Of a DNA stretch of 64,000 bases, positions 1-64,000 are shown piece by piece (position 1 is the stretch's first letter; the number at the start of each line of letters is the position of its first letter). The stretch comes from a virus. The translations under genes and the position numbers were made by a program. The notes beneath the pieces were generated by a model that was given only the letters and a program-made list of their open reading frames with translations, made no database searches and was not told the DNA's origin. The stretch lies in the IMG/VR virus record IMGVR_UViG_3300045988_177034; one strand, written 5' to 3'.

Positions 1-116
1 CCTCTTACGCTGCCACTGATGTGAATACACGGGTTGTTTTGGATGTACTTGGCGGATTTACCCGTTCGCTGCTCATATTCTTTGCGCGAACGATAATAAT
101 GCCCTGTCGCTTTCAT
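1..116 (-). CDS. hypothetical protein, N-terminal part only (gene runs off the window start)
   Basis: ATG at 116..114 preceded by AAAGGTG ribosome-binding site; frame MKATGHYYRSRKEYEQRTGK... stays open to position 1; too short for the ORF track. Confidence 0.3.
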   Translation of the reverse strand, partial: MKATGHYYRSRKEYEQRTGKSAKYIQNNPCIHISGSVR

Positions 117-126
117 GTTGCACCTT

Positions 127-891
127 TCAATCTACTAAGTAGCCATTTTTAGCGTATTGTTTAAACGCATCATCCAACTGCATATTGAAACGCTCGCCGA
201 TGTCAGCGTCCTTGAATTTACGGATTTTGGCGAGAGCCTTGGCGTAATTGATGTCATGTCCCTCTCCATAGTGCCACAAAGCAGGACTACTTCCAGCCCA
301 ATTCATAGAGCCGTTGTTGAAAGCTAAACAATCGTGCAAAGGAAAATCACGCGTATTATGCACGATATTAAAGCAGCTTAAATAACTGGTGCCATAGGAA
401 AAGCCGGTCGATTCGCGCATCGCAAAAGCACAACCACTCACTGGCACATAACACTTAACTGAGTTGTAGCCTCGTTCTCCGTCTCGATTCCAGGTTTCGA
501 TGGTAATAAGTACGCCGGAATTCAGATTCGCCCATACATCAAAGATATTGTCTTTGTCAATGTCTTCTTTGTATTCATGTGCAAAACCGAGCTCCTGTAA
601 AATACGAGTCAGTTCCTCATACGGAACAGCCTCTACTTCACCAGTTTTTTCGTTGTATTCCTCGTAGAAGTCATAAGAAACATTCTTCATCGTGGCGAGA
701 ATGCAGTTTTCTCTGTTTTCAAAGGAAACCACTTTGCCATATCCTACATGAAGGCTCTTCCAATTTTTGATGATAATAACCTTCCCGTACTCGTTATAGG
801 AAATGAGCTTACCATTCTTTTTGGACCTCCGGATACGGTAGACATTATCTGCGCTGATTCCGCTCAGGTCAATAGTATCGTTCATATTCAT
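127..891 (-). CDS. hypothetical protein (254 aa)
   Basis: ORF track; GAGG ribosome-binding site upstream of ATG at 891; same strand as neighbours; no recognisable motif. Confidence 0.6.
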   Translation of the reverse strand: MNMNDTIDLSGISADNVYRIRRSKKNGKLISYNEYGKVIIIKNWKSLHVGYGKVVSFENRENCILATMKNVSYDFYEEYNEKTGEVEAVPYEELTRILQELGFAHEYKEDIDKDNIFDVWANLNSGVLITIETWNRDGERGYNSVKCYVPVSGCAFAMRESTGFSYGTSYLSCFNIVHNTRDFPLHDCLAFNNGSMNWAGSSPALWHYGEGHDINYAKALAKIRKFKDADIGERFNMQLDDAFKQYAKNGYLVD

Positions 892-916
892 AAATCTTAC
901 CTCACTTCACTTTTTG

Positions 917-1225
917 TCAAGTTGTAGATACAACCGTTTGAATTTTCTCGGCAATCATAGTTGCCATACGCTTTGCCTCTTTTTCCGCACATGCGTCCCA
1001 GACCTCAAAATACTGGTAACCATAATAGCAACCATGAATTTCGGAATCACTCCCGCTTTGGTGGAACCAGATAGCTGAACCTTTTTTATCTTGCATTGCC
1101 TGCCGCACAGCGACCACAAAGTTCGTCGCATCAGCATCCCAGAATGGCCGCTCATAATTGAAGTCGATGCCCCAACCGTGGCAAGAATCTGGCTTGTGAA
1201 TTCTAATAGGAGAAATAGCTGTCAT
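917..1225 (-). CDS. hypothetical protein (~102 aa; start at internal Met MTAISPI...)
   Basis: ORF 917..1261; the first 12 codons overlap the leader hairpin, so I placed the start at ATG 1225, which has an AAAGGAA ribosome-binding site. Confidence 0.5.
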   Translation of the reverse strand: MTAISPIRIHKPDSCHGWGIDFNYERPFWDADATNFVVAVRQAMQDKKGSAIWFHQSGSDSEIHGCYYGYQYFEVWDACAEKEAKRMATMIAEKIQTVVSTT

Positions 1226-1242
1226 CTTCAATTCATTCCTTT

Positions 1243-1279
1243 CGCAAAAAATAGCGGCCATCTCTAACGAGATGGTCGC
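1243..1279 (-). terminator. intrinsic-terminator-like hairpin (CCATCTC-GTTA-GAGATGG stem plus T6) lying in the 5' leader between promoter and ribosome-binding site
   Basis: minus-strand read gcgaCCATCTCgttaGAGATGGccgcTATTTTTTgcg; sits downstream of promoter 1351-1378 and upstream of the start at 1225. Confidence 0.5.
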
Positions 1280-1350
1280 AATGTAACTTGATTTTAAATT
1301 AAGATAATAGTAGCTAACAAATAGCGCTTTTTATTTATCTTAGTGCTTTT

Positions 1351-1378
1351 ATTGTAGCTACTTTGCAGCAGTTTGCAA
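1351..1378 (-). promoter_or_regulatory. family-1 conserved promoter: TTGCAA - 16 nt (ACTGCTGCAAAGTAGC) - TACAAT
   Basis: -35 TTGCAA at 1373-1378 and -10 TACAAT at 1351-1356 (minus strand), exact 16-nt spacer; 7 near-identical copies in the window. Confidence 0.6.
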
Positions 1379-1391
1379 GAACTGTATCCTC

Positions 1392-2798
1392 TTAGACATG
1401 TTCAGGCAACCACTGCTGTGGGTAGGTTCGAAGTTTGTCCCGTGGCACGCAATCGTTCAGGGCGGAGTTTTCAGCAAGCGCCATGTCGATGATGTAATAA
1501 TCATCACCATTGCGCATCACATCAATACTCCACTGTCCTACCAGTTCGACAGCGGGAAGAATCTTCTTGATTTCATCCAAAATCATCCTAGCACTGTCAT
1601 CATATCGAGACTGCAGGATATCCTCGTGCATCTGATAGATGACATAGTCGTGGCGTTCCTGCGGTGTGCTTGCGTTTTTGAACTTACCCTTCATCACATC
1701 GGCTCGCCAATAAGGACTGATACCAAGCACCTCATCAGCGTCGAAATCGACGAATACGCGGTACTCAGTATGCAGCGGCAAACCGTTGTAGATGGTCGGG
1801 TTGTGTTCCTTGTCCTTGATATATTCCCTGAGCACCCACTCGTTTGTTGTATTAGCACCATAGAAGCAGGCATTATTCAACGGCGAAGCCATAGAACAGG
1901 TCAGATGATTCAGGAACAGGAAATACTCGCCCATCTCATTGATTTCCTTTGGGTCATGGATATGAGCGTTGCGAAACTCATACTTGGAAGAATAAGTTCC
2001 GGTCTTGATGAAGTAATCCTCGTGCTCATCCAGCTTGAATATCCGCTTGCAATAACGGTTCACGATTTCCTTGGTTACGGGATTCAGGGTTTCAAAACCA
2101 AGGCGAGTGAGCTGCAGCATCGGCAGCGGAACACGCAAAATCTTGGTATCAGGAATCCTGAAGAATTTGTTCCCGTACAACGCTTTTGCCAGCGGCGGAA
2201 GCCAGAATCCCATCGTGTTGGGATTCATTTCGAGCATCTGGTAGGTGAAGTCGTCGAGGTCAAGAATATCAAGACCCTGACGGAACTGGTTGTAGTAGAA
2301 CTTTTTCGTGCGGTCATCGCGTGCATCCTTGTACTCGGCGTAATTCTGAAGCAGAATCTTATACGACGGCTCCGAAATATCGACCTTCACGAGATTTCCT
2401 GTCAGCTGAGGTCTGAGCTCTTCCGGGTATTTTTTCAGGTCATCGTTCGTTACCGTTACAGCGTATCGAGATGCCGCATAGTTCACATAGTATCCGCCGC
2501 GTTTTTCGTTGTAGATGTACAGGCGAGTACCATCTGTTAACTCACCTACGATACGGTCGATAAGCGCTTCGAGGTCCCGTGTAAACGGCACCCTCTTGTC
2601 GAGCATAGCCTTGACAGTAGCGGTATCCCACTGTAAAAAGTTCTCGGATAATGCTCCGCTTTCCAGAACCTGTTTTTTATAGGCGTCCTCAAACGCTTTG
2701 AGGGCGTCAGGGCTGGTTTTCAGCATTGCGGCAAGTTCTTCGTAGGAAAACGATTTATCTTCCTTTTTGGTCATCATTTTACCGATTTTGGCAATCAT
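1392..2798 (-). CDS. putative ATP-grasp-fold enzyme (468 aa)
   Basis: AGGAGG ribosome-binding site 10 nt upstream; motifs EYRVFVDFD and YYIIDMALAENS (E-x-N) resemble the ATP-grasp C-terminal half; assignment is tentative. Confidence 0.55.
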   Translation of the reverse strand: MIAKIGKMMTKKEDKSFSYEELAAMLKTSPDALKAFEDAYKKQVLESGALSENFLQWDTATVKAMLDKRVPFTRDLEALIDRIVGELTDGTRLYIYNEKRGGYYVNYAASRYAVTVTNDDLKKYPEELRPQLTGNLVKVDISEPSYKILLQNYAEYKDARDDRTKKFYYNQFRQGLDILDLDDFTYQMLEMNPNTMGFWLPPLAKALYGNKFFRIPDTKILRVPLPMLQLTRLGFETLNPVTKEIVNRYCKRIFKLDEHEDYFIKTGTYSSKYEFRNAHIHDPKEINEMGEYFLFLNHLTCSMASPLNNACFYGANTTNEWVLREYIKDKEHNPTIYNGLPLHTEYRVFVDFDADEVLGISPYWRADVMKGKFKNASTPQERHDYVIYQMHEDILQSRYDDSARMILDEIKKILPAVELVGQWSIDVMRNGDDYYIIDMALAENSALNDCVPRDKLRTYPQQWLPEHV

Positions 2799-2824
2799 AT
2801 TTTAGATTTCCTCCTTTTTGGGAA

Positions 2825-3850
2825 TCAGGTGTTTTCAAAATCCGGATTCTTCCAAATCAACTTATTCCCGTAATAGACTTCGGGAATGTACTTGATGGGA
2901 ATTCTGCGATTGTCTTCGAGTTGCGAATCGTTGTTCGCGATAAACTCCTCGATGCGATTTTCTTCACTGCGCGGGGTGATGTTGCAAGTCGAGAAACCTC
3001 CACCGTACAGGATATCACTGTTCATCATACCTTTGACCGGATACTTTACTTCGGTCGTTTTACCGTTGATGTTCAGGACAAGGCGAACGGTTTTGTATTG
3101 CTTAGCAAGTTCCACAAGAAGCTTGAACATGATTTCCTGAGTGTTCGGACTATTGTACTTTCTCATATACTCTTCCGTCAACTCTTCCACCACAGCCAAT
3201 GTAATCCCGTATAGGCGTCCAGACCGCCCGGAATTTGCCTTTTTGATTTTCTCCATCGTCCGTTCAGCCCAGCCGGTTGGATTAGCAAGATAATCCACTA
3301 CCAGTTCATCGGCATTTGTGGATGTCAGGCCAAAGCAAGACCCATTTCCAATCTCATCGACAATGCTGTCAATAGGGCTGCGATAATTCTTATGCTCATT
3401 TATTATGCGACAGAAAGCGTTCTGTCGTGCTATCTTGTCGTAATAACCGCCCTTGAGAATTTTCTTCTTGTCTTCTTCCGTCACATTCTCTCGGAACATA
3501 TCGAACAGCTTCTGTGCCATTTCCTCTGTGACAGAATCCGAGGTAAAAGAAGAACGGCAGAAAATCGTTTTGAAGTCCTGTGTTTCATTGACGGTTTTGG
3601 CATTGTCGACAACGAGGCAAAGGAAGCGTATCTCCTGATTGAATGTTACGGGTTTCTTTTCCAAGGTTCCATAAAACCGCTGCCCGTACAAGGCATCTAC
3701 CTTGTGCTCGCCATTGGCGAGCGGCACACGAATGAAACGGTAGTAGCGCCCGGACGGTTTTCCGGTATCGGGAATTGTGTTGCCTTCGAACACGGATGCG
3801 CCGGATTTGATAGCCTGCTCAAAATCCTCACGAGTTAAATTGATAGTCAT
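2825..3850 (-). CDS. hypothetical protein (341 aa; start MTINLTRE)
   Basis: ORF 2825..3901 trimmed to the ATG at 3850, which has an AAGGAAG ribosome-binding site; 30-nt gap to the upstream gene. Confidence 0.6.
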   Translation of the reverse strand: MTINLTREDFEQAIKSGASVFEGNTIPDTGKPSGRYYRFIRVPLANGEHKVDALYGQRFYGTLEKKPVTFNQEIRFLCLVVDNAKTVNETQDFKTIFCRSSFTSDSVTEEMAQKLFDMFRENVTEEDKKKILKGGYYDKIARQNAFCRIINEHKNYRSPIDSIVDEIGNGSCFGLTSTNADELVVDYLANPTGWAERTMEKIKKANSGRSGRLYGITLAVVEELTEEYMRKYNSPNTQEIMFKLLVELAKQYKTVRLVLNINGKTTEVKYPVKGMMNSDILYGGGFSTCNITPRSEENRIEEFIANNDSQLEDNRRIPIKYIPEVYYGNKLIWKNPDFENT

Positions 3851-3879
3851 AATTTCTTCCTTTCTGTTTTTATTATTTT

Positions 3880-4665
3880 TTAGCTGTTTTCTTCGATGCA
3901 CAATTTGCTGCTACGAATGTTTTCCAACCATTTTTCATCCATAACATTGCCAATACGATACTTCCTCTGGGATTCATAGGACCAGTCACAACCGACGACA
4001 ACATCACCGATGGCATTCAGATACAGTTCTCCATCAGTGATATTGATTCCGGCTTCATTTCTCGGTTTACAATCTCTCTCATATTCAATCACAAGTTCCG
4101 AAACTATAGGTTCTCTCTTTAGAATCTGATTTGCGTTGATAGTTTTGGCACGACCCTCGTTAATGAGATATTGCTTGCGAAAATCCGTTACTTTATCATT
4201 ACGATTATATCTCAAACCGCTAAGAATACTCGCACTTTCGCGGGGAATTTCTTCATGAAAATCATCGCTGCTGATACAAAGACCACACGAATAGTCATCC
4301 TTGTCATCGCAATAATTCCACCATTCGAGGCTCGCCAAAGCGAGTTCTACCATCTTATCGACGGCTTTCCCGTTGGTTACCATATAAAAACTCCCAACGG
4401 AAATGTTTCGCTCTCTTACGGCGTTCAAAGTATAGCGGATAGCAGGAATATTCAAAGAAATTTCTCCACCCGTAAAGGTCAAGGAACTGATGTATCCTGC
4501 ATTAGCAAAACTGTCAAGAAACGCATCGATATATCTTTCCTGAATATCGACCGCCTCCGCATCACCACGCAAACAATGCGCACAGCACATATTACAGCGA
4601 CGAGTAACCTCAATTACCACATCACACGCGCTCGAAATATACATTCTATTTACTCCTTTCATCAA
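3880..4665 (-). CDS. radical SAM enzyme (MoaA/viperin-like core, 261 aa)
   Basis: CX3CX2C motif (RRCNMCCAHC) near the N-terminus, GGE motif (TFTGGEIS), TNG motif, ISSDDFHEE (resembles ISxDSxxEE of the MoaA/viperin clade), extra Cys C119/C127/C130/C233; start codon overlaps the upstream stop (ATGA). Confidence 0.8.
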   Translation of the reverse strand: MMKGVNRMYISSACDVVIEVTRRCNMCCAHCLRGDAEAVDIQERYIDAFLDSFANAGYISSLTFTGGEISLNIPAIRYTLNAVRERNISVGSFYMVTNGKAVDKMVELALASLEWWNYCDDKDDYSCGLCISSDDFHEEIPRESASILSGLRYNRNDKVTDFRKQYLINEGRAKTINANQILKREPIVSELVIEYERDCKPRNEAGINITDGELYLNAIGDVVVGCDWSYESQRKYRIGNVMDEKWLENIRSSKLCIEENS

Positions 4666-4970
4666 TTCTCGTCCGCAAAGCTCTCATTGCGGTCAACGAT
4701 GATATCCACATCCAGTGGTGTAATTTTACCCAGACCGTAATTCAAGAAGAACGAGCCGGGAATGTCATCGACATCGCCCCAGTTCCAGCAACCACAGTTG
4801 ATTTCAAGCTGTCGTTTGCCTTCGTCCGTCTTGAGATAATCTTTGATTGCGCCGCGCAGGACGCTTTCCGGGTCATTGATTTGCTCCGGATTATAGCTAA
4901 ACTGAATCAGTGTGCATTCCACTGCACGGTCAACAATCTCATTAGCAACAATTGTAAAAACCTTTGTCAT
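4662..4970 (-). CDS. small hypothetical protein (102 aa, MTKVFTIVANEIV...), translationally coupled to the radical SAM gene
   Basis: GGAGG ribosome-binding site 6 nt upstream of ATG 4970; stop overlaps the radical SAM start; contains CGCWNWGD. Confidence 0.55.
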   Translation of the reverse strand: MTKVFTIVANEIVDRAVECTLIQFSYNPEQINDPESVLRGAIKDYLKTDEGKRQLEINCGCWNWGDVDDIPGSFFLNYGLGKITPLDVDIIVDRNESFADEN

Positions 4971-4992
4971 AGTAATCCTCCTCAATAAACAG

Positions 4993-5448
4993 TCAGGCAC
5001 AACGAACGCGAATGACATTATCATCATTCGACAAGCAAACAATCACGTCCACATCCGGTCCCTCTTTCTCAAGAGCACCTTCAAGGATTGGCTTGATTTT
5101 GTGCCATTGATTTTCTGTGATTTTACAGCCGGGGCTCATAAGCAGAATATTTGCTTCGGCCAGCTTTGCTTTCATGACCACTTGTAGGAAACAACCGTAT
5201 AAGTATCCGTAATTCACCTTGTTATTTTCAAGACAAATCATATCTGCTATTACGGTCCTTTTATTACCATAGCAGTTCACAACATGTCCCAAGTGATGTT
5301 CAGATTTGTCATACCGTACCTTGGCATCCGGAAACATGCTTTCAATAGATTCGTTTTTGAAAACACCACTGCTATCACAAAAAACACAAACGATATTTTT
5401 GCCGGGAAACTCCTGACTTGATAAACAGCTTTTTGTCTTTTTTATCAA
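4993..5448 (-). CDS. hypothetical protein (151 aa; apparent TTG start, first ATG is at residue 37)
   Basis: ORF track; the frame begins TTG ATA AAA at 5448 with AAGGA 13 nt upstream; start codon uncertain. Confidence 0.45.
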   Translation of the reverse strand: MIKKTKSCLSSQEFPGKNIVCVFCDSSGVFKNESIESMFPDAKVRYDKSEHHLGHVVNCYGNKRTVIADMICLENNKVNYGYLYGCFLQVVMKAKLAEANILLMSPGCKITENQWHKIKPILEGALEKEGPDVDVIVCLSNDDNVIRVRCA

Positions 5449-5474
5449 TTTTTCTTCATCATCCTTTCGGCGAT

Positions 5475-5512
5475 AACAAAAAATACCGCCACCTCTTACG
5501 AGATAGCGGTAT
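5475..5512 (-). terminator. intrinsic-terminator-like hairpin plus T6 in the 5' leader (CTATCTCGTAAGAGGTGG core, related to the 1243-1279 hairpin)
   Basis: minus-strand read aTACCGCtatctcgtaagaggtgGCGGTAttttttgtt; downstream of promoter 5557-5584. Confidence 0.5.
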
Positions 5513-5556
5513 GTTGATTTTGAATTGTAATTGTATTTTATCTATCGAATATACTT

Positions 5557-5584
5557 AGTATATCGATTTTGCAGCAATTTGCAA
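5557..5584 (-). promoter_or_regulatory. family-1 conserved promoter: TTGCAA - 16 nt - TATACT
   Basis: minus-strand read gcgcTTGCAAattgctgcaaaatcgaTATACTaagtatattcgATAGATAAAAT. Confidence 0.55.
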
Positions 5585-5641
5585 GCGCAGCTATTTAGTG
5601 GCGCTTCAACTTTTTTCGGGGGTTTTATTTTTTCGCTTTAC

Positions 5642-6439
5642 TTACAGCAAACTCATCTCTGCACGATATGCATCGGCATCGTAGCCCCAGATATTACAAG
5701 CAAAATCGATTGCTGCGTTACCTTCGCTGGGATAACCGTCGTCAACAAAATCTCCTTTGCAAAGCGCATACCAGCCACAATTACTTCCGATATCCTCATC
5801 CGCATATTTTACACGAATATTGGCGTGTGGAAATTTACGGCTCAGTTCGACAATGGCGCATGTAGGCGTATTCCAAGGAGTCTTAAAGTTAACAGTGATT
5901 TCCGTATCATTTGTTCTACGGATACTCACATCGAAAACATCCCACTTTACGCCCCAGTTTGCGACACGCCAATAATACCACGAGGCATATCCATAGCTTA
6001 CGGCGTTTTCCAATGTACGTTCCGCCACAGCGTCGAACTCCTCGATATTATAGGGGATACGTTTCAGGTTGATGAGTTTGCTATCTTTCACATGTTCCAG
6101 TTTGGAGCGAGCTTCCGCAGCTTCTTTGCAAACACCAACCATATCTGATGCAGTAAGTTTTTCCTTCCTGTGCAGGAGAAAAGTTTCTCTGCAAATAGCC
6201 TTTCTTACGTTTTCCGGATACTTCTCCGGGTCAATTCCGTATTTATTTACGGCCGCCCATGCGAGCATCCTGTCACATGGCGATACGATTTGCAGTGATT
6301 CCGGCATAGGAACAACAGACTGAAGCGAAAAATCTTTTTCGCCATCATCGTCTTTTCCCTTGACACGATTCAGAAAATCCTCCAACTCTGCCTGAGAATT
6401 GAAAGAAACGGACATGATATTCATGATATTGTTTGCCAT
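5642..6439 (-). CDS. Api92/YubB-like protein (DUF1281 ferredoxin-like domain), 265 aa
   Basis: AAGGAG ribosome-binding site 7 nt upstream; motif WRVANWGVKWDV resembles the NWGTKWN signature of DUF1281 proteins found in plasmid leading regions; assignment tentative. Confidence 0.5.
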   Translation of the reverse strand: MANNIMNIMSVSFNSQAELEDFLNRVKGKDDDGEKDFSLQSVVPMPESLQIVSPCDRMLAWAAVNKYGIDPEKYPENVRKAICRETFLLHRKEKLTASDMVGVCKEAAEARSKLEHVKDSKLINLKRIPYNIEEFDAVAERTLENAVSYGYASWYYWRVANWGVKWDVFDVSIRRTNDTEITVNFKTPWNTPTCAIVELSRKFPHANIRVKYADEDIGSNCGWYALCKGDFVDDGYPSEGNAAIDFACNIWGYDADAYRAEMSLL

Positions 6440-6456
6440 TTATTTTCTCCTTTGTC

Positions 6457-6645
6457 TTACGCAGGTATGCGTACGCAAGAATAGTGGCAAGCTCCACAAT
6501 TCAGGAACTTTGCCCGCTTCATCGCCTCATCCAAGCTGAACCGCGTCGCTTCGTTAATGTTGGCAGTATCACTCTTACACTCTACGTAAAAACGCACATC
6601 TCCAAAAAACGGGTCTTTACGGCTTAGCGCATACATATTTTCCAA
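6457..6645 (-). CDS. small hypothetical protein (62 aa), TTG start
   Basis: GAGGAGG ribosome-binding site 7 nt upstream of TTG at 6645; its N-terminal region is duplicated as a degenerate copy at 7161-7230. Confidence 0.4.
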   Translation of the reverse strand: MENMYALSRKDPFFGDVRFYVECKSDTANINEATRFSLDEAMKRAKFLNCGACHYSCVRIPA

Positions 6646-6752
6646 AATAAGTCCTCCTCAAATATACTTCTCTCAGAACTTCTCGAATTCCTCGCTCGGC
6701 ATCTGTACTTTCGCTTCATCCAGCAGTCTTTTGTAGGAATCGCTGGAAACAT
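6553..6752. repeat. direct repeat copy B (200 bp), partner of 7161-7326
   Basis: aligned by eye: cgttaatgttggcagtatcactcttac...ggaatcgctggaaacat against copy A; copy A lacks 35 bp present in B. Confidence 0.7.
6646..6752 (-). pseudogene. remnant of the 3' end of a gene homologous to 7232..7972 (encodes ...VSSDSYKRLLDEAKVQMPSEEFEKF*, no start codon)
   Basis: about 88% identical to 7232-7326; an in-frame TAG lies immediately upstream, so the fragment cannot be translated from a start. Confidence 0.5.
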
Positions 6753-6772
6753 TTCCTTTCTATTTATTTTCA

Positions 6773-7114
6773 TCAAATGATAACGGCTTCCAATGCTACA
6801 GCACCAGACCCAATTTCATCAGCAACTTTTGATGCTGTTGCAAAATCGTTGTGAGCATACGGTCCTTGCGAATCCATATAAGTGACTCGGTAGGCATAAT
6901 CTGGCTCAAATGATGGGCTTACAATAATGTAAATACCAGTGTTTAACTGATATGTGATGGCATCAGCTTTTTCGATTTGAGCGATGATTTCCTTTCGACG
7001 CTTAGCTTCCGACTGCAAGTATTCAGATGCTGCTTCTTTAATAGGGTCACAAAGGAAAATATCGTCTGGATTACCCGTAATCGGGGGTAGGTCACCCGGA
7101 TAATAGGATATCAT
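6773..7114 (-). CDS. hypothetical protein (113 aa), flanked by the direct repeats
   Basis: AAGGAG ribosome-binding site upstream of ATG 7114. Confidence 0.6.
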   Translation of the reverse strand: MISYYPGDLPPITGNPDDIFLCDPIKEAASEYLQSEAKRRKEIIAQIEKADAITYQLNTGIYIIVSPSFEPDYAYRVTYMDSQGPYAHNDFATASKVADEIGSGAVALEAVII

Positions 7115-7160
7115 GCTTTCATCTCCTTCTTTTTGTCTTCAGCGATGACTTTTTGGAACA

Positions 7161-7326
7161 CGTTAATGTTGGTGGTATCGCTCTTACGCTTTACGGCTCA
7201 ACACATACATATTTTCCAAAATAAGTCCTCCTCAAATGTATCTCTCCCAGAACTTTTCGAATTCCTCGCTCGGCATCTGTGCTTCCGTTTCATCCAACAG
7301 TCTTTCGTAAGAATCACTGGAAACAT
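7161..7326. repeat. direct repeat copy A (166 bp), partner of 6553-6752
   Basis: spans the 3' end of gene 7232..7972, the intergenic ribosome-binding site and a truncated start (MYVLSRKA*) of a copy of the 62-aa gene. Confidence 0.7.
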
Positions 7327-7972
7327 CGGTGCCAATAAAATCAGCAACGGCATCATGACCGCGCTGCATCAAGGCGTCTTTCAGAATCGCCCAACGACAT
7401 TCGTGAATGGCATCATCCAGCGTTTTGTTGCCATCAGGCTGCCAATACTCGCCTGTCTGCTGAATTCTATAAAACTCATCCAGCGCATCATCAACATTGT
7501 TTTCGAGAAGAATATCGTCAATAAAATTGACAGGATAATCCTTGCCGTTGATTGTCACTTCTGCATAACTGAAACAGTCGTCGTCACACGGCATTGCTGC
7601 ACAGGTGACATCGAAAATTTCGTGCGTTTTCTTGTTTACCTTGCAAGGCAACTGGAATGTTGCTCCGGACTCGAAGTAAGAAAAGACAACCGCTTCCTCA
7701 ACATCGTTGTCGGGACATTTCGCAGACTGGATGAATTCCGGCATAGACAGCACATCAATACTCTCTCTTCGGTCGCCCATGGCAGGATAAACCTTCATGA
7801 TTGTATAACCATCATGCTGCAGCTTTCGGATAGCACGGCACAGGTCGAGATGCATTTCATGAAGGCTGATGCCACTACCTCGTCCGTCTTTTTTGGTATA
7901 GATTTCGACAACTACATCTTCAGAGGTGGTCTGAACAACATAATAAGTCTTATCATTACAAATCTTAAACAT
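7232..7972 (-). CDS. hypothetical protein (246 aa; start MFKICNDK)
   Basis: ORF 7232..7993 trimmed to the ATG at 7972, which has a GGGAG ribosome-binding site 9 nt upstream. Confidence 0.6.
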   Translation of the reverse strand: MFKICNDKTYYVVQTTSEDVVVEIYTKKDGRGSGISLHEMHLDLCRAIRKLQHDGYTIMKVYPAMGDRRESIDVLSMPEFIQSAKCPDNDVEEAVVFSYFESGATFQLPCKVNKKTHEIFDVTCAAMPCDDDCFSYAEVTINGKDYPVNFIDDILLENNVDDALDEFYRIQQTGEYWQPDGNKTLDDAIHECRWAILKDALMQRGHDAVADFIGTDVSSDSYERLLDETEAQMPSEEFEKFWERYI

Positions 7973-7993
7973 AGCACTTATCTCCCTTCTCAA

Positions 7994-8191
7994 TCAAACA
8001 AAAGCCAGAAAATCGTTGGCCGGAATCTGTCGCTGGGCATCGTAAGCGGTGCCGTAGACATCATCACCCCAACTGATTTGCACATCCTTCGTCCACAGAG
8101 CAAGCTCAGACATTTTTGCTGCCACGGCTTTTGCGGAGCTGCAGATATACTTCTTGACGGCGTTGTTTTCTTTTACGTTAATTGTAAACAT
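7994..8191 (-). CDS. small hypothetical protein (65 aa; start MFTINVKEN)
   Basis: ORF 7994..8275 trimmed to the ATG at 8191 with a GGAGG ribosome-binding site 8 nt upstream; the larger ORF would overlap the leader hairpin. Confidence 0.45.
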   Translation of the reverse strand: MFTINVKENNAVKKYICSSAKAVAAKMSELALWTKDVQISWGDDVYGTAYDAQRQIPANDFLAFV

Positions 8192-8210
8192 TTCAATTTC
8201 CTCCTTAACA

Positions 8211-8243
8211 CAACAAAAAACAGCCATCTCGATTGAGATGGCT
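8211..8243 (-). terminator. intrinsic-terminator-like hairpin (CAGCCATCTC-aatc-GAGATGGCTG plus T6) in the 5' leader
   Basis: minus-strand read gtgCAGCCATCTCaatcGAGATGGCTGttttttgttgtgtt, followed by the AAGGAGG ribosome-binding site and ATG 8191. Confidence 0.5.
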
Positions 8244-8308
8244 GCACGAACAGATTTTGAACTAAAACAAGTCAAGGAATTGATACTTTGATTTATCTTA
8301 GTTCCTTA

Positions 8309-8336
8309 ATTATATCTACTTTGCAGCAATTGACAA
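8309..8336 (-). promoter_or_regulatory. family-1 conserved promoter: TTGTCA - 16 nt - TATAAT
   Basis: minus-strand read ctatcTTGTCAattgctgcaaagtagaTATAATtaaggaactAAGATAAAT. Confidence 0.65.
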
Positions 8337-8366
8337 GATAGCCACAACAGGAATACGGCATCGTAT

Positions 8367-8588
8367 TCACGGTACTTTTTCAACGGCATCTTCACCATAA
8401 ACCACGAACAGACCAGAACCGTTATCCCAGCGAACCATGATACTGCCGGTATCGTCTATACCTGAAACTGTGCCGAGTGTTCCAATAGGCGGAGCCTGAA
8501 TATCATCCATTTTCAGCAGTTTCACGCGTGTTCCGGCTGGATATTCGGCACGGAGCGCAGCAACGATTTCTCGATTTGGAAAAATCAT
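8367..8588 (-). CDS. DUF4314-like small protein (73 aa)
   Basis: GAGGTG ribosome-binding site; motif IMVRWDNGSGLFVVYGED resembles the DUF4314 proteins common on Firmicutes mobile elements; tentative. Confidence 0.5.
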   Translation of the reverse strand: MIFPNREIVAALRAEYPAGTRVKLLKMDDIQAPPIGTLGTVSGIDDTGSIMVRWDNGSGLFVVYGEDAVEKVP

Positions 8589-8604
8589 AAATACACCTCG
8601 CCTC

Positions 8605-9153
8605 TTAGTATGTCACGGTGTCAAAGAACTCCTGACATTCCTCATCGTTCAACACAACACCAAAGTAGGCAACACGCTCGACGGTGGTTTCCCACACCTT
8701 AACGGTACGCGTCATAGGCTGAACGACCCACGAATGCTGTCGCCAAAGGCCATCTTCACTCAGGGCATATCCGGTCGCAATCTGACATCTGCCACGATTT
8801 GCATCCCACAGATAAGCAGCGTTCTGATGGCAACGACAATCTTCGCCCTTCTTCATGTACCTGGAGTTATAAAAAAACTGTCCTCGTTCCAGCACTTTCT
8901 CCGCATCTTCGTCACGAGTATTGAGCAAAACCTCATCGCCACCGAAAGTTAAAATTCTGTCACGCAGAGCACGCAAAGTCTTTTTCATTTCGTTTGTGAG
9001 CCAAGGCGCGGTAGCGTCCTCGTTGTACAGCTGCATCGCCTCTACTCGTTTTTTCCAGTCCTCACTCATCGGATTCCACTTGATAGGGTTTGCAACCATA
9101 TCAGGAGAGGTCATGGGTGTTTTGGCATTCCAACTGAATTTCTTATTTGCCAT
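8605..9153 (-). CDS. hypothetical protein (182 aa)
   Basis: AAAGGAG ribosome-binding site; a 60-bp degenerate copy of an internal segment recurs at about 9384-9442. Confidence 0.65.
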   Translation of the reverse strand: MANKKFSWNAKTPMTSPDMVANPIKWNPMSEDWKKRVEAMQLYNEDATAPWLTNEMKKTLRALRDRILTFGGDEVLLNTRDEDAEKVLERGQFFYNSRYMKKGEDCRCHQNAAYLWDANRGRCQIATGYALSEDGLWRQHSWVVQPMTRTVKVWETTVERVAYFGVVLNDEECQEFFDTVTY

Positions 9154-9167
9154 CGTAATACTCCTTT

Positions 9168-9202
9168 CGAAAAACCCGCTTACCAGTAGAGGTAAGCGGG
9201 TT
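9168..9202 (-). terminator. intrinsic terminator (AACCCGCTTACC-tctact-GGTAAGCGGGTT plus T5) immediately upstream of the ribosome-binding site of gene 8605..9153
   Basis: perfect 12-bp stem followed by TTTTTCG on the minus strand. Confidence 0.6.
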
Positions 9203-9254
9203 ATATTTTATTTATGCGAGCATGGGATATATTTCTTTTTTGCCACCCACATAT

Positions 9255-9289
9255 TTCAATCTAACGCAACCCATGAGGGTTGCAACAGC
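9255..9289. repeat. 35-bp repeat copy 1, TTCAATCTAACGCAACCCATGAGGGTTGCAACAGC, with internal palindrome GCAACCC-N4-GGGTTGC
   Basis: direct repeat of 9445-9479 with about 5 mismatches. Confidence 0.6.
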
Positions 9290-9444
9290 CCCTTCTTAAA
9301 AACTCATTCACTTCTATTTGTACAAGATAGAAACGACCTTTCATCGCACGGTTTAAACCGTGGGTTCTCTTAGTCTGCCTTTATAAGCAGTGTTCTGATA
9401 ACAACGGCAACTTTCGCCATTCTTCATGTATTTGGAGCCGTAAT

Positions 9445-9479
9445 TTCAATCAAACGCAACCCGCATGGGTTGCAACAGC
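9445..9479. repeat. 35-bp repeat copy 2, TTCAATCAAACGCAACCCGCATGGGTTGCAACAGC
   Basis: direct repeat of 9255-9289; lies in the 340-bp non-coding region 9203-9542. Confidence 0.6.
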
Positions 9480-9542
9480 AAACTTGCACAAACGAAGCGA
9501 CAAGTTGTCATACATTTTGTACAATGTTTGTCTGCTTTTATT

Positions 9543-9839
9543 TCATCCCCACACTTCAGTGACTTTTCTGGGGATTCCGTGCTTGTCGATTTGCCGTCGA
9601 TAAATCGTGAACTTGCTCTTGGGATGAGCATTCACGTAATCGTTTCTTGCGACATCGGTGTTCGCAATCAGCAGATTTTTATCAGCAATAAGAACGCTTT
9701 CCCATCCAGAATCGAGAAGCGTACTGGCAACATCCTTGAAAGATACGTCTGCAGGCGTATCGCACTTACAAACCCCTCGTGCGATAGGATGCGCAGTGGC
9801 AATGATTTTTGCTGCCGTCATCACAGTCTCGTAACTCAT
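9543..9839 (-). CDS. hypothetical protein (98 aa)
   Basis: GGAGG ribosome-binding site upstream of ATG 9839. Confidence 0.55.
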   Translation of the reverse strand: MSYETVMTAAKIIATAHPIARGVCKCDTPADVSFKDVASTLLDSGWESVLIADKNLLIANTDVARNDYVNAHPKSKFTIYRRQIDKHGIPRKVTEVWG

Positions 9840-9851
9840 AGTGTCCTCCTA

Positions 9852-10103
9852 TCACGCCACCTCGAAATACTTTTCGACATCGCTGTTGATAGAACGCGCA
9901 GGAACACCCTTGGTCTTCTCACTGTAGTAGCCACGCTTTTTCAGCGTGTTCTTAACAATAGAAATGCTCTTGTCGCTGCGCATGGTACGCTTTCTCTTTT
10001 CGATGCGTGCAGAACGAATGCGCTTTTCGTACTTCTGCATACGAACAGCGTCCATAATGATAGGAGCAGTAGTCTCCGCGACATACTCATTAAAAGTTTT
10101 CAT
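9852..10103 (-). CDS. hypothetical basic protein (83 aa; start MKTFNEY)
   Basis: GGAGGA ribosome-binding site 9 nt upstream of ATG 10103. Confidence 0.5.
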   Translation of the reverse strand: MKTFNEYVAETTAPIIMDAVRMQKYEKRIRSARIEKRKRTMRSDKSISIVKNTLKKRGYYSEKTKGVPARSINSDVEKYFEVA

Positions 10104-10135
10104 ATTCACATATCCTCCGTAATATATTATTTTTC

Positions 10136-10174
10136 TAAATAAAAAAGGCAGCTATTTTCTCAAAAATAGCTACC
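10136..10174 (-). terminator. intrinsic-terminator-like hairpin plus T6 in the 5' leader of gene 9852..10103
   Basis: minus-strand read GGTAGCTATTTTtgagAAAATAGCTGCCttttttattt; lies between promoter 10267-10294 and the ribosome-binding site. Confidence 0.5.
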
Positions 10175-10266
10175 TTTAGTACATTGTGATTGGCGATAAT
10201 TCAATCATGCACGCCCATAAAACTCTGGTGCGATGCATTGTGTGATTTTATTTATCGGATAACTAT

Positions 10267-10294
10267 ATATTATTAACTTTGCAGCAATTTGCAA
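10267..10294 (-). promoter_or_regulatory. family-1 conserved promoter: TTGCAA - 16 nt - TAATAT
   Basis: minus-strand read tgtaCTTGCAAattgctgcaaagttaaTAATATatagttatccGATAAAT. Confidence 0.6.
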
Positions 10295-10306
10295 GTACAG
10301 GATACA

Positions 10307-10340
10307 ATAAAAAGCGCCTCCCGTATTACGGGGAAGCGCC
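10307..10340 (-). terminator. strong intrinsic terminator (GGCGCTTCCCCG-tatta-CGGGGAGGCGC plus T5) after gene 10351..10950
   Basis: 11-bp GC-rich stem followed by TTTTTATTG on the minus strand, between the stop at 10351 and the -35 at 10294. Confidence 0.7.
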
Positions 10341-10350
10341 TTAGTGTTAT

Positions 10351-10950
10351 TTATTCTTTGTTATCCGAAGGAATTTTCGGAGACTTCTTCTTCTCAACGA
10401 AAGCATCAATCGTTCGGCCGAAACGATTAAGAAGCATTGCGCCAAGATAAAGAATGATGCCGCTAATCATGATACCAACATCAAGCGTCTCAAATCCTGC
10501 GAAACTCTTGCAATAAATAGAACTGACTGCGAGAGCGCCAAGCGTTGGCAGAGAAGCAATCGTTACCGTGAGTGCCGCATACACAACACTATTCAGAACA
10601 GTACCAATGCTTGCAATGATGCCGCGCTTTTTAAAAGTGCGCTGCTTATCGTAGGACATCTGATAAGCCCCGATAAGACTTGGTTCACGAATAATGTCGC
10701 GCAGATGCAGCAGGCACCACGCCAAAACAGCACACCCGATGCCGCAGCCGACCTTATAGGCACTCATGCGAGAACCCCACAGGTCATTTGCGTTGGCGGG
10801 AACGACGAACGCCAGAATGTTGAACAGGACGGCAAACAAGACGAACATTGCCATGTGGGGATTCTTGGCAGTGTTGCGAGCCTCGTTCTTTGCCTTACTT
10901 GTGATTTCCTCGGTCTGATTGTGAATTTTCACATTGAGAATCTTTTCCAT
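10351..10950 (-). CDS. integral membrane protein (199 aa, about 4 predicted transmembrane helices)
   Basis: AAAGGAAAGG ribosome-binding site; long hydrophobic segments; no motif recognised. Confidence 0.6.
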   Translation of the reverse strand: MEKILNVKIHNQTEEITSKAKNEARNTAKNPHMAMFVLFAVLFNILAFVVPANANDLWGSRMSAYKVGCGIGCAVLAWCLLHLRDIIREPSLIGAYQMSYDKQRTFKKRGIIASIGTVLNSVVYAALTVTIASLPTLGALAVSSIYCKSFAGFETLDVGIMISGIILYLGAMLLNRFGRTIDAFVEKKKSPKIPSDNKE

Positions 10951-11071
10951 TTTTACCTTTCCTTTCTTGCGAACGATTTAGTTATAAATCGTTTTTTAGT
11001 CGTGATAGTGATGCGAAATACCGTATATGATTGCGAGCGCTAATGCAATGTAGATATAAAGATATCCCTTT

Positions 11072-11182
11072 TCAATCAGCCTCAATGATTCCGTTCCAGT
11101 CGAGAGCGGCGATGAAGCTGACTCCCATGGTGAAAATCCACAAAAACGCGGCAACGAGAACGATACTGTCAAGCACATTCAT
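11072..11182 (-). CDS. small hydrophobic peptide (36 aa, MNVLDSIVLVAAFLWIFTMGVSFIAALDWNGIIEAD)
   Basis: GGAGG ribosome-binding site 8 nt upstream of ATG 11182; I prefer this to the overlapping 60-aa ORF 10996..11178, which has no ribosome-binding site. Confidence 0.35.
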   Translation of the reverse strand: MNVLDSIVLVAAFLWIFTMGVSFIAALDWNGIIEAD

Positions 11183-11233
11183 AGTAAATACCTCCATAGT
11201 TTAAAGAGTTGTAAATATCGGACATCTATATAA

Positions 11234-11271
11234 ACAGCAAAAAGCCGCCAATGGGACAATCCACTGGCGGC
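11234..11271 (-). terminator. intrinsic-terminator-like hairpin (GCCGCCAGTGG-attgtc-CCATTGGCGGC plus T5); also the likely terminator of the sec-sortase operon
   Basis: lies downstream of sortase gene and promoter 11326-11353 and upstream of the small peptide gene. Confidence 0.55.
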
Positions 11272-11325
11272 TCAGTTGCCGATTGCAATAATACAGTTAA
11301 ATCATTTGATTTATGTTATGTCTTA

Positions 11326-11353
11326 ATTATATTAACTTCGCAGCATAATGCAA
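11326..11353 (-). promoter_or_regulatory. family-1 conserved promoter: TTGCAT - 16 nt - TATAAT
   Basis: minus-strand read acacTTGCATtatgctgcgaagttaaTATAATtaagacataacATAAAT. Confidence 0.6.
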
Positions 11354-11360
11354 GTGTTTT

Positions 11361-12332
11361 TTAGAAAATCTGGTCAAGCTTTGCGCATACAATAAAACGA
11401 GTATCGTAATTATCACTGCCGGAACAGGTGGACAAAATCAAGACCTTATCATTCAATCCAACTTCTGTGGCGTACTGATTGTAAGAGTAAGCTTTCATAC
11501 TTGCAATCTCTGTCAGGAAATACGAATCATCCGGATTCGCAATGGTATAACTTGGGTCAATAGGATAATCGGCAACAGCAAAGATTTTCCATCGTGTCTG
11601 CTGTTCACCCAAGGTAAGATAAATATACCGATGTTCCTTTGCAAAGTTGACATCGCGAAAGTATTTCAAAACACTGAATTTCTTGTGCATACTATTTCCG
11701 TTGCTATGTCCAAAAATAACAGTTACTCTGTACATATCGTCAACATTGCTGACATTCCATTCGGAGGGAACAAAATAAGCGCCCCAGATGCTTTCCCTAT
11801 CGAACTCATTGTGAGTCAGGTAATAATCATCGTCTGTGGGATGCTGCAAAATGGGCTCATCTGTAACATCAACGCCGGGAACGGTTAAGTAACCAACGGT
11901 GTTTTTGGAATACGCTGGCTTTGGTGTCGGTTCCGGTTCTGAATCACTCTCACTTGAATTAGAAGACGGGATAAGAATCGAGGGAGTAGAAACAGGTTCT
12001 TCTACATCATCGGAGATGTTTCCTGTCTCATATGCAGGGATATGATAGTAATCATACGCTTTCCATCCAATATAGCCAATCATGGCAATAAGAACGATGC
12101 AGATTACGACCAACAAAACTGTCCAGATGGAAAATCGCCGTTTCTCTTTGTCCTCTGACGCGTCCATCGCATCCATCGATTCATTGTCATCCTCGTCATG
12201 ACTTGCCTTTTGATGAGGGAAGTTTTCACCAGTTCCATCATCCTCATCATTTGGAATGTAATTGTACGCACCAAGTTCCTGCTCGAAATGTTCTTCTTCA
12301 GGCAGCGGTGGAATAATAGGTGTTTTTGCCAT
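11361..12332 (-). CDS. sortase-family transpeptidase (class B-like), 323 aa, with N-terminal membrane anchor
   Basis: catalytic motifs VIFGHS (His), LILSTCS (TLxTC-type Cys) and downstream Arg (YDTRFIV); one N-terminal transmembrane helix after an acidic cytoplasmic stretch; AAGGTGA ribosome-binding site; 12 nt after the upstream gene. Confidence 0.8.
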   Translation of the reverse strand: MAKTPIIPPLPEEEHFEQELGAYNYIPNDEDDGTGENFPHQKASHDEDDNESMDAMDASEDKEKRRFSIWTVLLVVICIVLIAMIGYIGWKAYDYYHIPAYETGNISDDVEEPVSTPSILIPSSNSSESDSEPEPTPKPAYSKNTVGYLTVPGVDVTDEPILQHPTDDDYYLTHNEFDRESIWGAYFVPSEWNVSNVDDMYRVTVIFGHSNGNSMHKKFSVLKYFRDVNFAKEHRYIYLTLGEQQTRWKIFAVADYPIDPSYTIANPDDSYFLTEIASMKAYSYNQYATEVGLNDKVLILSTCSGSDNYDTRFIVCAKLDQIF

Positions 12333-12343
12333 AATACATCACC

Positions 12344-13507
12344 TTATTCAGCTGCGGCAGACCGCTCGTACACATCAATGCAGTAGTTGCCCATAATCTT
12401 GTTGTACATGCACTCCTGTGCCAAAGGACCTGCCCCATAGGTATCAACGGCGTTATCGTAGTTACTGCCAATATAAGCTTTCACTTCATCGACAGACGGT
12501 TTATAGTCCTGTTCCTCTGCCAGATACTGCGCAACAAGGCTCAGTAAAACATTTTCTTCCGTCTGACTACGAAGACTTTCTGAATACTCCTCCGAGGTCT
12601 TATAATTGCTGTATGTCTGAACGAATGTCTCCAAGTCCATATTGTAGGCAGTTGCTTCGTTTTCGACATACTTCAAGTTGGTTTCAAGACTCAGGTTGAC
12701 AAGGTCTGTCGTATCCTTTTTGAGTTTTACATTATCAATGAAATACTGTTCAATCTCATTCTGAATCTTATTCATCCGAAGATTCTCTTCAACATATTCA
12801 CGAAGCAGAGCTACTGTGGTTACAGCAGTGCCGTCTTGCAGCTTGTAGCCACTCATGATACCGGCGACATCAGCATCTGTCATGCTATATTGAGAAATTT
12901 TATTAAGCGTTACATGGAAAACAGCTTCCTTGTTGGCGAGTTCGATAGTCTGCTCTCCTGTAGTTCTATCTGTTGTACTGCTATATCCATCAGGGAATGT
13001 TACCGTAACATCAAACGAATCCCCCGTGTTATGCCCGACGATTTGCTCTTCAAATCCGTCAATAAAGGTATTGGAACCGAGTTCCAAATCGTAGTCTTCT
13101 GTTGCTCCACCGGTAAAAGCAACACCATCAACCGTACCCTCATAGTCAATGTTCACAACATCGCCTTCCTGTGCGGCGCGGTCTGTTACCTCTGTCGTCA
13201 GCTTGTAATTGGACTGAAAATAATCCAACTCGCTTTGAATCTCCTCGTCTGTAACGGCGTATACATCTTTGCTGACCGTATACTTCTTATAATCCTTGGG
13301 CATCTTTATGTATTTGGACGCAGTCACATCACGAAAATACCCATCATCATCAAGACCGAGGTCATACTCAACAGCGGAAGCTGTTTCGGAGGTGGCTGTT
13401 TCCGCAGTCTCAGATGCACTTGTATCGGCCATATCTTTACTGCACGCGGTCAATGCAATACATGCAGCACTGATGACTGCCAAAATCACTTTTCCATTTT
13501 TTTTCAT
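12344..13507 (-). CDS. lipoprotein with trigger-factor/FKBP-type peptidyl-prolyl isomerase domain (387 aa)
   Basis: lipoprotein signal peptide MKKNGKVILAVISAACIALTAC; segment DVVNIDYEGTVDGVAFTGGATEDYDLELGSNTFIDGFEEQIVG matches the trigger-factor prolyl isomerase consensus; AAGGAG ribosome-binding site. Confidence 0.7.
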   Translation of the reverse strand: MKKNGKVILAVISAACIALTACSKDMADTSASETAETATSETASAVEYDLGLDDDGYFRDVTASKYIKMPKDYKKYTVSKDVYAVTDEEIQSELDYFQSNYKLTTEVTDRAAQEGDVVNIDYEGTVDGVAFTGGATEDYDLELGSNTFIDGFEEQIVGHNTGDSFDVTVTFPDGYSSTTDRTTGEQTIELANKEAVFHVTLNKISQYSMTDADVAGIMSGYKLQDGTAVTTVALLREYVEENLRMNKIQNEIEQYFIDNVKLKKDTTDLVNLSLETNLKYVENEATAYNMDLETFVQTYSNYKTSEEYSESLRSQTEENVLLSLVAQYLAEEQDYKPSVDEVKAYIGSNYDNAVDTYGAGPLAQECMYNKIMGNYCIDVYERSAAAE

Positions 13508-13565
13508 GAAAGAAACTCCTTTATAAAAAGACCCCGGCAGACAGGTTGCCTACCGGGGCAGTATT

Positions 13566-13817
13566 TTAAACGAACAGGAACGGAACGTGAAGTAACAGAG
13601 CGTATGCCGCATCCATAATGCCAATAATAACGGCGGATACAGCACTCACAGCAAGAACTGCTCCGGTTCGACGGAGCGTGTTGTGCATACTCGGCCAAGT
13701 CACATTTTTGGGTGCAACCAAATTGTGCAGCTTCTTAGGCGTGCTCTTGACGAAAGAAGGAATTGCCTTCACGAAATTCGCAATAGCCGTTCCTACCTTT
13801 TTCAGTTTATCTTTCAT
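13566..13817 (-). CDS. secE: SecE-like protein (83 aa; start MKDKLKK)
   Basis: segment KNVTWPSMHNTLRRTGAVLAVSAVSAVIIGIMDAAY fits the SecE core (K-V-x-WP ... transmembrane helix ... D); GGAGG ribosome-binding site; ATGA overlap with the upstream gene. Confidence 0.5.
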   Translation of the reverse strand: MKDKLKKVGTAIANFVKAIPSFVKSTPKKLHNLVAPKNVTWPSMHNTLRRTGAVLAVSAVSAVIIGIMDAAYALLLHVPFLFV

Positions 13818-14068
13818 GCCGCACCTCCTACTCCGGTTACTACGAACATGATGATTGCGATAACAAGCAGAATAGCTGTACATACAGCAACCAGTTTATT
13901 TGCGGACGTTTTCGTGCTGTCTTTAGCACTCGAGCGCATTGTATCACTGATTCCGGTGATAACACTAAGACTGTTCTTGTCAGCCTTATCCATGGAAAGC
14001 GTAACCGCACAAACCAGAACAGAAACCAGCAGAATCAAGATGCACAGAATGATTTCATAAATTGCCAT
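13814..14068 (-). CDS. secG: SecG-like small membrane protein (84 aa; two transmembrane helices flanking a polar loop)
   Basis: topology and size match SecG/Asp5-like proteins; loop LSVITGISD loosely resembles the SecG glycine loop; assigned mainly because it sits between SecY and SecE. Confidence 0.4.
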   Translation of the reverse strand: MAIYEIILCILILLVSVLVCAVTLSMDKADKNSLSVITGISDTMRSSAKDSTKTSANKLVAVCTAILLVIAIIMFVVTGVGGAA

Positions 14069-14083
14069 TGTGTTGCCCTCCCG

Positions 14084-15424
14084 TCAATTCAAGAAACCCT
14101 TGTGATGGCGAACCACCAAATGGCTGTTAAGAGAATCGATAACTTCAAGCGTAACACCTGTGACAATCAACAGACTGGTACCGCCAAAGTGCATGTTCAG
14201 ACCTGTAACCGCAGTTGCCAAGATAGGCACACATGCAATAACCGAAAGAACAAATGCTCCCGAACCGGCGAGAGAATGGCAAGCATTGCGCAGATAATCA
14301 CTGGTAGCTTTGCCTGCTCGAATACCGGGGATACTGCCGCCGTTCTTGCGCAGGTTGTTTGCCATTTCGATGGGGTCGAATGTGATGTCGATGTAGAATA
14401 AGTTGAATGCGAAAATCAGGGCTACATACGCAACATCATAAATCCAATTCCGCGAATTCCAAGATGCCAGCGCCATATACAGGCTGGGGTGCTTGTTGTA
14501 ATCGAGGAACATCGTCACGAGAGACGGCATACTGCAAATGGTGGACGAGAAAATAATAGGCATAACACCCGACATAATCAGTTTGATGGGGATATAACTG
14601 GACTGACCAGTGGATGCTTTGTTCCCTACATTTTTACCGGCATACTGAACAGGAACGCGGCGCTCTGCATCGCTTGCGAAAACGACATAGAAGGTGGCCG
14701 CCAAAACAAAGAGGATGACGCCGGGAATCATCAGATAATACCACCATCCATTTTCTTTGCCCATTGCAATAGAGTTCTGGAACAACGAGATGACAGCATC
14801 CCATCTGGAAATGATACCGGTAAAGATGATAAGGGAAATACCGTTGCCAATACCTTTTTCGTCAATCAGCCATCCAAGCCAGATGACGATTTGAGAACCA
14901 GCAGTCAGAATGGCAATAACAGTAATGGCTTCCACGACCTGCGAAATGCCGGAAGTGTATTTCATCGCACCGTAGTTCTTCATAATAAAGAAGTACCCGA
15001 TAGCTGTTACGACCGCCAAACCACAACCAACATACTGCGTGATTTTATTGATTTGCTTCTGCCCGCCGATGTCCTTGCTGATTTCTTCCAGTTTCGGAAT
15101 CGCAACAGTCAAAAGCTGGATGATGATGCTTGCGTTGATGTATGCAGATACGCCAATCGCAAATACCGCACACTGAGAAAGTGCGCCACCGGAAACCAGA
15201 TTGTAATAATCCAGTACAGAGGTGCTTCCGAACATAGTCTGAAGCGCAGCGGTGTTTACGAACGGAATCGTAATACCGCAACCCAGACGATAAATCAGAA
15301 GACAAAGGATGGTGAAGAGAATCTTGTTGCGAACATCATCCACCATCAGCTTCTGAAAGATGGTGCTGTTCGAATAAGACTTTTTGAGTTTCGGCTTTTT
15401 CGCCGGATTTTTAATGTTGTCCAA
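14084..15424 (-). CDS. secY: SecY-family translocon subunit, accessory or second copy (446 aa; TTG start)
   Basis: strong SecY motifs: GGALSQ, GIGNGISLIIF, RVPVQYAGK, YIPIKL, IPGIRAGK, GGTSLLIVTGVTLEVIDSLNSHLVVRHHKGF; not in a ribosomal-protein operon context; AAGGAG ribosome-binding site 6 nt before TTG. Confidence 0.9.
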   Translation of the reverse strand: MDNIKNPAKKPKLKKSYSNSTIFQKLMVDDVRNKILFTILCLLIYRLGCGITIPFVNTAALQTMFGSTSVLDYYNLVSGGALSQCAVFAIGVSAYINASIIIQLLTVAIPKLEEISKDIGGQKQINKITQYVGCGLAVVTAIGYFFIMKNYGAMKYTSGISQVVEAITVIAILTAGSQIVIWLGWLIDEKGIGNGISLIIFTGIISRWDAVISLFQNSIAMGKENGWWYYLMIPGVILFVLAATFYVVFASDAERRVPVQYAGKNVGNKASTGQSSYIPIKLIMSGVMPIIFSSTICSMPSLVTMFLDYNKHPSLYMALASWNSRNWIYDVAYVALIFAFNLFYIDITFDPIEMANNLRKNGGSIPGIRAGKATSDYLRNACHSLAGSGAFVLSVIACVPILATAVTGLNMHFGGTSLLIVTGVTLEVIDSLNSHLVVRHHKGFLN

Positions 15425-15448
15425 TGCTTACTCCTTCCGCGACTGAGA

Positions 15449-15724
15449 TTATCGAGCAAAGAAAGCAACGATGATTCGCATCAGAAAGGCTACAACGGCC
15501 AACTTCGTTGCAAGCCACATGAACCAATCGAGTTTGTCGATACCTTCGTCGAATACATTTGTTGCGGCAGCATCTTTTTTGTTGCTGTCGCAATCCCCGT
15601 CAACATGGTTTTTCTTGATTTTGTTGCGATTAAGCACAAACAAAGTTCGAAACAAAGCCCATGTTGCAATACAGAATCCGTATACGATTAGAAGCTCAAT
15701 ACAGAAACTGTGCAAAGACGACAT
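15449..15724 (-). CDS. small membrane protein (91 aa, 2 transmembrane helices)
   Basis: ORF track; start overlaps the stop of the upstream gene (TAATG). Confidence 0.5.
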   Translation of the reverse strand: MSSLHSFCIELLIVYGFCIATWALFRTLFVLNRNKIKKNHVDGDCDSNKKDAAATNVFDEGIDKLDWFMWLATKLAVVAFLMRIIVAFFAR

Positions 15725-16401
15725 TAAGCGGATGCGCCGTTGGCGTCAGGAGTCGTATTGGAGGCGGTCTCGGCAGCGGCCTCTACCGGAGTTTCCGTGA
15801 CAGTCTCTGCGGGAGAAGTAATATCCCCGGTGATTGCGGGGACATTGGCATCTTCTGCGACCGACTCATTGACGGGCGCTTCAATAACCGCATCCTTGAC
15901 TCCATCAGCAGTCACTTTCTTTGCTGCGATTTTTGCGAAGTGCTCATTGCGCTTTTCACGGCAAGCCTTGCAGCGGGTGGGGAGCTTGTAGTCATGGACG
16001 ACATACCAGTACAGCTCGCGGTTGGTAAACTGCAGCTTCTGACCGCAATCTGCGCAGGTGTCTTCCAGACCGATGTTATCCAGCCCGCGTTTCACGAAGT
16101 CGCGATGAATCTTGCGGCATTCCGGGCAGCGGTTCGGCAGAGAATAACCGTGACTCTCGAAGAAATCGCGGTCACGATTGGTGATGTCGAATTCATGACC
16201 GCAGTCAACGCACTTGCGGGTCTCAAACACCTCATTGCTCTTTGCATCAGCTTCCTTGCGAGCTTCATCCTCTGCGCGGCGCTTTGCGAAATCGTCACGC
16301 ATACGACACTCGCGGCACAGCACCTCGCTCTCATTGGCGGTGCTGAACGGCTTGTTGCACTTCTCACAGGTCTTGCGGAACTTCTTTGCTGCATCTTTCA
16401 T
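15724..16401 (-). CDS. protein with three tandem Cys4 zinc-ribbon modules and an acidic tail (225 aa)
   Basis: repeated CxxC-(17-20)-CxxC modules (KCVDCGHEF...CPECRKIHR x3). Confidence 0.6.
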   Translation of the reverse strand: MKDAAKKFRKTCEKCNKPFSTANESEVLCRECRMRDDFAKRRAEDEARKEADAKSNEVFETRKCVDCGHEFDITNRDRDFFESHGYSLPNRCPECRKIHRDFVKRGLDNIGLEDTCADCGQKLQFTNRELYWYVVHDYKLPTRCKACREKRNEHFAKIAAKKVTADGVKDAVIEAPVNESVAEDANVPAITGDITSPAETVTETPVEAAAETASNTTPDANGASA

Positions 16402-16444
16402 GGTTAAGTCTCCTTTATGGTAAAAAAATTAAAATAATGATTGA

Positions 16445-16960
16445 TTAGGCGTTGGGACCAGAAAAAGAATCGATAATTTCATCGATGTGGACGTCCAAGT
16501 CGGACTTGTCATCCTCTTTCTTGGCAGGCTGTTTTACAGGAACAACGATATCAGGCTCATTCTTCTTTTCCTCCGCCGCCTTTTCTTCAACAGGCTTCTC
16601 TGCGGATTCATCCTTGGCCTCAGTGACCTCGGACGCGCTATCGGAATCCACCTTGCCGGATTCATCCTTATCGGCATCAGGATTCGCCTCGGTTGCCTTA
16701 TCAGCATCCTTTTTCGGCTCATCATGCTTGCGCTCTACGCGGATGACATGAACGGCAGCCACGGGCGCATGATGAATATCATCGATGCAATCATCACAAC
16801 CGCAGCACTCATCACAGTCATCACAATCGTCGTCATCATAAAGATAACCGTCATCCTCCAACTCTTTGATGACCTCGTTCTTCACATACTTGGTCGTGAG
16901 TTTCAGGGCAACGGCTGCAACGGTGGCGGCACCAATAACGGACAGAATGTTCTTCTTCAT
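16445..16960 (-). CDS. N-terminally membrane-anchored acidic Cys/Asp-rich protein (171 aa)
   Basis: AGGAG ribosome-binding site; N-terminal transmembrane helix; CDDCDECCGCDDCIDD cluster; first gene after the family-2 promoter at 17008-17036. Confidence 0.6.
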   Translation of the reverse strand: MKKNILSVIGAATVAAVALKLTTKYVKNEVIKELEDDGYLYDDDDCDDCDECCGCDDCIDDIHHAPVAAVHVIRVERKHDEPKKDADKATEANPDADKDESGKVDSDSASEVTEAKDESAEKPVEEKAAEEKKNEPDIVVPVKQPAKKEDDKSDLDVHIDEIIDSFSGPNA

Positions 16961-17007
16961 AAATTTCTCCTTTGACTAAAAAGCAATGTTTCGCTTGGAA
17001 TATTTAT

Positions 17008-17036
17008 ATTATACCACATAAATATAATGTGGTCAA
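17008..17036 (-). promoter_or_regulatory. family-2 conserved promoter: TTGACC - 17 nt ending TGTGG - TATAAT (extended -10, core TGTGGTATAATATA)
   Basis: minus-strand read gtaTTGACCacattatatttatgtggTATAATataaat; likely drives the operon 16960 to 11361 (three unknown genes, then secY, secG, secE, prolyl isomerase, sortase). Confidence 0.65.
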
Positions 17037-17051
17037 TACAAATTGCGAATA

Positions 17052-17079
17052 AAAAAATGCCCCGCCAAAGCAGGGCATG
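17052..17079 (-). terminator. intrinsic terminator (ATGCCCTGC-tttg-GCGGGGCAT plus T7)
   Basis: follows the stop of gene 17098..17751; canonical terminator-then-promoter order here. Confidence 0.65.
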
Positions 17080-17097
17080 TAAAATATCATAAGTGTC

Positions 17098-17751
17098 TTA
17101 TCGAATACCGTATCCCATATCTTGTCGTACAAGTTTTATTTCTGAAGTGCTTTTCAGACTATCGGGGAACATCTCTTTAGCGTAATCCTGATAGCGTTTC
17201 GTAACATACTTTACGCCGAGTTCTTCCGGTTTGATATCTGCTGCGGTCTTTCTGATACGTTGATTCGATGCGCGAGAAGAACATTTCTTGCATAAGCAAA
17301 GCGCGACATTAGAAATGCCTTCATTCCCGCAGACGGCGCATTTTGCATGCGTCTTATCTCTATCCCATTCCTTTATTTCTTTTCCGTTTTCCGGGTCTAT
17401 TACAAGGCGGTTGCGCTTACAGCGGCGCACATAGAACACGCTTTGGCAGCAGGCAACGCATAAGCCTAAATCTTTGCGGTAGTGAGAAGAGAGACCATCT
17501 GTGACTTCACCGCACAAAAGGCATTTATTTTGAGAAACAATATTCTTGTACTTATTAGCCTTGTTCTCTAATAGCTTTTTTATGATTTCACCGGTCTTAT
17601 CTGGTTCAGGAGGATACGCATCCCATCCGTTTACAGGAAAAAAGCTGGAAAAGTCGTTCCATTCATCATCAGAAAACGAACAGCCGACAGGTTTGAGTAT
17701 CTTAGGGAGTTTATTGGACCATACTTTTTCTGCATTAGACTTCTTCGGCAT
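17098..17751 (-). CDS. Cys-rich hypothetical protein (217 aa; start MPKKSNAEK)
   Basis: ORF 17098..17808 trimmed to the ATG at 17751 with a GGAGG ribosome-binding site; several CxxC pairs. Confidence 0.6.
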   Translation of the reverse strand: MPKKSNAEKVWSNKLPKILKPVGCSFSDDEWNDFSSFFPVNGWDAYPPEPDKTGEIIKKLLENKANKYKNIVSQNKCLLCGEVTDGLSSHYRKDLGLCVACCQSVFYVRRCKRNRLVIDPENGKEIKEWDRDKTHAKCAVCGNEGISNVALCLCKKCSSRASNQRIRKTAADIKPEELGVKYVTKRYQDYAKEMFPDSLKSTSEIKLVRQDMGYGIR

Positions 17752-17782
17752 ACAGGCTCCTCCTTTGGAAGGAGTGACAGAA

Positions 17783-19207
17783 TCAATATTCTGCCACGAT
17801 GTTATCATCGGGTTTCTTCTTTATCAAAGAGTCCCCGAATCGATTTACATGTTCTTTCGGCGGTTCAATGACCTCGATATCGGTATCCTCCACCTTTTCG
17901 ATTTCGTCAGAGGAATCGTCATCTTTTTCGTTCTGAACCTTATCCGATGGATTGGTGATTTGTGCATCCTCTTTTGCAACATCTGAAAGCAAATCAAATG
18001 TCAACTGAGAATTTGAGGACGCTGGTTTCTTTTCTCTTTTCTTGGTTGTTTGGCGTTTTTTGGAAGTTCTTTTTGACTTTACAGGTTCATTGGAACCACC
18101 ATCGCTTGTTTTTGCACTTGCTGTATTTGAATCAGCAACCGCATCCGCTGAAGCCTTATCCTTGTTTGTTTCTGTGACGGGTTCCTGAACCTTTTTGTTT
18201 TTTGATAAATCATCTTTGTCGGATTGTTTTGATTCCAAAGCAGAAGACTCTTGTGCGTTTGAGCCTTGCTCTTCTTGCACTACAGATTCTTCCTTTACTG
18301 GAACCTTGGCAGTTCCCTTCTGCAAAAGGCCATCGATTGCTACAACGGCCTCAGACTTCTTTTCTTCGGACTCCGCCTTCTGTACTGCACGGCGAATCGC
18401 CTCGGTTTTTTCTTTCTTTTCTTTTTCTGCTGATGCGGTATTTTCGTTTTCCTTTATCTCAGCAGGCACATTCATGTCAGATTTCGAATTCCACCACTTT
18501 TCAATAGTAGTAATCGTTCTTTCTACTAATATTATACCACAAAATTTGTGGTTTGACAACTTGCGGCTCGGTACAAAGCATACAATGCCGCACAGAGAAA
18601 CAACCAGTAAAACAATAGCAAGTCCTGCATCAAAAATAAAACAGATAAACGACACCGGAATCAGCAGCTCGCAGATACCGCGCATGATAAATACTGTTTT
18701 ATCTCCTTGGTCTTTTCGGTTTTGCATAAAACTGTCTCTCCCCTTCTGCGGGTGATAAGACAAACCACTTGACAAGCCGTTTGTTGCCCAATCACAAGGT
18801 ATCTCGTAAGTCTTTTCTCCTAAGCTGTCTGTGTACTGAATTACAGCAATATCAAAATACTCACCATTCTTCTGTGATGCCAAGAATGCACGTAAGAATT
18901 CATTTCCAACAGACCGCGCAGGAACAATAATCGTTTCGATGCCGTCAGAATCTTTTGCGGCGATATCTACTACATAGGTATCATCTTCACCGCGCCATAC
19001 GTTCTGCACAATACCGCGCACCAATATACCGCGCTTATGAACACGCCTTCCCATAAAAGTAAAGGAGTTTTCAGAATACCACGTGTTTACCATGCAATAC
19101 GCAGCAATAATAAGCAATGTAAGGTACTTAACATTTATGGTGATAATGCTTAAAGAAAAAATATACGGAACGAGCATCAGCAAGACGAATGATACAAAGC
19201 TATTCAC
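17783..19207 (-). CDS. membrane protein (474 aa): transmembrane helix - soluble domain - transmembrane helix, then a long K/E/S-rich tail
   Basis: ORF track; hydrophobic segments at residues 5-40 and 175-215; contains an in-frame copy of the family-2 promoter at 18531-18559. Confidence 0.6.
18531..18559 (-). promoter_or_regulatory. family-2 promoter copy embedded inside the coding sequence of ORF 17783..19207
   Basis: minus-strand read gTTGTCAaaccacaaattttgtggTATAATattagt with the full TGTGGTATAATAT core; an in-frame ATG (MNVPAEIK) follows at 18475. Confidence 0.4.
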
Positions 19208-19887
19208 TTTGAATCACCGCCTTCGCCAAATCCGTCCAAAAAGACAAGATTTTCTTTTGTGTGTTTCTTTTTTTGTTCAATAACTTCTTTTTCAGCTTCT
19301 TGTTTGACTTTATCGTACGCTTCCAACGGACTCATAGAAGGTACTGATTTCTGCGTATCAGCAGGGACGATAGTATCATCGTTTTTGACGGCTGTCGTTA
19401 CACGACTGCAGGTTACGAGATTTCTGTCATTAAACGCAGTTACGCCATCCTCATTTGATTTAAAAATAAAGTCATACATAGCACCAACGAAGAAAGAGTT
19501 TTTAACGTTTTTCTTTGATTCGTTGACGCTGAGGAAAAAATCGTATTTTCCGTTTTTGTCGATAAACTCTCCATCCTCATTGACAGGGATGATTCGATAG
19601 GTTGAAATCTGCTGGCGAATCATATTTTTGCTGGACTCATCGGATACAACAATTCCCTTAACAGTCTTATACCGTTCATTTTTTTCATCATTATGAATCT
19701 CATAAATTTGAAAAATAAAATAAGCGGCGCACATCAAGCCGATGAGAAGAATCTTCCACTCCTGCATTACAACAACACCGAAAATAGAAGCAATCAAGAA
19801 CAGAATAGCGATAAGCCCATTCTTCACATACATAGATGTGATAAGAGATTTGCAATCCGGATGATAAATCTTAGACATTTTATTCAC
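19204..19887 (-). CDS. membrane protein (227 aa; 2 N-terminal transmembrane helices plus a soluble domain)
   Basis: ORF track; overlaps neighbours by 4-8 nt, suggesting coupling. Confidence 0.6.
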
Positions 19888-20866
19888 CGCCTTCTACGTT
19901 AGAATCTTTATCTGCGCTGTTTGTCGTACTGGCAGACTGTAAAATGCTTGCACCCTGCTCATTCAAAACATCCTCGATTGTCTTGTCGCGTAGTTTGATG
20001 CTGGACAAAACGACATCGTAAGACTCCCCAGACGAAGTAGTTACCCGTGCGATATATTGAATGGTCGTATCCCCCGCAAGCAATGCGCCATCTATTGTTT
20101 GCTTCTGACGATTTCCATCCTTATCTTCGGTCTCAACCACATACATATCCTGTGACGCTTTTTGTGCAGATACAGAAGACGTCATAACAATATCTCCGGC
20201 CTTCATATCAGAGGTCGCGAACTTGTTTACGATGGAACCTGTTCTATCCACAAAGAACACGGGGGTATCCTGCTGCATCTTCCCGTCGCCATCTACAAAA
20301 TGCGAACCGCATAAGGATTCGTATTCGTTGACACTCAAAGTCTTATAGCTGAGTTCTGAATCCTCAATGGTATCCCCGGAAGGAATATCCACATTTACGA
20401 CAGCAACTTTATATTCTCCGGTAAGCTGTCCACTGATTTGGACCCAGTTTGTGTATACGAAGAAGCCAATAGCGATGGCGACAACGGCAACAATGAACAT
20501 TGCGATACCGATATTACGCTTGTTATTGTTTTTGATGATTTGTGCCTGTTCTAGGATTTCCTTACTGGCATGCTTAGTATCTTTAAGCGTCTGGTTTGCT
20601 TCATCCAGTGTATCGCTTGTCTTTGTAAGCACTTCGTAAGCTTTGGTCTCTCTATGGCCGACATTCACATTCAGCCCTTTTGCGCCATTGTTATTGGCAG
20701 ACTTTGCGTTGTTGTATTCGGCGCGAAGCGTTTCCACAACGGAATCGTCAAGCGTCATCTGTTCCCCGTTGGGCAGAATTACCGTACCATCATCATAGAC
20801 ATCGAAAACACGTTCCTTGCCTTCATACATGGCGCGTACCTGACCGATAACATAATGTTCGTTCAT
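19880..20866 (-). CDS. single-pass membrane protein (328 aa; start MNEHYVIG)
   Basis: ORF 19880..20941 trimmed to the ATG at 20866 (AAGGGGTG ribosome-binding site), which removes the overlap with gene 20881..21375. Confidence 0.55.
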   Translation of the reverse strand: MNEHYVIGQVRAMYEGKERVFDVYDDGTVILPNGEQMTLDDSVVETLRAEYNNAKSANNNGAKGLNVNVGHRETKAYEVLTKTSDTLDEANQTLKDTKHASKEILEQAQIIKNNNKRNIGIAMFIVAVVAIAIGFFVYTNWVQISGQLTGEYKVAVVNVDIPSGDTIEDSELSYKTLSVNEYESLCGSHFVDGDGKMQQDTPVFFVDRTGSIVNKFATSDMKAGDIVMTSSVSAQKASQDMYVVETEDKDGNRQKQTIDGALLAGDTTIQYIARVTTSSGESYDVVLSSIKLRDKTIEDVLNEQGASILQSASTTNSADKDSNVEGGE

Positions 20867-20880
20867 GTTTATCACACCCC

Positions 20881-21375
20881 TTATCTCTTGTACTTTTCGA
20901 ACACCTTGCGCGAAGGAGCTCTCGGGCCGCACATCTTGCACTTTTTACTCTGCTCAACATAATCAATGAGCATCTGACGTTCCCATTCAAGGTATTCGTC
21001 CATATTTTTTTCTTTCCATGAATCGAATTTGCCGTATGAAACACCGAGATAACTGGCGAATATGCTGACAGCATTCAGCATATAATCATTCGGGATTACA
21101 ACCCTTTTCCCGTCCAGATTGTAAGCATGTCCCGTAGTGATTTTGTTTCTTGTCTGTCCTATCTTCATTCGCCTCGTTTCTGTGTTCTTCTTTACCTGAG
21201 TTTCTCTTCTTAGGGTACTGCAGGACTTACAATATTGAGTGTTTTTGGCGGTAGAATAAAAAATCCTGCCGCATTCCTTGCATTTGCGTTCGTACGTTAT
21301 GGTTTTAGGAGTTGTACTTTGTTTTTGGGTTTCTGTATGGTTGCTGTTTTCAGAAGTACAATGATTCCGAGCCAT
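20881..21375 (-). CDS. zinc-ribbon-containing hypothetical protein (164 aa)
   Basis: CKECGRIF...CKSC and CKMCG motifs. Confidence 0.55.
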   Translation of the reverse strand: MARNHCTSENSNHTETQKQSTTPKTITYERKCKECGRIFYSTAKNTQYCKSCSTLRRETQVKKNTETRRMKIGQTRNKITTGHAYNLDGKRVVIPNDYMLNAVSIFASYLGVSYGKFDSWKEKNMDEYLEWERQMLIDYVEQSKKCKMCGPRAPSRKVFEKYKR

Positions 21376-21391
21376 AATCTGTACCTCTTAT

Positions 21392-22453
21392 TTAAACGCG
21401 AGCGTCAATCAGGCAATTCAGCAGCCCGTTCGCGTCACAGCCAAACAATAAGCATCCGAACACACCAATGGCATGCCCTTTTCTGGTAGAGAATGTTCCT
21501 GCCGTAACACCAAGATGCCCGGCAATCTGCTCATCTGTCCAGTTGTACTTTTTCCCCTCAATCATTGCAAGGATAACGTCATAATAACGTTGACCAAGCG
21601 GAAACTGTTTCATGATTTCGACAGCCCCTCGTATGAGTTTCACATACTCCACAATGAGATAGGCATCGCTTCTGTTTTTATCAGAAACTTTGATTTTACT
21701 CAAATCTTCGTACGAAGAAGACCCAAGCAGTTTCATGGCGGGGTCCTTTGACCGTGAGGCACGATACAGAATACGCGTGTATTCCGTAAGAAGCAGCGGA
21801 ACATTATGATAAAGGCTTGCTTCTTCTACCCCGTCCACATCACTGCTTGTCATCAGGATTTTATAATATTCCTTGATAACACTACCTGCTGTATTGTAAA
21901 CGGATTCAATGCACCGCTCGCAATACTTCATGATTTTGATGCGTCCATTCTTCGGAAGAACAGCGGGATTCAAAAAGCAATCAAACACCTCCCGCATGCT
22001 GGAACAATAATCGACTTCGTACAAGAGTTCTAACCGCGACTCCTCAATGGCGTCAAGAAGCATCTGACAACTTTCGAAGTATTCTTTGCGTTTCCTGAAA
22101 TGCAAAGACTCTTCCTCAATGTTCGGAGCCAGCCAGCTCTGAATACGGCGCAGACGGGAAATGGCTTCGACATCGCACATCTCATCGTCGTGAACGTTTT
22201 CACAGTTCTGCATCATGACATCAAGGTCTTGTGCCTGCATCATCCATTTGAGTGCCGGATACAATATCATCAGAACAGCCGCTTCTTTCAGTTCCGGCCT
22301 CTCTTCCACAACACGGTTTACGCACTTTGTCAGCACATAAGAATTGGGAATGTCTCCGCCAAAACTTCTACGCAGAACAATGTTGTCCTGCATAATAGCA
22401 TCGAGCAATGCGTAAAGCTGCTGCTCTTGGGCTTTATTCAATGCTTCGGACAA
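21392..22453 (-). CDS. putative transcription regulator with a sigma-70 region-4-like C-terminal helix-turn-helix (353 aa; TTG start)
   Basis: C-terminal segment NWTDEQIAGHLGVTAGTFSTRKGHAI resembles the sigma-70 region-4 helix-turn-helix; GGAGGGAAGG ribosome-binding site before TTG 22453. Confidence 0.5.
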   Translation of the reverse strand: MSEALNKAQEQQLYALLDAIMQDNIVLRRSFGGDIPNSYVLTKCVNRVVEERPELKEAAVLMILYPALKWMMQAQDLDVMMQNCENVHDDEMCDVEAISRLRRIQSWLAPNIEEESLHFRKRKEYFESCQMLLDAIEESRLELLYEVDYCSSMREVFDCFLNPAVLPKNGRIKIMKYCERCIESVYNTAGSVIKEYYKILMTSSDVDGVEEASLYHNVPLLLTEYTRILYRASRSKDPAMKLLGSSSYEDLSKIKVSDKNRSDAYLIVEYVKLIRGAVEIMKQFPLGQRYYDVILAMIEGKKYNWTDEQIAGHLGVTAGTFSTRKGHAIGVFGCLLFGCDANGLLNCLIDARV

Positions 22454-22893
22454 TTTGCCTTCCCTCCTTTCGCAAGATTCGTTTCAATATGAATATGCGT
22501 GTTATCATGTACGGTTTCGGACAAAAGGCCACTATAATGGAACATAACCTTGTACTTCTTTGCGCTACAGGCATATTTGAGTCGAGCCCAAAGGTCTTTG
22601 TTATGACTGGGCTCAGTATCGCCGTCCTCTACGCCAAAAGAAGCACCAGTACGCGCAATCGCATTATCGCTGCTGAATACGACAATCTGAGACCCTGTCG
22701 GCAAACCGATGTTCTCGATAATGCGGCAGAGCTCTGCCAATTTCAGCCTTGTATAACCAATTGGAGTAGCCATAAAATAAGTATCCTTCTGTCTATCCGA
22801 CTTGGCGGAAGGATTTACGACAAAACTGTGAACGCACACCTCCCCATTCAGTTCCGGCGTTTTGACGATATCAAGATAAATAATAGCGGCCAT
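22438..22893 (-). CDS. hypothetical protein (151 aa), possibly RNase H-like fold
   Basis: ORF track; weak resemblance only. Confidence 0.5.
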   Translation of the reverse strand: MAAIIYLDIVKTPELNGEVCVHSFVVNPSAKSDRQKDTYFMATPIGYTRLKLAELCRIIENIGLPTGSQIVVFSSDNAIARTGASFGVEDGDTEPSHNKDLWARLKYACSAKKYKVMFHYSGLLSETVHDNTHIHIETNLAKGGKANCPKH

Positions 22894-22919
22894 AAATCGC
22901 TCCCCCTAATGTACAGTAA

Positions 22920-22948
22920 TTGACTTTTTCGCGTTTTTGTGGTATTAT
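22920..22948 (+). promoter_or_regulatory. family-2-type promoter on the plus strand: TTGACT - 17 nt ending TGTGG - TATTAT
   Basis: plus-strand read aaTTGACTttttcgcgtttttgtggTATTATataag, 100 nt upstream of the only sizeable plus-strand gene (23048). Confidence 0.55.
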
Positions 22949-23047
22949 ATAAGTGCAGTAAAGGTATAATTTATATTACCGGTTACAAAGATTGTTGTTT
23001 TCGGTAATTATATAAACTTGTCTGTTAAACCAAGCAGGAGGGAAATT

Positions 23048-23710
23048 ATGAGTAACAATATCAACAACAACCACGAATCGGTAGAGAATATCTTCAATGC
23101 TTTCTTGATGGGAGGCAAAATGAACACTGCTTCCAAGCAAGAACGGGCAAAAATTGTAGATACCTTTATGGAACAGGCAAAATCTTGCTTTGTTGACACG
23201 GAGAATACCGTGAAATATCTGAATGTTCTGATGGAACGGACGAGACTCCGTTATGGGTTTACCGCTGATGAATTTGCAGCAATGTTGGGATACAGCAGCA
23301 CTGCCGCTTACAACAAGACATTCATGCAACCAAATGCAAATTTTGGAACTGTAGTATTTCCTTATGTGGTTCAGTTTTGCTATCTGTTTGGCTATAATCT
23401 GTCAATTCCTGATTCCGTGTCTGCTCCGCAAACAGTGGCAGACCTATACTCTTTGGAACTGGCTTCTTTTCTGATTTCTCTTGGCCCCGATGCAATGGAT
23501 GATATTTCAAGAACATTGGTCGGTGCCGAATATCTTGACCCGAATTTAAGAAAAACAAGTTCTCAAATACTTTCAAAGGCAAAGAAATACTTCTATGGTA
23601 ATGATGGTGAAGCGTTACCCAATGAAGTTCAGTACCGCAACAGATTAGATAACGCTGAGAATAAGATTAAGCGTCTCGATAAAATAGAGAAAGCCAATCA
23701 CGACAAATGA
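23048..23710 (+). CDS. putative DNA-binding regulator (220 aa) with helix-turn-helix-like segment
   Basis: AGGAGGG ribosome-binding site 6 nt upstream of ATG 23048; GFTADEFAAMLGYSSTAAYNK resembles a helix-turn-helix; transcribed divergently from the main gene direction. Confidence 0.65.
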   Translation: MSNNINNNHESVENIFNAFLMGGKMNTASKQERAKIVDTFMEQAKSCFVDTENTVKYLNVLMERTRLRYGFTADEFAAMLGYSSTAAYNKTFMQPNANFGTVVFPYVVQFCYLFGYNLSIPDSVSAPQTVADLYSLELASFLISLGPDAMDDISRTLVGAEYLDPNLRKTSSQILSKAKKYFYGNDGEALPNEVQYRNRLDNAENKIKRLDKIEKANHDK

Positions 23711-24175
23711 TTAGCCGCCAAACATATCGGCTAACTGTAATGCAAGCATCGCTTCTTCTGAAATAGGAGGCGGTGCTTCTTCTGTTTTGGGAGTTGTGTT
23801 GATGGTTTGTGTGTCTGTAATGTTTTGGGGGGAGTCATTTGAAGCTGGCGCAGCTACCGCAATCCCGTTTTTCTGAATGCTGCTTGTCACTGCATCTACA
23901 ATCTGAGGAATACAGCTTCTGATTTCTTCTGCTATTGTGTTTTGCAGTTCCTCTTTTAAGACGGACTGCGCTTCTTGCATCTCATGTTGTTTTGTAGCCT
24001 TGTCGATTATAGCATTTACAACCGCATCAGTTTTTCCGCCGCGTTGCAAACTGTTCAGATAATCATATACAAGTACATGATTGTCTTTGCTTAAATCAAA
24101 AACAAGTGTGGTTCGTACCGTCGTGCCAACGGTTTCTTTTTCTGCTTCATTCTTTTTGGGACGTCCACGCGGCAT
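23711..24175 (-). CDS. ParR-like DNA-binding adaptor with AT-hook (PRGRPKK), 154 aa
   Basis: lies immediately downstream of the ParM-like gene; N-terminal AT-hook; partition-adaptor role inferred from position. Confidence 0.5.
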   Translation of the reverse strand: MPRGRPKKNEAEKETVGTTVRTTLVFDLSKDNHVLVYDYLNSLQRGGKTDAVVNAIIDKATKQHEMQEAQSVLKEELQNTIAEEIRSCIPQIVDAVTSSIQKNGIAVAAPASNDSPQNITDTQTINTTPKTEEAPPPISEEAMLALQLADMFGG

Positions 24176-24208
24176 TCAGTGCTCACCACGCTTTCAAAAA
24201 CGGTGCTC

Positions 24209-25168
24209 TTAAATTTCACCGCTCATGGTCAGCTTTGCACGAGCCATGATTTCATATCCTTTTGCATTTGCGGTTACATCCGTCAAGAAGAAAAGGTTCT
24301 TGGTGTCAATGGCTCGCTCGATGCTTTCGCGCATCATAGCAGAACCACCGCCCATAAAGATGAAATAGGATGTTTTGAAGTCGTCCTTGATTTTTTCGGA
24401 AATCGTACGAATCAATGCTGTTGCATAATTGTCTGCGGTTTCCTTGGCAATTTTCACGGCGTTTTCATCGACCAGCATGTTGTTGTTCCCTGCAAGGATT
24501 GCCTCAGCCATGTAGTCATCGACCGACAAGGAACAATGGACACGCAGCTCGCTCTCGACAGTGCTCAGGAGTTCAATGACTCCACGGTCATAGCTTTCGC
24601 AGAAAGAAAGGTCCGGAGCATAAGTGTTGCCACGACCAGAGAAACGAATCACATCCGTTGTATACCCGCCGATGTCTACAACATAAGAACGGGGATAGCG
24701 CTTGATTTCCTTCTGAATCTCGCCTGCTGCCGTAATAGAAAAGCCCTGAGGATAGACAAAGACATGCTTGACAGTAATCTCGAACGGGATATCTTTGTAC
24801 ATGAAATTGATGAGTTTCCCGTTTTTGCCGAAATACTCATCATACTTCGCTTTCAGGGACATATGCTGCGGGGGCAAGCCCATCGCGAGGCATACATCGT
24901 ATTTGTAGAATTTCTGATTGGGATACTTCTTTATGAGGTTCTTTGCTACGGCAATCAGCGTCAGCAAAAAGTAAGTGTCATCCTTCGTCTTATCCTGCTG
25001 ATAAGGCGTACGGCTGTCATTGAGGGAATAATACTTCCCCATGTAGCACATCGTCTCTCCCTTGATAGCCGGTTCAGTCGTACCATGACGAACAAGACCA
25101 GTGGGAAACGGCTCACAGCCAGGCGTCTTCATTGCCTTGTTTCCGGTATCTACTCCAATAATCTCCAT
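24209..25168 (-). CDS. parM: ParM/StbA-family actin-like segregation ATPase (319 aa; start MEIIGVDTGN)
   Basis: actin-fold phosphate motifs IGVDTGN and VVDIGGYTTDV, adenosine motif FMGGGSAMM; GGAGG ribosome-binding site 7 nt upstream of ATG 25168. Confidence 0.8.
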   Translation of the reverse strand: MEIIGVDTGNKAMKTPGCEPFPTGLVRHGTTEPAIKGETMCYMGKYYSLNDSRTPYQQDKTKDDTYFLLTLIAVAKNLIKKYPNQKFYKYDVCLAMGLPPQHMSLKAKYDEYFGKNGKLINFMYKDIPFEITVKHVFVYPQGFSITAAGEIQKEIKRYPRSYVVDIGGYTTDVIRFSGRGNTYAPDLSFCESYDRGVIELLSTVESELRVHCSLSVDDYMAEAILAGNNNMLVDENAVKIAKETADNYATALIRTISEKIKDDFKTSYFIFMGGGSAMMRESIERAIDTKNLFFLTDVTANAKGYEIMARAKLTMSGEI

Positions 25169-25333
25169 AAAAAATCCTCCGAACGAGTCGCAATATAGTT
25201 GAAAGTACGAATTTTGGGATACTCTGCGTGATAAAATATAAGTGTCTACCAGATAACAATGGGACTCACTGACTGATGTATAGCGGTTGTTAAAACGGAA
25301 AGAACAACTAATATACAACTATCTGTTGTTATC

Positions 25334-25362
25334 ATGATACCACACATGCAGTTGTCCAGCAA
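25334..25362 (-). promoter_or_regulatory. candidate parM promoter (family-2-like variant: TTGCTG - 17 nt ending TGTGTGG - TATCAT); ACAAC/GTTGT iterons downstream
   Basis: minus-strand read cgTTGCTGgacaactgcatgtgtggTATCATgataACAACagataGTTGTatattaGTTGTTc. Confidence 0.35.
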
Positions 25363-25406
25363 CGAACTTTTGTTCGCATAGACAACAAAAAAGAAAGGAG
25401 TTATTT

Positions 25407-25637
25407 ATGCCATCCACCTTTGATACCATGGTAGGAAAGCGAATCAAAAAGCAACGAATGGAAATCAATTACAGCCAAGAACAGTTGGCGGCAAGCACGA
25501 ATTGTTCCTATCGCTGCATCCAAAAATGGGAGTCAGGAAAGACGATGCCGCGAGCGCAGATGCTATGTAATTTAGCAAAAGCCTTACATGTTTCGTCTGA
25601 CTGGCTGCTGGGTATTTCCAATGACAGGAACGGTTAA
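25407..25637 (+). CDS. XRE-family helix-turn-helix transcriptional regulator (76 aa)
   Basis: AAGGAG ribosome-binding site; classic XRE helix-turn-helix (YSQEQLAASTNCSYRCIQKWESGKTMP); inverted repeat TTGTT-N8-AACAA at about 25370-25388 upstream, a likely operator. Confidence 0.85.
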   Translation: MPSTFDTMVGKRIKKQRMEINYSQEQLAASTNCSYRCIQKWESGKTMPRAQMLCNLAKALHVSSDWLLGISNDRNG

Positions 25638-26983
25638 TCGTTTACCGGGAAAACCAGCGTCTTAGCGATTGTCTCGGCAAGGTCCTGAAACTCGCTCTCA
25701 ACGTGCTCCGGGATAAAACCGATAGCAGCTTCCCTCTTCAAAACGTCGATAGCCTTCGTAAACTGAGAACGGGTGTACGAATACCCCCAACGAAGACCAT
25801 CGGCGTTTTGCTGTAGAATTTCGCAAAGCGGGTCCAGCACAACAAACATGATTTCCTTCACGTTGTTTTCCGTGCAGATACGCATAGCCTCGATAGCTCC
25901 GGCAAAGCCGTACTCCCATTCATCGCTCGTGTGTCCACACATACCGTGGATGATTCGCTTATCTCCCATATCTACCACGATACCGTAAGCGCCTTCACGC
26001 GTCTCGTCGTTGTAAACGCAAGTGAGGAATACATTCGTACGGAATGCATTCGAAGCCTTCATGGCGGAATCATATTTTGAACCACGGTCGCTCTTCATCG
26101 GAACAATGCCGGTAATAGAAAGCTTGTCTGTCTTAGGCTTCTCCATCTGCATACCGGACTGTCCACGAGCCATGATTGCACTATTCCCTTTCTGAGGAGA
26201 TTCTGTGCGCTGTGCAGGCTGTGAAACAGGCTTCTGAACGGGTTTCGCCTCTGACTTCATTTCCGGCGCAGAAACCGTCTTATCCGTCACGGGCTTTTTA
26301 TCCTTAACCGGAATGACAGGAGGCTTGGGCTGTTCCGAAATCTGTTCGGAAACAGAAGGCTTTGCAATCACCGGAGCAACCTTCTTCTGTTCCGGTTCGG
26401 CATCTTTCGGCCCTTGTTCGTTTTCTTCCGTTTTGTTCAGAACCGTTTCAAAAACATGGAGCGCTTCCTTCGTTTTAGACTCGGTAGCCTCATTCTTGGA
26501 TTCGTCCTTTACAGGAAGAGATTCTTCTTTTACGGGTTCATCCTTTGTTGCAGGCTTGACGACGGGATTTGATTGCGGTTTCGGCTCTTTCTTAGCGGTG
26601 ACACCGAAAAGATTTGCGAGACGTTCTTCCTCTTTCTTCTTCCTTTCAGCTTCCTGCTTCTTGCGTTCTTCCGCAAGCTTACGTTCCTGCTCTGCCTTTT
26701 CGGCTTCTTCCTTTTCAATTTGCTTGCGCATCTTTGCGCGGCGAGCCTCCTCAATGCGCTTTGCTTCTTCTTCTTCTTTCTTTTTCTTTTCGAGATACTC
26801 AGAGTGAATCGGACGAGATGTCGTGGGAGCTGCCTGCAGAGGCTTCTTTGCTTCCACCTGTTCCCCCTTATTCTCCTCCTTCTTGAGTTTTTCCTTTTCT
26901 GCGGCATCAACTTTGCGCTGTGTCATATTGTTGAACAGCTTATTCAACGCCTCAGACTCGGCGATATAAGACTCCTTACTCAT
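25634..26983 (-). CDS. protein with a long K/E/A-rich low-complexity N-terminal region and an RNase H-like C-terminal domain (449 aa)
   Basis: C-terminal segment VFLTCVYNDETREGAYGIVVD...DEWEYGFAGAIEAMRI...VVLDPL...EHVESEFQDLAETIA fits an RNase H-like D-E-D pattern. Confidence 0.65.
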   Translation of the reverse strand: MSKESYIAESEALNKLFNNMTQRKVDAAEKEKLKKEENKGEQVEAKKPLQAAPTTSRPIHSEYLEKKKKEEEEAKRIEEARRAKMRKQIEKEEAEKAEQERKLAEERKKQEAERKKKEEERLANLFGVTAKKEPKPQSNPVVKPATKDEPVKEESLPVKDESKNEATESKTKEALHVFETVLNKTEENEQGPKDAEPEQKKVAPVIAKPSVSEQISEQPKPPVIPVKDKKPVTDKTVSAPEMKSEAKPVQKPVSQPAQRTESPQKGNSAIMARGQSGMQMEKPKTDKLSITGIVPMKSDRGSKYDSAMKASNAFRTNVFLTCVYNDETREGAYGIVVDMGDKRIIHGMCGHTSDEWEYGFAGAIEAMRICTENNVKEIMFVVLDPLCEILQQNADGLRWGYSYTRSQFTKAIDVLKREAAIGFIPEHVESEFQDLAETIAKTLVFPVND

Positions 26984-28646
26984 TACCGGTTGCCTCCTTT
27001 TTCGTGATGAGTGTATAGATTAACTCCTCTGTAAGAGGAATAGATGTAACATTGGGCAGATGCTCGAATCGAATACCACGAGCCTTACAAATCTGCTTCG
27101 CCTTTCCGTACAAAGAATGACTCATCTGTGTAACACGGAAAATAACAATGTCACTGTTTGCGATAAGCGCATCGCAGGTAGCCAGATTACACTGGTCAAC
27201 ATACGAGATGTCCGGCTGTGCATTACGAAGCATGTTGACAAAGTTCTGCTGTCCACCGCAGAAAACAATTTTCTTGTTCTTTGCCATCTGATTCAGCTCT
27301 TTATGATAGTCTATGACTTCTGTTTCCTGTTCACAGATACCTGCATCGGAATCATCAAAGTCATCAAACTCGGAAGTTTCTGGCCGAAGCTGAATGAGCT
27401 TTCGCTCTGCGTTCGCCAACAGCTTTTCCAGTTCATGGATTCTACTCTCGGCATCATCGTTCTTTTTGCGCAAAGCCGTTTCTCGTTTCATGGATGTGGC
27501 CTTGAAATCGTAAAGTTCTTTTTTGACCTTTTCCAGTTTGGCGTTTGTGCTTGCCTCAGCCACTTCCTTTTTGACTTCGGAAGCTTTTTGCTTTAGCTGC
27601 TCCTCGTATTTTTTGTTTTCGAGTTCGCGTTTTCTCAGCTTTCTCTGGTTATAGATTGTAGTGCTCTTTTCGAGAATCGCATTCTTTTGCTGCTTTTCTC
27701 CAAAAGAAGAAACAACATATTGCCAGACAAGAGCAATATAAGCATCACGAATTCCTCTGTCGATAGACGCTCTATGTACCATCTTTCTCGGGTCTACTGT
27801 GCAGCTCATTGCCATAATTGCGCAAATTCGCTCTTTCATTTTCTCCGTGATAGGGAACTTATAAAGCGAATGATGATTGACACCGATACTGGTGGAAATC
27901 CGGAAAGAGCTCATACACATATCGATACGCGGACGACTGGACATATTTAACGGAGGCGCTGGAGCAACGCCATTCTTGACGGCTTGCGTAAAGAAATCAG
28001 CCATTTCCGGCATATCCCAGCTGTTACAGTCACTGTCGTATCGCAGCGCATAAATCATATCGCCGAGTGTGGCGACATCCCAGATATCGGACACTGCTTC
28101 TTTCACAAAGGCCATCATCGCTTCCGTGCCGCTGTCAGAGAAGGAGTTATCGAAATCTTTGACGATTTTCCTGATACTGTCTCCGTCCTTCACGGATGCT
28201 GCCTGAAAAATGTCCAATGCAGCCTTAAATCCACGCGTAATGGTTCTCTTACTCAAATCATTCTCGTGGAACATCTTTTCGAATAGCTTATCCGATTCGC
28301 CGTCGATTTTCTTTACAATCTGGTACAGCGTGGGATTCGTCTTATCGGCTTTGATGACCAGATACGAAAGAATATCAAGTGCCGTATCTGTCAATCCATC
28401 ATTCCCTGCAAGAATGATGGTAAGGTCATTTTCGCCTTTAAGGATTTTCCTTTTCATCTTCTGGCAATCGTTGTCTGACTGAGCCAGTTCAATGATTTCC
28501 TTCCTCAAAGGGAAGCACTCGATTAGAAAAGCAATCCGCTGATACACAAAATCAACGGTGCTGATTTTAAATTCTCGCGGGAAATCCCTGATTTCAGCAA
28601 TATCATCAGGAATCACAAAGCCGTTAATCACATTCTGTGTAACCAA
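26976..28646 (-). CDS. hypothetical protein (556 aa) with a central coiled coil
   Basis: ORF track; 8-nt overlap with the downstream gene; no confident motif. Confidence 0.65.
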   Translation of the reverse strand: MVTQNVINGFVIPDDIAEIRDFPREFKISTVDFVYQRIAFLIECFPLRKEIIELAQSDNDCQKMKRKILKGENDLTIILAGNDGLTDTALDILSYLVIKADKTNPTLYQIVKKIDGESDKLFEKMFHENDLSKRTITRGFKAALDIFQAASVKDGDSIRKIVKDFDNSFSDSGTEAMMAFVKEAVSDIWDVATLGDMIYALRYDSDCNSWDMPEMADFFTQAVKNGVAPAPPLNMSSRPRIDMCMSSFRISTSIGVNHHSLYKFPITEKMKERICAIMAMSCTVDPRKMVHRASIDRGIRDAYIALVWQYVVSSFGEKQQKNAILEKSTTIYNQRKLRKRELENKKYEEQLKQKASEVKKEVAEASTNAKLEKVKKELYDFKATSMKRETALRKKNDDAESRIHELEKLLANAERKLIQLRPETSEFDDFDDSDAGICEQETEVIDYHKELNQMAKNKKIVFCGGQQNFVNMLRNAQPDISYVDQCNLATCDALIANSDIVIFRVTQMSHSLYGKAKQICKARGIRFEHLPNVTSIPLTEELIYTLITKKEATGNE

Positions 28647-28670
28647 GTTATCAACTCCTTCACCGGCAGT

Positions 28671-28952
28671 TTAAGTTCGATGAACTTTGTTTTTCATACA
28701 ACAAGGAAGGCAACAGACGCCGTATGTGTTATTGCCCCACTCGCAGTGCGCCCGACTGCAAATAACACCGTGTTGGGCTTTGACGGTTTTCTTCTCTTCT
28801 TTCTTCTTTTCGATTTCGCCTTCCCGAAGAATGGTCTTTACTTCCTTTGTTGTGATGCCATACTTTCTGGCAATCTGAACGACCGTTTTTCCTCCGTTGA
28901 ATTCCTCTACAGTCTGTTCATGTGTTACGCCACAGCCAAATTTTCCGTACAT
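28671..28952 (-). CDS. small helix-turn-helix protein with a Cys-rich C-terminus (93 aa)
   Basis: TVVQIARKYGITTKEVKTIL helix-turn-helix-like segment; C-terminal CxxxHCxW...CCLPCC. Confidence 0.5.
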   Translation of the reverse strand: MYGKFGCGVTHEQTVEEFNGGKTVVQIARKYGITTKEVKTILREGEIEKKKEEKKTVKAQHGVICSRAHCEWGNNTYGVCCLPCCMKNKVHRT

Positions 28953-28976
28953 GATTTAACCCTCACTCTAAATACG

Positions 28977-29024
28977 GCAAAAAGGCCATGCGCTCTATTT
29001 CCTATAAGAAATGGCGGTATGGCC
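28977..29024 (-). terminator. intrinsic terminator after the dam gene (AGGCCAT ... ATGGCCT extended hairpin plus T5)
   Basis: minus-strand read cAGGCCATaccgccatttcttataggaaatagagcgcATGGCCTttttgcc. Confidence 0.5.
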
Positions 29025-29036
29025 TGTTTGCCTCGC

Positions 29037-29555
29037 TTAAATAATCGAGAACTTACGCTTTTTGTTTGTGAATTCAACAATCATAGAAGGACGACGACTG
29101 CCGATAGTCTCTTTCCGATTCTCAGAGTCAATGAACAGATAAGGGTTCGTCATCTTGATTCTGGCAGGTAGAAACTTTACCCTTACTCCCTGCTGTCCAT
29201 AAATGTATCTCTGGAACCAGTCAGAGTCCGTAGAAACGGGTAAAAGCATGACGACCGTGGTATTCTTTTTCCTTGACTCCTCGTACGCCTTGCGCACCCA
29301 CAACTTAAAGGACTTGTGCCCTGTCGGGGGATTGCAAAATACTGTTTCACCTTTCCAGTCCTGCAAGAGACCATCGACACGCTCCGTGTAATATTTCTTG
29401 CATTTGTGATTCTTGTCCGATGCAGCCGCATCCAGAGTGAAACCGTATTCCTTGTTCAGGTCATCGAAAAGCCCCTGAGGCGTCTCCCATTCCTGTTTGT
29501 GAGTATTCTTGACTGCATAAGTCTTATCCGTTGTTTTTGTTTCTACGCTGTTCAT
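29037..29555 (-). CDS. dam: phage-type DNA N6-adenine methyltransferase (Dam family, 172 aa)
   Basis: WETPQGLFDDLNKEYGFTLDAAAS...YYTERVDGLLQDWKGETVFCNPPTG matches the phage Dam family; motif IV reads NPPTG rather than NPPY. Confidence 0.8.
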   Translation of the reverse strand: MNSVETKTTDKTYAVKNTHKQEWETPQGLFDDLNKEYGFTLDAAASDKNHKCKKYYTERVDGLLQDWKGETVFCNPPTGHKSFKLWVRKAYEESRKKNTTVVMLLPVSTDSDWFQRYIYGQQGVRVKFLPARIKMTNPYLFIDSENRKETIGSRRPSMIVEFTNKKRKFSII

Positions 29556-29584
29556 GGCAATCTTCCCCTTACGATTGATGATGT

Positions 29585-30223
29585 TTATTTCGTGGTCTTT
29601 GGACCTTTTAAAAGCCCCTTGGTTCTGAGAATGTTCCGCACATATGCAAGGCGTCTTCTGCCAAAGCCATGTGCATTCTGCTTACTTTTATTTTCGGCAT
29701 AAGCCATATCAGAATACTTGATGCCGTCTTTGTAATGCTTCAAGAGATAATCCGTAACAGTCGTATCTCTGATTGAAAGAATAGCATCGACAATTTTCGC
29801 TTCTTCTTTTTTCGAATAAGGATAATCGTCGATGTTATACCTGACCCCGTCCAGCCCGCAAATGATATTCACGGGCCAACCCTTACGGAAGGCAATGTTT
29901 GCTTCGCGGATATTCCGTTCTGTCATGACATCGCCGGTCTTATCTCTTCTGTGCCTGTACAATGTTCGCTGCGCACAGGCTTTGCATACACCACGCGCAT
30001 ATATGATAGAAAGCCTATTGCAAATAGGGCATTCTTCGATTCGGACATGCTTTCCAGACTTAACGGTTTGATAATCCAATCCGTTGATGTAAGTCTTGTT
30101 GTTAAAAGTGATTGTTTCCGCACCCTTGTATTCAGGGAACTCATCTCCCGTATAAGTTCCCTTCATCTCTGCGGGAAGGGTATCTGCGTCGCTTTGAAGT
30201 ACGTAGAATTTCTTTTTGCTCAT
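29585..30223 (-). CDS. hypothetical protein (212 aa) with a CPICN...CKAC zinc-binding motif
   Basis: ORF track. Confidence 0.6.
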   Translation of the reverse strand: MSKKKFYVLQSDADTLPAEMKGTYTGDEFPEYKGAETITFNNKTYINGLDYQTVKSGKHVRIEECPICNRLSIIYARGVCKACAQRTLYRHRRDKTGDVMTERNIREANIAFRKGWPVNIICGLDGVRYNIDDYPYSKKEEAKIVDAILSIRDTTVTDYLLKHYKDGIKYSDMAYAENKSKQNAHGFGRRRLAYVRNILRTKGLLKGPKTTK

Positions 30224-30242
30224 GGTCTACCACCGTTTCTGC

Positions 30243-30962
30243 TTATCCTGCGATGCTGCTTTCAGCAACCTCGAATGGCTTTACATCAACAAGCCTTACA
30301 GAAACAATGGTAGCAAGCAGGTCTTTGGTGCTATTGAAGATGATGTTCTTCTTCTCGCCAAAGGTATCATAGAACTGAGCAGAGCAGCGATTCGGATTGT
30401 CATCGGTATCCAGCATTTTGAATCCGCTCTCTCCTCTGCACAGCATCGTGGTAATATAACTACCCATGTTGCAGAAGAAATCGGTTGTAGTGAACCGGAA
30501 TACCGGAGGCGTTTTCTTACGGATGGTGATGTACCGTTCGTAAAGTTCTCCGTTGATTTCCGTAACCATCAGAAGTTCAAAGGTACAGATGAACTGCCCT
30601 GCTGTCGGTGACGGAATTCCGTGTGTAGGAGTTCCCTTGTGCTGTGCCGCACTCTCCGCCTCGTACATAATTCCGTACTGTGTAACGTTGACGGTGCCGA
30701 GATTGTCAATCTTCTTGACAGTCTGATGTTTGACGAGATAGCCGTCGTACATAAGACGGTCAATAATTCTCTCGCCCTTGGCTTTCAGATTGTCGCCCTC
30801 AATCGTTGAAACGACTTCGTCAGAACCCTCGTACTGATAGCCAACGACACGACCAAAACATGCAGGCGCATCGTTTTCACTTTCTACTTTCAGGGACATA
30901 ACTGACCCGAAAGGGCAATACTCCGGAATTCTTTTCTTTGCTACATAACGTTTTTCTACCAT
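30243..30962 (-). CDS. hypothetical protein (239 aa)
   Basis: ORF track; preceded by a 260-nt leader that carries the family-2 promoter. Confidence 0.6.
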   Translation of the reverse strand: MVEKRYVAKKRIPEYCPFGSVMSLKVESENDAPACFGRVVGYQYEGSDEVVSTIEGDNLKAKGERIIDRLMYDGYLVKHQTVKKIDNLGTVNVTQYGIMYEAESAAQHKGTPTHGIPSPTAGQFICTFELLMVTEINGELYERYITIRKKTPPVFRFTTTDFFCNMGSYITTMLCRGESGFKMLDTDDNPNRCSAQFYDTFGEKKNIIFNSTKDLLATIVSVRLVDVKPFEVAESSIAG

Positions 30963-31126
30963 TGAATCTGTCCCCCGTGTTTGCTTGTTGATTCGTATGA
31001 TATTGCCTATTTATTCTAATATAGTCAACATCAAAAAACTGCGTAAAAAATCGCACAGATGTTCTTCTGCGCTGTTCCACCATAGAAATATCACCGATAT
31101 TCCCTGTTCATCTTGAACATATCTAT

Positions 31127-31155
31127 ATTATACCACATTAAAACAAGGTAGTCAA
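31127..31155 (-). promoter_or_regulatory. family-2 conserved promoter: TTGACT - 17 nt - TATAAT
   Basis: minus-strand read gtcgTTGACTaccttgttttaatgtggTATAATatagat. Confidence 0.6.
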
Positions 31156-31159
31156 CGAC

Positions 31160-31200
31160 AAAAACCGTCGCAAATGTTAGTTTTCGCATTTACGACGGCT
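31160..31200 (-). terminator. intrinsic terminator after the flotillin gene (GCCGTCGTAAATGCG ... CATTTGCGACGG plus T5)
   Basis: 12-bp stem with 1 mismatch, followed by TTTTTG; terminator-then-promoter order. Confidence 0.6.
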
Positions 31201-31223
31201 GAAGTTATATTTTTTTGAGCAAA

Positions 31224-32759
31224 TTATTTTATGTCGCTTGCGCTTTCGTCAGGTTCGATGTGTGCATTGTCATCAGCCTTCTCGATTGCAGGCAAACCGT
31301 GAATGTTGATATTGCGGTCGGTCTTAGCATTGATACTGTTCGCGCGAACGATATCGGCCATATCAATACCGGTAGCTTCCTTGACAGTCTGCATGGTCTG
31401 TGCCATCAGCACGGGGACATTCCCAGACACGCCGGACACGCCAGATGCATCGCCGCCGATGATAGATACCTTATCGATTGCGGACAAGGGCTGAGCCACA
31501 TTCTTAGCAATATCAGGCAGGACCTTGATAAGCATTTCGGCGACAGCGGCATCGTTGTACTGCTTGTAAGCCTCCGCCTTTTGCTTCATAGCTTCGGCTT
31601 CAGCAATACCCTTCTGACGGATAGCCTCAGCTTCTGCCTTACCTACAAGGGCAATACCTTCGGCTTCCTGCTGCTTTGCAAATTTCTGAGCCTCAGCAGC
31701 GCGTTCGGCTTCGTATTTTTTTGCTTCTGCTTCTTTTTGGCGTTTATACAATTCGGCATCCGCAGCTTTGCGAACCTCTGCATCCAGTTTTCTCTGCTGA
31801 ACCTCGGCTTCCTGCGCAGCAAGGTCGACCATCTTCTTCTGCTTTGCGATTTCCGCATCGGCTTCGGCTTCCTTGATTTCCTTGGCACGAAGATTTGTCT
31901 GAATCTGTCCTGCAGCATTGGCATCAGCAGCAGCCTTGTCAGCCTCGGCCTTCAATTTGGCCTTTGCCAGCTGCAATTCATTGTTGCGCTGTGCAATAGC
32001 AGTCTGGGCTTCAACTTCCTTTTCATTGGCTGCCATTTCAGCGTCAGCCTTTGCGCGAGCAATATCACGAGCGGCTTCGGCACGAGCAATCTCTGCACGT
32101 TTCTTAACGGCTTCTTCCTGCTCAATACCAATAGCCTCAATGACACCGTGATTGTGACCTTGCGCATCGACGGCGTCTTTTACATCCTGCACATTGAAGG
32201 TTACAACTTCGAGGCCCATCTTTGCAAGGTCAGGACGGGCATTTTCGATTACTGACAGCGCCATTTGTTTACGATTTGTGAGAATCTGGTCAACCGTCAT
32301 ATCCGAAACGATTTCGCGCAGGTTGCCTTGCAAGACATCATTTACTTTGTCATTGATGCCTTTTTCGTCCATGCCAAGGAAGTTCGAAATAGCCGACTGC
32401 TGACGACCCGTAATATATTCCTTGACATCCTTTGCACCAGATGCCTGAACCTCAGAGTCGAGAACAGTAGAATTATCGCTGTATACCTGAATCGTTACAA
32501 CAGAATCAATCCAGAGCGATACACCTTCTTTTGTCTTGACACCCGTCTCAGGGGTTTTGACATCAATTTTCAGAAGACGCATATTCAGCTTATCTGCACG
32601 CTGCAGCACAGGGATGACAAATGTACCCTTTCCGCAAACGACTTTGGGCTTTTTCAAACCAAATCCAGTCACAACGATGGCTGCTGTAGGAGGCGCTTTT
32701 TTGTAGCATGTGAATGCGAACAAAACAAACAATACGACAATAATGATTCCTAAAAACAT
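31224..32759 (-). CDS. flotillin-like SPFH (band-7) domain protein (511 aa)
   Basis: N-terminal transmembrane helix, SPFH-like core, then a long A/E/K-rich coiled coil (EAEAKKYEAERAAEAQKFAKQQEAEG...), as in FloT/YqiK. Confidence 0.8.
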   Translation of the reverse strand: MFLGIIIVVLFVLFAFTCYKKAPPTAAIVVTGFGLKKPKVVCGKGTFVIPVLQRADKLNMRLLKIDVKTPETGVKTKEGVSLWIDSVVTIQVYSDNSTVLDSEVQASGAKDVKEYITGRQQSAISNFLGMDEKGINDKVNDVLQGNLREIVSDMTVDQILTNRKQMALSVIENARPDLAKMGLEVVTFNVQDVKDAVDAQGHNHGVIEAIGIEQEEAVKKRAEIARAEAARDIARAKADAEMAANEKEVEAQTAIAQRNNELQLAKAKLKAEADKAAADANAAGQIQTNLRAKEIKEAEADAEIAKQKKMVDLAAQEAEVQQRKLDAEVRKAADAELYKRQKEAEAKKYEAERAAEAQKFAKQQEAEGIALVGKAEAEAIRQKGIAEAEAMKQKAEAYKQYNDAAVAEMLIKVLPDIAKNVAQPLSAIDKVSIIGGDASGVSGVSGNVPVLMAQTMQTVKEATGIDMADIVRANSINAKTDRNINIHGLPAIEKADDNAHIEPDESASDIK

Positions 32760-32774
32760 GGTATACTCCTTTTC

Positions 32775-33005
32775 TTATCTGCAATGGGATTTGCAATACT
32801 TTGACACTTTGCTGGCGACCTCTTTCTTGAATGCATATTCGTCACATTGTGCCAAACGCATTTTATATATCTCCTGCTGTTTGGCAACACGAGCCGAATA
32901 GCCTTCGCATACGGAATGACATCCAGCTTTGCGATGTGGGCATTGATAACAGGTTCTAAAAATGTCGTGTTCGCTCGCACTTCCAGTATTGCTGTTCGAT
33001 GTCAT
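32775..33005 (-). CDS. small Cys-rich protein (76 aa)
   Basis: ORF track; CxxC-type pairs; preceded by promoter 33044-33072. Confidence 0.45.
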   Translation of the reverse strand: MTSNSNTGSASEHDIFRTCYQCPHRKAGCHSVCEGYSARVAKQQEIYKMRLAQCDEYAFKKEVASKVSKYCKSHCR

Positions 33006-33043
33006 AAATGGAATTCCCCCTGTCTTTCCAATCGATATATTAT

Positions 33044-33072
33044 ATTATACCACAAATAAGCAAACGAATCAA
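33044..33072 (-). promoter_or_regulatory. family-2 conserved promoter: TTGATT - 17 nt - TATAAT
   Basis: minus-strand read gaTTGATTcgtttgcttatttgtggTATAATataata. Confidence 0.55.
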
Positions 33073-33123
33073 TCAAAAAGACGAGCAAGATACTTCTCAC
33101 TCGCCTTCTGCTTTTTTGTGTTG

Positions 33124-34212
33124 TTAGGCTTCTTCGCTGTCTTCGCTATCTTCTTCTTTGCGACTATCCTTAGAGAACCCGACAAAACCGCATGCGCCTG
33201 CAGAAATTCCAAAGATTACTGCCATGATGGGCATGATGAGTCTGTTTCGATATACAGCGCCTACAATGAAATTGGCGTTAGCTACCTGCTCCAATACATA
33301 GTGTGCAATCGCGCAAATTGTAAGTTCAGAAGCGTTACCGAACGATTCATCAAGACCGATGCTGAGCAGCGACATGGAATAGGTTGCGCTGGCTACATAC
33401 TTGATTTCGATAGGTGCAGCGGTTTCGTATACAGCTACATAACTCTTGCCGGTATTCTTTTGACCGTAGATAGACAGTGTGCGGTAGAATCCGCCTTCTG
33501 CCCTTGCTACTGGGTCGCTTGTCCACTTACCGCCTGTGATTTTATAGGAATCACTGTTCAGACCGATGGCAGACATCAAATCGCTCTTATAACCATCCCA
33601 AAGCGGTGTGGCGGGATTGTATGTGTGGACTTTTCCGAGATAGACATATGCGGTAGCACCTTCCGGAATTACGACTTGTCCATCAATCGTGAAATCGACC
33701 CATGTATCGGTGTCTTCGACTTCATTGACCTCTTTCAGAACGCCTTCAATTTCCGTACCATCATCAAGAGTGAAGGTCTTGTTTTGCGGGGCGTTCGGTT
33801 TCTTGTCTTCGCCCTTGTACTCCACTGTCATTTCTGTGGGAATATCGGCTTGCTCTTCCGTGTACTGAACATCTTCGAGCGGCAATTCATACTGTTCTCC
33901 GCCCAGCGTTACAGTATAAGTCTGAGGAACTTCTTTTACAGTCAAATCCGTATATTCTACGGTTTCTTGATACTTGGTATTGAGTTCCCTTTGCTGATAA
34001 TCTACGCTGTCTTCGTCGAGGACATAGGTATTACCGTTCTCCTCAATTTCCTTCGGAAGAGGATTGGCATCGGCTTCTTCTTGGTCCTTGTAATTGAACT
34101 CACGAGTGATATCAATATCAATATCACCAAGAGAAGTCAACGCTTGTGTAGAAATACATCCTACACAAAGCAGCGCACTTACAAAAGCAAGCACTCTCAT
34201 TACATTTTTCAT
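33124..34212 (-). CDS. secreted or surface protein with signal peptide and C-terminal hydrophobic anchor plus acidic tail (362 aa; start MKNVMRV)
   Basis: ORF 33124..34467 trimmed to 34212 because the longer version would run through the terminator and promoter at 34277-34336; N-terminal signal LAFVSALLCVGC; C-terminal transmembrane helix plus SKDSRKEEDSEDSEEA. Confidence 0.6.
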   Translation of the reverse strand: MKNVMRVLAFVSALLCVGCISTQALTSLGDIDIDITREFNYKDQEEADANPLPKEIEENGNTYVLDEDSVDYQQRELNTKYQETVEYTDLTVKEVPQTYTVTLGGEQYELPLEDVQYTEEQADIPTEMTVEYKGEDKKPNAPQNKTFTLDDGTEIEGVLKEVNEVEDTDTWVDFTIDGQVVIPEGATAYVYLGKVHTYNPATPLWDGYKSDLMSAIGLNSDSYKITGGKWTSDPVARAEGGFYRTLSIYGQKNTGKSYVAVYETAAPIEIKYVASATYSMSLLSIGLDESFGNASELTICAIAHYVLEQVANANFIVGAVYRNRLIMPIMAVIFGISAGACGFVGFSKDSRKEEDSEDSEEA

Positions 34213-34276
34213 AGCTTTTTTGGGCGTCTTAGCAGCTTGTCTGCCTGTACGCCGCCTCCTTTCGAATTCTCCTTTT

Positions 34277-34304
34277 ATTGTATCTACTTTGCAGCAAATA
34301 GCAA
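34277..34304 (-). promoter_or_regulatory. family-1-type promoter variant: TTGCTA - 16 nt (TTTGCTGCAAAGTAGA) - TACAAT
   Basis: same ATTGCTGCAAAGTAGA spacer core as the other family-1 copies. Confidence 0.5.
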
Positions 34305-34336
34305 AGAAAAAAGCCGAGCGGCTTATCACCGCTCGG
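34305..34336 (-). terminator. intrinsic terminator (GCCGAGCGG-tgataa-GCCGCTCGGC plus T6)
   Basis: perfect 9-bp GC stem followed by TTTTTTC; immediately upstream of promoter 34277-34304. Confidence 0.7.
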
Positions 34337-34351
34337 CGTCCCCATCTTATT

Positions 34352-34903
34352 TCAATTTTCGTTTGAATCTTCATCGAAGCTTGTGCTGACCCGTTCCTCT
34401 TTCGGAATGTACTTGGGTGTGGGTTTACAGCGACATTTAAGTACATACTCACTGTCTCCAAATGCAAGCTCCATCAATGCTAACGGGTAGGCAAAAAATA
34501 GTTTCTTAGCAAACGCTTCATCTTTATCAAATGCTCTGGCAAGCTTCTTGTAAAAAAACCAGCAATAAATCGCCAATGCAATGGTACAGACTACATAATC
34601 GCAATCCAAAATCGTAAAGCGTGGATGTTGAACTCTATCCATAAAGAACGCAATCCAAAAGAACGATGGAATGCATGGGGCAATAGAACCGACACCGTAT
34701 ACTATGGGATATACACCGTAAGAGCCGTATGCGAAAATTAACGGCGATGCGCCTTTCTTGTACGCTTTATAAGACATTTTCATAACGCATACAAAAACAG
34801 TTATGAGCACGGCGTAAATCGGGAGCATGGCAATAACATGGAAAATACCGAGCTCTCTTGTAAAGGTGTACAAAAGTGTGCTTAAAAATAAAATAACTGG
34901 CAT
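34352..34903 (-). CDS. polytopic membrane protein (183 aa)
   Basis: GAGGAGG ribosome-binding site; 5-6 hydrophobic helices. Confidence 0.6.
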   Translation of the reverse strand: MPVILFLSTLLYTFTRELGIFHVIAMLPIYAVLITVFVCVMKMSYKAYKKGASPLIFAYGSYGVYPIVYGVGSIAPCIPSFFWIAFFMDRVQHPRFTILDCDYVVCTIALAIYCWFFYKKLARAFDKDEAFAKKLFFAYPLALMELAFGDSEYVLKCRCKPTPKYIPKEERVSTSFDEDSNEN

Positions 34904-34925
34904 TCTTATTCCTCCTCTTTTTTAT

Positions 34926-34954
34926 ATTATACCACATTTTGTTTTAATGGTCAA
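34926..34954 (-). promoter_or_regulatory. family-2 conserved promoter: TTGACC - 17 nt - TATAAT
   Basis: minus-strand read agTTGACCattaaaacaaaatgtggTATAATataaaaaagAGGAGG. Confidence 0.6.
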
Positions 34955-34965
34955 CTTGTATAATA

Positions 34966-35001
34966 CAAAAAAGATAGCCACCCATTTCTGAGCGGCTATC
35001 T
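34966..35001 (-). terminator. intrinsic terminator (AGATAGCCGCTC-agaaatgggt-GGCTATCT plus T6) after the lipoprotein gene
   Basis: hairpin followed by TTTTTTG on the minus strand. Confidence 0.6.
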
Positions 35002-35151
35002 GAAGATTTGAGGTTCGCATTCAGTGCCTAAACACTGTTTTGCTTCCCTGATGACTGGTTTTATCGTTGCTCGCCAACCGCAGGTCTATACATCCTGCAT
35101 CGCACTTTGAGAAAATAATCGAGTTTATGTGCCAGCCTCACAAGGCGTCTT

Positions 35152-35811
35152 TTAGCCTACTGCAGTTTCGTCAGCAGGGGCCTCGGACTCAGCAGCAGAA
35201 TCAGCCTCGGCAGTATCCTCAGAGGAAGCCTCCTCAGTGGATTCGGCGGCATCGCCATCAGTCTCGGCGCTTTCAGCCTCGCTGTCGGAAGCCTCACTGT
35301 CAGCAGCTTCAGATTCAGCAGTGCTCTCAGCCTCGGATGCGGCCGCTTCCTCAGCAGGCACGGAGGTAGCCACCAGCAGATTGCCCTCGGCATCAGCCTG
35401 ACCACAGTTGTACAGATATGCGAACGCGGCGCTCAGATTGTCGAACTTGGACAGGTCAGGAACCTCAACAGTAGAACCGTCATCAGCGGTCTTGGTACCG
35501 TCGAAATGAACGCTGCCATCCTCGTCATAGCGAACGGTGACGGTATAGCCATCGCTTGCCAGAGCCTCGGTCATATAAGCGGCATAAGCGTTCATGGTGG
35601 TCTTCATCTGGTCCTCACTCAGAGAAACACCATCGGGCATCTCAGTCAGCTTGCTGTTATCCAGAACCTCAACTGCGGACTCACTGGTCGCGCCGCTTGC
35701 ACTGGCAGCATCATCCTTCTTGCCACAACCAACAAATGCAGTGCAGGCCATTGCCATAGCAAGACACAGCGCAGCACCCTTCTTTACAGAACTCTTGTTA
35801 ACCTTCTGCAT
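35152..35811 (-). CDS. lipoprotein with acidic Ser/Glu/Ala-rich C-terminus (219 aa; start MQKVNKSS)
   Basis: AAGGAG ribosome-binding site 9 nt upstream of ATG 35811; lipobox LAMAMACTAFVGC. Confidence 0.65.
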   Translation of the reverse strand: MQKVNKSSVKKGAALCLAMAMACTAFVGCGKKDDAASASGATSESAVEVLDNSKLTEMPDGVSLSEDQMKTTMNAYAAYMTEALASDGYTVTVRYDEDGSVHFDGTKTADDGSTVEVPDLSKFDNLSAAFAYLYNCGQADAEGNLLVATSVPAEEAAASEAESTAESEAADSEASDSEAESAETDGDAAESTEEASSEDTAEADSAAESEAPADETAVG

Positions 35812-35878
35812 GAGTAACTTCTCCTTTTTCATGTGTGTTTGTTTGATGTGCATAAACAAGCTTCATGCACTATGCTTA

Positions 35879-35907
35879 TATTATACCACCAAAAACATAA
35901 ATAGTCA
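35879..35907 (-). promoter_or_regulatory. family-2 conserved promoter: TTGACT - 17 nt - TATAAT
   Basis: minus-strand read tgTTGACTatttatgtttttggtggTATAATataagc. Confidence 0.6.
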
Positions 35908-35987
35908 ACAAAGAATAGCGCCCCACAGATTTACCTGCGGAGCGCTATATGTTATCTCTTACGCGGAGTAGAGATTATTTCAGTTGG

Positions 35988-38900
35988 TTACTGCTTCTTT
36001 TCCTCGGTTTTATCTTCGGTCTTTTCAGCAGCTTTTTCTTCGCTATCGCCCTTCTTCTTCTTAACGATGACAAATGCGCCAACGCCAATCAGAGCAACAA
36101 CAACGATAACAGGAACGATGATGTCTGCGCCAAAACCAACGCCAGTCTTGTAGTTAACTACAACAGGTGCCGGAGTGGGAGCAGGTTCATTCTTGACTAC
36201 AGGAGTCGGAGTCGGTCTGCTTTCTTCCGGAGGATTCTCCAGCTTAACGCTTGCTACCCGGACATCGCCGTAGTTGCCTGCCTTATCAACTGTACGGGTC
36301 ACAATGTAACCAGTCCAATCGGGGCTCAGCTTGAAGGTAACGTAACCGTTGTCCTTATCAATGTTTGTAACATTGACAGTCTCGAACTTGGTTTCGTCGA
36401 AGGTGTAATCGCCATCAGCACTCTTGGCAATAGCAGAACCATTGACCTTGTAATACTGAATCTTAGCGACACCGGAGTTGTATTCGCCATCAAGAGCGGA
36501 GATAGCAGGAACGGAATCCTTGACCTTTACAACAGGCACGAAGTCGGGGTCTTCGGTATCATCCTTGCCACCGTTTTCGTCGGGAGTAGCAACGACATCG
36601 TTACCGTTTTCATCACCGGTCTCGTCGCCGGTTGTGAAGAGAGCGGGCTTACCATGAGCAATACGAAGCGTAGTGGCTTCGGTCTTGTCATCGGTTGTTT
36701 CGGTCTTCTCGGACTCGCTGGGAACTTTCTCCTCGGTACCGGATTCGGTTTCATCCTTCTTGTCGGAATCTTCCTTCTTATCGGTATCGTCCTTCTTGTC
36801 GTCTTCCTTCTCAGGTGCCTTGCCGGTCTCTTCACCAGTAATGAACACATTGATGGTGCTCTCGAACTTGACGAACTTCTCGTTCAGCAAATCGGTCTTA
36901 TTGGTGGAATCAACCTTATCGGCAGCGAAAGCAGAAGCAACGACAGGAGCTTCGGTATCAACAGATGTGGTGATAGTTCCCATCTCGGTAATGGCACCTG
37001 TCTTCAGGTCAATCAGGTAATAGGTAGAAGTAACCTTCTCACTATTAGCGGAAATGACCATCTTCTCGGCCCACTCAGCATCGGTCAGGGAATCGCTGGT
37101 TCCGATTGCGTAACCCTTAGGAGCGATAACTTCAACCTTAGAGTTGAAGTACAGGCCACTCAGGTCATCAGTCGTCTTCTTGGTAACCTCAACAGGCTTA
37201 CCGGTCTTTTCGTCAGCCACAGTACCAACGATAGTTGCGGGCTCTACATCGGCAAGATGCAGACGCTGAACTTCGAGGTCTCCGGTGGTAGGCAGGTAAT
37301 TGTAGTTGTCGTAAGCGCCGCCAACATACTTGAAAGCGTCCTTCGTCAAGCCAACATTACCGAAGATACCATCGATGCTGGAAGCAACAATGAGTTCGAA
37401 GGAAGGCAGCTTAACGGTTTCAGCAGTCTCGTCGAAAGCGTAACCACTGGTCTTGATTTCGGGAATTTCCGTCTTGGTGCCATACAGCTTGACGACGGGG
37501 TTCGGGTCGAGAGTAACCGTCAGGTCTTTGCGAGCGATAACGAACTGACCATCGGCTTGGTTCTTATCGGCATCAACGACATTGATTGTTACTGCGTAAT
37601 TCTGCTCAACAGCAGCATCGTAATCAGAGGTAACGGTGTAGGTGTAAGTACCAGCGTTCTTGACATTCTCAGTCTTGAACTGGCTGTCGCTCTCCACGCC
37701 GTCATCGCCGCTTGCGATGTCAGGAGTCAGAGTCGCCTTTGCATCAGCAGTCAAGGGAGCAGTCTGTGCATTGTCGGTGGTCTTGTCATTCTCGAAAGGA
37801 GTATAAACAAGTGCCATCTTCAGGCCCAGAGAATCAGGTTTGACAGCTGCACCGTGTGTACCGTCGCCATTGGTGGCAACAGCATTTACGGTGAAGTCGG
37901 GGTTAGTGGTATCGCCATAGACGATATCCTTGGGCTCGGTGACAGTGACTTCGACCAGACGTTCGCCAATGGTATAAACGCCATTAACAATCGTAATCAG
38001 GTAATCGTCATTGTCGTAAGAACCGACCATGTCGTATGCACCGTAATTCTTGACAGATTCGGGCACGCTCTCCGCAACCAGAGAAGCAGCACCGTCAGCA
38101 GACTTCATGGAAATCTCTTCGGCAACCGCATTCTCAACATCCTTCTGAGTGATGCTGATAATAGCTTTCAGGTCATCGCCATTTACGATGGTCTTCTTAT
38201 CGGCATCGCCAGTATAGGTAAGAGTATTGCTCAGTTCAGCCATTTTATTGCCGTAGACAGAACCAACAGTGCCGATGGTCCAAGTCAGAGGACGCTGAGT
38301 GACCGTGTAAGTGCCGTTCATAGCAGTTACCAGATAATCCTGATAAGAAGCCTGACCGACGCGGTGAGCCAGACCGGAGAAGGAAGGAACAATGTCATAG
38401 CCTCCGACATGGCTTGCAGAAGTGACGAGGCACAGGTTCGTGCCTTCCAGAATATCACCATTGACCAGAGCTGCTTTGGCAGTGTCACCAGTGTATTCCA
38501 GAACGTTCACGGTACCGTAATCAGACCAATCTTCAACAGCAACATCGTCGCCATAGATAGAAGTCTGGGGTTTAGCGGTGACAGTGATGGGACGCTTGTC
38601 GATAACAAAATCAACGGGAGCGTAAACAAAGGTGTAGTTGTTTGCTGCGGCATTCTCAACATTTGCAGGAACGACCTTGCCGGTACCAGCGTGAGAAGCT
38701 ACCGTTGCGGGAGCTCCCTCAGCATCGGTAAAGTTGAAGGTCAGGTTTGCAATGCCCAGGACACCAGCATCATCGGGAGTGGTGTTGCCCTTGACGGGTT
38801 TCACAACGAATCCATCGAAAATCAGGTCGTCGCCGGAGAGAACAGGGTTCTCATCGCCGTAAATCTTGCTCTGAGCTGCCAGAGTGACATTCAGAGTAGC

Positions 38901-41900
38901 AGGAGTGATTTCGAAGGTGTTGTTTACGCGGGTGATGTTGAAGTTGACATCGTCGCCCTCGATAATCATCGGGTGCTTGCCGACATCCTCACCAGCATCG
39001 GTGCCAGCGTCAGGACGAACAACCTTCAGGTTTGCAAGGTCACCTGCATCTTCGCTTACATAGTAAGCGCCGTCGCCAGTTGCAGTCCAAGTCAGTTCGG
39101 GGTCAGCCTCGCCGTAGACCTTCTTCTGGCCTTCGTCAACAACCACGATTACATCGCGCTTATCGACATGCAGAGAACCATCAACAAAGACGATGGGGTC
39201 ATAGTTCTTTGCGCCCTTGTTTTCCAGACCGCTCATGGTGATGACATAATCGCCAGCAGCAGGACGAGCAGGAATCTCGGACAGAGAACCGTCAGCATTC
39301 TTGATGTTGTAGACAACCGAGCCAGTGAATGCGGAAGCAACGGTGTCATTGTTCTTCAGGCCAGTAACGGTGTAGCTGAACGTGGGAACGGTGCCGCCAT
39401 AAATCATGGAGTAACCGCCAGCCACGGTAAAGGTGACCTTAACGGGCTTGATGGTCAGAGTAGCAACTTCCATAGCTTCGGGCTCGGTGGTGGAAGAACC
39501 AACGTCGACGGAAGTGCCGGAGCCAGTCACGATGGTGATGGTGTAGTTACCGTACTTGTTGTACAGAGTAGAGCTGATGGGGTATTCACCGACATCCTCA
39601 CCGGCTTTGCGAGTAACAGAGCCGCTCAGAGCACCAGTAGTCAGTTCCAGCGTATTCTTCTTCAGACCATCGTTGGAAATGTTGCCGGAAATCTCGCTGT
39701 AAGAGAATGCGGGGTCTGCATCGCCGTAATCCTTCTCGTAGTTGGAGAAAGTCAGGGTGATGGGACGAGGAGTGATGGTGAGGGTAGAATCAATCACCGT
39801 CAGGTCGTAGTTGGCAGGCTGTGCGTAGATAGCTTTCAGAGCATAAGTGCCAACGCTTGCGGAAGCAGAAGTTGCACCGGAAGTCAGGGTAATGCCCTTA
39901 AGAATCTTTTCGGCTTCTGCTGCCTGAACATCAGTAGTAGTCAGCAGACCAGTGCCGCCCTTGATGTAATCCTTCACGTTCATAGAAGTGAGGGTCTCAC
40001 CATAGGTCTTTTCGGTTTCGAGCAGGTTGATAACGGCAGTACGCTTATTGATGGTGAAGCGAACATCATTGGTGAAGCTGATACGATAGTTCTTTGCCAT
40101 CGTCTGCTCATAGATGTTACCGCTGTAAATCGGATAAGTGCCAGCGTTCTCGCCTGCTTCACGGCTCAGACGAGCCTGTGCGAAGTCGGCCTTGGGTTCT
40201 GCGAAGCTGGTGGTGTTGTAGTCGAAGATGACATAAGTATCATTGACTGCAAAGCTGGGGTCAGTCTCGCCGTAAGTCTTGGACAGGCCATAGCGAGGAG
40301 TGATGGTCAGGGGCATCTGATGAACAATCAGCATGTTCTTGCCATCGGGCTCAGACAGCTTAACGCTGTTTGCAGGCTGGTTATCCAGACGGAAGGTCAG
40401 GTTGTAAGAACCTGCATCGTACAGACCAGAAGCGTTCGCAGTAGCCTCAACGGCGATACGAACAACGCCCAGAGAAACATCCTTGCCGTCCATCTTGATG
40501 TTGACGGTTTCGCCATCGTGGTAAATCTGAGTGCCATCGGAGGTGTTCACATTGACGGAAACTTCCTTGGCGATGGTATCGGGCTTCTTCTCGCCGTAGG
40601 TAGTCTGCAGAGCGTTGAAGGTGACAGAGACATCAGCCTCGGTGACTTGGAACGTGGCCTGCGGAGCAATCGTTACGATGTAGTTGGGGTTCTCATCATA
40701 GGAGATGGTAGCCTCATAGTTGCCAACAACCGTGGTGGGGTCTTCCCACTTGGTCAGGTCGATGTGGATGTTCAGCGGGCTGCCCTGCGGGTCAACCACA
40801 TTGATAGCCTGAGAACCGGTCTCGTCATACAGCGCATAGCTGGGGGTGTTCTTACCGGCAACGCCGTACTTACGGACGCTGTTGGTAGTACCCTTGATGG
40901 TGACAGGCAGTGCATTGATAGTCAGTGTACCGCTTGTACCATCGCTGTAAGTACCGGTATAAACGATGTTGTAGTTGGGGTTGGTGTAACCGGAAACAAC
41001 GATAGGATAGGTACCGACACCAGTCAGCTTACCAACGGTATTATCAACGCCATACTTGATGGTGACAGTGCCGCCAAGAGAAGCGACGGTATCATGGATG
41101 CCGATTTCATCGTTGCTTGCAAAGTTCTTGTATTCCAGTGCGCCGGTAATGTCGGCATCGCTGGGATTTTCAGAACCATACAGACGCTCACGGTTCGGAA
41201 CGGTGATAGTCAGAGTACGCTTGGTGATAGTGTACTTATCGGGAGCATTGAAGGTGATGTCGTAGTTCTTGGCGATTTCAGCAGTCTGGAACTGTGCATC
41301 GCTGTAAGCGTAAGAACCAACGGTCTCGCCGACCTCACGGGTCACAACGCAGCCAGCAAAGTCGGAACCAACACGGCCGCCCTTGCCATTGACGGGGTCA
41401 AGAGTAAAGGCAACGCCGCCCTTGGCATCACTGTCGCCGTAAACCTTCGTTTGACCACCCATCACATTGATGGCGATAGGACGCTTGGTGACGGTCAGCT
41501 TGCTGTTGACAAAACGAACCAGATAGTTGTCGTAACGGTCGTAGTTCTTGCCATCGGCATTGGGGTCCCAGTCAGAAGACCAACGCTCCTGAGAAGCACC
41601 CTGCACAGATGCGCTGACGGTGTATTCGCCAACATTGGCAGTTGTAGGAGTGCCGCTGTTGCCAGCCGCATCCACCATGGTAAAGCCAAGCTTATCCTCG
41701 GTCAAACCGATGCTTGCCTGTGTATCGTTCAGCTTGAAACCTTCGATGGATTTAATCTTGCCGGAACGAGCAGCGCCATACATTGCGGACAGGTCATCGA
41801 GAGTGACAGTCAGCATTGCAGGATGGATGATGTACTTGCTGTTGATGACCTTAACGTCATAGTAAGCAGTGCATGCAGGGGGAACTTCGACAGTCATCGG

Positions 41901-43931
41901 ATATTCGCCAACATTCTTATTGTCGATATCCTGACGCTGTGTTGTCAGAACCATGCTGACCAGCTTGTTCACACCGTCATCAGCGGTGATGTCGGAACCG
42001 GCGACAATACGCTTATCGGAGGCCACTGCCTGAGCAGCACCGTTATAAGCAACAGCGTCGAAGGTAATGGTGGAAGACTTGCCCTTTTCAGCCTCACCAT
42101 AGATGGCATCAATCTGGTCGTTGGTGATGGTTACGTTACGCTTGGTAATTTCAAACGTTGCGGTAGCAAGGTTGATGTTATAACCATTGATAGGCGCATT
42201 CGTCTGGATATTGCCGATTGTAACAGTGTAGCCACCGGGAGCAGAGGTAATGCTGGGCAGAACAACGGTGGGTTCACCGCTCAGACCAAGCATCTCTTTC
42301 AGAGCAACTGCGTTGGACTTGTGCTCGTTGTTGGTCTTATACTCGAAATTCGTCTTATCGGTATCAGACCAGCCGGTAATCACGAAGTCAACCTGAGGAT
42401 TCTGCTGACCATACTGACGAGTGGCTTTGCTGCCGGTCGTCTGTACGCCATCATTGCCCTTGAAGACAAATACAGGAGTCAGGGTCAGAGTCTTTTCAGA
42501 AACGACAACATACACATCGCCGGTATTGGGCTGAATGTCGATGTTGTAGTTCGTGTTGCTCTTCGCGGAGGAACCTAAGATGATTTTGTAAGAACCGGTA
42601 GTGTCCTTATCAAAGTTCTCTGTGGTCAGAACATCCGCAGGAAGCAGGTCGCCGTCAACCAGACCACCATTGGTGTCCATGACTGTGTAGTTAATCTGGC
42701 TGATGGTATTGCCCTTCGTAACATAAGTAGTATGAGGGACAATGTAAATCTGACGCTTGTTGATAGTCACGCCCGTGTCATTGCGGATATTCTTAGAAGA
42801 ATCCAAGTTGGAACCGTCAATGATGGTGTAATTCAGACCATTCACAGTAACGCTTGTGGCACCTGTATCAACATAAGTCGGATAAGTACCGGCATTGCAA
42901 TGAATGTCTGTGGGATTCTGGCCGTCGCCGTCAGCCGGAGCATACATGATGAAGCTCAGACCGTCGATAGCTGCCTGAATATCCTTTTCGACTTCCTGAG
43001 AAGTACGGGAATCAGCAGTGCTGTATTCGATGGTCAGACCCTTAGACTTGAAGGAGTCACCGTAGGTGTAGGTAACAGTCTGAGGCAGAATGCGAATAAC
43101 ATTCTCCTGACCGCTAATCTTGGTATACTGAATACCAGTGCCTGCGGCAATCTGCTTACCAGTCTCAGCAGCGGTAATTGCCTGATAGTCCCCGATGACA
43201 GTCGTAGAACCGCCGCCATCAAACGCGCTGGCACCGCTGTTGTCTACGGGGTTTTCCTGACGGTCGCAAACCTGCAGATACAGGTCAGACATATCAAGGT
43301 ATGCATTCATGACGGGCTCGGCGACCTGCTCATCCTCGCTCAGAGAATAATACATGTCCTCAATGGGTTCCCAGTCATAAACTGCATCCAGTTCCTCAGT
43401 GCGACGCGTGACCATCGCATCAAGAACCGCATTTTCCTTGTCAGCCTGCCATGCCTTGCTTGCAAGACCGAAGTTGTTTGCAGCAGTCAGAATTTCATCT
43501 TTACGGCTTACAAGGGCGTTAGCCGCATCGATAAATGCCTGTGCTGCTTCACTGATGCTGCCAGTGGTAGAAGCTTCGCTGGAAGTGCTGGTGCTTGCAC
43601 CAGTATCAGAGGCAGCACTGTTTGCGTAGGCAGTGGTCGTTTCAGACCCCGCCTGACTTGTAGCCTCAGAAGAAACATCGCTCGTCACAGAAGTGTCGCT
43701 GGACGCGGAACTTGCTGTGTCGGTAACATCGCTTTTCGGCGCGGGAGTAGTAGCGGAAGAGTCGGAGTTTGTTGTCGTAGTGCTGAGTGCATCAGTTTCC
43801 TTCGGAGCTTCTTCACTCTGCGTGATTCCACTCGCGCTCTCTACTGCATAAGCAGTGACAGGAGCAAACTGAGACAGGCACATTGCTACGGCGACAATCG
43901 CACTCAAAAACCGCTTACGAGGTTTCTGCAT
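35988..43931 (-). CDS. giant cell-surface adhesin 1 (2647 aa): signal peptide, many MBG (YGD/E-type) repeats, Pro/Thr linker, C-terminal transmembrane anchor
   Basis: AGGAGGG ribosome-binding site 8 nt upstream of ATG 43931; signal peptide ending AYA; dozens of K(V/T)YG(D/E)xDP...T motifs; C-terminal VVNYKTGVGFG plus hydrophobic helix plus KKKK tail. Confidence 0.9.
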   Translation of the reverse strand: MQKPRKRFLSAIVAVAMCLSQFAPVTAYAVESASGITQSEEAPKETDALSTTTTNSDSSATTPAPKSDVTDTASSASSDTSVTSDVSSEATSQAGSETTTAYANSAASDTGASTSTSSEASTTGSISEAAQAFIDAANALVSRKDEILTAANNFGLASKAWQADKENAVLDAMVTRRTEELDAVYDWEPIEDMYYSLSEDEQVAEPVMNAYLDMSDLYLQVCDRQENPVDNSGASAFDGGGSTTVIGDYQAITAAETGKQIAAGTGIQYTKISGQENVIRILPQTVTYTYGDSFKSKGLTIEYSTADSRTSQEVEKDIQAAIDGLSFIMYAPADGDGQNPTDIHCNAGTYPTYVDTGATSVTVNGLNYTIIDGSNLDSSKNIRNDTGVTINKRQIYIVPHTTYVTKGNTISQINYTVMDTNGGLVDGDLLPADVLTTENFDKDTTGSYKIILGSSAKSNTNYNIDIQPNTGDVYVVVSEKTLTLTPVFVFKGNDGVQTTGSKATRQYGQQNPQVDFVITGWSDTDKTNFEYKTNNEHKSNAVALKEMLGLSGEPTVVLPSITSAPGGYTVTIGNIQTNAPINGYNINLATATFEITKRNVTITNDQIDAIYGEAEKGKSSTITFDAVAYNGAAQAVASDKRIVAGSDITADDGVNKLVSMVLTTQRQDIDNKNVGEYPMTVEVPPACTAYYDVKVINSKYIIHPAMLTVTLDDLSAMYGAARSGKIKSIEGFKLNDTQASIGLTEDKLGFTMVDAAGNSGTPTTANVGEYTVSASVQGASQERWSSDWDPNADGKNYDRYDNYLVRFVNSKLTVTKRPIAINVMGGQTKVYGDSDAKGGVAFTLDPVNGKGGRVGSDFAGCVVTREVGETVGSYAYSDAQFQTAEIAKNYDITFNAPDKYTITKRTLTITVPNRERLYGSENPSDADITGALEYKNFASNDEIGIHDTVASLGGTVTIKYGVDNTVGKLTGVGTYPIVVSGYTNPNYNIVYTGTYSDGTSGTLTINALPVTIKGTTNSVRKYGVAGKNTPSYALYDETGSQAINVVDPQGSPLNIHIDLTKWEDPTTVVGNYEATISYDENPNYIVTIAPQATFQVTEADVSVTFNALQTTYGEKKPDTIAKEVSVNVNTSDGTQIYHDGETVNIKMDGKDVSLGVVRIAVEATANASGLYDAGSYNLTFRLDNQPANSVKLSEPDGKNMLIVHQMPLTITPRYGLSKTYGETDPSFAVNDTYVIFDYNTTSFAEPKADFAQARLSREAGENAGTYPIYSGNIYEQTMAKNYRISFTNDVRFTINKRTAVINLLETEKTYGETLTSMNVKDYIKGGTGLLTTTDVQAAEAEKILKGITLTSGATSASASVGTYALKAIYAQPANYDLTVIDSTLTITPRPITLTFSNYEKDYGDADPAFSYSEISGNISNDGLKKNTLELTTGALSGSVTRKAGEDVGEYPISSTLYNKYGNYTITIVTGSGTSVDVGSSTTEPEAMEVATLTIKPVKVTFTVAGGYSMIYGGTVPTFSYTVTGLKNNDTVASAFTGSVVYNIKNADGSLSEIPARPAAGDYVITMSGLENKGAKNYDPIVFVDGSLHVDKRDVIVVVDEGQKKVYGEADPELTWTATGDGAYYVSEDAGDLANLKVVRPDAGTDAGEDVGKHPMIIEGDDVNFNITRVNNTFEITPATLNVTLAAQSKIYGDENPVLSGDDLIFDGFVVKPVKGNTTPDDAGVLGIANLTFNFTDAEGAPATVASHAGTGKVVPANVENAAANNYTFVYAPVDFVIDKRPITVTAKPQTSIYGDDVAVEDWSDYGTVNVLEYTGDTAKAALVNGDILEGTNLCLVTSASHVGGYDIVPSFSGLAHRVGQASYQDYLVTAMNGTYTVTQRPLTWTIGTVGSVYGNKMAELSNTLTYTGDADKKTIVNGDDLKAIISITQKDVENAVAEEISMKSADGAASLVAESVPESVKNYGAYDMVGSYDNDDYLITIVNGVYTIGERLVEVTVTEPKDIVYGDTTNPDFTVNAVATNGDGTHGAAVKPDSLGLKMALVYTPFENDKTTDNAQTAPLTADAKATLTPDIASGDDGVESDSQFKTENVKNAGTYTYTVTSDYDAAVEQNYAVTINVVDADKNQADGQFVIARKDLTVTLDPNPVVKLYGTKTEIPEIKTSGYAFDETAETVKLPSFELIVASSIDGIFGNVGLTKDAFKYVGGAYDNYNYLPTTGDLEVQRLHLADVEPATIVGTVADEKTGKPVEVTKKTTDDLSGLYFNSKVEVIAPKGYAIGTSDSLTDAEWAEKMVISANSEKVTSTYYLIDLKTGAITEMGTITTSVDTEAPVVASAFAADKVDSTNKTDLLNEKFVKFESTINVFITGEETGKAPEKEDDKKDDTDKKEDSDKKDETESGTEEKVPSESEKTETTDDKTEATTLRIAHGKPALFTTGDETGDENGNDVVATPDENGGKDDTEDPDFVPVVKVKDSVPAISALDGEYNSGVAKIQYYKVNGSAIAKSADGDYTFDETKFETVNVTNIDKDNGYVTFKLSPDWTGYIVTRTVDKAGNYGDVRVASVKLENPPEESRPTPTPVVKNEPAPTPAPVVVNYKTGVGFGADIIVPVIVVVALIGVGAFVIVKKKKGDSEEKAAEKTEDKTEEKKQ

Positions 43932-44075
43932 GTTAGTTGCCCTCCTAATAATGTGAGTATTCTGTGGTTTTACCACAGCCGGATTTATATACACCCTTAC
44001 CTACTCCCTAGTGTGCAGCCTCGATTGTAGATAAGAAAGTATATCAAAACACAAGCAATCAAATTGCATATTTAC

Positions 44076-44104
44076 AATATGCCACAAAAAGACAGAAAAG
44101 TCAA
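44076..44104 (-). promoter_or_regulatory. weak family-2-like promoter: TTGACT - 17 nt ending TGTGG - CATATT
   Basis: conserved -35 and spacer, degenerate -10. Confidence 0.3.
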
Positions 44105-44248
44105 TCAAAAAATTTGGCACAAAAATGCCACCCATGAACGCATTCTCATATTTCGTATGGACATGGATGGTTGAAACATTAACGCAAAACCTGCTTGACT
44201 ATGGCTATTATTTGTTCTGAGAAATTTGATGCTGTATTTATATCTATT

Positions 44249-44276
44249 ATATTACTTACTTTGCAGCAACGGTCAA
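44249..44276 (-). promoter_or_regulatory. family-1 conserved promoter: TTGACC - 16 nt (GTTGCTGCAAAGTAAG) - TAATAT
   Basis: minus-strand read ttaTTGACCgttgctgcaaagtaagTAATATaatagatATAAATA; upstream of giant adhesin 1. Confidence 0.55.
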
Positions 44277-44308
44277 TAATTATTCTGAAAATTAGAAGCT
44301 TTTTACGC

Positions 44309-44346
44309 AAAAAAAAAGAGCGGCGGCTCTTTCGAACCACCGCTCT
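44309..44346 (-). terminator. strong intrinsic terminator after giant gene 2 (AGAGCGGTGG-ttcgaa-AGAGCCGCCGCTCT plus T9)
   Basis: long GC-rich stem and 9 T residues on the minus strand, directly after the stop at 44360. Confidence 0.75.
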
Positions 44347-44359
44347 ATTGTTTTACCGC

Positions 44360-47300
44360 TTATTCAGCGGAATCATCCTTATGGTTATCTTTGTTGTCGT
44401 TTTCGTCCTTCTTGCGCTTGTGGTTTACTACCACCAGAGCAGCGACGCCAATGCCAACCATTGCTACCAGACCAACAATGCTCTGTGCAAATCCGATACC
44501 CGTCTTCTTGTTGCTCGTGAAGATAGAGAAGAGGGAGAAGGGTTTGCCGTCTACCTTGAAGATATCGAGCCAGCCAATCGGCGGGGTCTTGGGCTTCTCA
44601 GTAGGAACAGGGGTCGGAGTAGGCTTCGGGTTGTCAGGAGTCGGAGTCGGTTTAGGCTCGTCAGGCGTTGTGGGAGTAGAGGGTTTCACAACAGGGACTT
44701 TCACCTCGTTGGAAGGTTTCTCTACATCTTCATCAATCGGCTTAGACGGGTCCTTACCATGACCCGGATTTTCGGGGTCTTCGGGATTCTGACCCGGAGC
44801 CTTAGCGACAGCCACGTTAATGACATCGTGTCCGGCATCCGCGTCAACGGCAACATAAGAATAGGTCAGAGTGAAGGATTCGCCAACGGGGATACGAGCA
44901 ATAGTGAACGTTGTCGTTGCGCTATTGTAAGTATATCCATCACCGTTCTGGGCTTCAATATGGCTTGCGCCGTCATTGTTGTCCTTTACGGTTACATTGA
45001 CAAGGTCTACTTCACCGGTATTGGTTACTACCACACGATAATTGATGGTTTCACCGACATTGACTTTCGTCTTATCAGCACTCTTCACAATCGTGAGGCT
45101 CTTTTCGAGCGGGATGTCAGTTTCCGTGCCGGAACCCGGAACTTCCACATCGACCTTGTTGGACGGAATATCCGTATCAGGGTCAATCGGTTTCGTTGGG
45201 TCTTTACCCTGTCCGGGATTCTCCGGGTCTTCAGGGTTCGTACCGGGAACATGAATCGTCGCTACGTTTTCAAGAATGTGCGTGGTCACATCGGCGATAC
45301 CGACAGTATAAGCGTAGTGGACAACCACATCGCCGCCAGCAGGAATCGTGTCGATGGTGAATACACCATTCTCATAGTGATAACCAGCGCCATCCACTGC
45401 GAAAATGCTTCCGGAGAAGTTATTCTCATCAGTCAGAGCAGCATTCTGAATATCGTGGTCTTTGCCATTGTGTACCGTTACGGTATAGGTGACAGTCTCA
45501 CCCGGCTTTGCGACAGTCTTGTTTGCAGACTTCCAGATGGTGACAACGCCATCATCAGGCTTCTTCACATCGACTGTATTGGACGGGATATTATACTGCT
45601 CGCCATCGTGCGTGTACTTAATGGTTGCGGTATTTTCCATAACGCTCTCATCGGTCGTCTCTACCGTATAGGTATAAACGATATCAAGAGCCTCACCGGC
45701 ATCCAGATAACCGATAGTCCAAGTGCCGTCTCCGTTATAGGTATAGCGGTTAGAACTCTCAGCCGTAACATCACCCGCAAAGTTGTTATGGTCTGCGACA
45801 GTGATATCGTTTACGGTTTCATCTGTCGTGTTCTTCACCGTAATGGTGTAGGTCACAACATCCGTTACCTTAGCAATATACTTATCGGCATCCTTTTCAA
45901 CATCGATAGGCGGTGTCGGGTCTTTCACAACAGCAGCGTTCAGAACCTTAGGAGCATCAGCGGTAACTACCACATAGGTGAAGTTAAGCGTTACGCTCTC
46001 GCCAGCCTTTACAGTGCTGATGGTATAGGAGTTGTCGCCGTTATCCGCAACGCCATCCATGGACACAAAGTTGAGCGTTCCGTTGCCATCGAAGAAGTCT
46101 TCGACCACAACATTTTCCGCATCAGCCTTGCCTTTATTGGCGACAGTAACCGTATAGTTGAGCGTATCGCCAACCTTGGCCTCTGCCTTATCAACGGACT
46201 TGGTGATTTCGATTACAGGAATCTCTGTTTCGGTTTCAGAGCCGGGAACTTCCACATCAACCTTGTTGGACGGAATTTCCGTATCGGGGTCAATGGGTTT
46301 CTCGGGGTCTTTGCCGTGACCCGGATTATTCGGGTCTTCGGGATTCGTGCCGGGAACATGGATTGTTGCAATGTTTTCGAGAATCTGCGTGGGCACATCA
46401 GCAATTTCAACCGTATAGGTGTAGTGGATAACCACATCACCGCCTGCGGGAATCTTATTGATTGTGAATTCGCCGTTCTCGAAGGTGTAATCTGCACCGT
46501 CAACACTTACGATTTCGCCAGCAAAGTTGTTGGTGTCTGTCAGACGAGCGTTTTCGATGTCGTGATTCTTTTCGTTATGAACCGTGACGGTATAGGTTAC
46601 AACCTCGCCCGGCTCAGCCTTTGTCTTATCTGCAGCCTTGCGGATGGTGACAACACCATCATCGGGCTTCTCGACATCGACGGGATTGGAGGGGATATTG
46701 TAATCTGTGCCATCCTTGCTGTAAGTCACATTTGCAATGTTTTCGATGACGGTGGCATCCTCAGCCTGCATTGTATAGGTGTAGGTGATATGGATGGTCT
46801 CGCCAGCGGCAATAGTCGGAATAGTCCATGTCTTATTGCCATTGTAAGTGTACTTGTCAGCGTTTTCGGCCTTGATTTCGCCCTTGAAGTTGTTAGTATC
46901 GGTGACAGTTACATTGTCAACAGGCTCAGAAGTGGTGTTCTTCACGGAAATCGTGTAGATTACAACCTCATCTACCTTTGCAATGTGCTTGTCGGCTTCC
47001 TTCTCAACGTCAACAGGCGGTGTCGGGTCTTTGATTACTGCGGCGTTCAGTACGAGAGGTTCGTCTCCTTCAACTACAACATAGCTGAAACGAAGCTTTA
47101 CGCTCTCCCCTGCTTTGACCGTAGAAATAGTGTAGGTGTTGTCTCCGTTATCTGTCACGCCATCCATGGCCTTGAAGTTCAGCGTTCCGTTTCCGTCAAA
47201 GAAATCCTTAATCAGGATATTCTCAGCATCCGCGTTACCGCCGTTCTTGACAGTGACGGTGTAGTTTAGCGTATCACCAATCTTGGCAGTAGGCTTATCT

Positions 47301-50300
47301 ACAGACTTGGTAATAGAGATTTCCGGAATCTCGGTCTCAACTTCGGAACCGGGGACTTCCACTTCGACCTTATTGGACGGAATGTCCGTATCGGGGTCTT
47401 CCGGATTCGTGCCGGGCACATGTGCCGTGGCAACATTTTCCAGAATGTGAGTGGGTACATCTGCAATCTGCACCGTGTAGGTGTAGGTCAGAACAGCGTC
47501 TGCACCAGCAGCAACCTTATCGATTACAAAGTGTCCGTCAACGAACTTGTAGCCGACACCATTCGTGCCGGTAATCGTTCCAGCAAAGTTGTTGGAATCG
47601 CTTACGACCACATTGGTGATGTCATGCGCCTTGCCGTTGTGAATCGTAACCGTGTAGGTCACGACCTCACCGGGTTCTGCAATCTTCTTGTCACCGCTCT
47701 TGACAATCGTAACTTCGCCATCCTTCGGGACAACGACTTCAACGGGGTCTGCCTTGATGACATACTCGCCGTCATCGGTCGTGTAGCGAACATCAGCTTC
47801 GTTGACCAGCGTAGAGGGGTCGGTAGTCTTCACCGTATAGGTGTAGAGAATATCGATGCTCTCACCAGCCTTGATGCTGGGGATAGTCCAAGTATGGTTG
47901 CCATTGTAGGTGTACTTGGCGTTGTCTTTAGAGGTGATTGCGCCTGTAAAGTTGTTGGTGTCGCTGACCAGCAGGTCGGTAACGGTCTTATCAGTCGTGT
48001 TTTTCACCGTGATGGTATAGTTGACGACTTCATCGACCATCGCTACATGCTTGTCTGCGGTCTTCTCGATGTCAACGGGAGGCGTCGGGTCTTTCACAAC
48101 AGCAGCGTTCAGGACCATCGGCGCATCTCCGGCAACGACCGTGTAAGTGAAGCGGAGCGTAATGCTCTGACCCTTCTCCACATTCGCAACCGTGTAGGTG
48201 TAATCACCGTTATCCGTCACACCGTCCATCGGAACGAAGTTCAGGACACCGTTACCGTCAAAGAAATCCTTGACGACAGCGTTCTTGACTGCCTGTCCGC
48301 CAACATTCGTCAGCGTAATCGTGTAGTTCAGCGTATCGCCAACCTTGGCTTCCGTTTTGTCTACACTCTTAACGATTTCGAGCTTGCCTTCCGGCACATC
48401 AACGTGCGTGCCGTCACCGGGAACCTCAACATCGACCTTGTTGGAAGGAATCTCCTCGTCAGGGTCGCCGGGGGTCTTGCCGGGAACGTGAGCCGTTGCA
48501 ATGTTTTCAAGAATCTTGGTCGGAACATCGGCAATCTGGACTGTGTAGGTATAACGGACCACTGCGTCACCGCCAGCAGGAATCTTGTCAATGACAAATT
48601 CGCCGTTGGTGAACTTGTAGCCAGCGCCATCTACGCCTTCAATCTTGCCCGCGAAGTTGTTCGCGTCAGTCAGACGGACATTCTTGATGTCGTAATCCTT
48701 ACCGTTATGAATCGTAACCGTATAGGTAACGACCTCGTTCGGTTCAGCCTTGGTCTTGTCGGCAGTTTTAAAGATGGTAACGACACCATCGTTAGGCTTT
48801 TCGACTTCGACGGGGTTGGACGGAATATCGTAGTCAGTACCGTTGTGGCTATAACGCACATCGGCAGTGTTTTCAATAACAGTTTCATCGCTTGCCTGCA
48901 TCGTATAGGTGTAGGTAATGTCGATGGACTTGCCGGATTCGAGCGTTGCGATGGTCCAAGTCTTATCACCGTTGTAGGTGTAGCCCTTGCCATCCTTGGC
49001 TTCAATTTCGCCCTTGAAGTTGTTCATATCGCTTACCAGCAGATTCGTCAAGGTGTCCTTGGAATTGTTCTTCACCGTAATGGTGTAGGTAACAATCTCA
49101 TTAACCTTAGCGATATGCTTGTCTGCGCTCTTCACAATATCCGTGGGCGGTTCGGGAGTTGTGATGACTGCCGCGTTCAAAACCTCAGGTGCGTCTCCGT
49201 CAACTACCACATAGGTGAAGTTGAGCGTTACGCTTTCGCCAGCCTTGACACTTGCAATCGTGTAAGTGTCATCACCGTTATCGGTGACGCCATCCATAGC
49301 CACGAAGTTCAGTGTGCCCTTGCCGTCGAAGAAGTCCTTGACTGTGACATTCTCAGCATCGCCCTTGCCGTTGTTCTTGACAGTAATCGTGTAGTTCAGA
49401 GTATCACCGACAACGGCTTCATTCTTATCCACACTCTTTGTCAGAACAAGGTCAGGAATCTTGGTTTCAGTCTCGGAACCCGGAACCTCAACATCGACAG
49501 GATTCGAAGGAATCTTCTCATCGTTATCGATAGGCTTGTTCGGGTCTTTACCGTGACCGGGGTTGTTCGGGTCTTCGGGATTCGTACCGGGAACATCAGC
49601 CGTAGCGATGTTTTCCAGAATCTGAGTAGGCACATCACCAATTTCAACCGTGTAGGTGTAGGTCAGAGTGACCGAAGCGCCTGCGGCAATCTCAGCAATA
49701 TGGAACTCACCGTTCTCGAAGGTGTAGTCCGCGCCGTCAACACCAGTGATTTCACCAGCGAAGTTGTTGGCATCAGTTACTACAACATCGTGAACATCGA
49801 AGCCCTTGTTGTTGGTAACGGTGACATTGTAGGTGACGACCTCACCCGGCTTAGCCATCTTCTTGTCCGCTTCCTTGTGGATGGAGACAGTGCCCTTATC
49901 GGGTACGACCACATCGACAGTCGGCGTATCAAGTTTCACGGTATCGCCGTTCTCGGAATACGTCACATCAGCCTTGTTCTCGAGGAGCTTTTCATCATTG
50001 CTCTGTACCGTGTAGGTATAGGTAATGTCGATGGTCTCCCCTGCTCCGATTTCCGGAATCGTCCAAGTATTATCGCCGTTATAGGTGTACTTGTCTGTAT
50101 TGGCGGCATTGATGCTGCCAACAAAGTTATTGGTATCCTTGACAGTGACATTCGTCTTTGCCTTGGTATCGGGGTTATACACGCTGATGGTGTAAGTCAC
50201 GATTTCATCGACAAATGCGAACTTCTTGTCAGCCGTCTTGGTGGGTTCGAGCGGCGGGTCAACGGGCGGTGTCGTGACGACAGCGGCGTTCAGGACCTCA

Positions 50301-53300
50301 GGCTCATCGCCTTCCACGATAACATAGGTGAAGCGGAGCTCCATGAATGTACCGGCAGGCAGTTTGTTGATAGTGTAGGTGCCATCACCGTTCACTACAA
50401 CACCGACAGTCGGGATGTAGTTGAGCTTGCCGTGTCCATCGAAGAAGTCTTCGACCAGAATATTTTTCAGTTCGCCATCGCCAACATTAGACACCTTAAC
50501 GGTGTAATGCAGCATATCGCCAACAGAAGCACTCTTCTTGTCTACGAATTTCTCGACTTTCAACTTGCCCTCGGGCGGGTTGACAGGAACAGGTACATCA
50601 CTGCCGGGAACCTTGACGGTGACCTCGTTAGAAGGCTTCGTCTTTTCATTCTCAGGAGTCTGGTCTTCGTCAGCGAACCAGTAATGCAGCGTAGCCACAT
50701 TCTTCAATTCGTTGTAAGTATCCTGACCCTTACCGGCATCGGTGTTCAGCACAATGTAATCATATTCTACCGTGACAGTCTTGCCAGCCGGAATAGTGCC
50801 GACCTTGATGACTGCGGAACCGGCAGATGCAGATTCCAGAGTGCCGTTCTTGACATTCGTGATAACGCCGTTGAAGTTGTTCTTGTCGTGCAGCGCTGCA
50901 TTCACATAGTCAACAGTGTCATTGTTGTGCATGACGACGGTGTAATGCACCGTATCGCCGATGTTTGCAATGGCCTTGTCTGCCTGTTTTACAACGGTGG
51001 GTCCGACATGTTCCGGCGTGGGAGTTTCGGGGATGACAGGGATATCAACCTCATTGGAAGGAATCTTTACCTTGCCGGAATCCGTCACATATGTCATTTC
51101 GGCGTTATTGACAAGCATGGTATTGGGAGCATCTTCATTCATTACCGTGTAGGTGTAGACAATGTCTACGCTCTCACCAGCGCCGATAGAAGAAATATTC
51201 CAGACCTTGTCGCCAATATAGCTTACAACATCAGTGTTTTCGGCAGGCGTGATAACACCCGTGAAGTTGTTTGTATCCTTGACCTCAACATTCGTCTTGG
51301 TCTCGTTAGTCGTATTGGTAACGGTAATGGTGTAAGTCACCACCTCGCCAACCACTACGGTCTGTTTATCTGCCTTCTTCTCGATTTCGGGAACTTCCGG
51401 AATCTCAACAGCAGCATTGTTTACGGTGCCCTTGTCGCCTTCCTGTACGGTATAGGTGACAGGAATCTCAACGACCTCACCAGCCGCAATTTCTGCGATG
51501 GTGAAGGAATGAGTCGCTGCGTCATAGGTGTACTTGTCGGAACTTGCAGCATTGATTTCACCAATGCCGTCATTGAAGTCGCGCACAACTACATTCTGAG
51601 CAGTCATTGCACCGTTGTTCGTAACGGTAATGGTGTAGTGAATGGTATCGCCAATCATCACACTGGATTCAAGAGAAGTCTTCACAACGCGAATATCGCG
51701 GTCAGGCACTTCGCCTACATGGACAGTCTCAGTATCGGGGTCGCTCGTAACAGTCTTGTTGTCGGGGTTCTTGCCCTCAGCAACAGCCGTATTCACGATG
51801 TTACCGTTATCGAGGTTCATGTCCTCTGCCACAGCAGTGTAGATATAAGTGATTTCAACGGATTCGCCTGCGTTCAGCTCAGGAATCATCCACTTGCCGT
51901 TTCCGTCATACATCAAATCGCCGGTGTACTCGACAGTGCCATTGCCGTTGGATGTATCGGTAACGATAACATTCGTCAGCTTGGTATTGCCGCTGTTCTT
52001 AACGGTCAGAGTATAGGTTACGGTCGTGTCATTGCCGTTCATATCAACGAAGCCCTTGTCAGCGTTCTTTACGATGGTCAGTTCATCACGGAGCACATCA
52101 ACCTCAACAGGCTTAGAAGGCTCTTCGATGTCCTTGTCACCCGGAATCTCAGTATCGGGATTCTTGGGAGCGTGAGCAGTAGCTACGTTGATAATCGTTT
52201 CGGGGTCACCGTTCTGCACAATATACAGGTAATTCAGCGTAACGGAATCGCCGACATTCAGAGCAGGAATGGTGAACAGTCTGGTTTCGGGGTTATAGGT
52301 ATATCCGTCGCCGGTAGAGACGATAAACATACCCAGAGCATTGGTGTCATCGGAGACGGTAACATTCGTCATATCGACAGTGCCGTCGTTCGTGACAGTG
52401 ACCTGATACTTGACGACTTCGCCGGGATAAGCGTGGTCGCGGTCAGCAGACTTGACAATCGTCAGGTGCTTGTAGTACAGCGGCACGATTACTTCGTTGG
52501 AATCGACAGGTTTCTCAGGAATAGTCGGGTCTTCGCGAGCAGGAATCGTTGCGGTAGCAATGTTATCCAGCTTGCCGTTTGCGAGGTCATCTGCAACAAC
52601 CGTGTACTTATAGGTAATGGTTACGGACTTACCAACGCCAAGGCTGGTGATTGTCCATGTTCCATCATCGTTGACACGATAGCCGAAGTGGAGCTTCGTG
52701 TTCTCGACAGGCTCGCCCATGAAGTTGTTCGTATCCTTTACGACAACATTTTCAAGCTTCGTGTTGCCCGTATTGGTGACTTTCAGCGTGTAAGTGACGA
52801 CATCACCTACGCCAGCCTCAGTCTTATCAGCACTCTTTTCGATGGTCAGATTCTGACGGATGATTTCCACATCAACATCAGGAGTCTCAACCAACCAATC
52901 CTTGTTAGGCTCGGTATAGTTCGGAGTGGTGCTGCCATCAGGGTTCTCCGTATAGCTCTCGACTACCTTCATATCGGTAATCTTGGCGTTGTTTTCGAGG
53001 ATATCGTTGTTGTTGGTGCCGTGGTCGGTCGGGTCTACCGTGTAGGTATAGGTGAACGTTACGGCATTGTTATGGGTTTCATCGCGCAGATGGGAAATCT
53101 CTGCGATAACGAACTCGCCCTTCTCTGCATCATAGGTCACACCGTTTGCCTGAGACAGGACAGGAACACCAACGAAGTTGTTGGTATCTTTAACGATGAC
53201 GTTGTGCAGGTCATGACTGGTCGCATTCGTAACAGTAATCGTGTAGCGAATCACATCGTAATCCGTAGCGCGTTCACGGTCAGCAGATTTCTCGATAGAG

Positions 53301-56300
53301 ACAATTTCCTTATCGCGAACGGTCAGAGTACCATCCACATACTTGATGATGTAGTTGGCATTGCTGCCGCTGCCATCTTCTGTGTTGATGATAACTGCAT
53401 CGCTGGGAACGTTCTTGCTGGAACCCACTTCGGTCTGAGAACCGGTTACGGTCACAGAATCCATCTTATCGTGAATGCCAAGCAGGTCGTTATCTACGAG
53501 TTCTGGAGCGTAGGTATAGCCGGGTTCCGTCAACGGAGTGCCGTCATATACCTTTTCTGCGGAGTTTGCAGTAATGGTTACCTCACGCGGGTCAATGAAG
53601 AAATGTCCGGGAGTTACTGTGCCAATCTCAATGTTATCTACCTCAGTATAGGTAGGAACAATGGAATAGCCGGGGTTCTCAGTACGAACATTCTCACCCG
53701 GAACACGAGCTGCATCCAGATTCAGGGCACGGTCGATATAATCGCGCAGGTCCTTATCCGGAGTGTAAGGCTCATCTTTCTCGTTCGTGAGCGTATAGGA
53801 AACATTGAACTTATCGGGGTCGTTATCACCGTAGGTCTTGCGGTCGTCTTCTGCCTTGATGTTAATAATCAAGGGTTTAACGGTCAGCTTACCATCGATG
53901 TAAACGAAATCGTAGTTCGGGTTATGGAAAGTAGAATCCTTGGCAGATACAGGATATTCACCAACAGGGCTCCACTTCTCTGCATCAGTCTTGGTCTTGA
54001 GCGCATCTTTACCACCGATATCATCGATGGTGTCACCGCGCTTATAGCCGGTAATGGTTACGTTGGGTGTCGGGTTATCTTCGCCGAAATACTTTTCGTC
54101 GTCAATAACTGTAACAACGATGGTTGCAGGAACAATGGTCAGAGTTCCGGGAGTGGTAATGATTTCGTAGTTGCCGGACGGGTCAGTGCCATCAATGGTG
54201 ATGGGATACTTGCCTACCTGCTCACCGTCATCAGTATCAGCGCCGGGACGCTTTGTGGTGATATCGAAGAAGTCTTCGTCACCGGGATTGACCAGTTCTT
54301 CGGGGTCAGTAATCGTCCAAGTCAGCGGGTCGGGGTCTTTCTCTCCGTAAACCTTCTGCTGGTCATCTGCCTTCACATGGATAGGTTTCTTACCAATCGT
54401 CAGGTCACCGCCAACATAGATAAACTTGTAATTGCTGTTGTCAGCAACCAACTGCTGTCTATCGTAGTTGATGGGATAATTACCAACTTTCGTCTTATTC
54501 GTTACGGGATTGCCAGCGTTATCGTTGCAGTACATTGTAGCAGTGCCGGAAACCTTGGATTCATCGTCCTTGATACCGGTACCTGTTTCGTCCTTAACGT
54601 CACGACCGACAAAACCTGTGATGGAATAAGTGAATTCGGGAATCTCATCGCCGTAGGTGGTCTTGTATCCGCCATCGACCGTAACAGTGAGCGTTGCGGG
54701 GATGATTTTCAGAGAACCATCGTATACGGTAACGGCATAGTTCTTGTTGTTTGTATCGTACTTTGCGGAAATGAGGTAATCACCATCATAGAGGGTAGTT
54801 CCCCACTTATTGAGAGAATCTGCTGCAGTGACATCGCCGCGCACAACATTCTCACCCTTGGTGCGGTACAACTCAACATTCAGCGGGCTGTTTTCGGGGT
54901 CAATCAGGCCAATCACATTGCCAGCATTGTCTTCGTAATGGAAGGTAAATGCCGGGTCAGCAGTGCCGTAGGTCTTGACCTTATGGTCAATGCGAACAAT
55001 CAGTTCCTTCGGGTTGACAGTGATATCGCCATTGACATAGCGGATAACATAGTTCTTCTCGAAGTTTGTGTTGCTCTTGACTTCGAAAGTGGAGCCGATA
55101 TGCTCTTCACCGTCTTCCAGAACAACGCAATCCGGGTTCACCGCATCCTCGTTGTTGTTGCCAGCAGTTACGATGTACTTGCCAGCGTCAGACAGGTCGA
55201 AGCACAGAGTAGCGAAGCCAAGTTCACCGTTCAGAACGGTTTCCTTCGTGTCATCACGCTTGAAGCCGGTAATATCGGCATCAAATGCGGGATTCTCTTC
55301 GCCATAGGTCTTGGAATAGCCACCCTTTACGGTAACAACCAGCTCAGCCGGAGTAATCGTAAAGTTGCCATTCTCCATGGTAATAACGTAGTTGGTGATG
55401 CCATCCTTGCTGACAGGGCTGATATCGTTGGCGTTGATGGCGTAAGCCTTGCCGAACGAATGCTCGCCAGTCCAGACATCCTCACCGGGTTCACGAGTCA
55501 CGCCAGTACCTTCGAGGTCGCCGGGCTGGACAGGCACATCCGCGCCTTCCTTCTCGGTGAGAACGGGACCGTTTGCGTACTCAATGTAGTAGTTGCCATC
55601 TTCGCCACGGACACCGTCATGGAGCGTGTACTTCAATTCGGGGTCAGCGTCGCCGTAAACCTTGGTGTTATCCTCAGCAATAACGGAAACGGGGCGAGGA
55701 ATGATAGTCAGGTTGCCAGCGGTAATCGTGATGTCATCATCATCATAGATGGTGCTGTGGACACCGGACAGGCTAATGCAATCCTTGTAAGTGCCGCTGG
55801 AACTGGTCTGTGTATCCAGATGGGTAAATGTAAAGGAATTGGTGTTGATACCGGCTTCCTCTGCCGTGATTTCAACAGCCTCGCCGTTTTCTACCTTAAA
55901 CACATGATAGGTGTAATCGGTAGAACCATCGTAGAAGCGGTTGACACGGTCGCCGTAATAGCGAACCTTATCATCCACGGTAATCATCAGACCCTGACGC
56001 TTGACAATGAGGTCGTTTGCGTAACGGTACTCAAAGTCGTAGTTCGGGTTATCCAGCTCAAGCTGTTTCTGGTCGTTTGCTGCGAGGTTTCCAATCTGAC
56101 GGTCCTGCGGCGTGGAGTAGACGGGATAAGAACCGACTTCTTCACCCTCTGCACGAACCAGATTGAAGACGATGGGAACCTTATCGGGGTTCACAACAAC
56201 GCTTGCATCCGTGATACGGCTGCCTGCGCCGAGCTTCTGCTGACCATTTACGGAATTATGGGTAATCATATCGGTCAGGGTGAAATCCTGAACCTTATCA

Positions 56301-59300
56301 GCATCGCCCAGTTCCTTCTGCCAGCCAGTGACTTCCAGCAGCATCGGACGAGGTTTGATAGTCAGAACACCGGGTGTGTAGTTCGCAATCGTATAGTTAT
56401 AACCGCCATCTGCGTTTTCACGAGGTACGAGAATCGTATGCTCTTCGCAGTAACTCTTATCGCCATACAGGTAGTTGGAGCCAACATCGGTGTACTTATT
56501 GTAAGTCAGGTTGATGTAATCGCTCAGAGTATTCTTTGCGGTTTCAAGAACCTTTGCGGTTGCGCCATCGTTATTCTTCAAAGCAACATCAGCAGTATCG
56601 CCGTGCTTCAAGCCAACAACGGTCAGCGTGTAGTCGTTTTTGTTATCTTCGCCGTAGTAACGCTCCTGATTACTAAATACGATTGTCAGCGGGACAGGCG
56701 TAATGGTCATCTTGGCGTCGTTCGTTTCGACGATATAGTTGCTTGCTGTGCTCTTTTCGTAAGAGATACGGATGGTATAGCCTTCGTCACGGACATTCTC
56801 GCCGCTGTCACGAACTGCCTTGATGCCGAGCATTTCGCTGGTAGGCTTAATGATTTCGCCATCGACAGTCCACTTCAATGCGGGTTCCGTGCCGCCGTAT
56901 GCCTTCGTTGCATCGAGAGCCGCAATGCGAATCAGACGAGGATGTACTTTCAGAACATTGGACTCGTAAACGAGTTCGTAGTTGGAAACTACCTGTCCTT
57001 CACTGTTCGTGACGGTCTTGATGCCAAGAGTATTGCCGTAACCGGTGTTTTCGTTCACGGATACAGGATATCCGTTTACGGGAACATGGGTATGCGGATG
57101 GTCATCGTCATGATAATGCTCATGACCCTTGTGCATTTCGTTGTATTTCTCCAAGCAGTAAGCGCATTCTTCTTCAGGAACATCCGTCTGATAGATTACA
57201 TCACTGCTCTGTGTAGCGGTTGTCAGATAAGGCAGATTAGAAGTGCCGTTCTTGAATGCCAGAGCGGTGCGGGAAGCGCCGTTTACGACTTCAACCACAT
57301 TACCGATGGTATCATTACCAATCAGATGCATGTTGTTGTAATCAACGGTAGCGTCATCGCCCAGAACGGTCCAGTTGTTTTCGTCCGAAACATCCAGTTC
57401 ATTGCCTTGGTCATCTGTGCCAAGAACCTTGAATGTGGAGTTGAAGAACGGGTTCGTTGTACCGTAAATCTTCTGGCTTTCGTCAACGGAAATCATAATC
57501 TTGCGGGGCTTGACCTCGATAGAACCGGGGTCTTCCGTGACAACATAGTTCTTCAACACATCATAGTTGAATTCGTTCAGACCAATGTAAGATACGGGGT
57601 AAGAACCAGCATCTGTTGTCTCACTCGGTACTACATTGTAAACGAACTTGCTCTGATAGTTGTTTGTTTTCTTCGCTTTCAGGTCGAGTTTTTCATCGTC
57701 CTGTGCAGCAGTCTTATGGTCTTCGACCAGACCTTCCATGGTCAACCAGCTGTCAGAACCCTTATTCCAGTAGTAGACATCGTCTGCATACGGAAGCTTG
57801 ATGTTCTTGAAACCGTGTCCATAAGTGGTGCTTACGCTCTTGACCTGCGCACGCAGCGTCGTACGGTAAATACCACCGCTGAAAGTCTTGTCTGCGATAT
57901 AGTAGTCGTTGTAGTTGTTGTTCACAAGGTACATTTCGTTGTTCTGCTCAATGTCACGTACCAGTGCGTTCGTATCATCGATATCCTGTACAGTGTACTC
58001 AAATTCGATGTTTACGGTACCGCCGACCGGAATCGTGTCAATGTAGAACTCTGTGCCCTGCTGGTTCATACGAATGCCATTGGTGGATTTCAGAGTGATG
58101 GGGCCATTGCCTGCAAATCTGCTCTTGAGACGCAGGTTCTGGATAGCAACAGGAGCAACATAGTTATTCTGCGCGGCCAGACCATATCCGGTATCCTTGT
58201 TCGTAACTGCAATCGTAACAGTCATCTTCTGACCAACCTGCGGGGTGGTCGTGCTGTAGCTGTACTTTACAGAATACGGCAGATGGCGAATCGTATTCGT
58301 CGAAAGACCATTGTAACGGTCTTCCTTGATGACACCATTGTCGCCGTTTGCATCATACCCGGTCAGCTGTTCGCCAGCATTGCTGTCAGCATAAGAACCA
58401 ACATAGGTCTGAGCATTCAGTTCAACGGAATCGTAGTTGGTGATATTATCAATATAGATATTTCCCTGTCCTTCTTCACCGATATTGGCGTTGTAGTAGG
58501 AATCATATACCTTGATGTTGTTCGGATTCACTACCGTGTTCTGGTAGTTATCCTGTTCGGTCTTGGTATAGCGGGTAATATCGATGTTTTCCTGTTTACC
58601 AGCAAGAATCATTTCATATGCCTGCTCGATAGTCACATTCTGATTATCGTAGACAGTCGTGTCGGTCAGATACTTGCCGTTTCCGATATCATTGGAGTTA
58701 CCATCGTAGTTCCACTTGTATTTGTTCACATCATGATACTGACTGTGAACATACAGAGGACGAGGATTGATGGTACCAGTGAAATCTTCACTTGCAATAT
58801 AATAGTTGTCGAACGGGTTGTTAATCAGTTCAAGAATCGTAACGGTCTTAATACTGTGCAGACCCGTATGGATGGACTCTCTGAAACTCGTCTTTGCGAA
58901 GTCCTCAGGAGCATAGTTTTCGCAATAATAGCCGTAAGCCAGTGTGCTGTTCAGCGCGACAGTATCGCCGTGAACAATACCGGAATCAGCAGTTGCTGCT
59001 TTGATTTTAATATCAGATACCTTTGCGGTGCTGATATTGTCGTAAATCTTATTGTTGTCATAGCTGTAAAGATGCAGCGGGCGCGGATAAATATCGAAGT
59101 ATACGACATTACCGTTGCCGGATACATATTCATCAGGTGTAGTGCTTTCGCCACGGACTACATAAGTTTTGCCGGGCTTCGTGTTCTCCCAGCAGAAAGT
59201 AACTTCGTACTTGCCCGTGTAGGTTGCCGTAGCAGTGTAGGAACCGGTACGAACGAGAGGCTTCTTCTTGCTATCGGTAGTAGCGTTTGTAGGATATGTG

Positions 59301-62300
59301 ATGTTGGGAGATTCGTTGTTCGAATAGGTGATGTTTACGCCGCGCAGGATTTCCTGCTCATCGATACCTGCATCGGTATCGCCGTCCCATACAACGTGTG
59401 CGGTAACAGTCAACTGGTTGCCGTCGTACATCTTATTAGCAACAGTCAGCATGACCTTGGCACGAGTAGGAGTGCATTCGTTTGCATCCTCGAAGCCAAT
59501 ATCCATTGCGTTCTTGCCAACGCGACGATACAGACGCTTATTCAGGTCAACAACCTTGATTTTTGCACGACCAGCCTGGCCAATACCGGAACCGGCACCG
59601 TCATTCAGCTGGTTTGCACCAGTGACGTTTGCTTTAATGATGATGTTGCCGTTGTCAAGGTTTGTACCAACAGAAGCGGCATAAGAAGAACCACGCAATG
59701 CACCATCGGTAGAAGCAGACTGCCAACCAGAACCGCCGCCGTTTTCGTGCAGTGTGTTGTTGTAGCCTTCCTCGTCTTCTCGCTGCATTTTGATATCACT
59801 GCTGTGGGTGCCACTGTAAGTCCAGCCACAGATATCGCCATGATGGTATTCGTAGCCGTCGCTGAAGACCTTGTCTTCCTTTAATGCACAGTGATAACGC
59901 TGACCACTGTTGTTTGAACCGGAACCACCGACACCGCGCGTGGTGTATCCGTTGCCGGAAATTATCGCAGCACCGGAACCACCGCCAGCAACGCCGAACA
60001 TCGGCGAGCCGTCACCGTAGTTTTTCAGCTGTCCATCGCCGATAAGACCAAAAGCAACCGTGGTAGCGCCACCACCACCGCCAAAGCCTATGGGAGAATT
60101 GCTGTGGTAGCTGTGGTCAGGGTCGCCTCCCCCTTTATAGCAGTCATAGAACACTGCGCCGACACCACCGGAACCACCGCCGTTATAGCCACCGGAACCA
60201 CCGGAACCACTGCCGGTAGAACCGCCACCGGAACCACCACCGGAACCGCCACCGCCTGCACCGCCAGCGACAAAGTAGAGGGTCGTGCCTTCCTTAATGT
60301 CTGCTGTGATAATGGTGTGGCTGCCGGAGTTGCCGCTGATACCATCTGTCATACTTGCATTGCCGCCGCCAGCACCCCACAGGTCAATCTGATAGGTTGC
60401 ATCGAACGGAGCGGTCCAAGAAGAAGTGGGATTGTTTCCGTCATTGGCTTTGAACGACTTGTCGGCCGCACGAACATTCTTTTCATCGATGTAGAAGAAA
60501 ACCTGTTCGTTGGTGCCGTCAAACTCTTCCATGTCGTAGCAATGATACTGGATAGCATTGCGCCAGAACCATTGCCAGATTTCCTTCGGGTAAGAATAAT
60601 CGGACCATAATGCATAGCCGTGGTCCAGATAAGGCGCATAGTCCTCGTTGTTCTTGTCCAGATATCCGCGTTCATCGAGGGAAATGCCAAGTTCAGCCAT
60701 CGTCTTGCCCTGAACATCAATCTGAGAAGGATTGCCGTTCATGTCATAACGAGTAACGGTTGTCATTTGTCCACGATACTGAGTACCGAGATTGACGCTC
60801 AGATGGTCACTCTGGTTAAACACAGTACGAGAAGTGTCTCTGTGCTTGCCATACGGGAACTCATTCACAATCTGATAGCGGGACATAATGTACCGAAGTC
60901 CATTAGGCGCTTCAATTGTCAGTTCGGGATACATGAAAATAGAGTGCTTATCAACGCCGCAACTAACAAGATTGCGCTCGTTTGCATGGATACTGATATT
61001 GTAATCCAGCCACAACTCTGCACCAGTGTCTGTGTTATCTTCATCGATACCGCCGTTCACATAGTCAAAGTTATGAGCAAGGGTATTTGTGATTGTCTGA
61101 CTCTTCAGTTTCGTGCTGTTGTAGCCGCGAATGTATTCCAGATACGGCTTGCACTGGAAATAGAAGTGCTCAGTACCGAAGTCCATCGGGTTCGTTGCGG
61201 ATTCAATGTGCAGGCTTGTGGTAATGCTCCACTTAGCATATGCACTATTGATGTCAAACGGCTGACCATTCAACATCGTATCCTCAACAGGTTTGATATC
61301 ATCAATGGTGATGTAGGCGGTGAACTTGCCGAACGGAGAACCAGAGTGTTCAGTTTCGATTGCGTCCACGACCTGCTTCATCACAGAACTGTCATCTGTA
61401 TTGATGTCGTATCTGGTTTTGACGATATTTGCCCAGTCTTTGTAGTTTTCGGTAGTCAAACCGTTACCGTTGTTAGCGTACCCGTTGATATTGATGGGAG
61501 CAATGACGGGCTTGTACTCTGTGGATGTAGAATTCAAGTCGTCTTGGAAACCCCACTGCAATACAGGGATAAGGATACGGTTTCCGGATTCTGTCAATTT
61601 GCTGGGAGAGAATGTGATAGTCGTTGTATAAACGGCCACGTTCTTATCAGAAATCAACGGGTTATTGGAATCGCCTCTGCTGGCATTCCAGTTATCCACT
61701 TGGTCTTGCGTTGTCTCAACAGACCAGTAATTCTGACCAAAATCGCCAGTCGCATCGCCCTCGCTGTTATGCTCCTGCATCATCAATGCACGAGCTTCCA
61801 GCATGGTTGCGGAAACGAAAGGTGCATCGACCTGCAACAGGCCATAACGGGAAGTGTCGAATCCTGCGTTGTCAGCATCACCGATTGCGCTGTAGGAGTT
61901 CTCGACCTTGGTTCTCTTTTCGTTAAAGCGATAGCTTGCAACGATACGGAAATAATATCCGGACCAGTTGTAATCTGCCGCGTGCAGGGTAAGGGTGATA
62001 GTAGTGTGTTTCTGAGCACACTGCTGGTCAGTGAAACCATCAGGACGCCAGAAATCAGCAGGCAACCATTTGTTGTCATGAATCATACTTGCGGTCTCTT
62101 TCCCCTTTGCGAGGGTATCGACCGTATGTGCTTCAATGTCAACCTTGTTTACCTGACTATTATCTACGGTATTCAGTGTATAAGTACCGCCGAATGTAAC
62201 GGATGTGGCAAGAGTCTGCCAATCGTCATCATAGGGGTCTTTGTACTGAACATCGTAGCTGTAGCCCTTATCATCAAGGCCCTTCCAGTAATCTGTTTCA

Positions 62301-64000
62301 AATACAAAGGTTGCTTCGTCCTGAGTCATAACACGCTGATTCGGTGCCTGCGTCATGGACATGGGGCGCTCTTCGATTTGAATGATACCAGAAGCTTCCG
62401 GAGTGATTACGCCGGGGTCGATGGTGGAATAAGTTTTGCCCTCAACCTCGTAATCTGTACGAAGCTGAATAGCGTTTCCTGTATATGCCAGCATTTGCAG
62501 CTGTACATCCACGGAACTGTGCGGGTAATTGTATACACCATCATTGCCGTCGTGGAATACCGGCGTTTTGATGATACCTGTTACGGCACCGTCTTCGGTA
62601 GTGAACTGACCGTAATGACCAATCTTGACCCAGTCGCTCAGAGCATTACTGGTATTGCGCAGGTCAACCACGCGGTAATACCATGTTACGGATTCATTGC
62701 TGATGGGCTGATTGTAGATGATACCGGAACCTTCGAGAACCTTAGTGGTCTCGCCTTCCCAGTAACGGTAGTTCTCAATAGGTGTTGCTTCGATTGTCAG
62801 CAGTTCCAGAGGAACCGTTTCGCAGTCGTTCCAGAAATGAGGAGGAACCTTTGCAACGATAGGACCGTATTTGGTGACCTCATTGCCAGCCTTGTCATAT
62901 ACGCGGGCACGAAGAATCGTTTTGCCGCCTACGTAAATACAGGGAAGGTTAGAAATACAATACTGGTCTACGTTGTTGACTACGCAGCTGAAGTCGTCGC
63001 CTTCCTGCAGCAACGCAGTGTTGTCCTCGTACCGGATATGAACGGTATATCCCTCGTGAATCTGACCATCGTTGAACAACTTTGCGTCGCTCAGCTTGCC
63101 GTAGATACGAGCGATACCGGTGGTACGAACGGACGGAGAGCTGTTACCGCTGTCCTTAAAGACAGTGTCCCAGCCCTTGGACTTATCAGTGCCAAGGTTC
63201 CAGTCGTTGCCGTCTCCGGTACGATATGCACCCAAATCACCGGTGGTGTTATCGAACAGAGCACCGTCTTTGGGAACTTTTACATCGAAGTATTTGCTGT
63301 TCCAGTGACCTGTGAAGTTCTTGATGGGCTTCCAAGTCGTGGAATCAAAGCCCAGCTTCGTCAGGTCGAGGTCTTCCATCAGTTCGTAGCAATCGCTCAG
63401 AGGATACCAGTAGCTGCCGCCGTTGGCGAGAGCTGTCAGAATCTTCTTGGCGTTTGCTGCATTGACACGATGGACAAAGTGCGTCATCTGCTGGTCGGCT
63501 TGGTCAGCGGCACAGACTTCACACTGCTTGCGCTGAGAAATCCACATCAGGGTGTTGACGCAAAGCTGCATCTCCTCAGAAGAAGCGTGGTTGATTTGAC
63601 GACCACCTACTTCAATCGGCAAGTGACCAATCTGGTTCATAACAAAGTTGCCGGAACCAGCCAGATAGAAGTTATTAGTGCCGCTGCGTCCATCAACGGT
63701 GGGTTCATACAACTTGCCAAGTCCAGCATTTGTAAACACGCTAGAGCATCCATTGTATTGAACCCAGATGTCATCGAATGCGACCTGACCATTACTGTGC
63801 GTCAGAGCAGCAGGAATCGTCTGCCCTACACTGAACTTATAAGGCCAGTTGGTTGGTGTACGATGCTTGATGTCGGGGTTGACCATTGCCTCTTCGTATG
63901 TGAAACCGCCGTTAGAACGGATACGTAAGGAGGTGCTGCCGTATATAGTAGTCTTCAAGAACGGTCCATGGGAACCACCGGAAGACATGATAGCGGAAGG
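44360..64000 (-). CDS. giant cell-surface adhesin 2, 5'-truncated by the window edge (more than 6542 aa): beta-rich N-terminal region, Gly-rich segment, MBG repeats, long array of DUF11-type repeats, Pro/Thr linker, C-terminal transmembrane anchor
   Basis: frame open from 63988 to the window end with no ribosome-binding site, so the N-terminus lies outside; repeats of the form TIVKSADKT.A.PGEVVTYTVT.HN and MBG motifs KVYGDADPELKYT; C-terminal SNKKTGIGF plus hydrophobic helix plus HKRKK tail. Confidence 0.9.
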   Translation of the reverse strand, partial: PSAIMSSGGSHGPFLKTTIYGSTSLRIRSNGGFTYEEAMVNPDIKHRTPTNWPYKFSVGQTIPAALTHSNGQVAFDDIWVQYNGCSSVFTNAGLGKLYEPTVDGRSGTNNFYLAGSGNFVMNQIGHLPIEVGGRQINHASSEEMQLCVNTLMWISQRKQCEVCAADQADQQMTHFVHRVNAANAKKILTALANGGSYWYPLSDCYELMEDLDLTKLGFDSTTWKPIKNFTGHWNSKYFDVKVPKDGALFDNTTGDLGAYRTGDGNDWNLGTDKSKGWDTVFKDSGNSSPSVRTTGIARIYGKLSDAKLFNDGQIHEGYTVHIRYEDNTALLQEGDDFSCVVNNVDQYCISNLPCIYVGGKTILRARVYDKAGNEVTKYGPIVAKVPPHFWNDCETVPLELLTIEATPIENYRYWEGETTKVLEGSGIIYNQPISNESVTWYYRVVDLRNTSNALSDWVKIGHYGQFTTEDGAVTGIIKTPVFHDGNDGVYNYPHSSVDVQLQMLAYTGNAIQLRTDYEVEGKTYSTIDPGVITPEASGIIQIEERPMSMTQAPNQRVMTQDEATFVFETDYWKGLDDKGYSYDVQYKDPYDDDWQTLATSVTFGGTYTLNTVDNSQVNKVDIEAHTVDTLAKGKETASMIHDNKWLPADFWRPDGFTDQQCAQKHTTITLTLHAADYNWSGYYFRIVASYRFNEKRTKVENSYSAIGDADNAGFDTSRYGLLQVDAPFVSATMLEARALMMQEHNSEGDATGDFGQNYWSVETTQDQVDNWNASRGDSNNPLISDKNVAVYTTTITFSPSKLTESGNRILIPVLQWGFQDDLNSTSTEYKPVIAPININGYANNGNGLTTENYKDWANIVKTRYDINTDDSSVMKQVVDAIETEHSGSPFGKFTAYITIDDIKPVEDTMLNGQPFDINSAYAKWSITTSLHIESATNPMDFGTEHFYFQCKPYLEYIRGYNSTKLKSQTITNTLAHNFDYVNGGIDEDNTDTGAELWLDYNISIHANERNLVSCGVDKHSIFMYPELTIEAPNGLRYIMSRYQIVNEFPYGKHRDTSRTVFNQSDHLSVNLGTQYRGQMTTVTRYDMNGNPSQIDVQGKTMAELGISLDERGYLDKNNEDYAPYLDHGYALWSDYSYPKEIWQWFWRNAIQYHCYDMEEFDGTNEQVFFYIDEKNVRAADKSFKANDGNNPTSSWTAPFDATYQIDLWGAGGGNASMTDGISGNSGSHTIITADIKEGTTLYFVAGGAGGGGSGGGSGGGSTGSGSGGSGGYNGGGSGGVGAVFYDCYKGGGDPDHSYHSNSPIGFGGGGGATTVAFGLIGDGQLKNYGDGSPMFGVAGGGSGAAIISGNGYTTRGVGGSGSNNSGQRYHCALKEDKVFSDGYEYHHGDICGWTYSGTHSSDIKMQREDEEGYNNTLHENGGGSGWQSASTDGALRGSSYAASVGTNLDNGNIIIKANVTGANQLNDGAGSGIGQAGRAKIKVVDLNKRLYRRVGKNAMDIGFEDANECTPTRAKVMLTVANKMYDGNQLTVTAHVVWDGDTDAGIDEQEILRGVNITYSNNESPNITYPTNATTDSKKKPLVRTGSYTATATYTGKYEVTFCWENTKPGKTYVVRGESTTPDEYVSGNGNVVYFDIYPRPLHLYSYDNNKIYDNISTAKVSDIKIKAATADSGIVHGDTVALNSTLAYGYYCENYAPEDFAKTSFRESIHTGLHSIKTVTILELINNPFDNYYIASEDFTGTINPRPLYVHSQYHDVNKYKWNYDGNSNDIGNGKYLTDTTVYDNQNVTIEQAYEMILAGKQENIDITRYTKTEQDNYQNTVVNPNNIKVYDSYYNANIGEEGQGNIYIDNITNYDSVELNAQTYVGSYADSNAGEQLTGYDANGDNGVIKEDRYNGLSTNTIRHLPYSVKYSYSTTTPQVGQKMTVTIAVTNKDTGYGLAAQNNYVAPVAIQNLRLKSRFAGNGPITLKSTNGIRMNQQGTEFYIDTIPVGGTVNIEFEYTVQDIDDTNALVRDIEQNNEMYLVNNNYNDYYIADKTFSGGIYRTTLRAQVKSVSTTYGHGFKNIKLPYADDVYYWNKGSDSWLTMEGLVEDHKTAAQDDEKLDLKAKKTNNYQSKFVYNVVPSETTDAGSYPVSYIGLNEFNYDVLKNYVVTEDPGSIEVKPRKIMISVDESQKIYGTTNPFFNSTFKVLGTDDQGNELDVSDENNWTVLGDDATVDYNNMHLIGNDTIGNVVEVVNGASRTALAFKNGTSNLPYLTTATQSSDVIYQTDVPEEECAYCLEKYNEMHKGHEHYHDDDHPHTHVPVNGYPVSVNENTGYGNTLGIKTVTNSEGQVVSNYELVYESNVLKVHPRLIRIAALDATKAYGGTEPALKWTVDGEIIKPTSEMLGIKAVRDSGENVRDEGYTIRISYEKSTASNYIVETNDAKMTITPVPLTIVFSNQERYYGEDNKNDYTLTVVGLKHGDTADVALKNNDGATAKVLETAKNTLSDYINLTYNKYTDVGSNYLYGDKSYCEEHTILVPRENADGGYNYTIANYTPGVLTIKPRPMLLEVTGWQKELGDADKVQDFTLTDMITHNSVNGQQKLGAGSRITDASVVVNPDKVPIVFNLVRAEGEEVGSYPVYSTPQDRQIGNLAANDQKQLELDNPNYDFEYRYANDLIVKRQGLMITVDDKVRYYGDRVNRFYDGSTDYTYHVFKVENGEAVEITAEEAGINTNSFTFTHLDTQTSSSGTYKDCISLSGVHSTIYDDDDITITAGNLTIIPRPVSVIAEDNTKVYGDADPELKYTLHDGVRGEDGNYYIEYANGPVLTEKEGADVPVQPGDLEGTGVTREPGEDVWTGEHSFGKAYAINANDISPVSKDGITNYVITMENGNFTITPAELVVTVKGGYSKTYGEENPAFDADITGFKRDDTKETVLNGELGFATLCFDLSDAGKYIVTAGNNNEDAVNPDCVVLEDGEEHIGSTFEVKSNTNFEKNYVIRYVNGDITVNPKELIVRIDHKVKTYGTADPAFTFHYEDNAGNVIGLIDPENSPLNVELYRTKGENVVRGDVTAADSLNKWGTTLYDGDYLISAKYDTNNKNYAVTVYDGSLKIIPATLTVTVDGGYKTTYGDEIPEFTYSITGFVGRDVKDETGTGIKDDESKVSGTATMYCNDNAGNPVTNKTKVGNYPINYDRQQLVADNSNYKFIYVGGDLTIGKKPIHVKADDQQKVYGEKDPDPLTWTITDPEELVNPGDEDFFDITTKRPGADTDDGEQVGKYPITIDGTDPSGNYEIITTPGTLTIVPATIVVTVIDDEKYFGEDNPTPNVTITGYKRGDTIDDIGGKDALKTKTDAEKWSPVGEYPVSAKDSTFHNPNYDFVYIDGKLTVKPLIINIKAEDDRKTYGDNDPDKFNVSYTLTNEKDEPYTPDKDLRDYIDRALNLDAARVPGENVRTENPGYSIVPTYTEVDNIEIGTVTPGHFFIDPREVTITANSAEKVYDGTPLTEPGYTYAPELVDNDLLGIHDKMDSVTVTGSQTEVGSSKNVPSDAVIINTEDGSGSNANYIIKYVDGTLTVRDKEIVSIEKSADRERATDYDVIRYTITVTNATSHDLHNVIVKDTNNFVGVPVLSQANGVTYDAEKGEFVIAEISHLRDETHNNAVTFTYTYTVDPTDHGTNNNDILENNAKITDMKVVESYTENPDGSTTPNYTEPNKDWLVETPDVDVEIIRQNLTIEKSADKTEAGVGDVVTYTLKVTNTGNTKLENVVVKDTNNFMGEPVENTKLHFGYRVNDDGTWTITSLGVGKSVTITYKYTVVADDLANGKLDNIATATIPAREDPTIPEKPVDSNEVIVPLYYKHLTIVKSADRDHAYPGEVVKYQVTVTNDGTVDMTNVTVSDDTNALGMFIVSTGDGYTYNPETRLFTIPALNVGDSVTLNYLYIVQNGDPETIINVATAHAPKNPDTEIPGDKDIEEPSKPVEVDVLRDELTIVKNADKGFVDMNGNDTTVTYTLTVKNSGNTKLTNVIVTDTSNGNGTVEYTGDLMYDGNGKWMIPELNAGESVEITYIYTAVAEDMNLDNGNIVNTAVAEGKNPDNKTVTSDPDTETVHVGEVPDRDIRVVKTSLESSVMIGDTIHYTITVTNNGAMTAQNVVVRDFNDGIGEINAASSDKYTYDAATHSFTIAEIAAGEVVEIPVTYTVQEGDKGTVNNAAVEIPEVPEIEKKADKQTVVVGEVVTYTITVTNTTNETKTNVEVKDTNNFTGVITPAENTDVVSYIGDKVWNISSIGAGESVDIVYTYTVMNEDAPNTMLVNNAEMTYVTDSGKVKIPSNEVDIPVIPETPTPEHVGPTVVKQADKAIANIGDTVHYTVVMHNNDTVDYVNAALHDKNNFNGVITNVKNGTLESASAGSAVIKVGTIPAGKTVTVEYDYIVLNTDAGKGQDTYNELKNVATLHYWFADEDQTPENEKTKPSNEVTVKVPGSDVPVPVNPPEGKLKVEKFVDKKSASVGDMLHYTVKVSNVGDGELKNILVEDFFDGHGKLNYIPTVGVVVNGDGTYTINKLPAGTFMELRFTYVIVEGDEPEVLNAAVVTTPPVDPPLEPTKTADKKFAFVDEIVTYTISVYNPDTKAKTNVTVKDTNNFVGSINAANTDKYTYNGDNTWTIPEIGAGETIDITYTYTVQSNDEKLLENKADVTYSENGDTVKLDTPTVDVVVPDKGTVSIHKEADKKMAKPGEVVTYNVTVTNNKGFDVHDVVVTDANNFAGEITGVDGADYTFENGEFHIAEIAAGASVTLTYTYTVEIGDVPTQILENIATADVPGTNPEDPNNPGHGKDPNKPIDNDEKIPSNPVDVEVPGSETETKIPDLVLTKSVDKNEAVVGDTLNYTITVKNNGKGDAENVTVKDFFDGKGTLNFVAMDGVTDNGDDTYTIASVKAGESVTLNFTYVVVDGDAPEVLNAAVITTPEPPTDIVKSADKHIAKVNEIVTYTITVKNNSKDTLTNLLVSDMNNFKGEIEAKDGKGYTYNGDKTWTIATLESGKSIDITYTYTMQASDETVIENTADVRYSHNGTDYDIPSNPVEVEKPNDGVVTIFKTADKTKAEPNEVVTYTVTIHNGKDYDIKNVRLTDANNFAGKIEGVDGAGYKFTNGEFVIDKIPAGGDAVVRYTYTVQIADVPTKILENIATAHVPGKTPGDPDEEIPSNKVDVEVPGDGTHVDVPEGKLEIVKSVDKTEAKVGDTLNYTITLTNVGGQAVKNAVVKDFFDGNGVLNFVPMDGVTDNGDYTYTVANVEKGQSITLRFTYTVVAGDAPMVLNAAVVKDPTPPVDIEKTADKHVAMVDEVVNYTITVKNTTDKTVTDLLVSDTNNFTGAITSKDNAKYTYNGNHTWTIPSIKAGESIDILYTYTVKTTDPSTLVNEADVRYTTDDGEYVIKADPVEVVVPKDGEVTIVKSGDKKIAEPGEVVTYTVTIHNGKAHDITNVVVSDSNNFAGTITGTNGVGYKFVDGHFVIDKVAAGADAVLTYTYTVQIADVPTHILENVATAHVPGTNPEDPDTDIPSNKVEVEVPGSEVETEIPEISITKSVDKPTAKIGDTLNYTVTVKNGGNADAENILIKDFFDGNGTLNFKAMDGVTDNGDNTYTISTVKAGESVKLRFSYVVVEGDEPLVLNAAVIKDPTPPVDVEKEADKHIAKVDEVVIYTISVKNTTSEPVDNVTVTDTNNFKGEIKAENADKYTYNGNKTWTIPTIAAGETIHITYTYTMQAEDATVIENIANVTYSKDGTDYNIPSNPVDVEKPDDGVVTIRKAADKTKAEPGEVVTYTVTVHNEKNHDIENARLTDTNNFAGEIVSVDGADYTFENGEFTINKIPAGGDVVIHYTYTVEIADVPTQILENIATIHVPGTNPEDPNNPGHGKDPEKPIDPDTEIPSNKVDVEVPGSETETEIPVIEITKSVDKAEAKVGDTLNYTVTVANKGKADAENVVVEDFFDGNGTLNFVSMDGVADNGDNSYTISTVKAGESVTLNFTYVVVTADAPKVLNAAVVKDPTPPIDVEKDADKYIAKVTDVVTYTITVKNTTDETVNDITVADHNNFAGDVTAESSNRYTYNGDGTWTIGYLDAGEALDIVYTYTVETTDESVMENTATIKYTHDGEQYNIPSNTVDVKKPDDGVVTIWKSANKTVAKPGETVTYTVTVHNGKDHDIQNAALTDENNFSGSIFAVDGAGYHYENGVFTIDTIPAGGDVVVHYAYTVGIADVTTHILENVATIHVPGTNPEDPENPGQGKDPTKPIDPDTDIPSNKVDVEVPGSGTETDIPLEKSLTIVKSADKTKVNVGETINYRVVVTNTGEVDLVNVTVKDNNDGASHIEAQNGDGYTYNSATTTFTIARIPVGESFTLTYSYVAVDADAGHDVINVAVAKAPGQNPEDPENPGHGKDPSKPIDEDVEKPSNEVKVPVVKPSTPTTPDEPKPTPTPDNPKPTPTPVPTEKPKTPPIGWLDIFKVDGKPFSLFSIFTSNKKTGIGFAQSIVGLVAMVGIGVAALVVVNHKRKKDENDNKDNHKDDSAE
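45100..50550. repeat. tandem array of 5 or more units of about 1.07-1.1 kb inside giant gene 2, each encoding about 360 aa (three DUF11-like modules)
   Basis: a recurring nucleotide signature (ggaac(c/t)tc(a/c)aca/tcgac...ttggacggaat...ccgggaacatg...gttttc(a/c)agaat) appears at about 45135, 46240, 47345, 48415 and 49480; the protein units begin (V/I)KDPTPP(V/I)D(V/I)EK.ADK. Confidence 0.7.

Follow-up and report, generated by a model that had tools for sequence, protein, structure and literature searches.

The locus studied here comes from an element that is already described, the Hodor plasmids (Yuan et al., bioRxiv 2026, PMC12934698). These are human-gut replicons of >300 kb with Rep_3, ParA/ParB/ParM and T4SS genes, and they are reported from >9000 metagenomes of gut and wastewater (PMC12934698). 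They encode giant secreted proteins of 7309-7704 aa and ~2642 aa that have signal peptides, C-terminal sorting signals and MBG (YGX) domains, and 'S-layer' domain hits have been described for them (PMC12934698). The giant genes are among the few common to both Hodor groups, and SecY/SecG/SecE, trigger-factor-like and sortase B genes lie near them (PMC12934698). Two small genes downstream of the giants are reported as conserved and co-transcribed with them (PMC12934698).

We analysed a stretch of 64,000 nucleotides (the window), which is part of a conjugative "Hodor" megaplasmid from the human gut, type G2. A Logan contig of sample ERR3451245 carries the exact gene 1 protein; the preprint used this sample for Hodor10 (PMC12934698). 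The exact SecY protein of the window was present in 3628 index blocks, on contigs of up to 354 kb, and matching contigs of 240-389 kb were found in IMG/VR. A ParM/Alp7A-like gene lies in the window at 24209-25318, and Rep_3, ParA/B and T4SS genes would lie outside it. The pair of giant genes also fits the Hodor surface module, being adjacent genes for proteins of 7308-7324 and 2647-2651 aa with signal peptides and C-terminal sorting-like anchors. Megablast of positions 1-25000 against phage and plasmid collections gave no match, and a SecY scan of GTDB genomes yielded no relative and no bacterial host.

The two giant genes are already known from the February 2026 preprint (PMC12934698), from which they do not differ in any essential respect; overall, our analysis correctly recovers a feature already in print and adds some annotation to it. 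Absent from the main text of the preprint are the ALK-GRD-type and ThuA-like head domains, the CLIPPER triad count, the codon-bias cause of the antisense open reading frames, the intergenic hairpin terminators, the lipoprotein character of the 'trigger factor', the frameshift lineage and the mosaic divergence between groups.

Both giant reading frames are real and are kept in independent assemblies. They lie on the minus strand, as do all features described below unless stated otherwise, and were listed as ORFs at 35988..43994 and 44360..63988. Gene 1 (35988..43931) encodes 2647 aa; its ATG at 43931 stands 9 nt downstream of its own ribosome-binding site, AGGAGG at 43946-43941, as originally predicted. 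Gene 2 (44360..64000) ends in a TAA stop at 44362-44360 and its frame is open to the window edge, so that the window holds its 3' 19.6 kb, the last 6542 aa of a protein of ~7308-7324 aa. The N-terminus, expected to lie beyond the window, comprises 766 aa including the signal peptide and was recovered from P0001 and IMG/VR contigs, giving a full length of 7308 aa on the Logan contig and 7321-7324 aa on three IMG/VR contigs. Together the genes fill 28.0 of the 64 kb, in agreement with the claim that two consecutive giant adhesin-type genes occupy almost half of the window.

The original prediction had allowed that the genes might be assembly chimeras of shorter paralogs, and gene 2 does have many similar repeats and shorter database versions (2066 aa). 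The evidence speaks strongly against this. Intact copies with the same in-frame architecture were found on three independent metagenome contigs (7321-7324 aa and 2650-2651 aa, 98.5-99.4% amino-acid identity), and they differ in length from the window by small in-frame linker indels only. Strain substitutions fell mostly at third codon positions, with a synonymous to nonsynonymous ratio of 333:52 in the sense frame. Tandem Repeats Finder was blind to the ~1.1-kb super-repeat of gene 2; a separate internal-repeat search found the repeats of the giant genes to be merely 66-83% identical in DNA, and assembly chimeras are very unlikely because no repeat exceeds 83% identity. Rather than reflecting collapse, the 2066-aa form goes back to one specific 1-nt deletion common to three samples. 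Lengths of 7309-7704 aa are reported over 38 curated genomes, 2 of the 38 from long-read datasets (PMC12934698). We regard the chance of chimerism as negligible.

On the plus strand, a stop-free frame of 2209 codons (35949..42578) lies opposite gene 1 and one of 4154 codons (47420..59884) opposite gene 2. Both had been dismissed as artefacts of repeat composition; they exist and are not genes, but they are a side effect of extreme codon optimisation, not of repeats. Stops in these frames are possible solely opposite sense TTA, CTA or TCA codons, and they are few because the frames are codon-aligned with the genes and rare codons are avoided in the sense strand. TTA, CTA and TCA account for 6 of 9191 codons in the giant genes versus 1.16% in neighbouring genes. 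At the neighbours' frequency, 4154 clear codons have a chance of ~e^-48, a figure that could suggest real or additional plus-strand genes. However, the avoidance extends to every rare codon, and strain substitutions that are synonymous in the sense frame are nearly all nonsynonymous in the antisense frame (synonymous:nonsynonymous 30:355). Domain matches, signal peptides and anchors also lie without exception on the minus strand, and plus-strand genes are extremely improbable. The probable role of the codon optimisation itself is to let ribosomes translate very long mRNAs processively and accurately.

Both giant proteins begin with a predicted N-terminal Sec signal peptide (MQKPRKRF... in gene 1, 43845-43931; MQKGKTWQRV... 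in gene 2). In gene 1, a Ser/Thr-rich region is followed by MBG-type modules (~38124-42446), an acidic Lys/Asp/Glu-rich region, a Pro-rich linker, NYKTG (36141-36155), a transmembrane helix, KKKK and a charged tail. Gene 2 has the layout of a fibrillar adhesin, with a ThuA-like and Ig-like head, a glycine-rich domain, MBG modules, 24 DUF11/CLIPPER repeats and N[YK]KTG. Its MBG (YGX-type) region spans 53309..59491, with one DUF11-like domain inserted at 57947-58240, and its stalk (44807..53290) consists of 23 tandem DUF11/CLIPPER (and DUF7507) Ig-like repeats. Between 45.1 and 50.7 kb the stalk is organised as five super-repeats of 1062-1107 nt, with three domains apiece and 66-83% DNA identity. 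Both proteins have a long stalk of Ig-like modules, made of MBG modules in gene 1 and of MBG modules and DUF11/CLIPPER repeats in gene 2.

Domain searches supported the proposed composition of MBG, DUF11 and Gly-rich modules. Pfam MBG_2 (PF18676, rather than the anticipated PF17883) matched 7 stretches in gene 1 and 6+1 in gene 2, and DUF11 (PF01345) matched 23 stretches in gene 2 (E 1.8e-242, 789 bits against a cutoff of 24.6). DUF7507 matched 20 stretches (Pfam) and TIGR04226 matched 4 (NCBIfam); the Big and Cna_B models that had also been suggested gave no Pfam match in the giant proteins. The Lys/Asp/Asn positions of the putative isopeptide bond are conserved in the DUF11/CLIPPER repeats: each of the K, D and N columns shows conservation of 80% or more, and 23 of 24 repeats have the whole triad.

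The C-terminal anchor of gene 2 (44363..44806) consists of a Pro/Thr-rich linker, NKKTG (44498-44512), a hydrophobic helix, HKRKK and an acidic tail. Class B sortase substrates typically carry a motif like NPQTN or NPKTG, behind which come a hydrophobic segment and a short, positively charged tail. In the giant proteins N[YK]KTG precedes a helix and a KKKK or HKRKK patch, and the residue after N is not Pro. These signals deviate from the usual sorting pattern: N[YK]KTG is no established sortase motif, and the helix has 21-24 charged residues behind it, so the giant proteins may stay membrane-anchored.

A module for export, folding and anchoring lies at 11361..15424, outside the coordinates of the giant genes. 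It comprises SecY (14084-15424), a SecG-like gene (13814-14068), SecE (13566-13883), a trigger-factor-like FKBP lipoprotein (12344-13507) and a divergent class B sortase (11361-12332), and the five genes occurred in identical order on six contigs of 205-354 kb. The plasmid SecY is a canonical one by TIGR00967 (330 bits against a cutoff of 253.6). Its identity as an accessory SecY2 was rejected (TIGR02920, 147 bits, below the cutoff of 249.6), and no SecA2 or Asp genes were found within the 64-kb window. The sortase matched TIGR03064 (E 5.9e-22) with 78 bits, below the NCBIfam cutoff of 153.75, and had FGHS and LSTC motifs; it had no Pfam Sortase match. Among ten neighbouring proteins, PHROGs recognised only a partition protein and one family without known function, and ten further small ORFs, including a suspected TnpB on the plus strand (7133-8236), had no Pfam match.

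The strong terminator expected at the end of gene 2 was confirmed. Directly 3' of the stop codon, an intrinsic-terminator-like element (44308..44346) forms a hairpin at 44346-44317 (13 bp, 8 GC; free energy -25.1 kcal/mol, z = -5.4) with T9 behind it. The intergenic region between gene 2 and gene 1 (43941..44276) carries, besides the ribosome-binding site of gene 1, two sigma-70-like sites (44276-44249 and 44104-44076), both weak with 9/12 matches. A second terminator-like hairpin (35915..35948, -25.6 kcal/mol) stands 3' of gene 1, and beyond it a strong promoter-like site, TTGACT-17-TATAAT, at 35908-35880. The two small genes downstream of gene 1 encode an acidic lipoprotein of 219 aa (35152-35811) and a multipass membrane protein of 183 aa (34352-34903). 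Predicted hairpin terminators thus stand between genes that the preprint calls co-transcribed (PMC12934698).

The head of gene 2 was examined by structural comparison. PDB searches with the head or glycine-rich sequence were uninformative until a profile was used. The C-terminal half of an alpha/beta domain (63329..64000, approximate limits) resembles solved ThuA-like and class I glutamine amidotransferase-like proteins and has His, Asn and CxxC residues that are invariant in its family. Tandem Ig-like (V-set-like) domains follow (61832..62794, approximate limits), and the similarity to PrgB (8beg) was of a generic Ig-like kind only. No adhesive Pfam domain was matched in the head. C-type lectin or NlpC/P60 domains occur in relatives of the head family, and one distant relative adjoins T4SS genes. 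Another relative is chromosomal, among housekeeping genes, so the head family is not restricted to conjugative elements.

Between the head and the MBG region lies a glycine-rich domain (59531..60415) that fold comparison tentatively assigns to the ALK/LTK-GRD (PF12810) type. The Gly-rich stretch originally singled out, GGGSGGGSGGGSTGSGSGGSGGYNGGG, was located at 60173..60253; it is part of this putative folded domain and not a spacer. The solved ALK glycine-rich domain, whose fold is a TNF-like core with glycine-rich segments, was the closest to the predicted model, which has a low pLDDT of 48.7. Pfam gave no PF12810 match at E <= 1 on 59489-60601, and precomputed PF12810 matches exist for the aligned relatives P0007, P0009, P0010 and P0069 and for an ORF adjoining P0020. 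A word-index homologue search with the domain was dominated by low-complexity words and gave 3 matches. In ALK/LTK the domain is known from PDB 7lir, 7ls0 and 7lrz; in gene 2 it would sit within a bacterial surface fibre instead. After ALK, the closest structures were distal phage tail proteins with the ALK-GRD fold, Bxb1 gp33 (9d93) and the Pam3 fibre (7ypx), one of several pointers to a bacterial target.

The glycine-rich domain is the divergence hotspot between the two plasmid groups, with a between-group amino-acid identity of 45-67% compared to 96-99% in the stalk. Stalk DNA has apparently recombined recently between the groups. Further pointers to a bacterial target are this domain being the most diverged, the relative beside the T4SS and the presence of the genes in both groups. 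In the circulating lineage with the 1-nt deletion, a frameshift splits gene 2; intact gene 2 protein is therefore not needed for plasmid maintenance. Counting against the explanation we favour below are this lineage, the chromosomal head-family relative, the low-pLDDT glycine-rich model without a direct PF12810 match, the atypical sorting signals, a sortase below the NCBIfam cutoff and the failure of Pfam and NCBIfam to detect a polymer adhesin domain like that of PrgB or a thioester domain.

We propose, with a probability of roughly 60%, that gene 1 and gene 2 encode giant fibrillar surface proteins of the Hodor megaplasmid that are exported and anchored, and that the head of gene 2 binds. 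The Sec channel, perhaps in the copy that the plasmid itself encodes, would export them, and the tethered foldase would aid their extracytoplasmic folding. Sortase B or the proteins' own transmembrane helix would fix them in the envelope, with fibres projecting ~100 nm or more. Binding would fall to the distal head of gene 2, made up of ThuA-like, Ig-like and ALK-GRD-type glycine-rich domains. As to the target, by analogy with PrgB/pCF10 and TIE/pLS20 we tentatively suggest, at somewhat less than even odds, that it is the cell surface of other Bacillota; such binding would favour contact between donor and recipient in conjugation.

The original prediction had taken host-cell adhesion to be the main cargo of the element. 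Giant surface-protein genes are indeed present on a mobile element, but 'main cargo' is too strong for ~8% of a ~350-kb plasmid. A related possibility is that the fibres are colonisation adhesins for gut mucus, dietary fibre or host cells, with the plasmid spreading through a niche trait. The human-gut habitat agrees with this, as do the CLIPPER/DUF11 tandem stalks, which are typical of fibrillar adhesins in host-associated microbes (PMC12617251), and the C-type lectin or NlpC/P60 domains and chromosomal location seen among head-family relatives. However, Pfam recognised no mucin-, collagen- or carbohydrate-binding module in the giant proteins, the glycine-rich domain is, apart from ALK, structurally closest to phage tail proteins, which make contact with bacterial envelopes, and the genes are among the few that both plasmid groups share (PMC12934698). 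We consider colonisation adhesins somewhat less likely; contact between bacterial cells accounts for the plasmid context and the phage-tail-like putative binding domain no less well than adhesion to mucus or fibre does.

It is much less probable still that the fibres act as a dense coat that protects or excludes, keeping phages, host factors or other donors (surface exclusion of the PrgA kind) off the cell wall. PrgA provides a precedent, and the great length of the proteins, their strong codon optimisation (a possible sign that expression is abundant or costly) and the 'S-layer' hits of the preprint (PMC12934698) would suit a coat. Yet no SLH domain was matched in the giant proteins (Pfam), and an elaborate conserved distal head with a fast-diverging binding-type domain would be superfluous for a passive coat.

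Returning to donor-recipient contact, a more speculative version, which we rate as rather improbable, would make the giant fibre a recipient-recognition organ. The glycine-rich domain would bind a Bacillota cell-wall glycopolymer and set conjugative host range; SecYEG, the tethered foldase and sortase B would be a dedicated line for a 7300-aa substrate; and the stalk would be exchanged while heads diverge, like phage tail-fibre tips. The target of the 7300-aa fibre could reveal the host range and the movement of Hodor plasmids, and of the prophages they carry, among Bacillota. The locus also places a translocon, foldase and sortase of a mobile element's own beside substrates of extreme size, which makes the question of their export and folding testable.

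Three known systems invite comparison. The accessory Sec systems of streptococci and staphylococci (SecA2/SecY2) resemble the Hodor locus in having a second translocon copy beside very large adhesin genes; their substrates are serine-rich repeat adhesins, whereas the Hodor giants are not serine-rich glycoproteins. CLIPPER fibrillar adhesins (Costa et al., Protein Sci 2025, PMC12617251) share with gene 2 a signal peptide, a non-repeat head, a CnaA-like DUF11/DUF7507 stalk with Lys/Asp/Asn and an anchor. Gene 2 is several times larger, adds a long MBG region and has a head without a known adhesive domain. Compared with PrgB/aggregation substance (pCF10) and TIE (pLS20), the Hodor giants are 2-6x longer, and Pfam and NCBIfam detected in them neither a polymer adhesin domain of the PrgB type, which binds lipoteichoic acid or DNA, nor a thioester domain; their role in conjugation is one we infer. 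What they have in common with PrgB and TIE is that all are plasmid-encoded and have Ig-like or Cna-like stalks, with Sec export and envelope anchoring that are predicted for the giants; in PrgB and TIE such an arrangement raises donor-recipient contact (PMC7726212, PMC8092201).

The minus strand of the window holds two very long ORFs (35988..43994 and 44360..63988), and the original prediction of two huge genes was correct as an observation: the ORFs, their Pfam domains, the hairpin and the plus-strand frames were all located. Gene 1 starts at an ATG at 43931, nine bases 3' of AGGAGG, confirming that it has its own ribosome-binding site, and encodes a 2647-aa product with a typical signal peptide, MQKPRKRFLSAIVAVAMCLSQFAPVTAYA. 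The promoters proposed before gene 1 exist as promoter-like sites, but these are weak (9/12 matches). The window holds the last 6542 codons of gene 2, and the frame is open to the window edge. The missing N-terminal part, for which extension of the assembly had been suggested as a way to recover the 5' end and signal peptide, was obtained from the database protein P0001 and IMG/VR contigs: 766 aa, starting MQKGKTWQRVASAVLAVMMTMSTFSSTIAYA. A Logan contig with an exact copy of the gene 1 protein has gene 2 called at 7308 aa. The glycine-rich peptide quoted for about 60.1-60.3 kb was placed at 60173-60253.

Overlapping loci merged from three IMG/VR contigs, representing three different metagenomes, served as a comparison set. 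All three carried both genes intact, at 7321-7324 aa for gene 2 and 2650-2651 aa for gene 1. The proteins were 98.5-99.4% identical to those of the window, with differences in length confined to short in-frame linker indels. The sole long internal DNA repeat, with five copies at 45.1-50.7 kb, was a unit of 1062-1107 nt that spans three DUF11 domains; Tandem Repeats Finder reported only short Gly-rich and Pro-rich repeats. Copies of the long unit were 66-83% identical to each other, too divergent to mislead an assembler. Assembly chimeras of shorter paralogs, the explanation that would have undone the prediction, are therefore very unlikely.

Stop-free frames of 2209 and 4154 codons are present on the plus strand, both in register with the sense codons, so that only a sense TTA, CTA or TCA can create an antisense stop. 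Nucleotide differences between window and contigs were overwhelmingly at the third position of sense codons, with numbers such as 341, 47 and 30 at positions 3, 1 and 2. Synonymous to nonsynonymous codon changes were 333:52 for gene 2 and 144:20 for gene 1 in the sense frame, versus 30:355 and 7:157 in the codon-aligned antisense frames opposite them. Because sense changes are mostly synonymous and antisense changes almost all nonsynonymous, this comparison identifies the minus strand as coding and the antisense frames as unconstrained; coding antisense frames were rejected on these counts.

TTA, CTA and TCA occur once in the 2648 codons of gene 1 and five times in the 6543 of gene 2, compared with 119 of 10228 codons (1.16%) in the window's remaining 39 minus-strand ORFs. 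At that background, the chance of 4154 clear codons is ~e^-48. Equally depleted in the giant genes, most of them almost to absence, are ATA, CCA, CAA, AGA, AGG, CGA, CGG, GGG and TCG, and third-position A is 9-12%, down from 20%. Codon optimisation of the giants (35988-63988) was far above that of the 39 neighbours (127-35859, minus strand), and GC content was ~50% versus ~45%. Since the depletion extends beyond TTA, CTA and TCA, the lack of antisense stops is a side effect of very strong codon optimisation and not of repeat composition; the earlier view of the open frames as artefacts was right that they are non-coding but not about the cause. We infer that on mRNAs of 8 and 22 kb the optimisation reduces stalling and drop-off of ribosomes as well as mistranslation. 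Other antisense ORFs of 339-475 aa (plus strand; 14489-15691, 32962-34389, 1398-2540, 24179-25198 and 31215-32255) lie opposite SecY and several other minus-strand genes. Because use of TTA, CTA and TCA is rare across the element, plus-strand ORFs of the window are probably artefacts.

Nearly all neighbours of the giant genes share one strand, and most are without a Pfam match. Recognisable products are a Dam methylase, a ParM/Alp7A-like actin, an SPFH protein, a radical SAM protein, SecY, SecE and an FKBP/trigger-factor-like protein. Public assemblies contain the exact SecY protein in 3628 index blocks; the gut-metagenome contigs that carry it reach 354 kb and have the same gene order. It is also present on IMG/VR 'viral' contigs of 240-389 kb. 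The element is the Hodor conjugative megaplasmid of the human gut, described in a preprint by Yuan et al. (bioRxiv, February 2026; PMC12934698). Hodor plasmids form groups G1 and G2, average ~357 kb and are misclassified as viruses by virus-detection tools (PMC12934698). They encode an uncharacterised giant of 7309-7704 aa, with three genes downstream of it, one of them for ~2642 aa; the giant proteins have signal peptides and C-terminal sorting signals as well as MBG (YGX) and 'S-layer' domains, and adjoining genes encode a hypothetical protein, SecY, SecG, SecE, trigger factor and a class B sortase (PMC12934698). Sample ERR3451245, which contains the exact gene 1 protein, is the source of the preprint's Hodor10, a G2 plasmid (PMC12934698), and the feature is therefore a re-detection of published giant proteins. 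In some Hodor copies an IS605-family TnpB/OrfB insertion lies between two genes upstream of SecY (minus strand; 7068-8171 in retrieved locus L006 and 7070-8170 in L007); it is absent there from the window and from loci L002-L005.

The details of head, glycine-rich domain, stalk repeats and anchor go beyond the main text of the preprint. The head was modelled from residues 426-1500 of the full-length gene 2 protein with 33 homologues (pLDDT 71), and in the predicted structure Ig-like domains come after a ThuA-like domain. The window covers the C-terminal half of the ThuA-like domain, in which His, Asn and CxxC are invariant in the family. A full HMMER scan of 1.84 billion cluster representatives returned only 67 proteins with the gene 2 head, 44 of them at E <= 1e-30. 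Except for short fragments these relatives are very large; the head begins ~650-900 residues from the N-terminus, and the C-terminal parts differ (glycine-rich domain, YDG/MBG, C-type lectin or NlpC/P60). The genomic context of three relatives was inspected: the first lies on another Hodor-like element, which also has Dam, a sortase and a ParM-like gene, the second is on a chromosome amid housekeeping genes, and the third adjoins T4SS genes.

The glycine-rich domain had no direct match in Pfam. The only PDB sequence matched by a five-sequence profile of it was SCD-2, an ALK homologue from C. elegans (7lir, E 0.0037), and aligned relatives carry precomputed PF12810 (ALK_LTK_GRD) matches, suggesting that the glycine-rich stretch is part of a folded domain of a ligand-binding kind and not a flexible spacer. 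Pfam placed MBG_2 (YGX type) in both giant proteins; MBG and DUF11 had been named correctly, but the MBG accession is PF18676, not PF17883. The C-terminal half of gene 2 matched DUF11 in 23 stretches (E 1.8e-242), DUF7507 in 20, DUF7927, DUF7619 and CARDB, as well as an NCBIfam isopeptide-domain model. By HMM iteration, gene 2 has 24 DUF11-like repeats, and each giant protein has at least nine MBG-like modules. DUF11, renamed CLIPPER, is a CnaA-like, isopeptide-stabilised stalk domain of fibrillar adhesins (PMC12617251). Lys, Asp and Asn columns are kept in 23 of the 24 repeats. PGHGKDP-like linkers recur between the gene 2 super-repeats and are the main sites of length variation; a 15-aa linker, DPENPGHGKDPDKPI, is missing from the window copy (~47400, gene 2 residue ~5530) and present in the three other G2-type contigs.

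Both proteins end in a Pro-rich linker, N[YK]KTG[VI]GF, a hydrophobic helix, a basic patch and a long charged tail, forming presumed sorting signals at 36060-36155 (gene 1) and 44363-44512 (gene 2; both minus strand). The N[YK]KTG motif is a putative signal that resembles NPKTG and NVQTG, signals of class B sortases. The tails beyond the helix (21-24 residues, partly acidic) are atypical for sortase substrates, and both proteins might therefore stay membrane-anchored instead. The architecture is with high confidence that of a fibrillar adhesin.

The plasmid SecY scored 330 bits with TIGR00967, above cutoff, and among solved structures it is nearest to ordinary SecY proteins of bacteria, indicating the canonical type; SecY2 identity was rejected at 147 bits, far below the cutoff of the SecY2 models. 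The SecE assignment is clear and that of SecG weak. A 323-aa downstream protein, which matched TIGR03064 below cutoff (E 6e-22) and has FGHS and LSTC motifs, appears to be a divergent class B sortase. The 'trigger factor' (12344-13507, minus strand) has a lipoprotein signal, MKKNGKVILAVISAACIALTAC, with lipobox L-T-A-C, and lacks the ribosome-binding N-domain; its TIGR00115 match covers profile positions 108-371 only and is below cutoff. Given this signal and the missing N-domain, it probably works outside the cytoplasm as a membrane-tethered foldase with a PrsA-like role, and not as a cytosolic ribosome chaperone. Just downstream of gene 1 lie genes for a small acidic lipoprotein of 219 aa (35152-35811, minus strand; lipobox FVGC) and for a protein of 401 aa (33124-34329, minus strand) that combines a signal peptide with a C-terminal transmembrane helix. 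Neither has a family match, and both may be accessory parts of the surface module.

Strong minus-strand hairpins with T-runs follow gene 2, gene 1 and the 219-aa lipoprotein gene (44308-44346, 35915-35948 and 34972-35001; -25.1, -25.6 and -21.0 kcal/mol; z -5.4 to -6.3). The first (44346-44317 then T9; z = -5.4) bears out the terminator predicted after gene 2. Near-consensus promoter-like sites precede the two small genes (35908-35880 and 34954-34926, minus strand). These signals sit uneasily with a simple operon, whereas metatranscriptome data showed the giant gene co-transcribed with three neighbours (PMC12934698). Read-through or partial termination would reconcile the two.

An identical 1-nt deletion was seen in loci from three independent sources, ENA, JGI and Logan (L024 and L025, gene at 3001-9201; L026, 1462-7662). 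It lies near 60290, where the glycine-rich domain starts, and reads GCAGAC-TCAAGG where the window has GCAGACATTAAGG. Gene 2 is thereby cut into two ORFs, one of 2066 and one of 5226 aa. As the site is no simple repeat, the frameshift looks like an inherited mutation, and phase variation is unlikely. Because this lineage circulates, an intact fibre appears dispensable for plasmid persistence.

Divergence of gene 2 between the window type and L019, a locus of the other Hodor group with a 90% identical SecY, was mosaic along the gene. Silent-site changes were 0.36-0.46 in the ThuA-like part of the head (amino acid identity 0.85-0.88), 0.43-0.50 in the glycine-rich domain (0.45-0.67), 0.33-0.36 in the proximal MBG region (0.87-0.91), 0.18-0.28 in the distal MBG region (0.93-0.97) and 0.04-0.08 in the CLIPPER array (0.96-0.99). 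VirD4 and VirB4 are only ~40-48% identical between Hodor groups (PMC12934698), and against this the low silent divergence of the stalk indicates that its DNA has recently recombined between the two deeply diverged groups. The divergence hotspot and least conserved part of gene 2 is the glycine-rich domain.

The giant proteins are, with high confidence, made, since the preprint shows transcription (PMC12934698), and Sec export and envelope attachment are predicted equally firmly. The interpretation first offered is, taken as a whole, partly supported. Its proposed target, mucus or dietary particles, is a serious, if somewhat unlikely, rival; a coat or exclusion role is less likely. The target that we favour, at a probability of roughly 0.4, is other bacterial cells, with contact serving conjugation. 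The genes belong to the small core common to both plasmid groups, and the glycine-rich, binding-type domain has a predicted fold otherwise found at phage-tail tips and diverges fastest; each of these would fit contact with bacteria. The value of the finding lies in the added annotation and in a hypothesis of recipient recognition that is open to test. Bacterial contact is also suggested by the use of surface adhesins by Gram-positive conjugative plasmids, known examples being PrgB and TIE of pLS20 (PMC7726212, PMC8092201).
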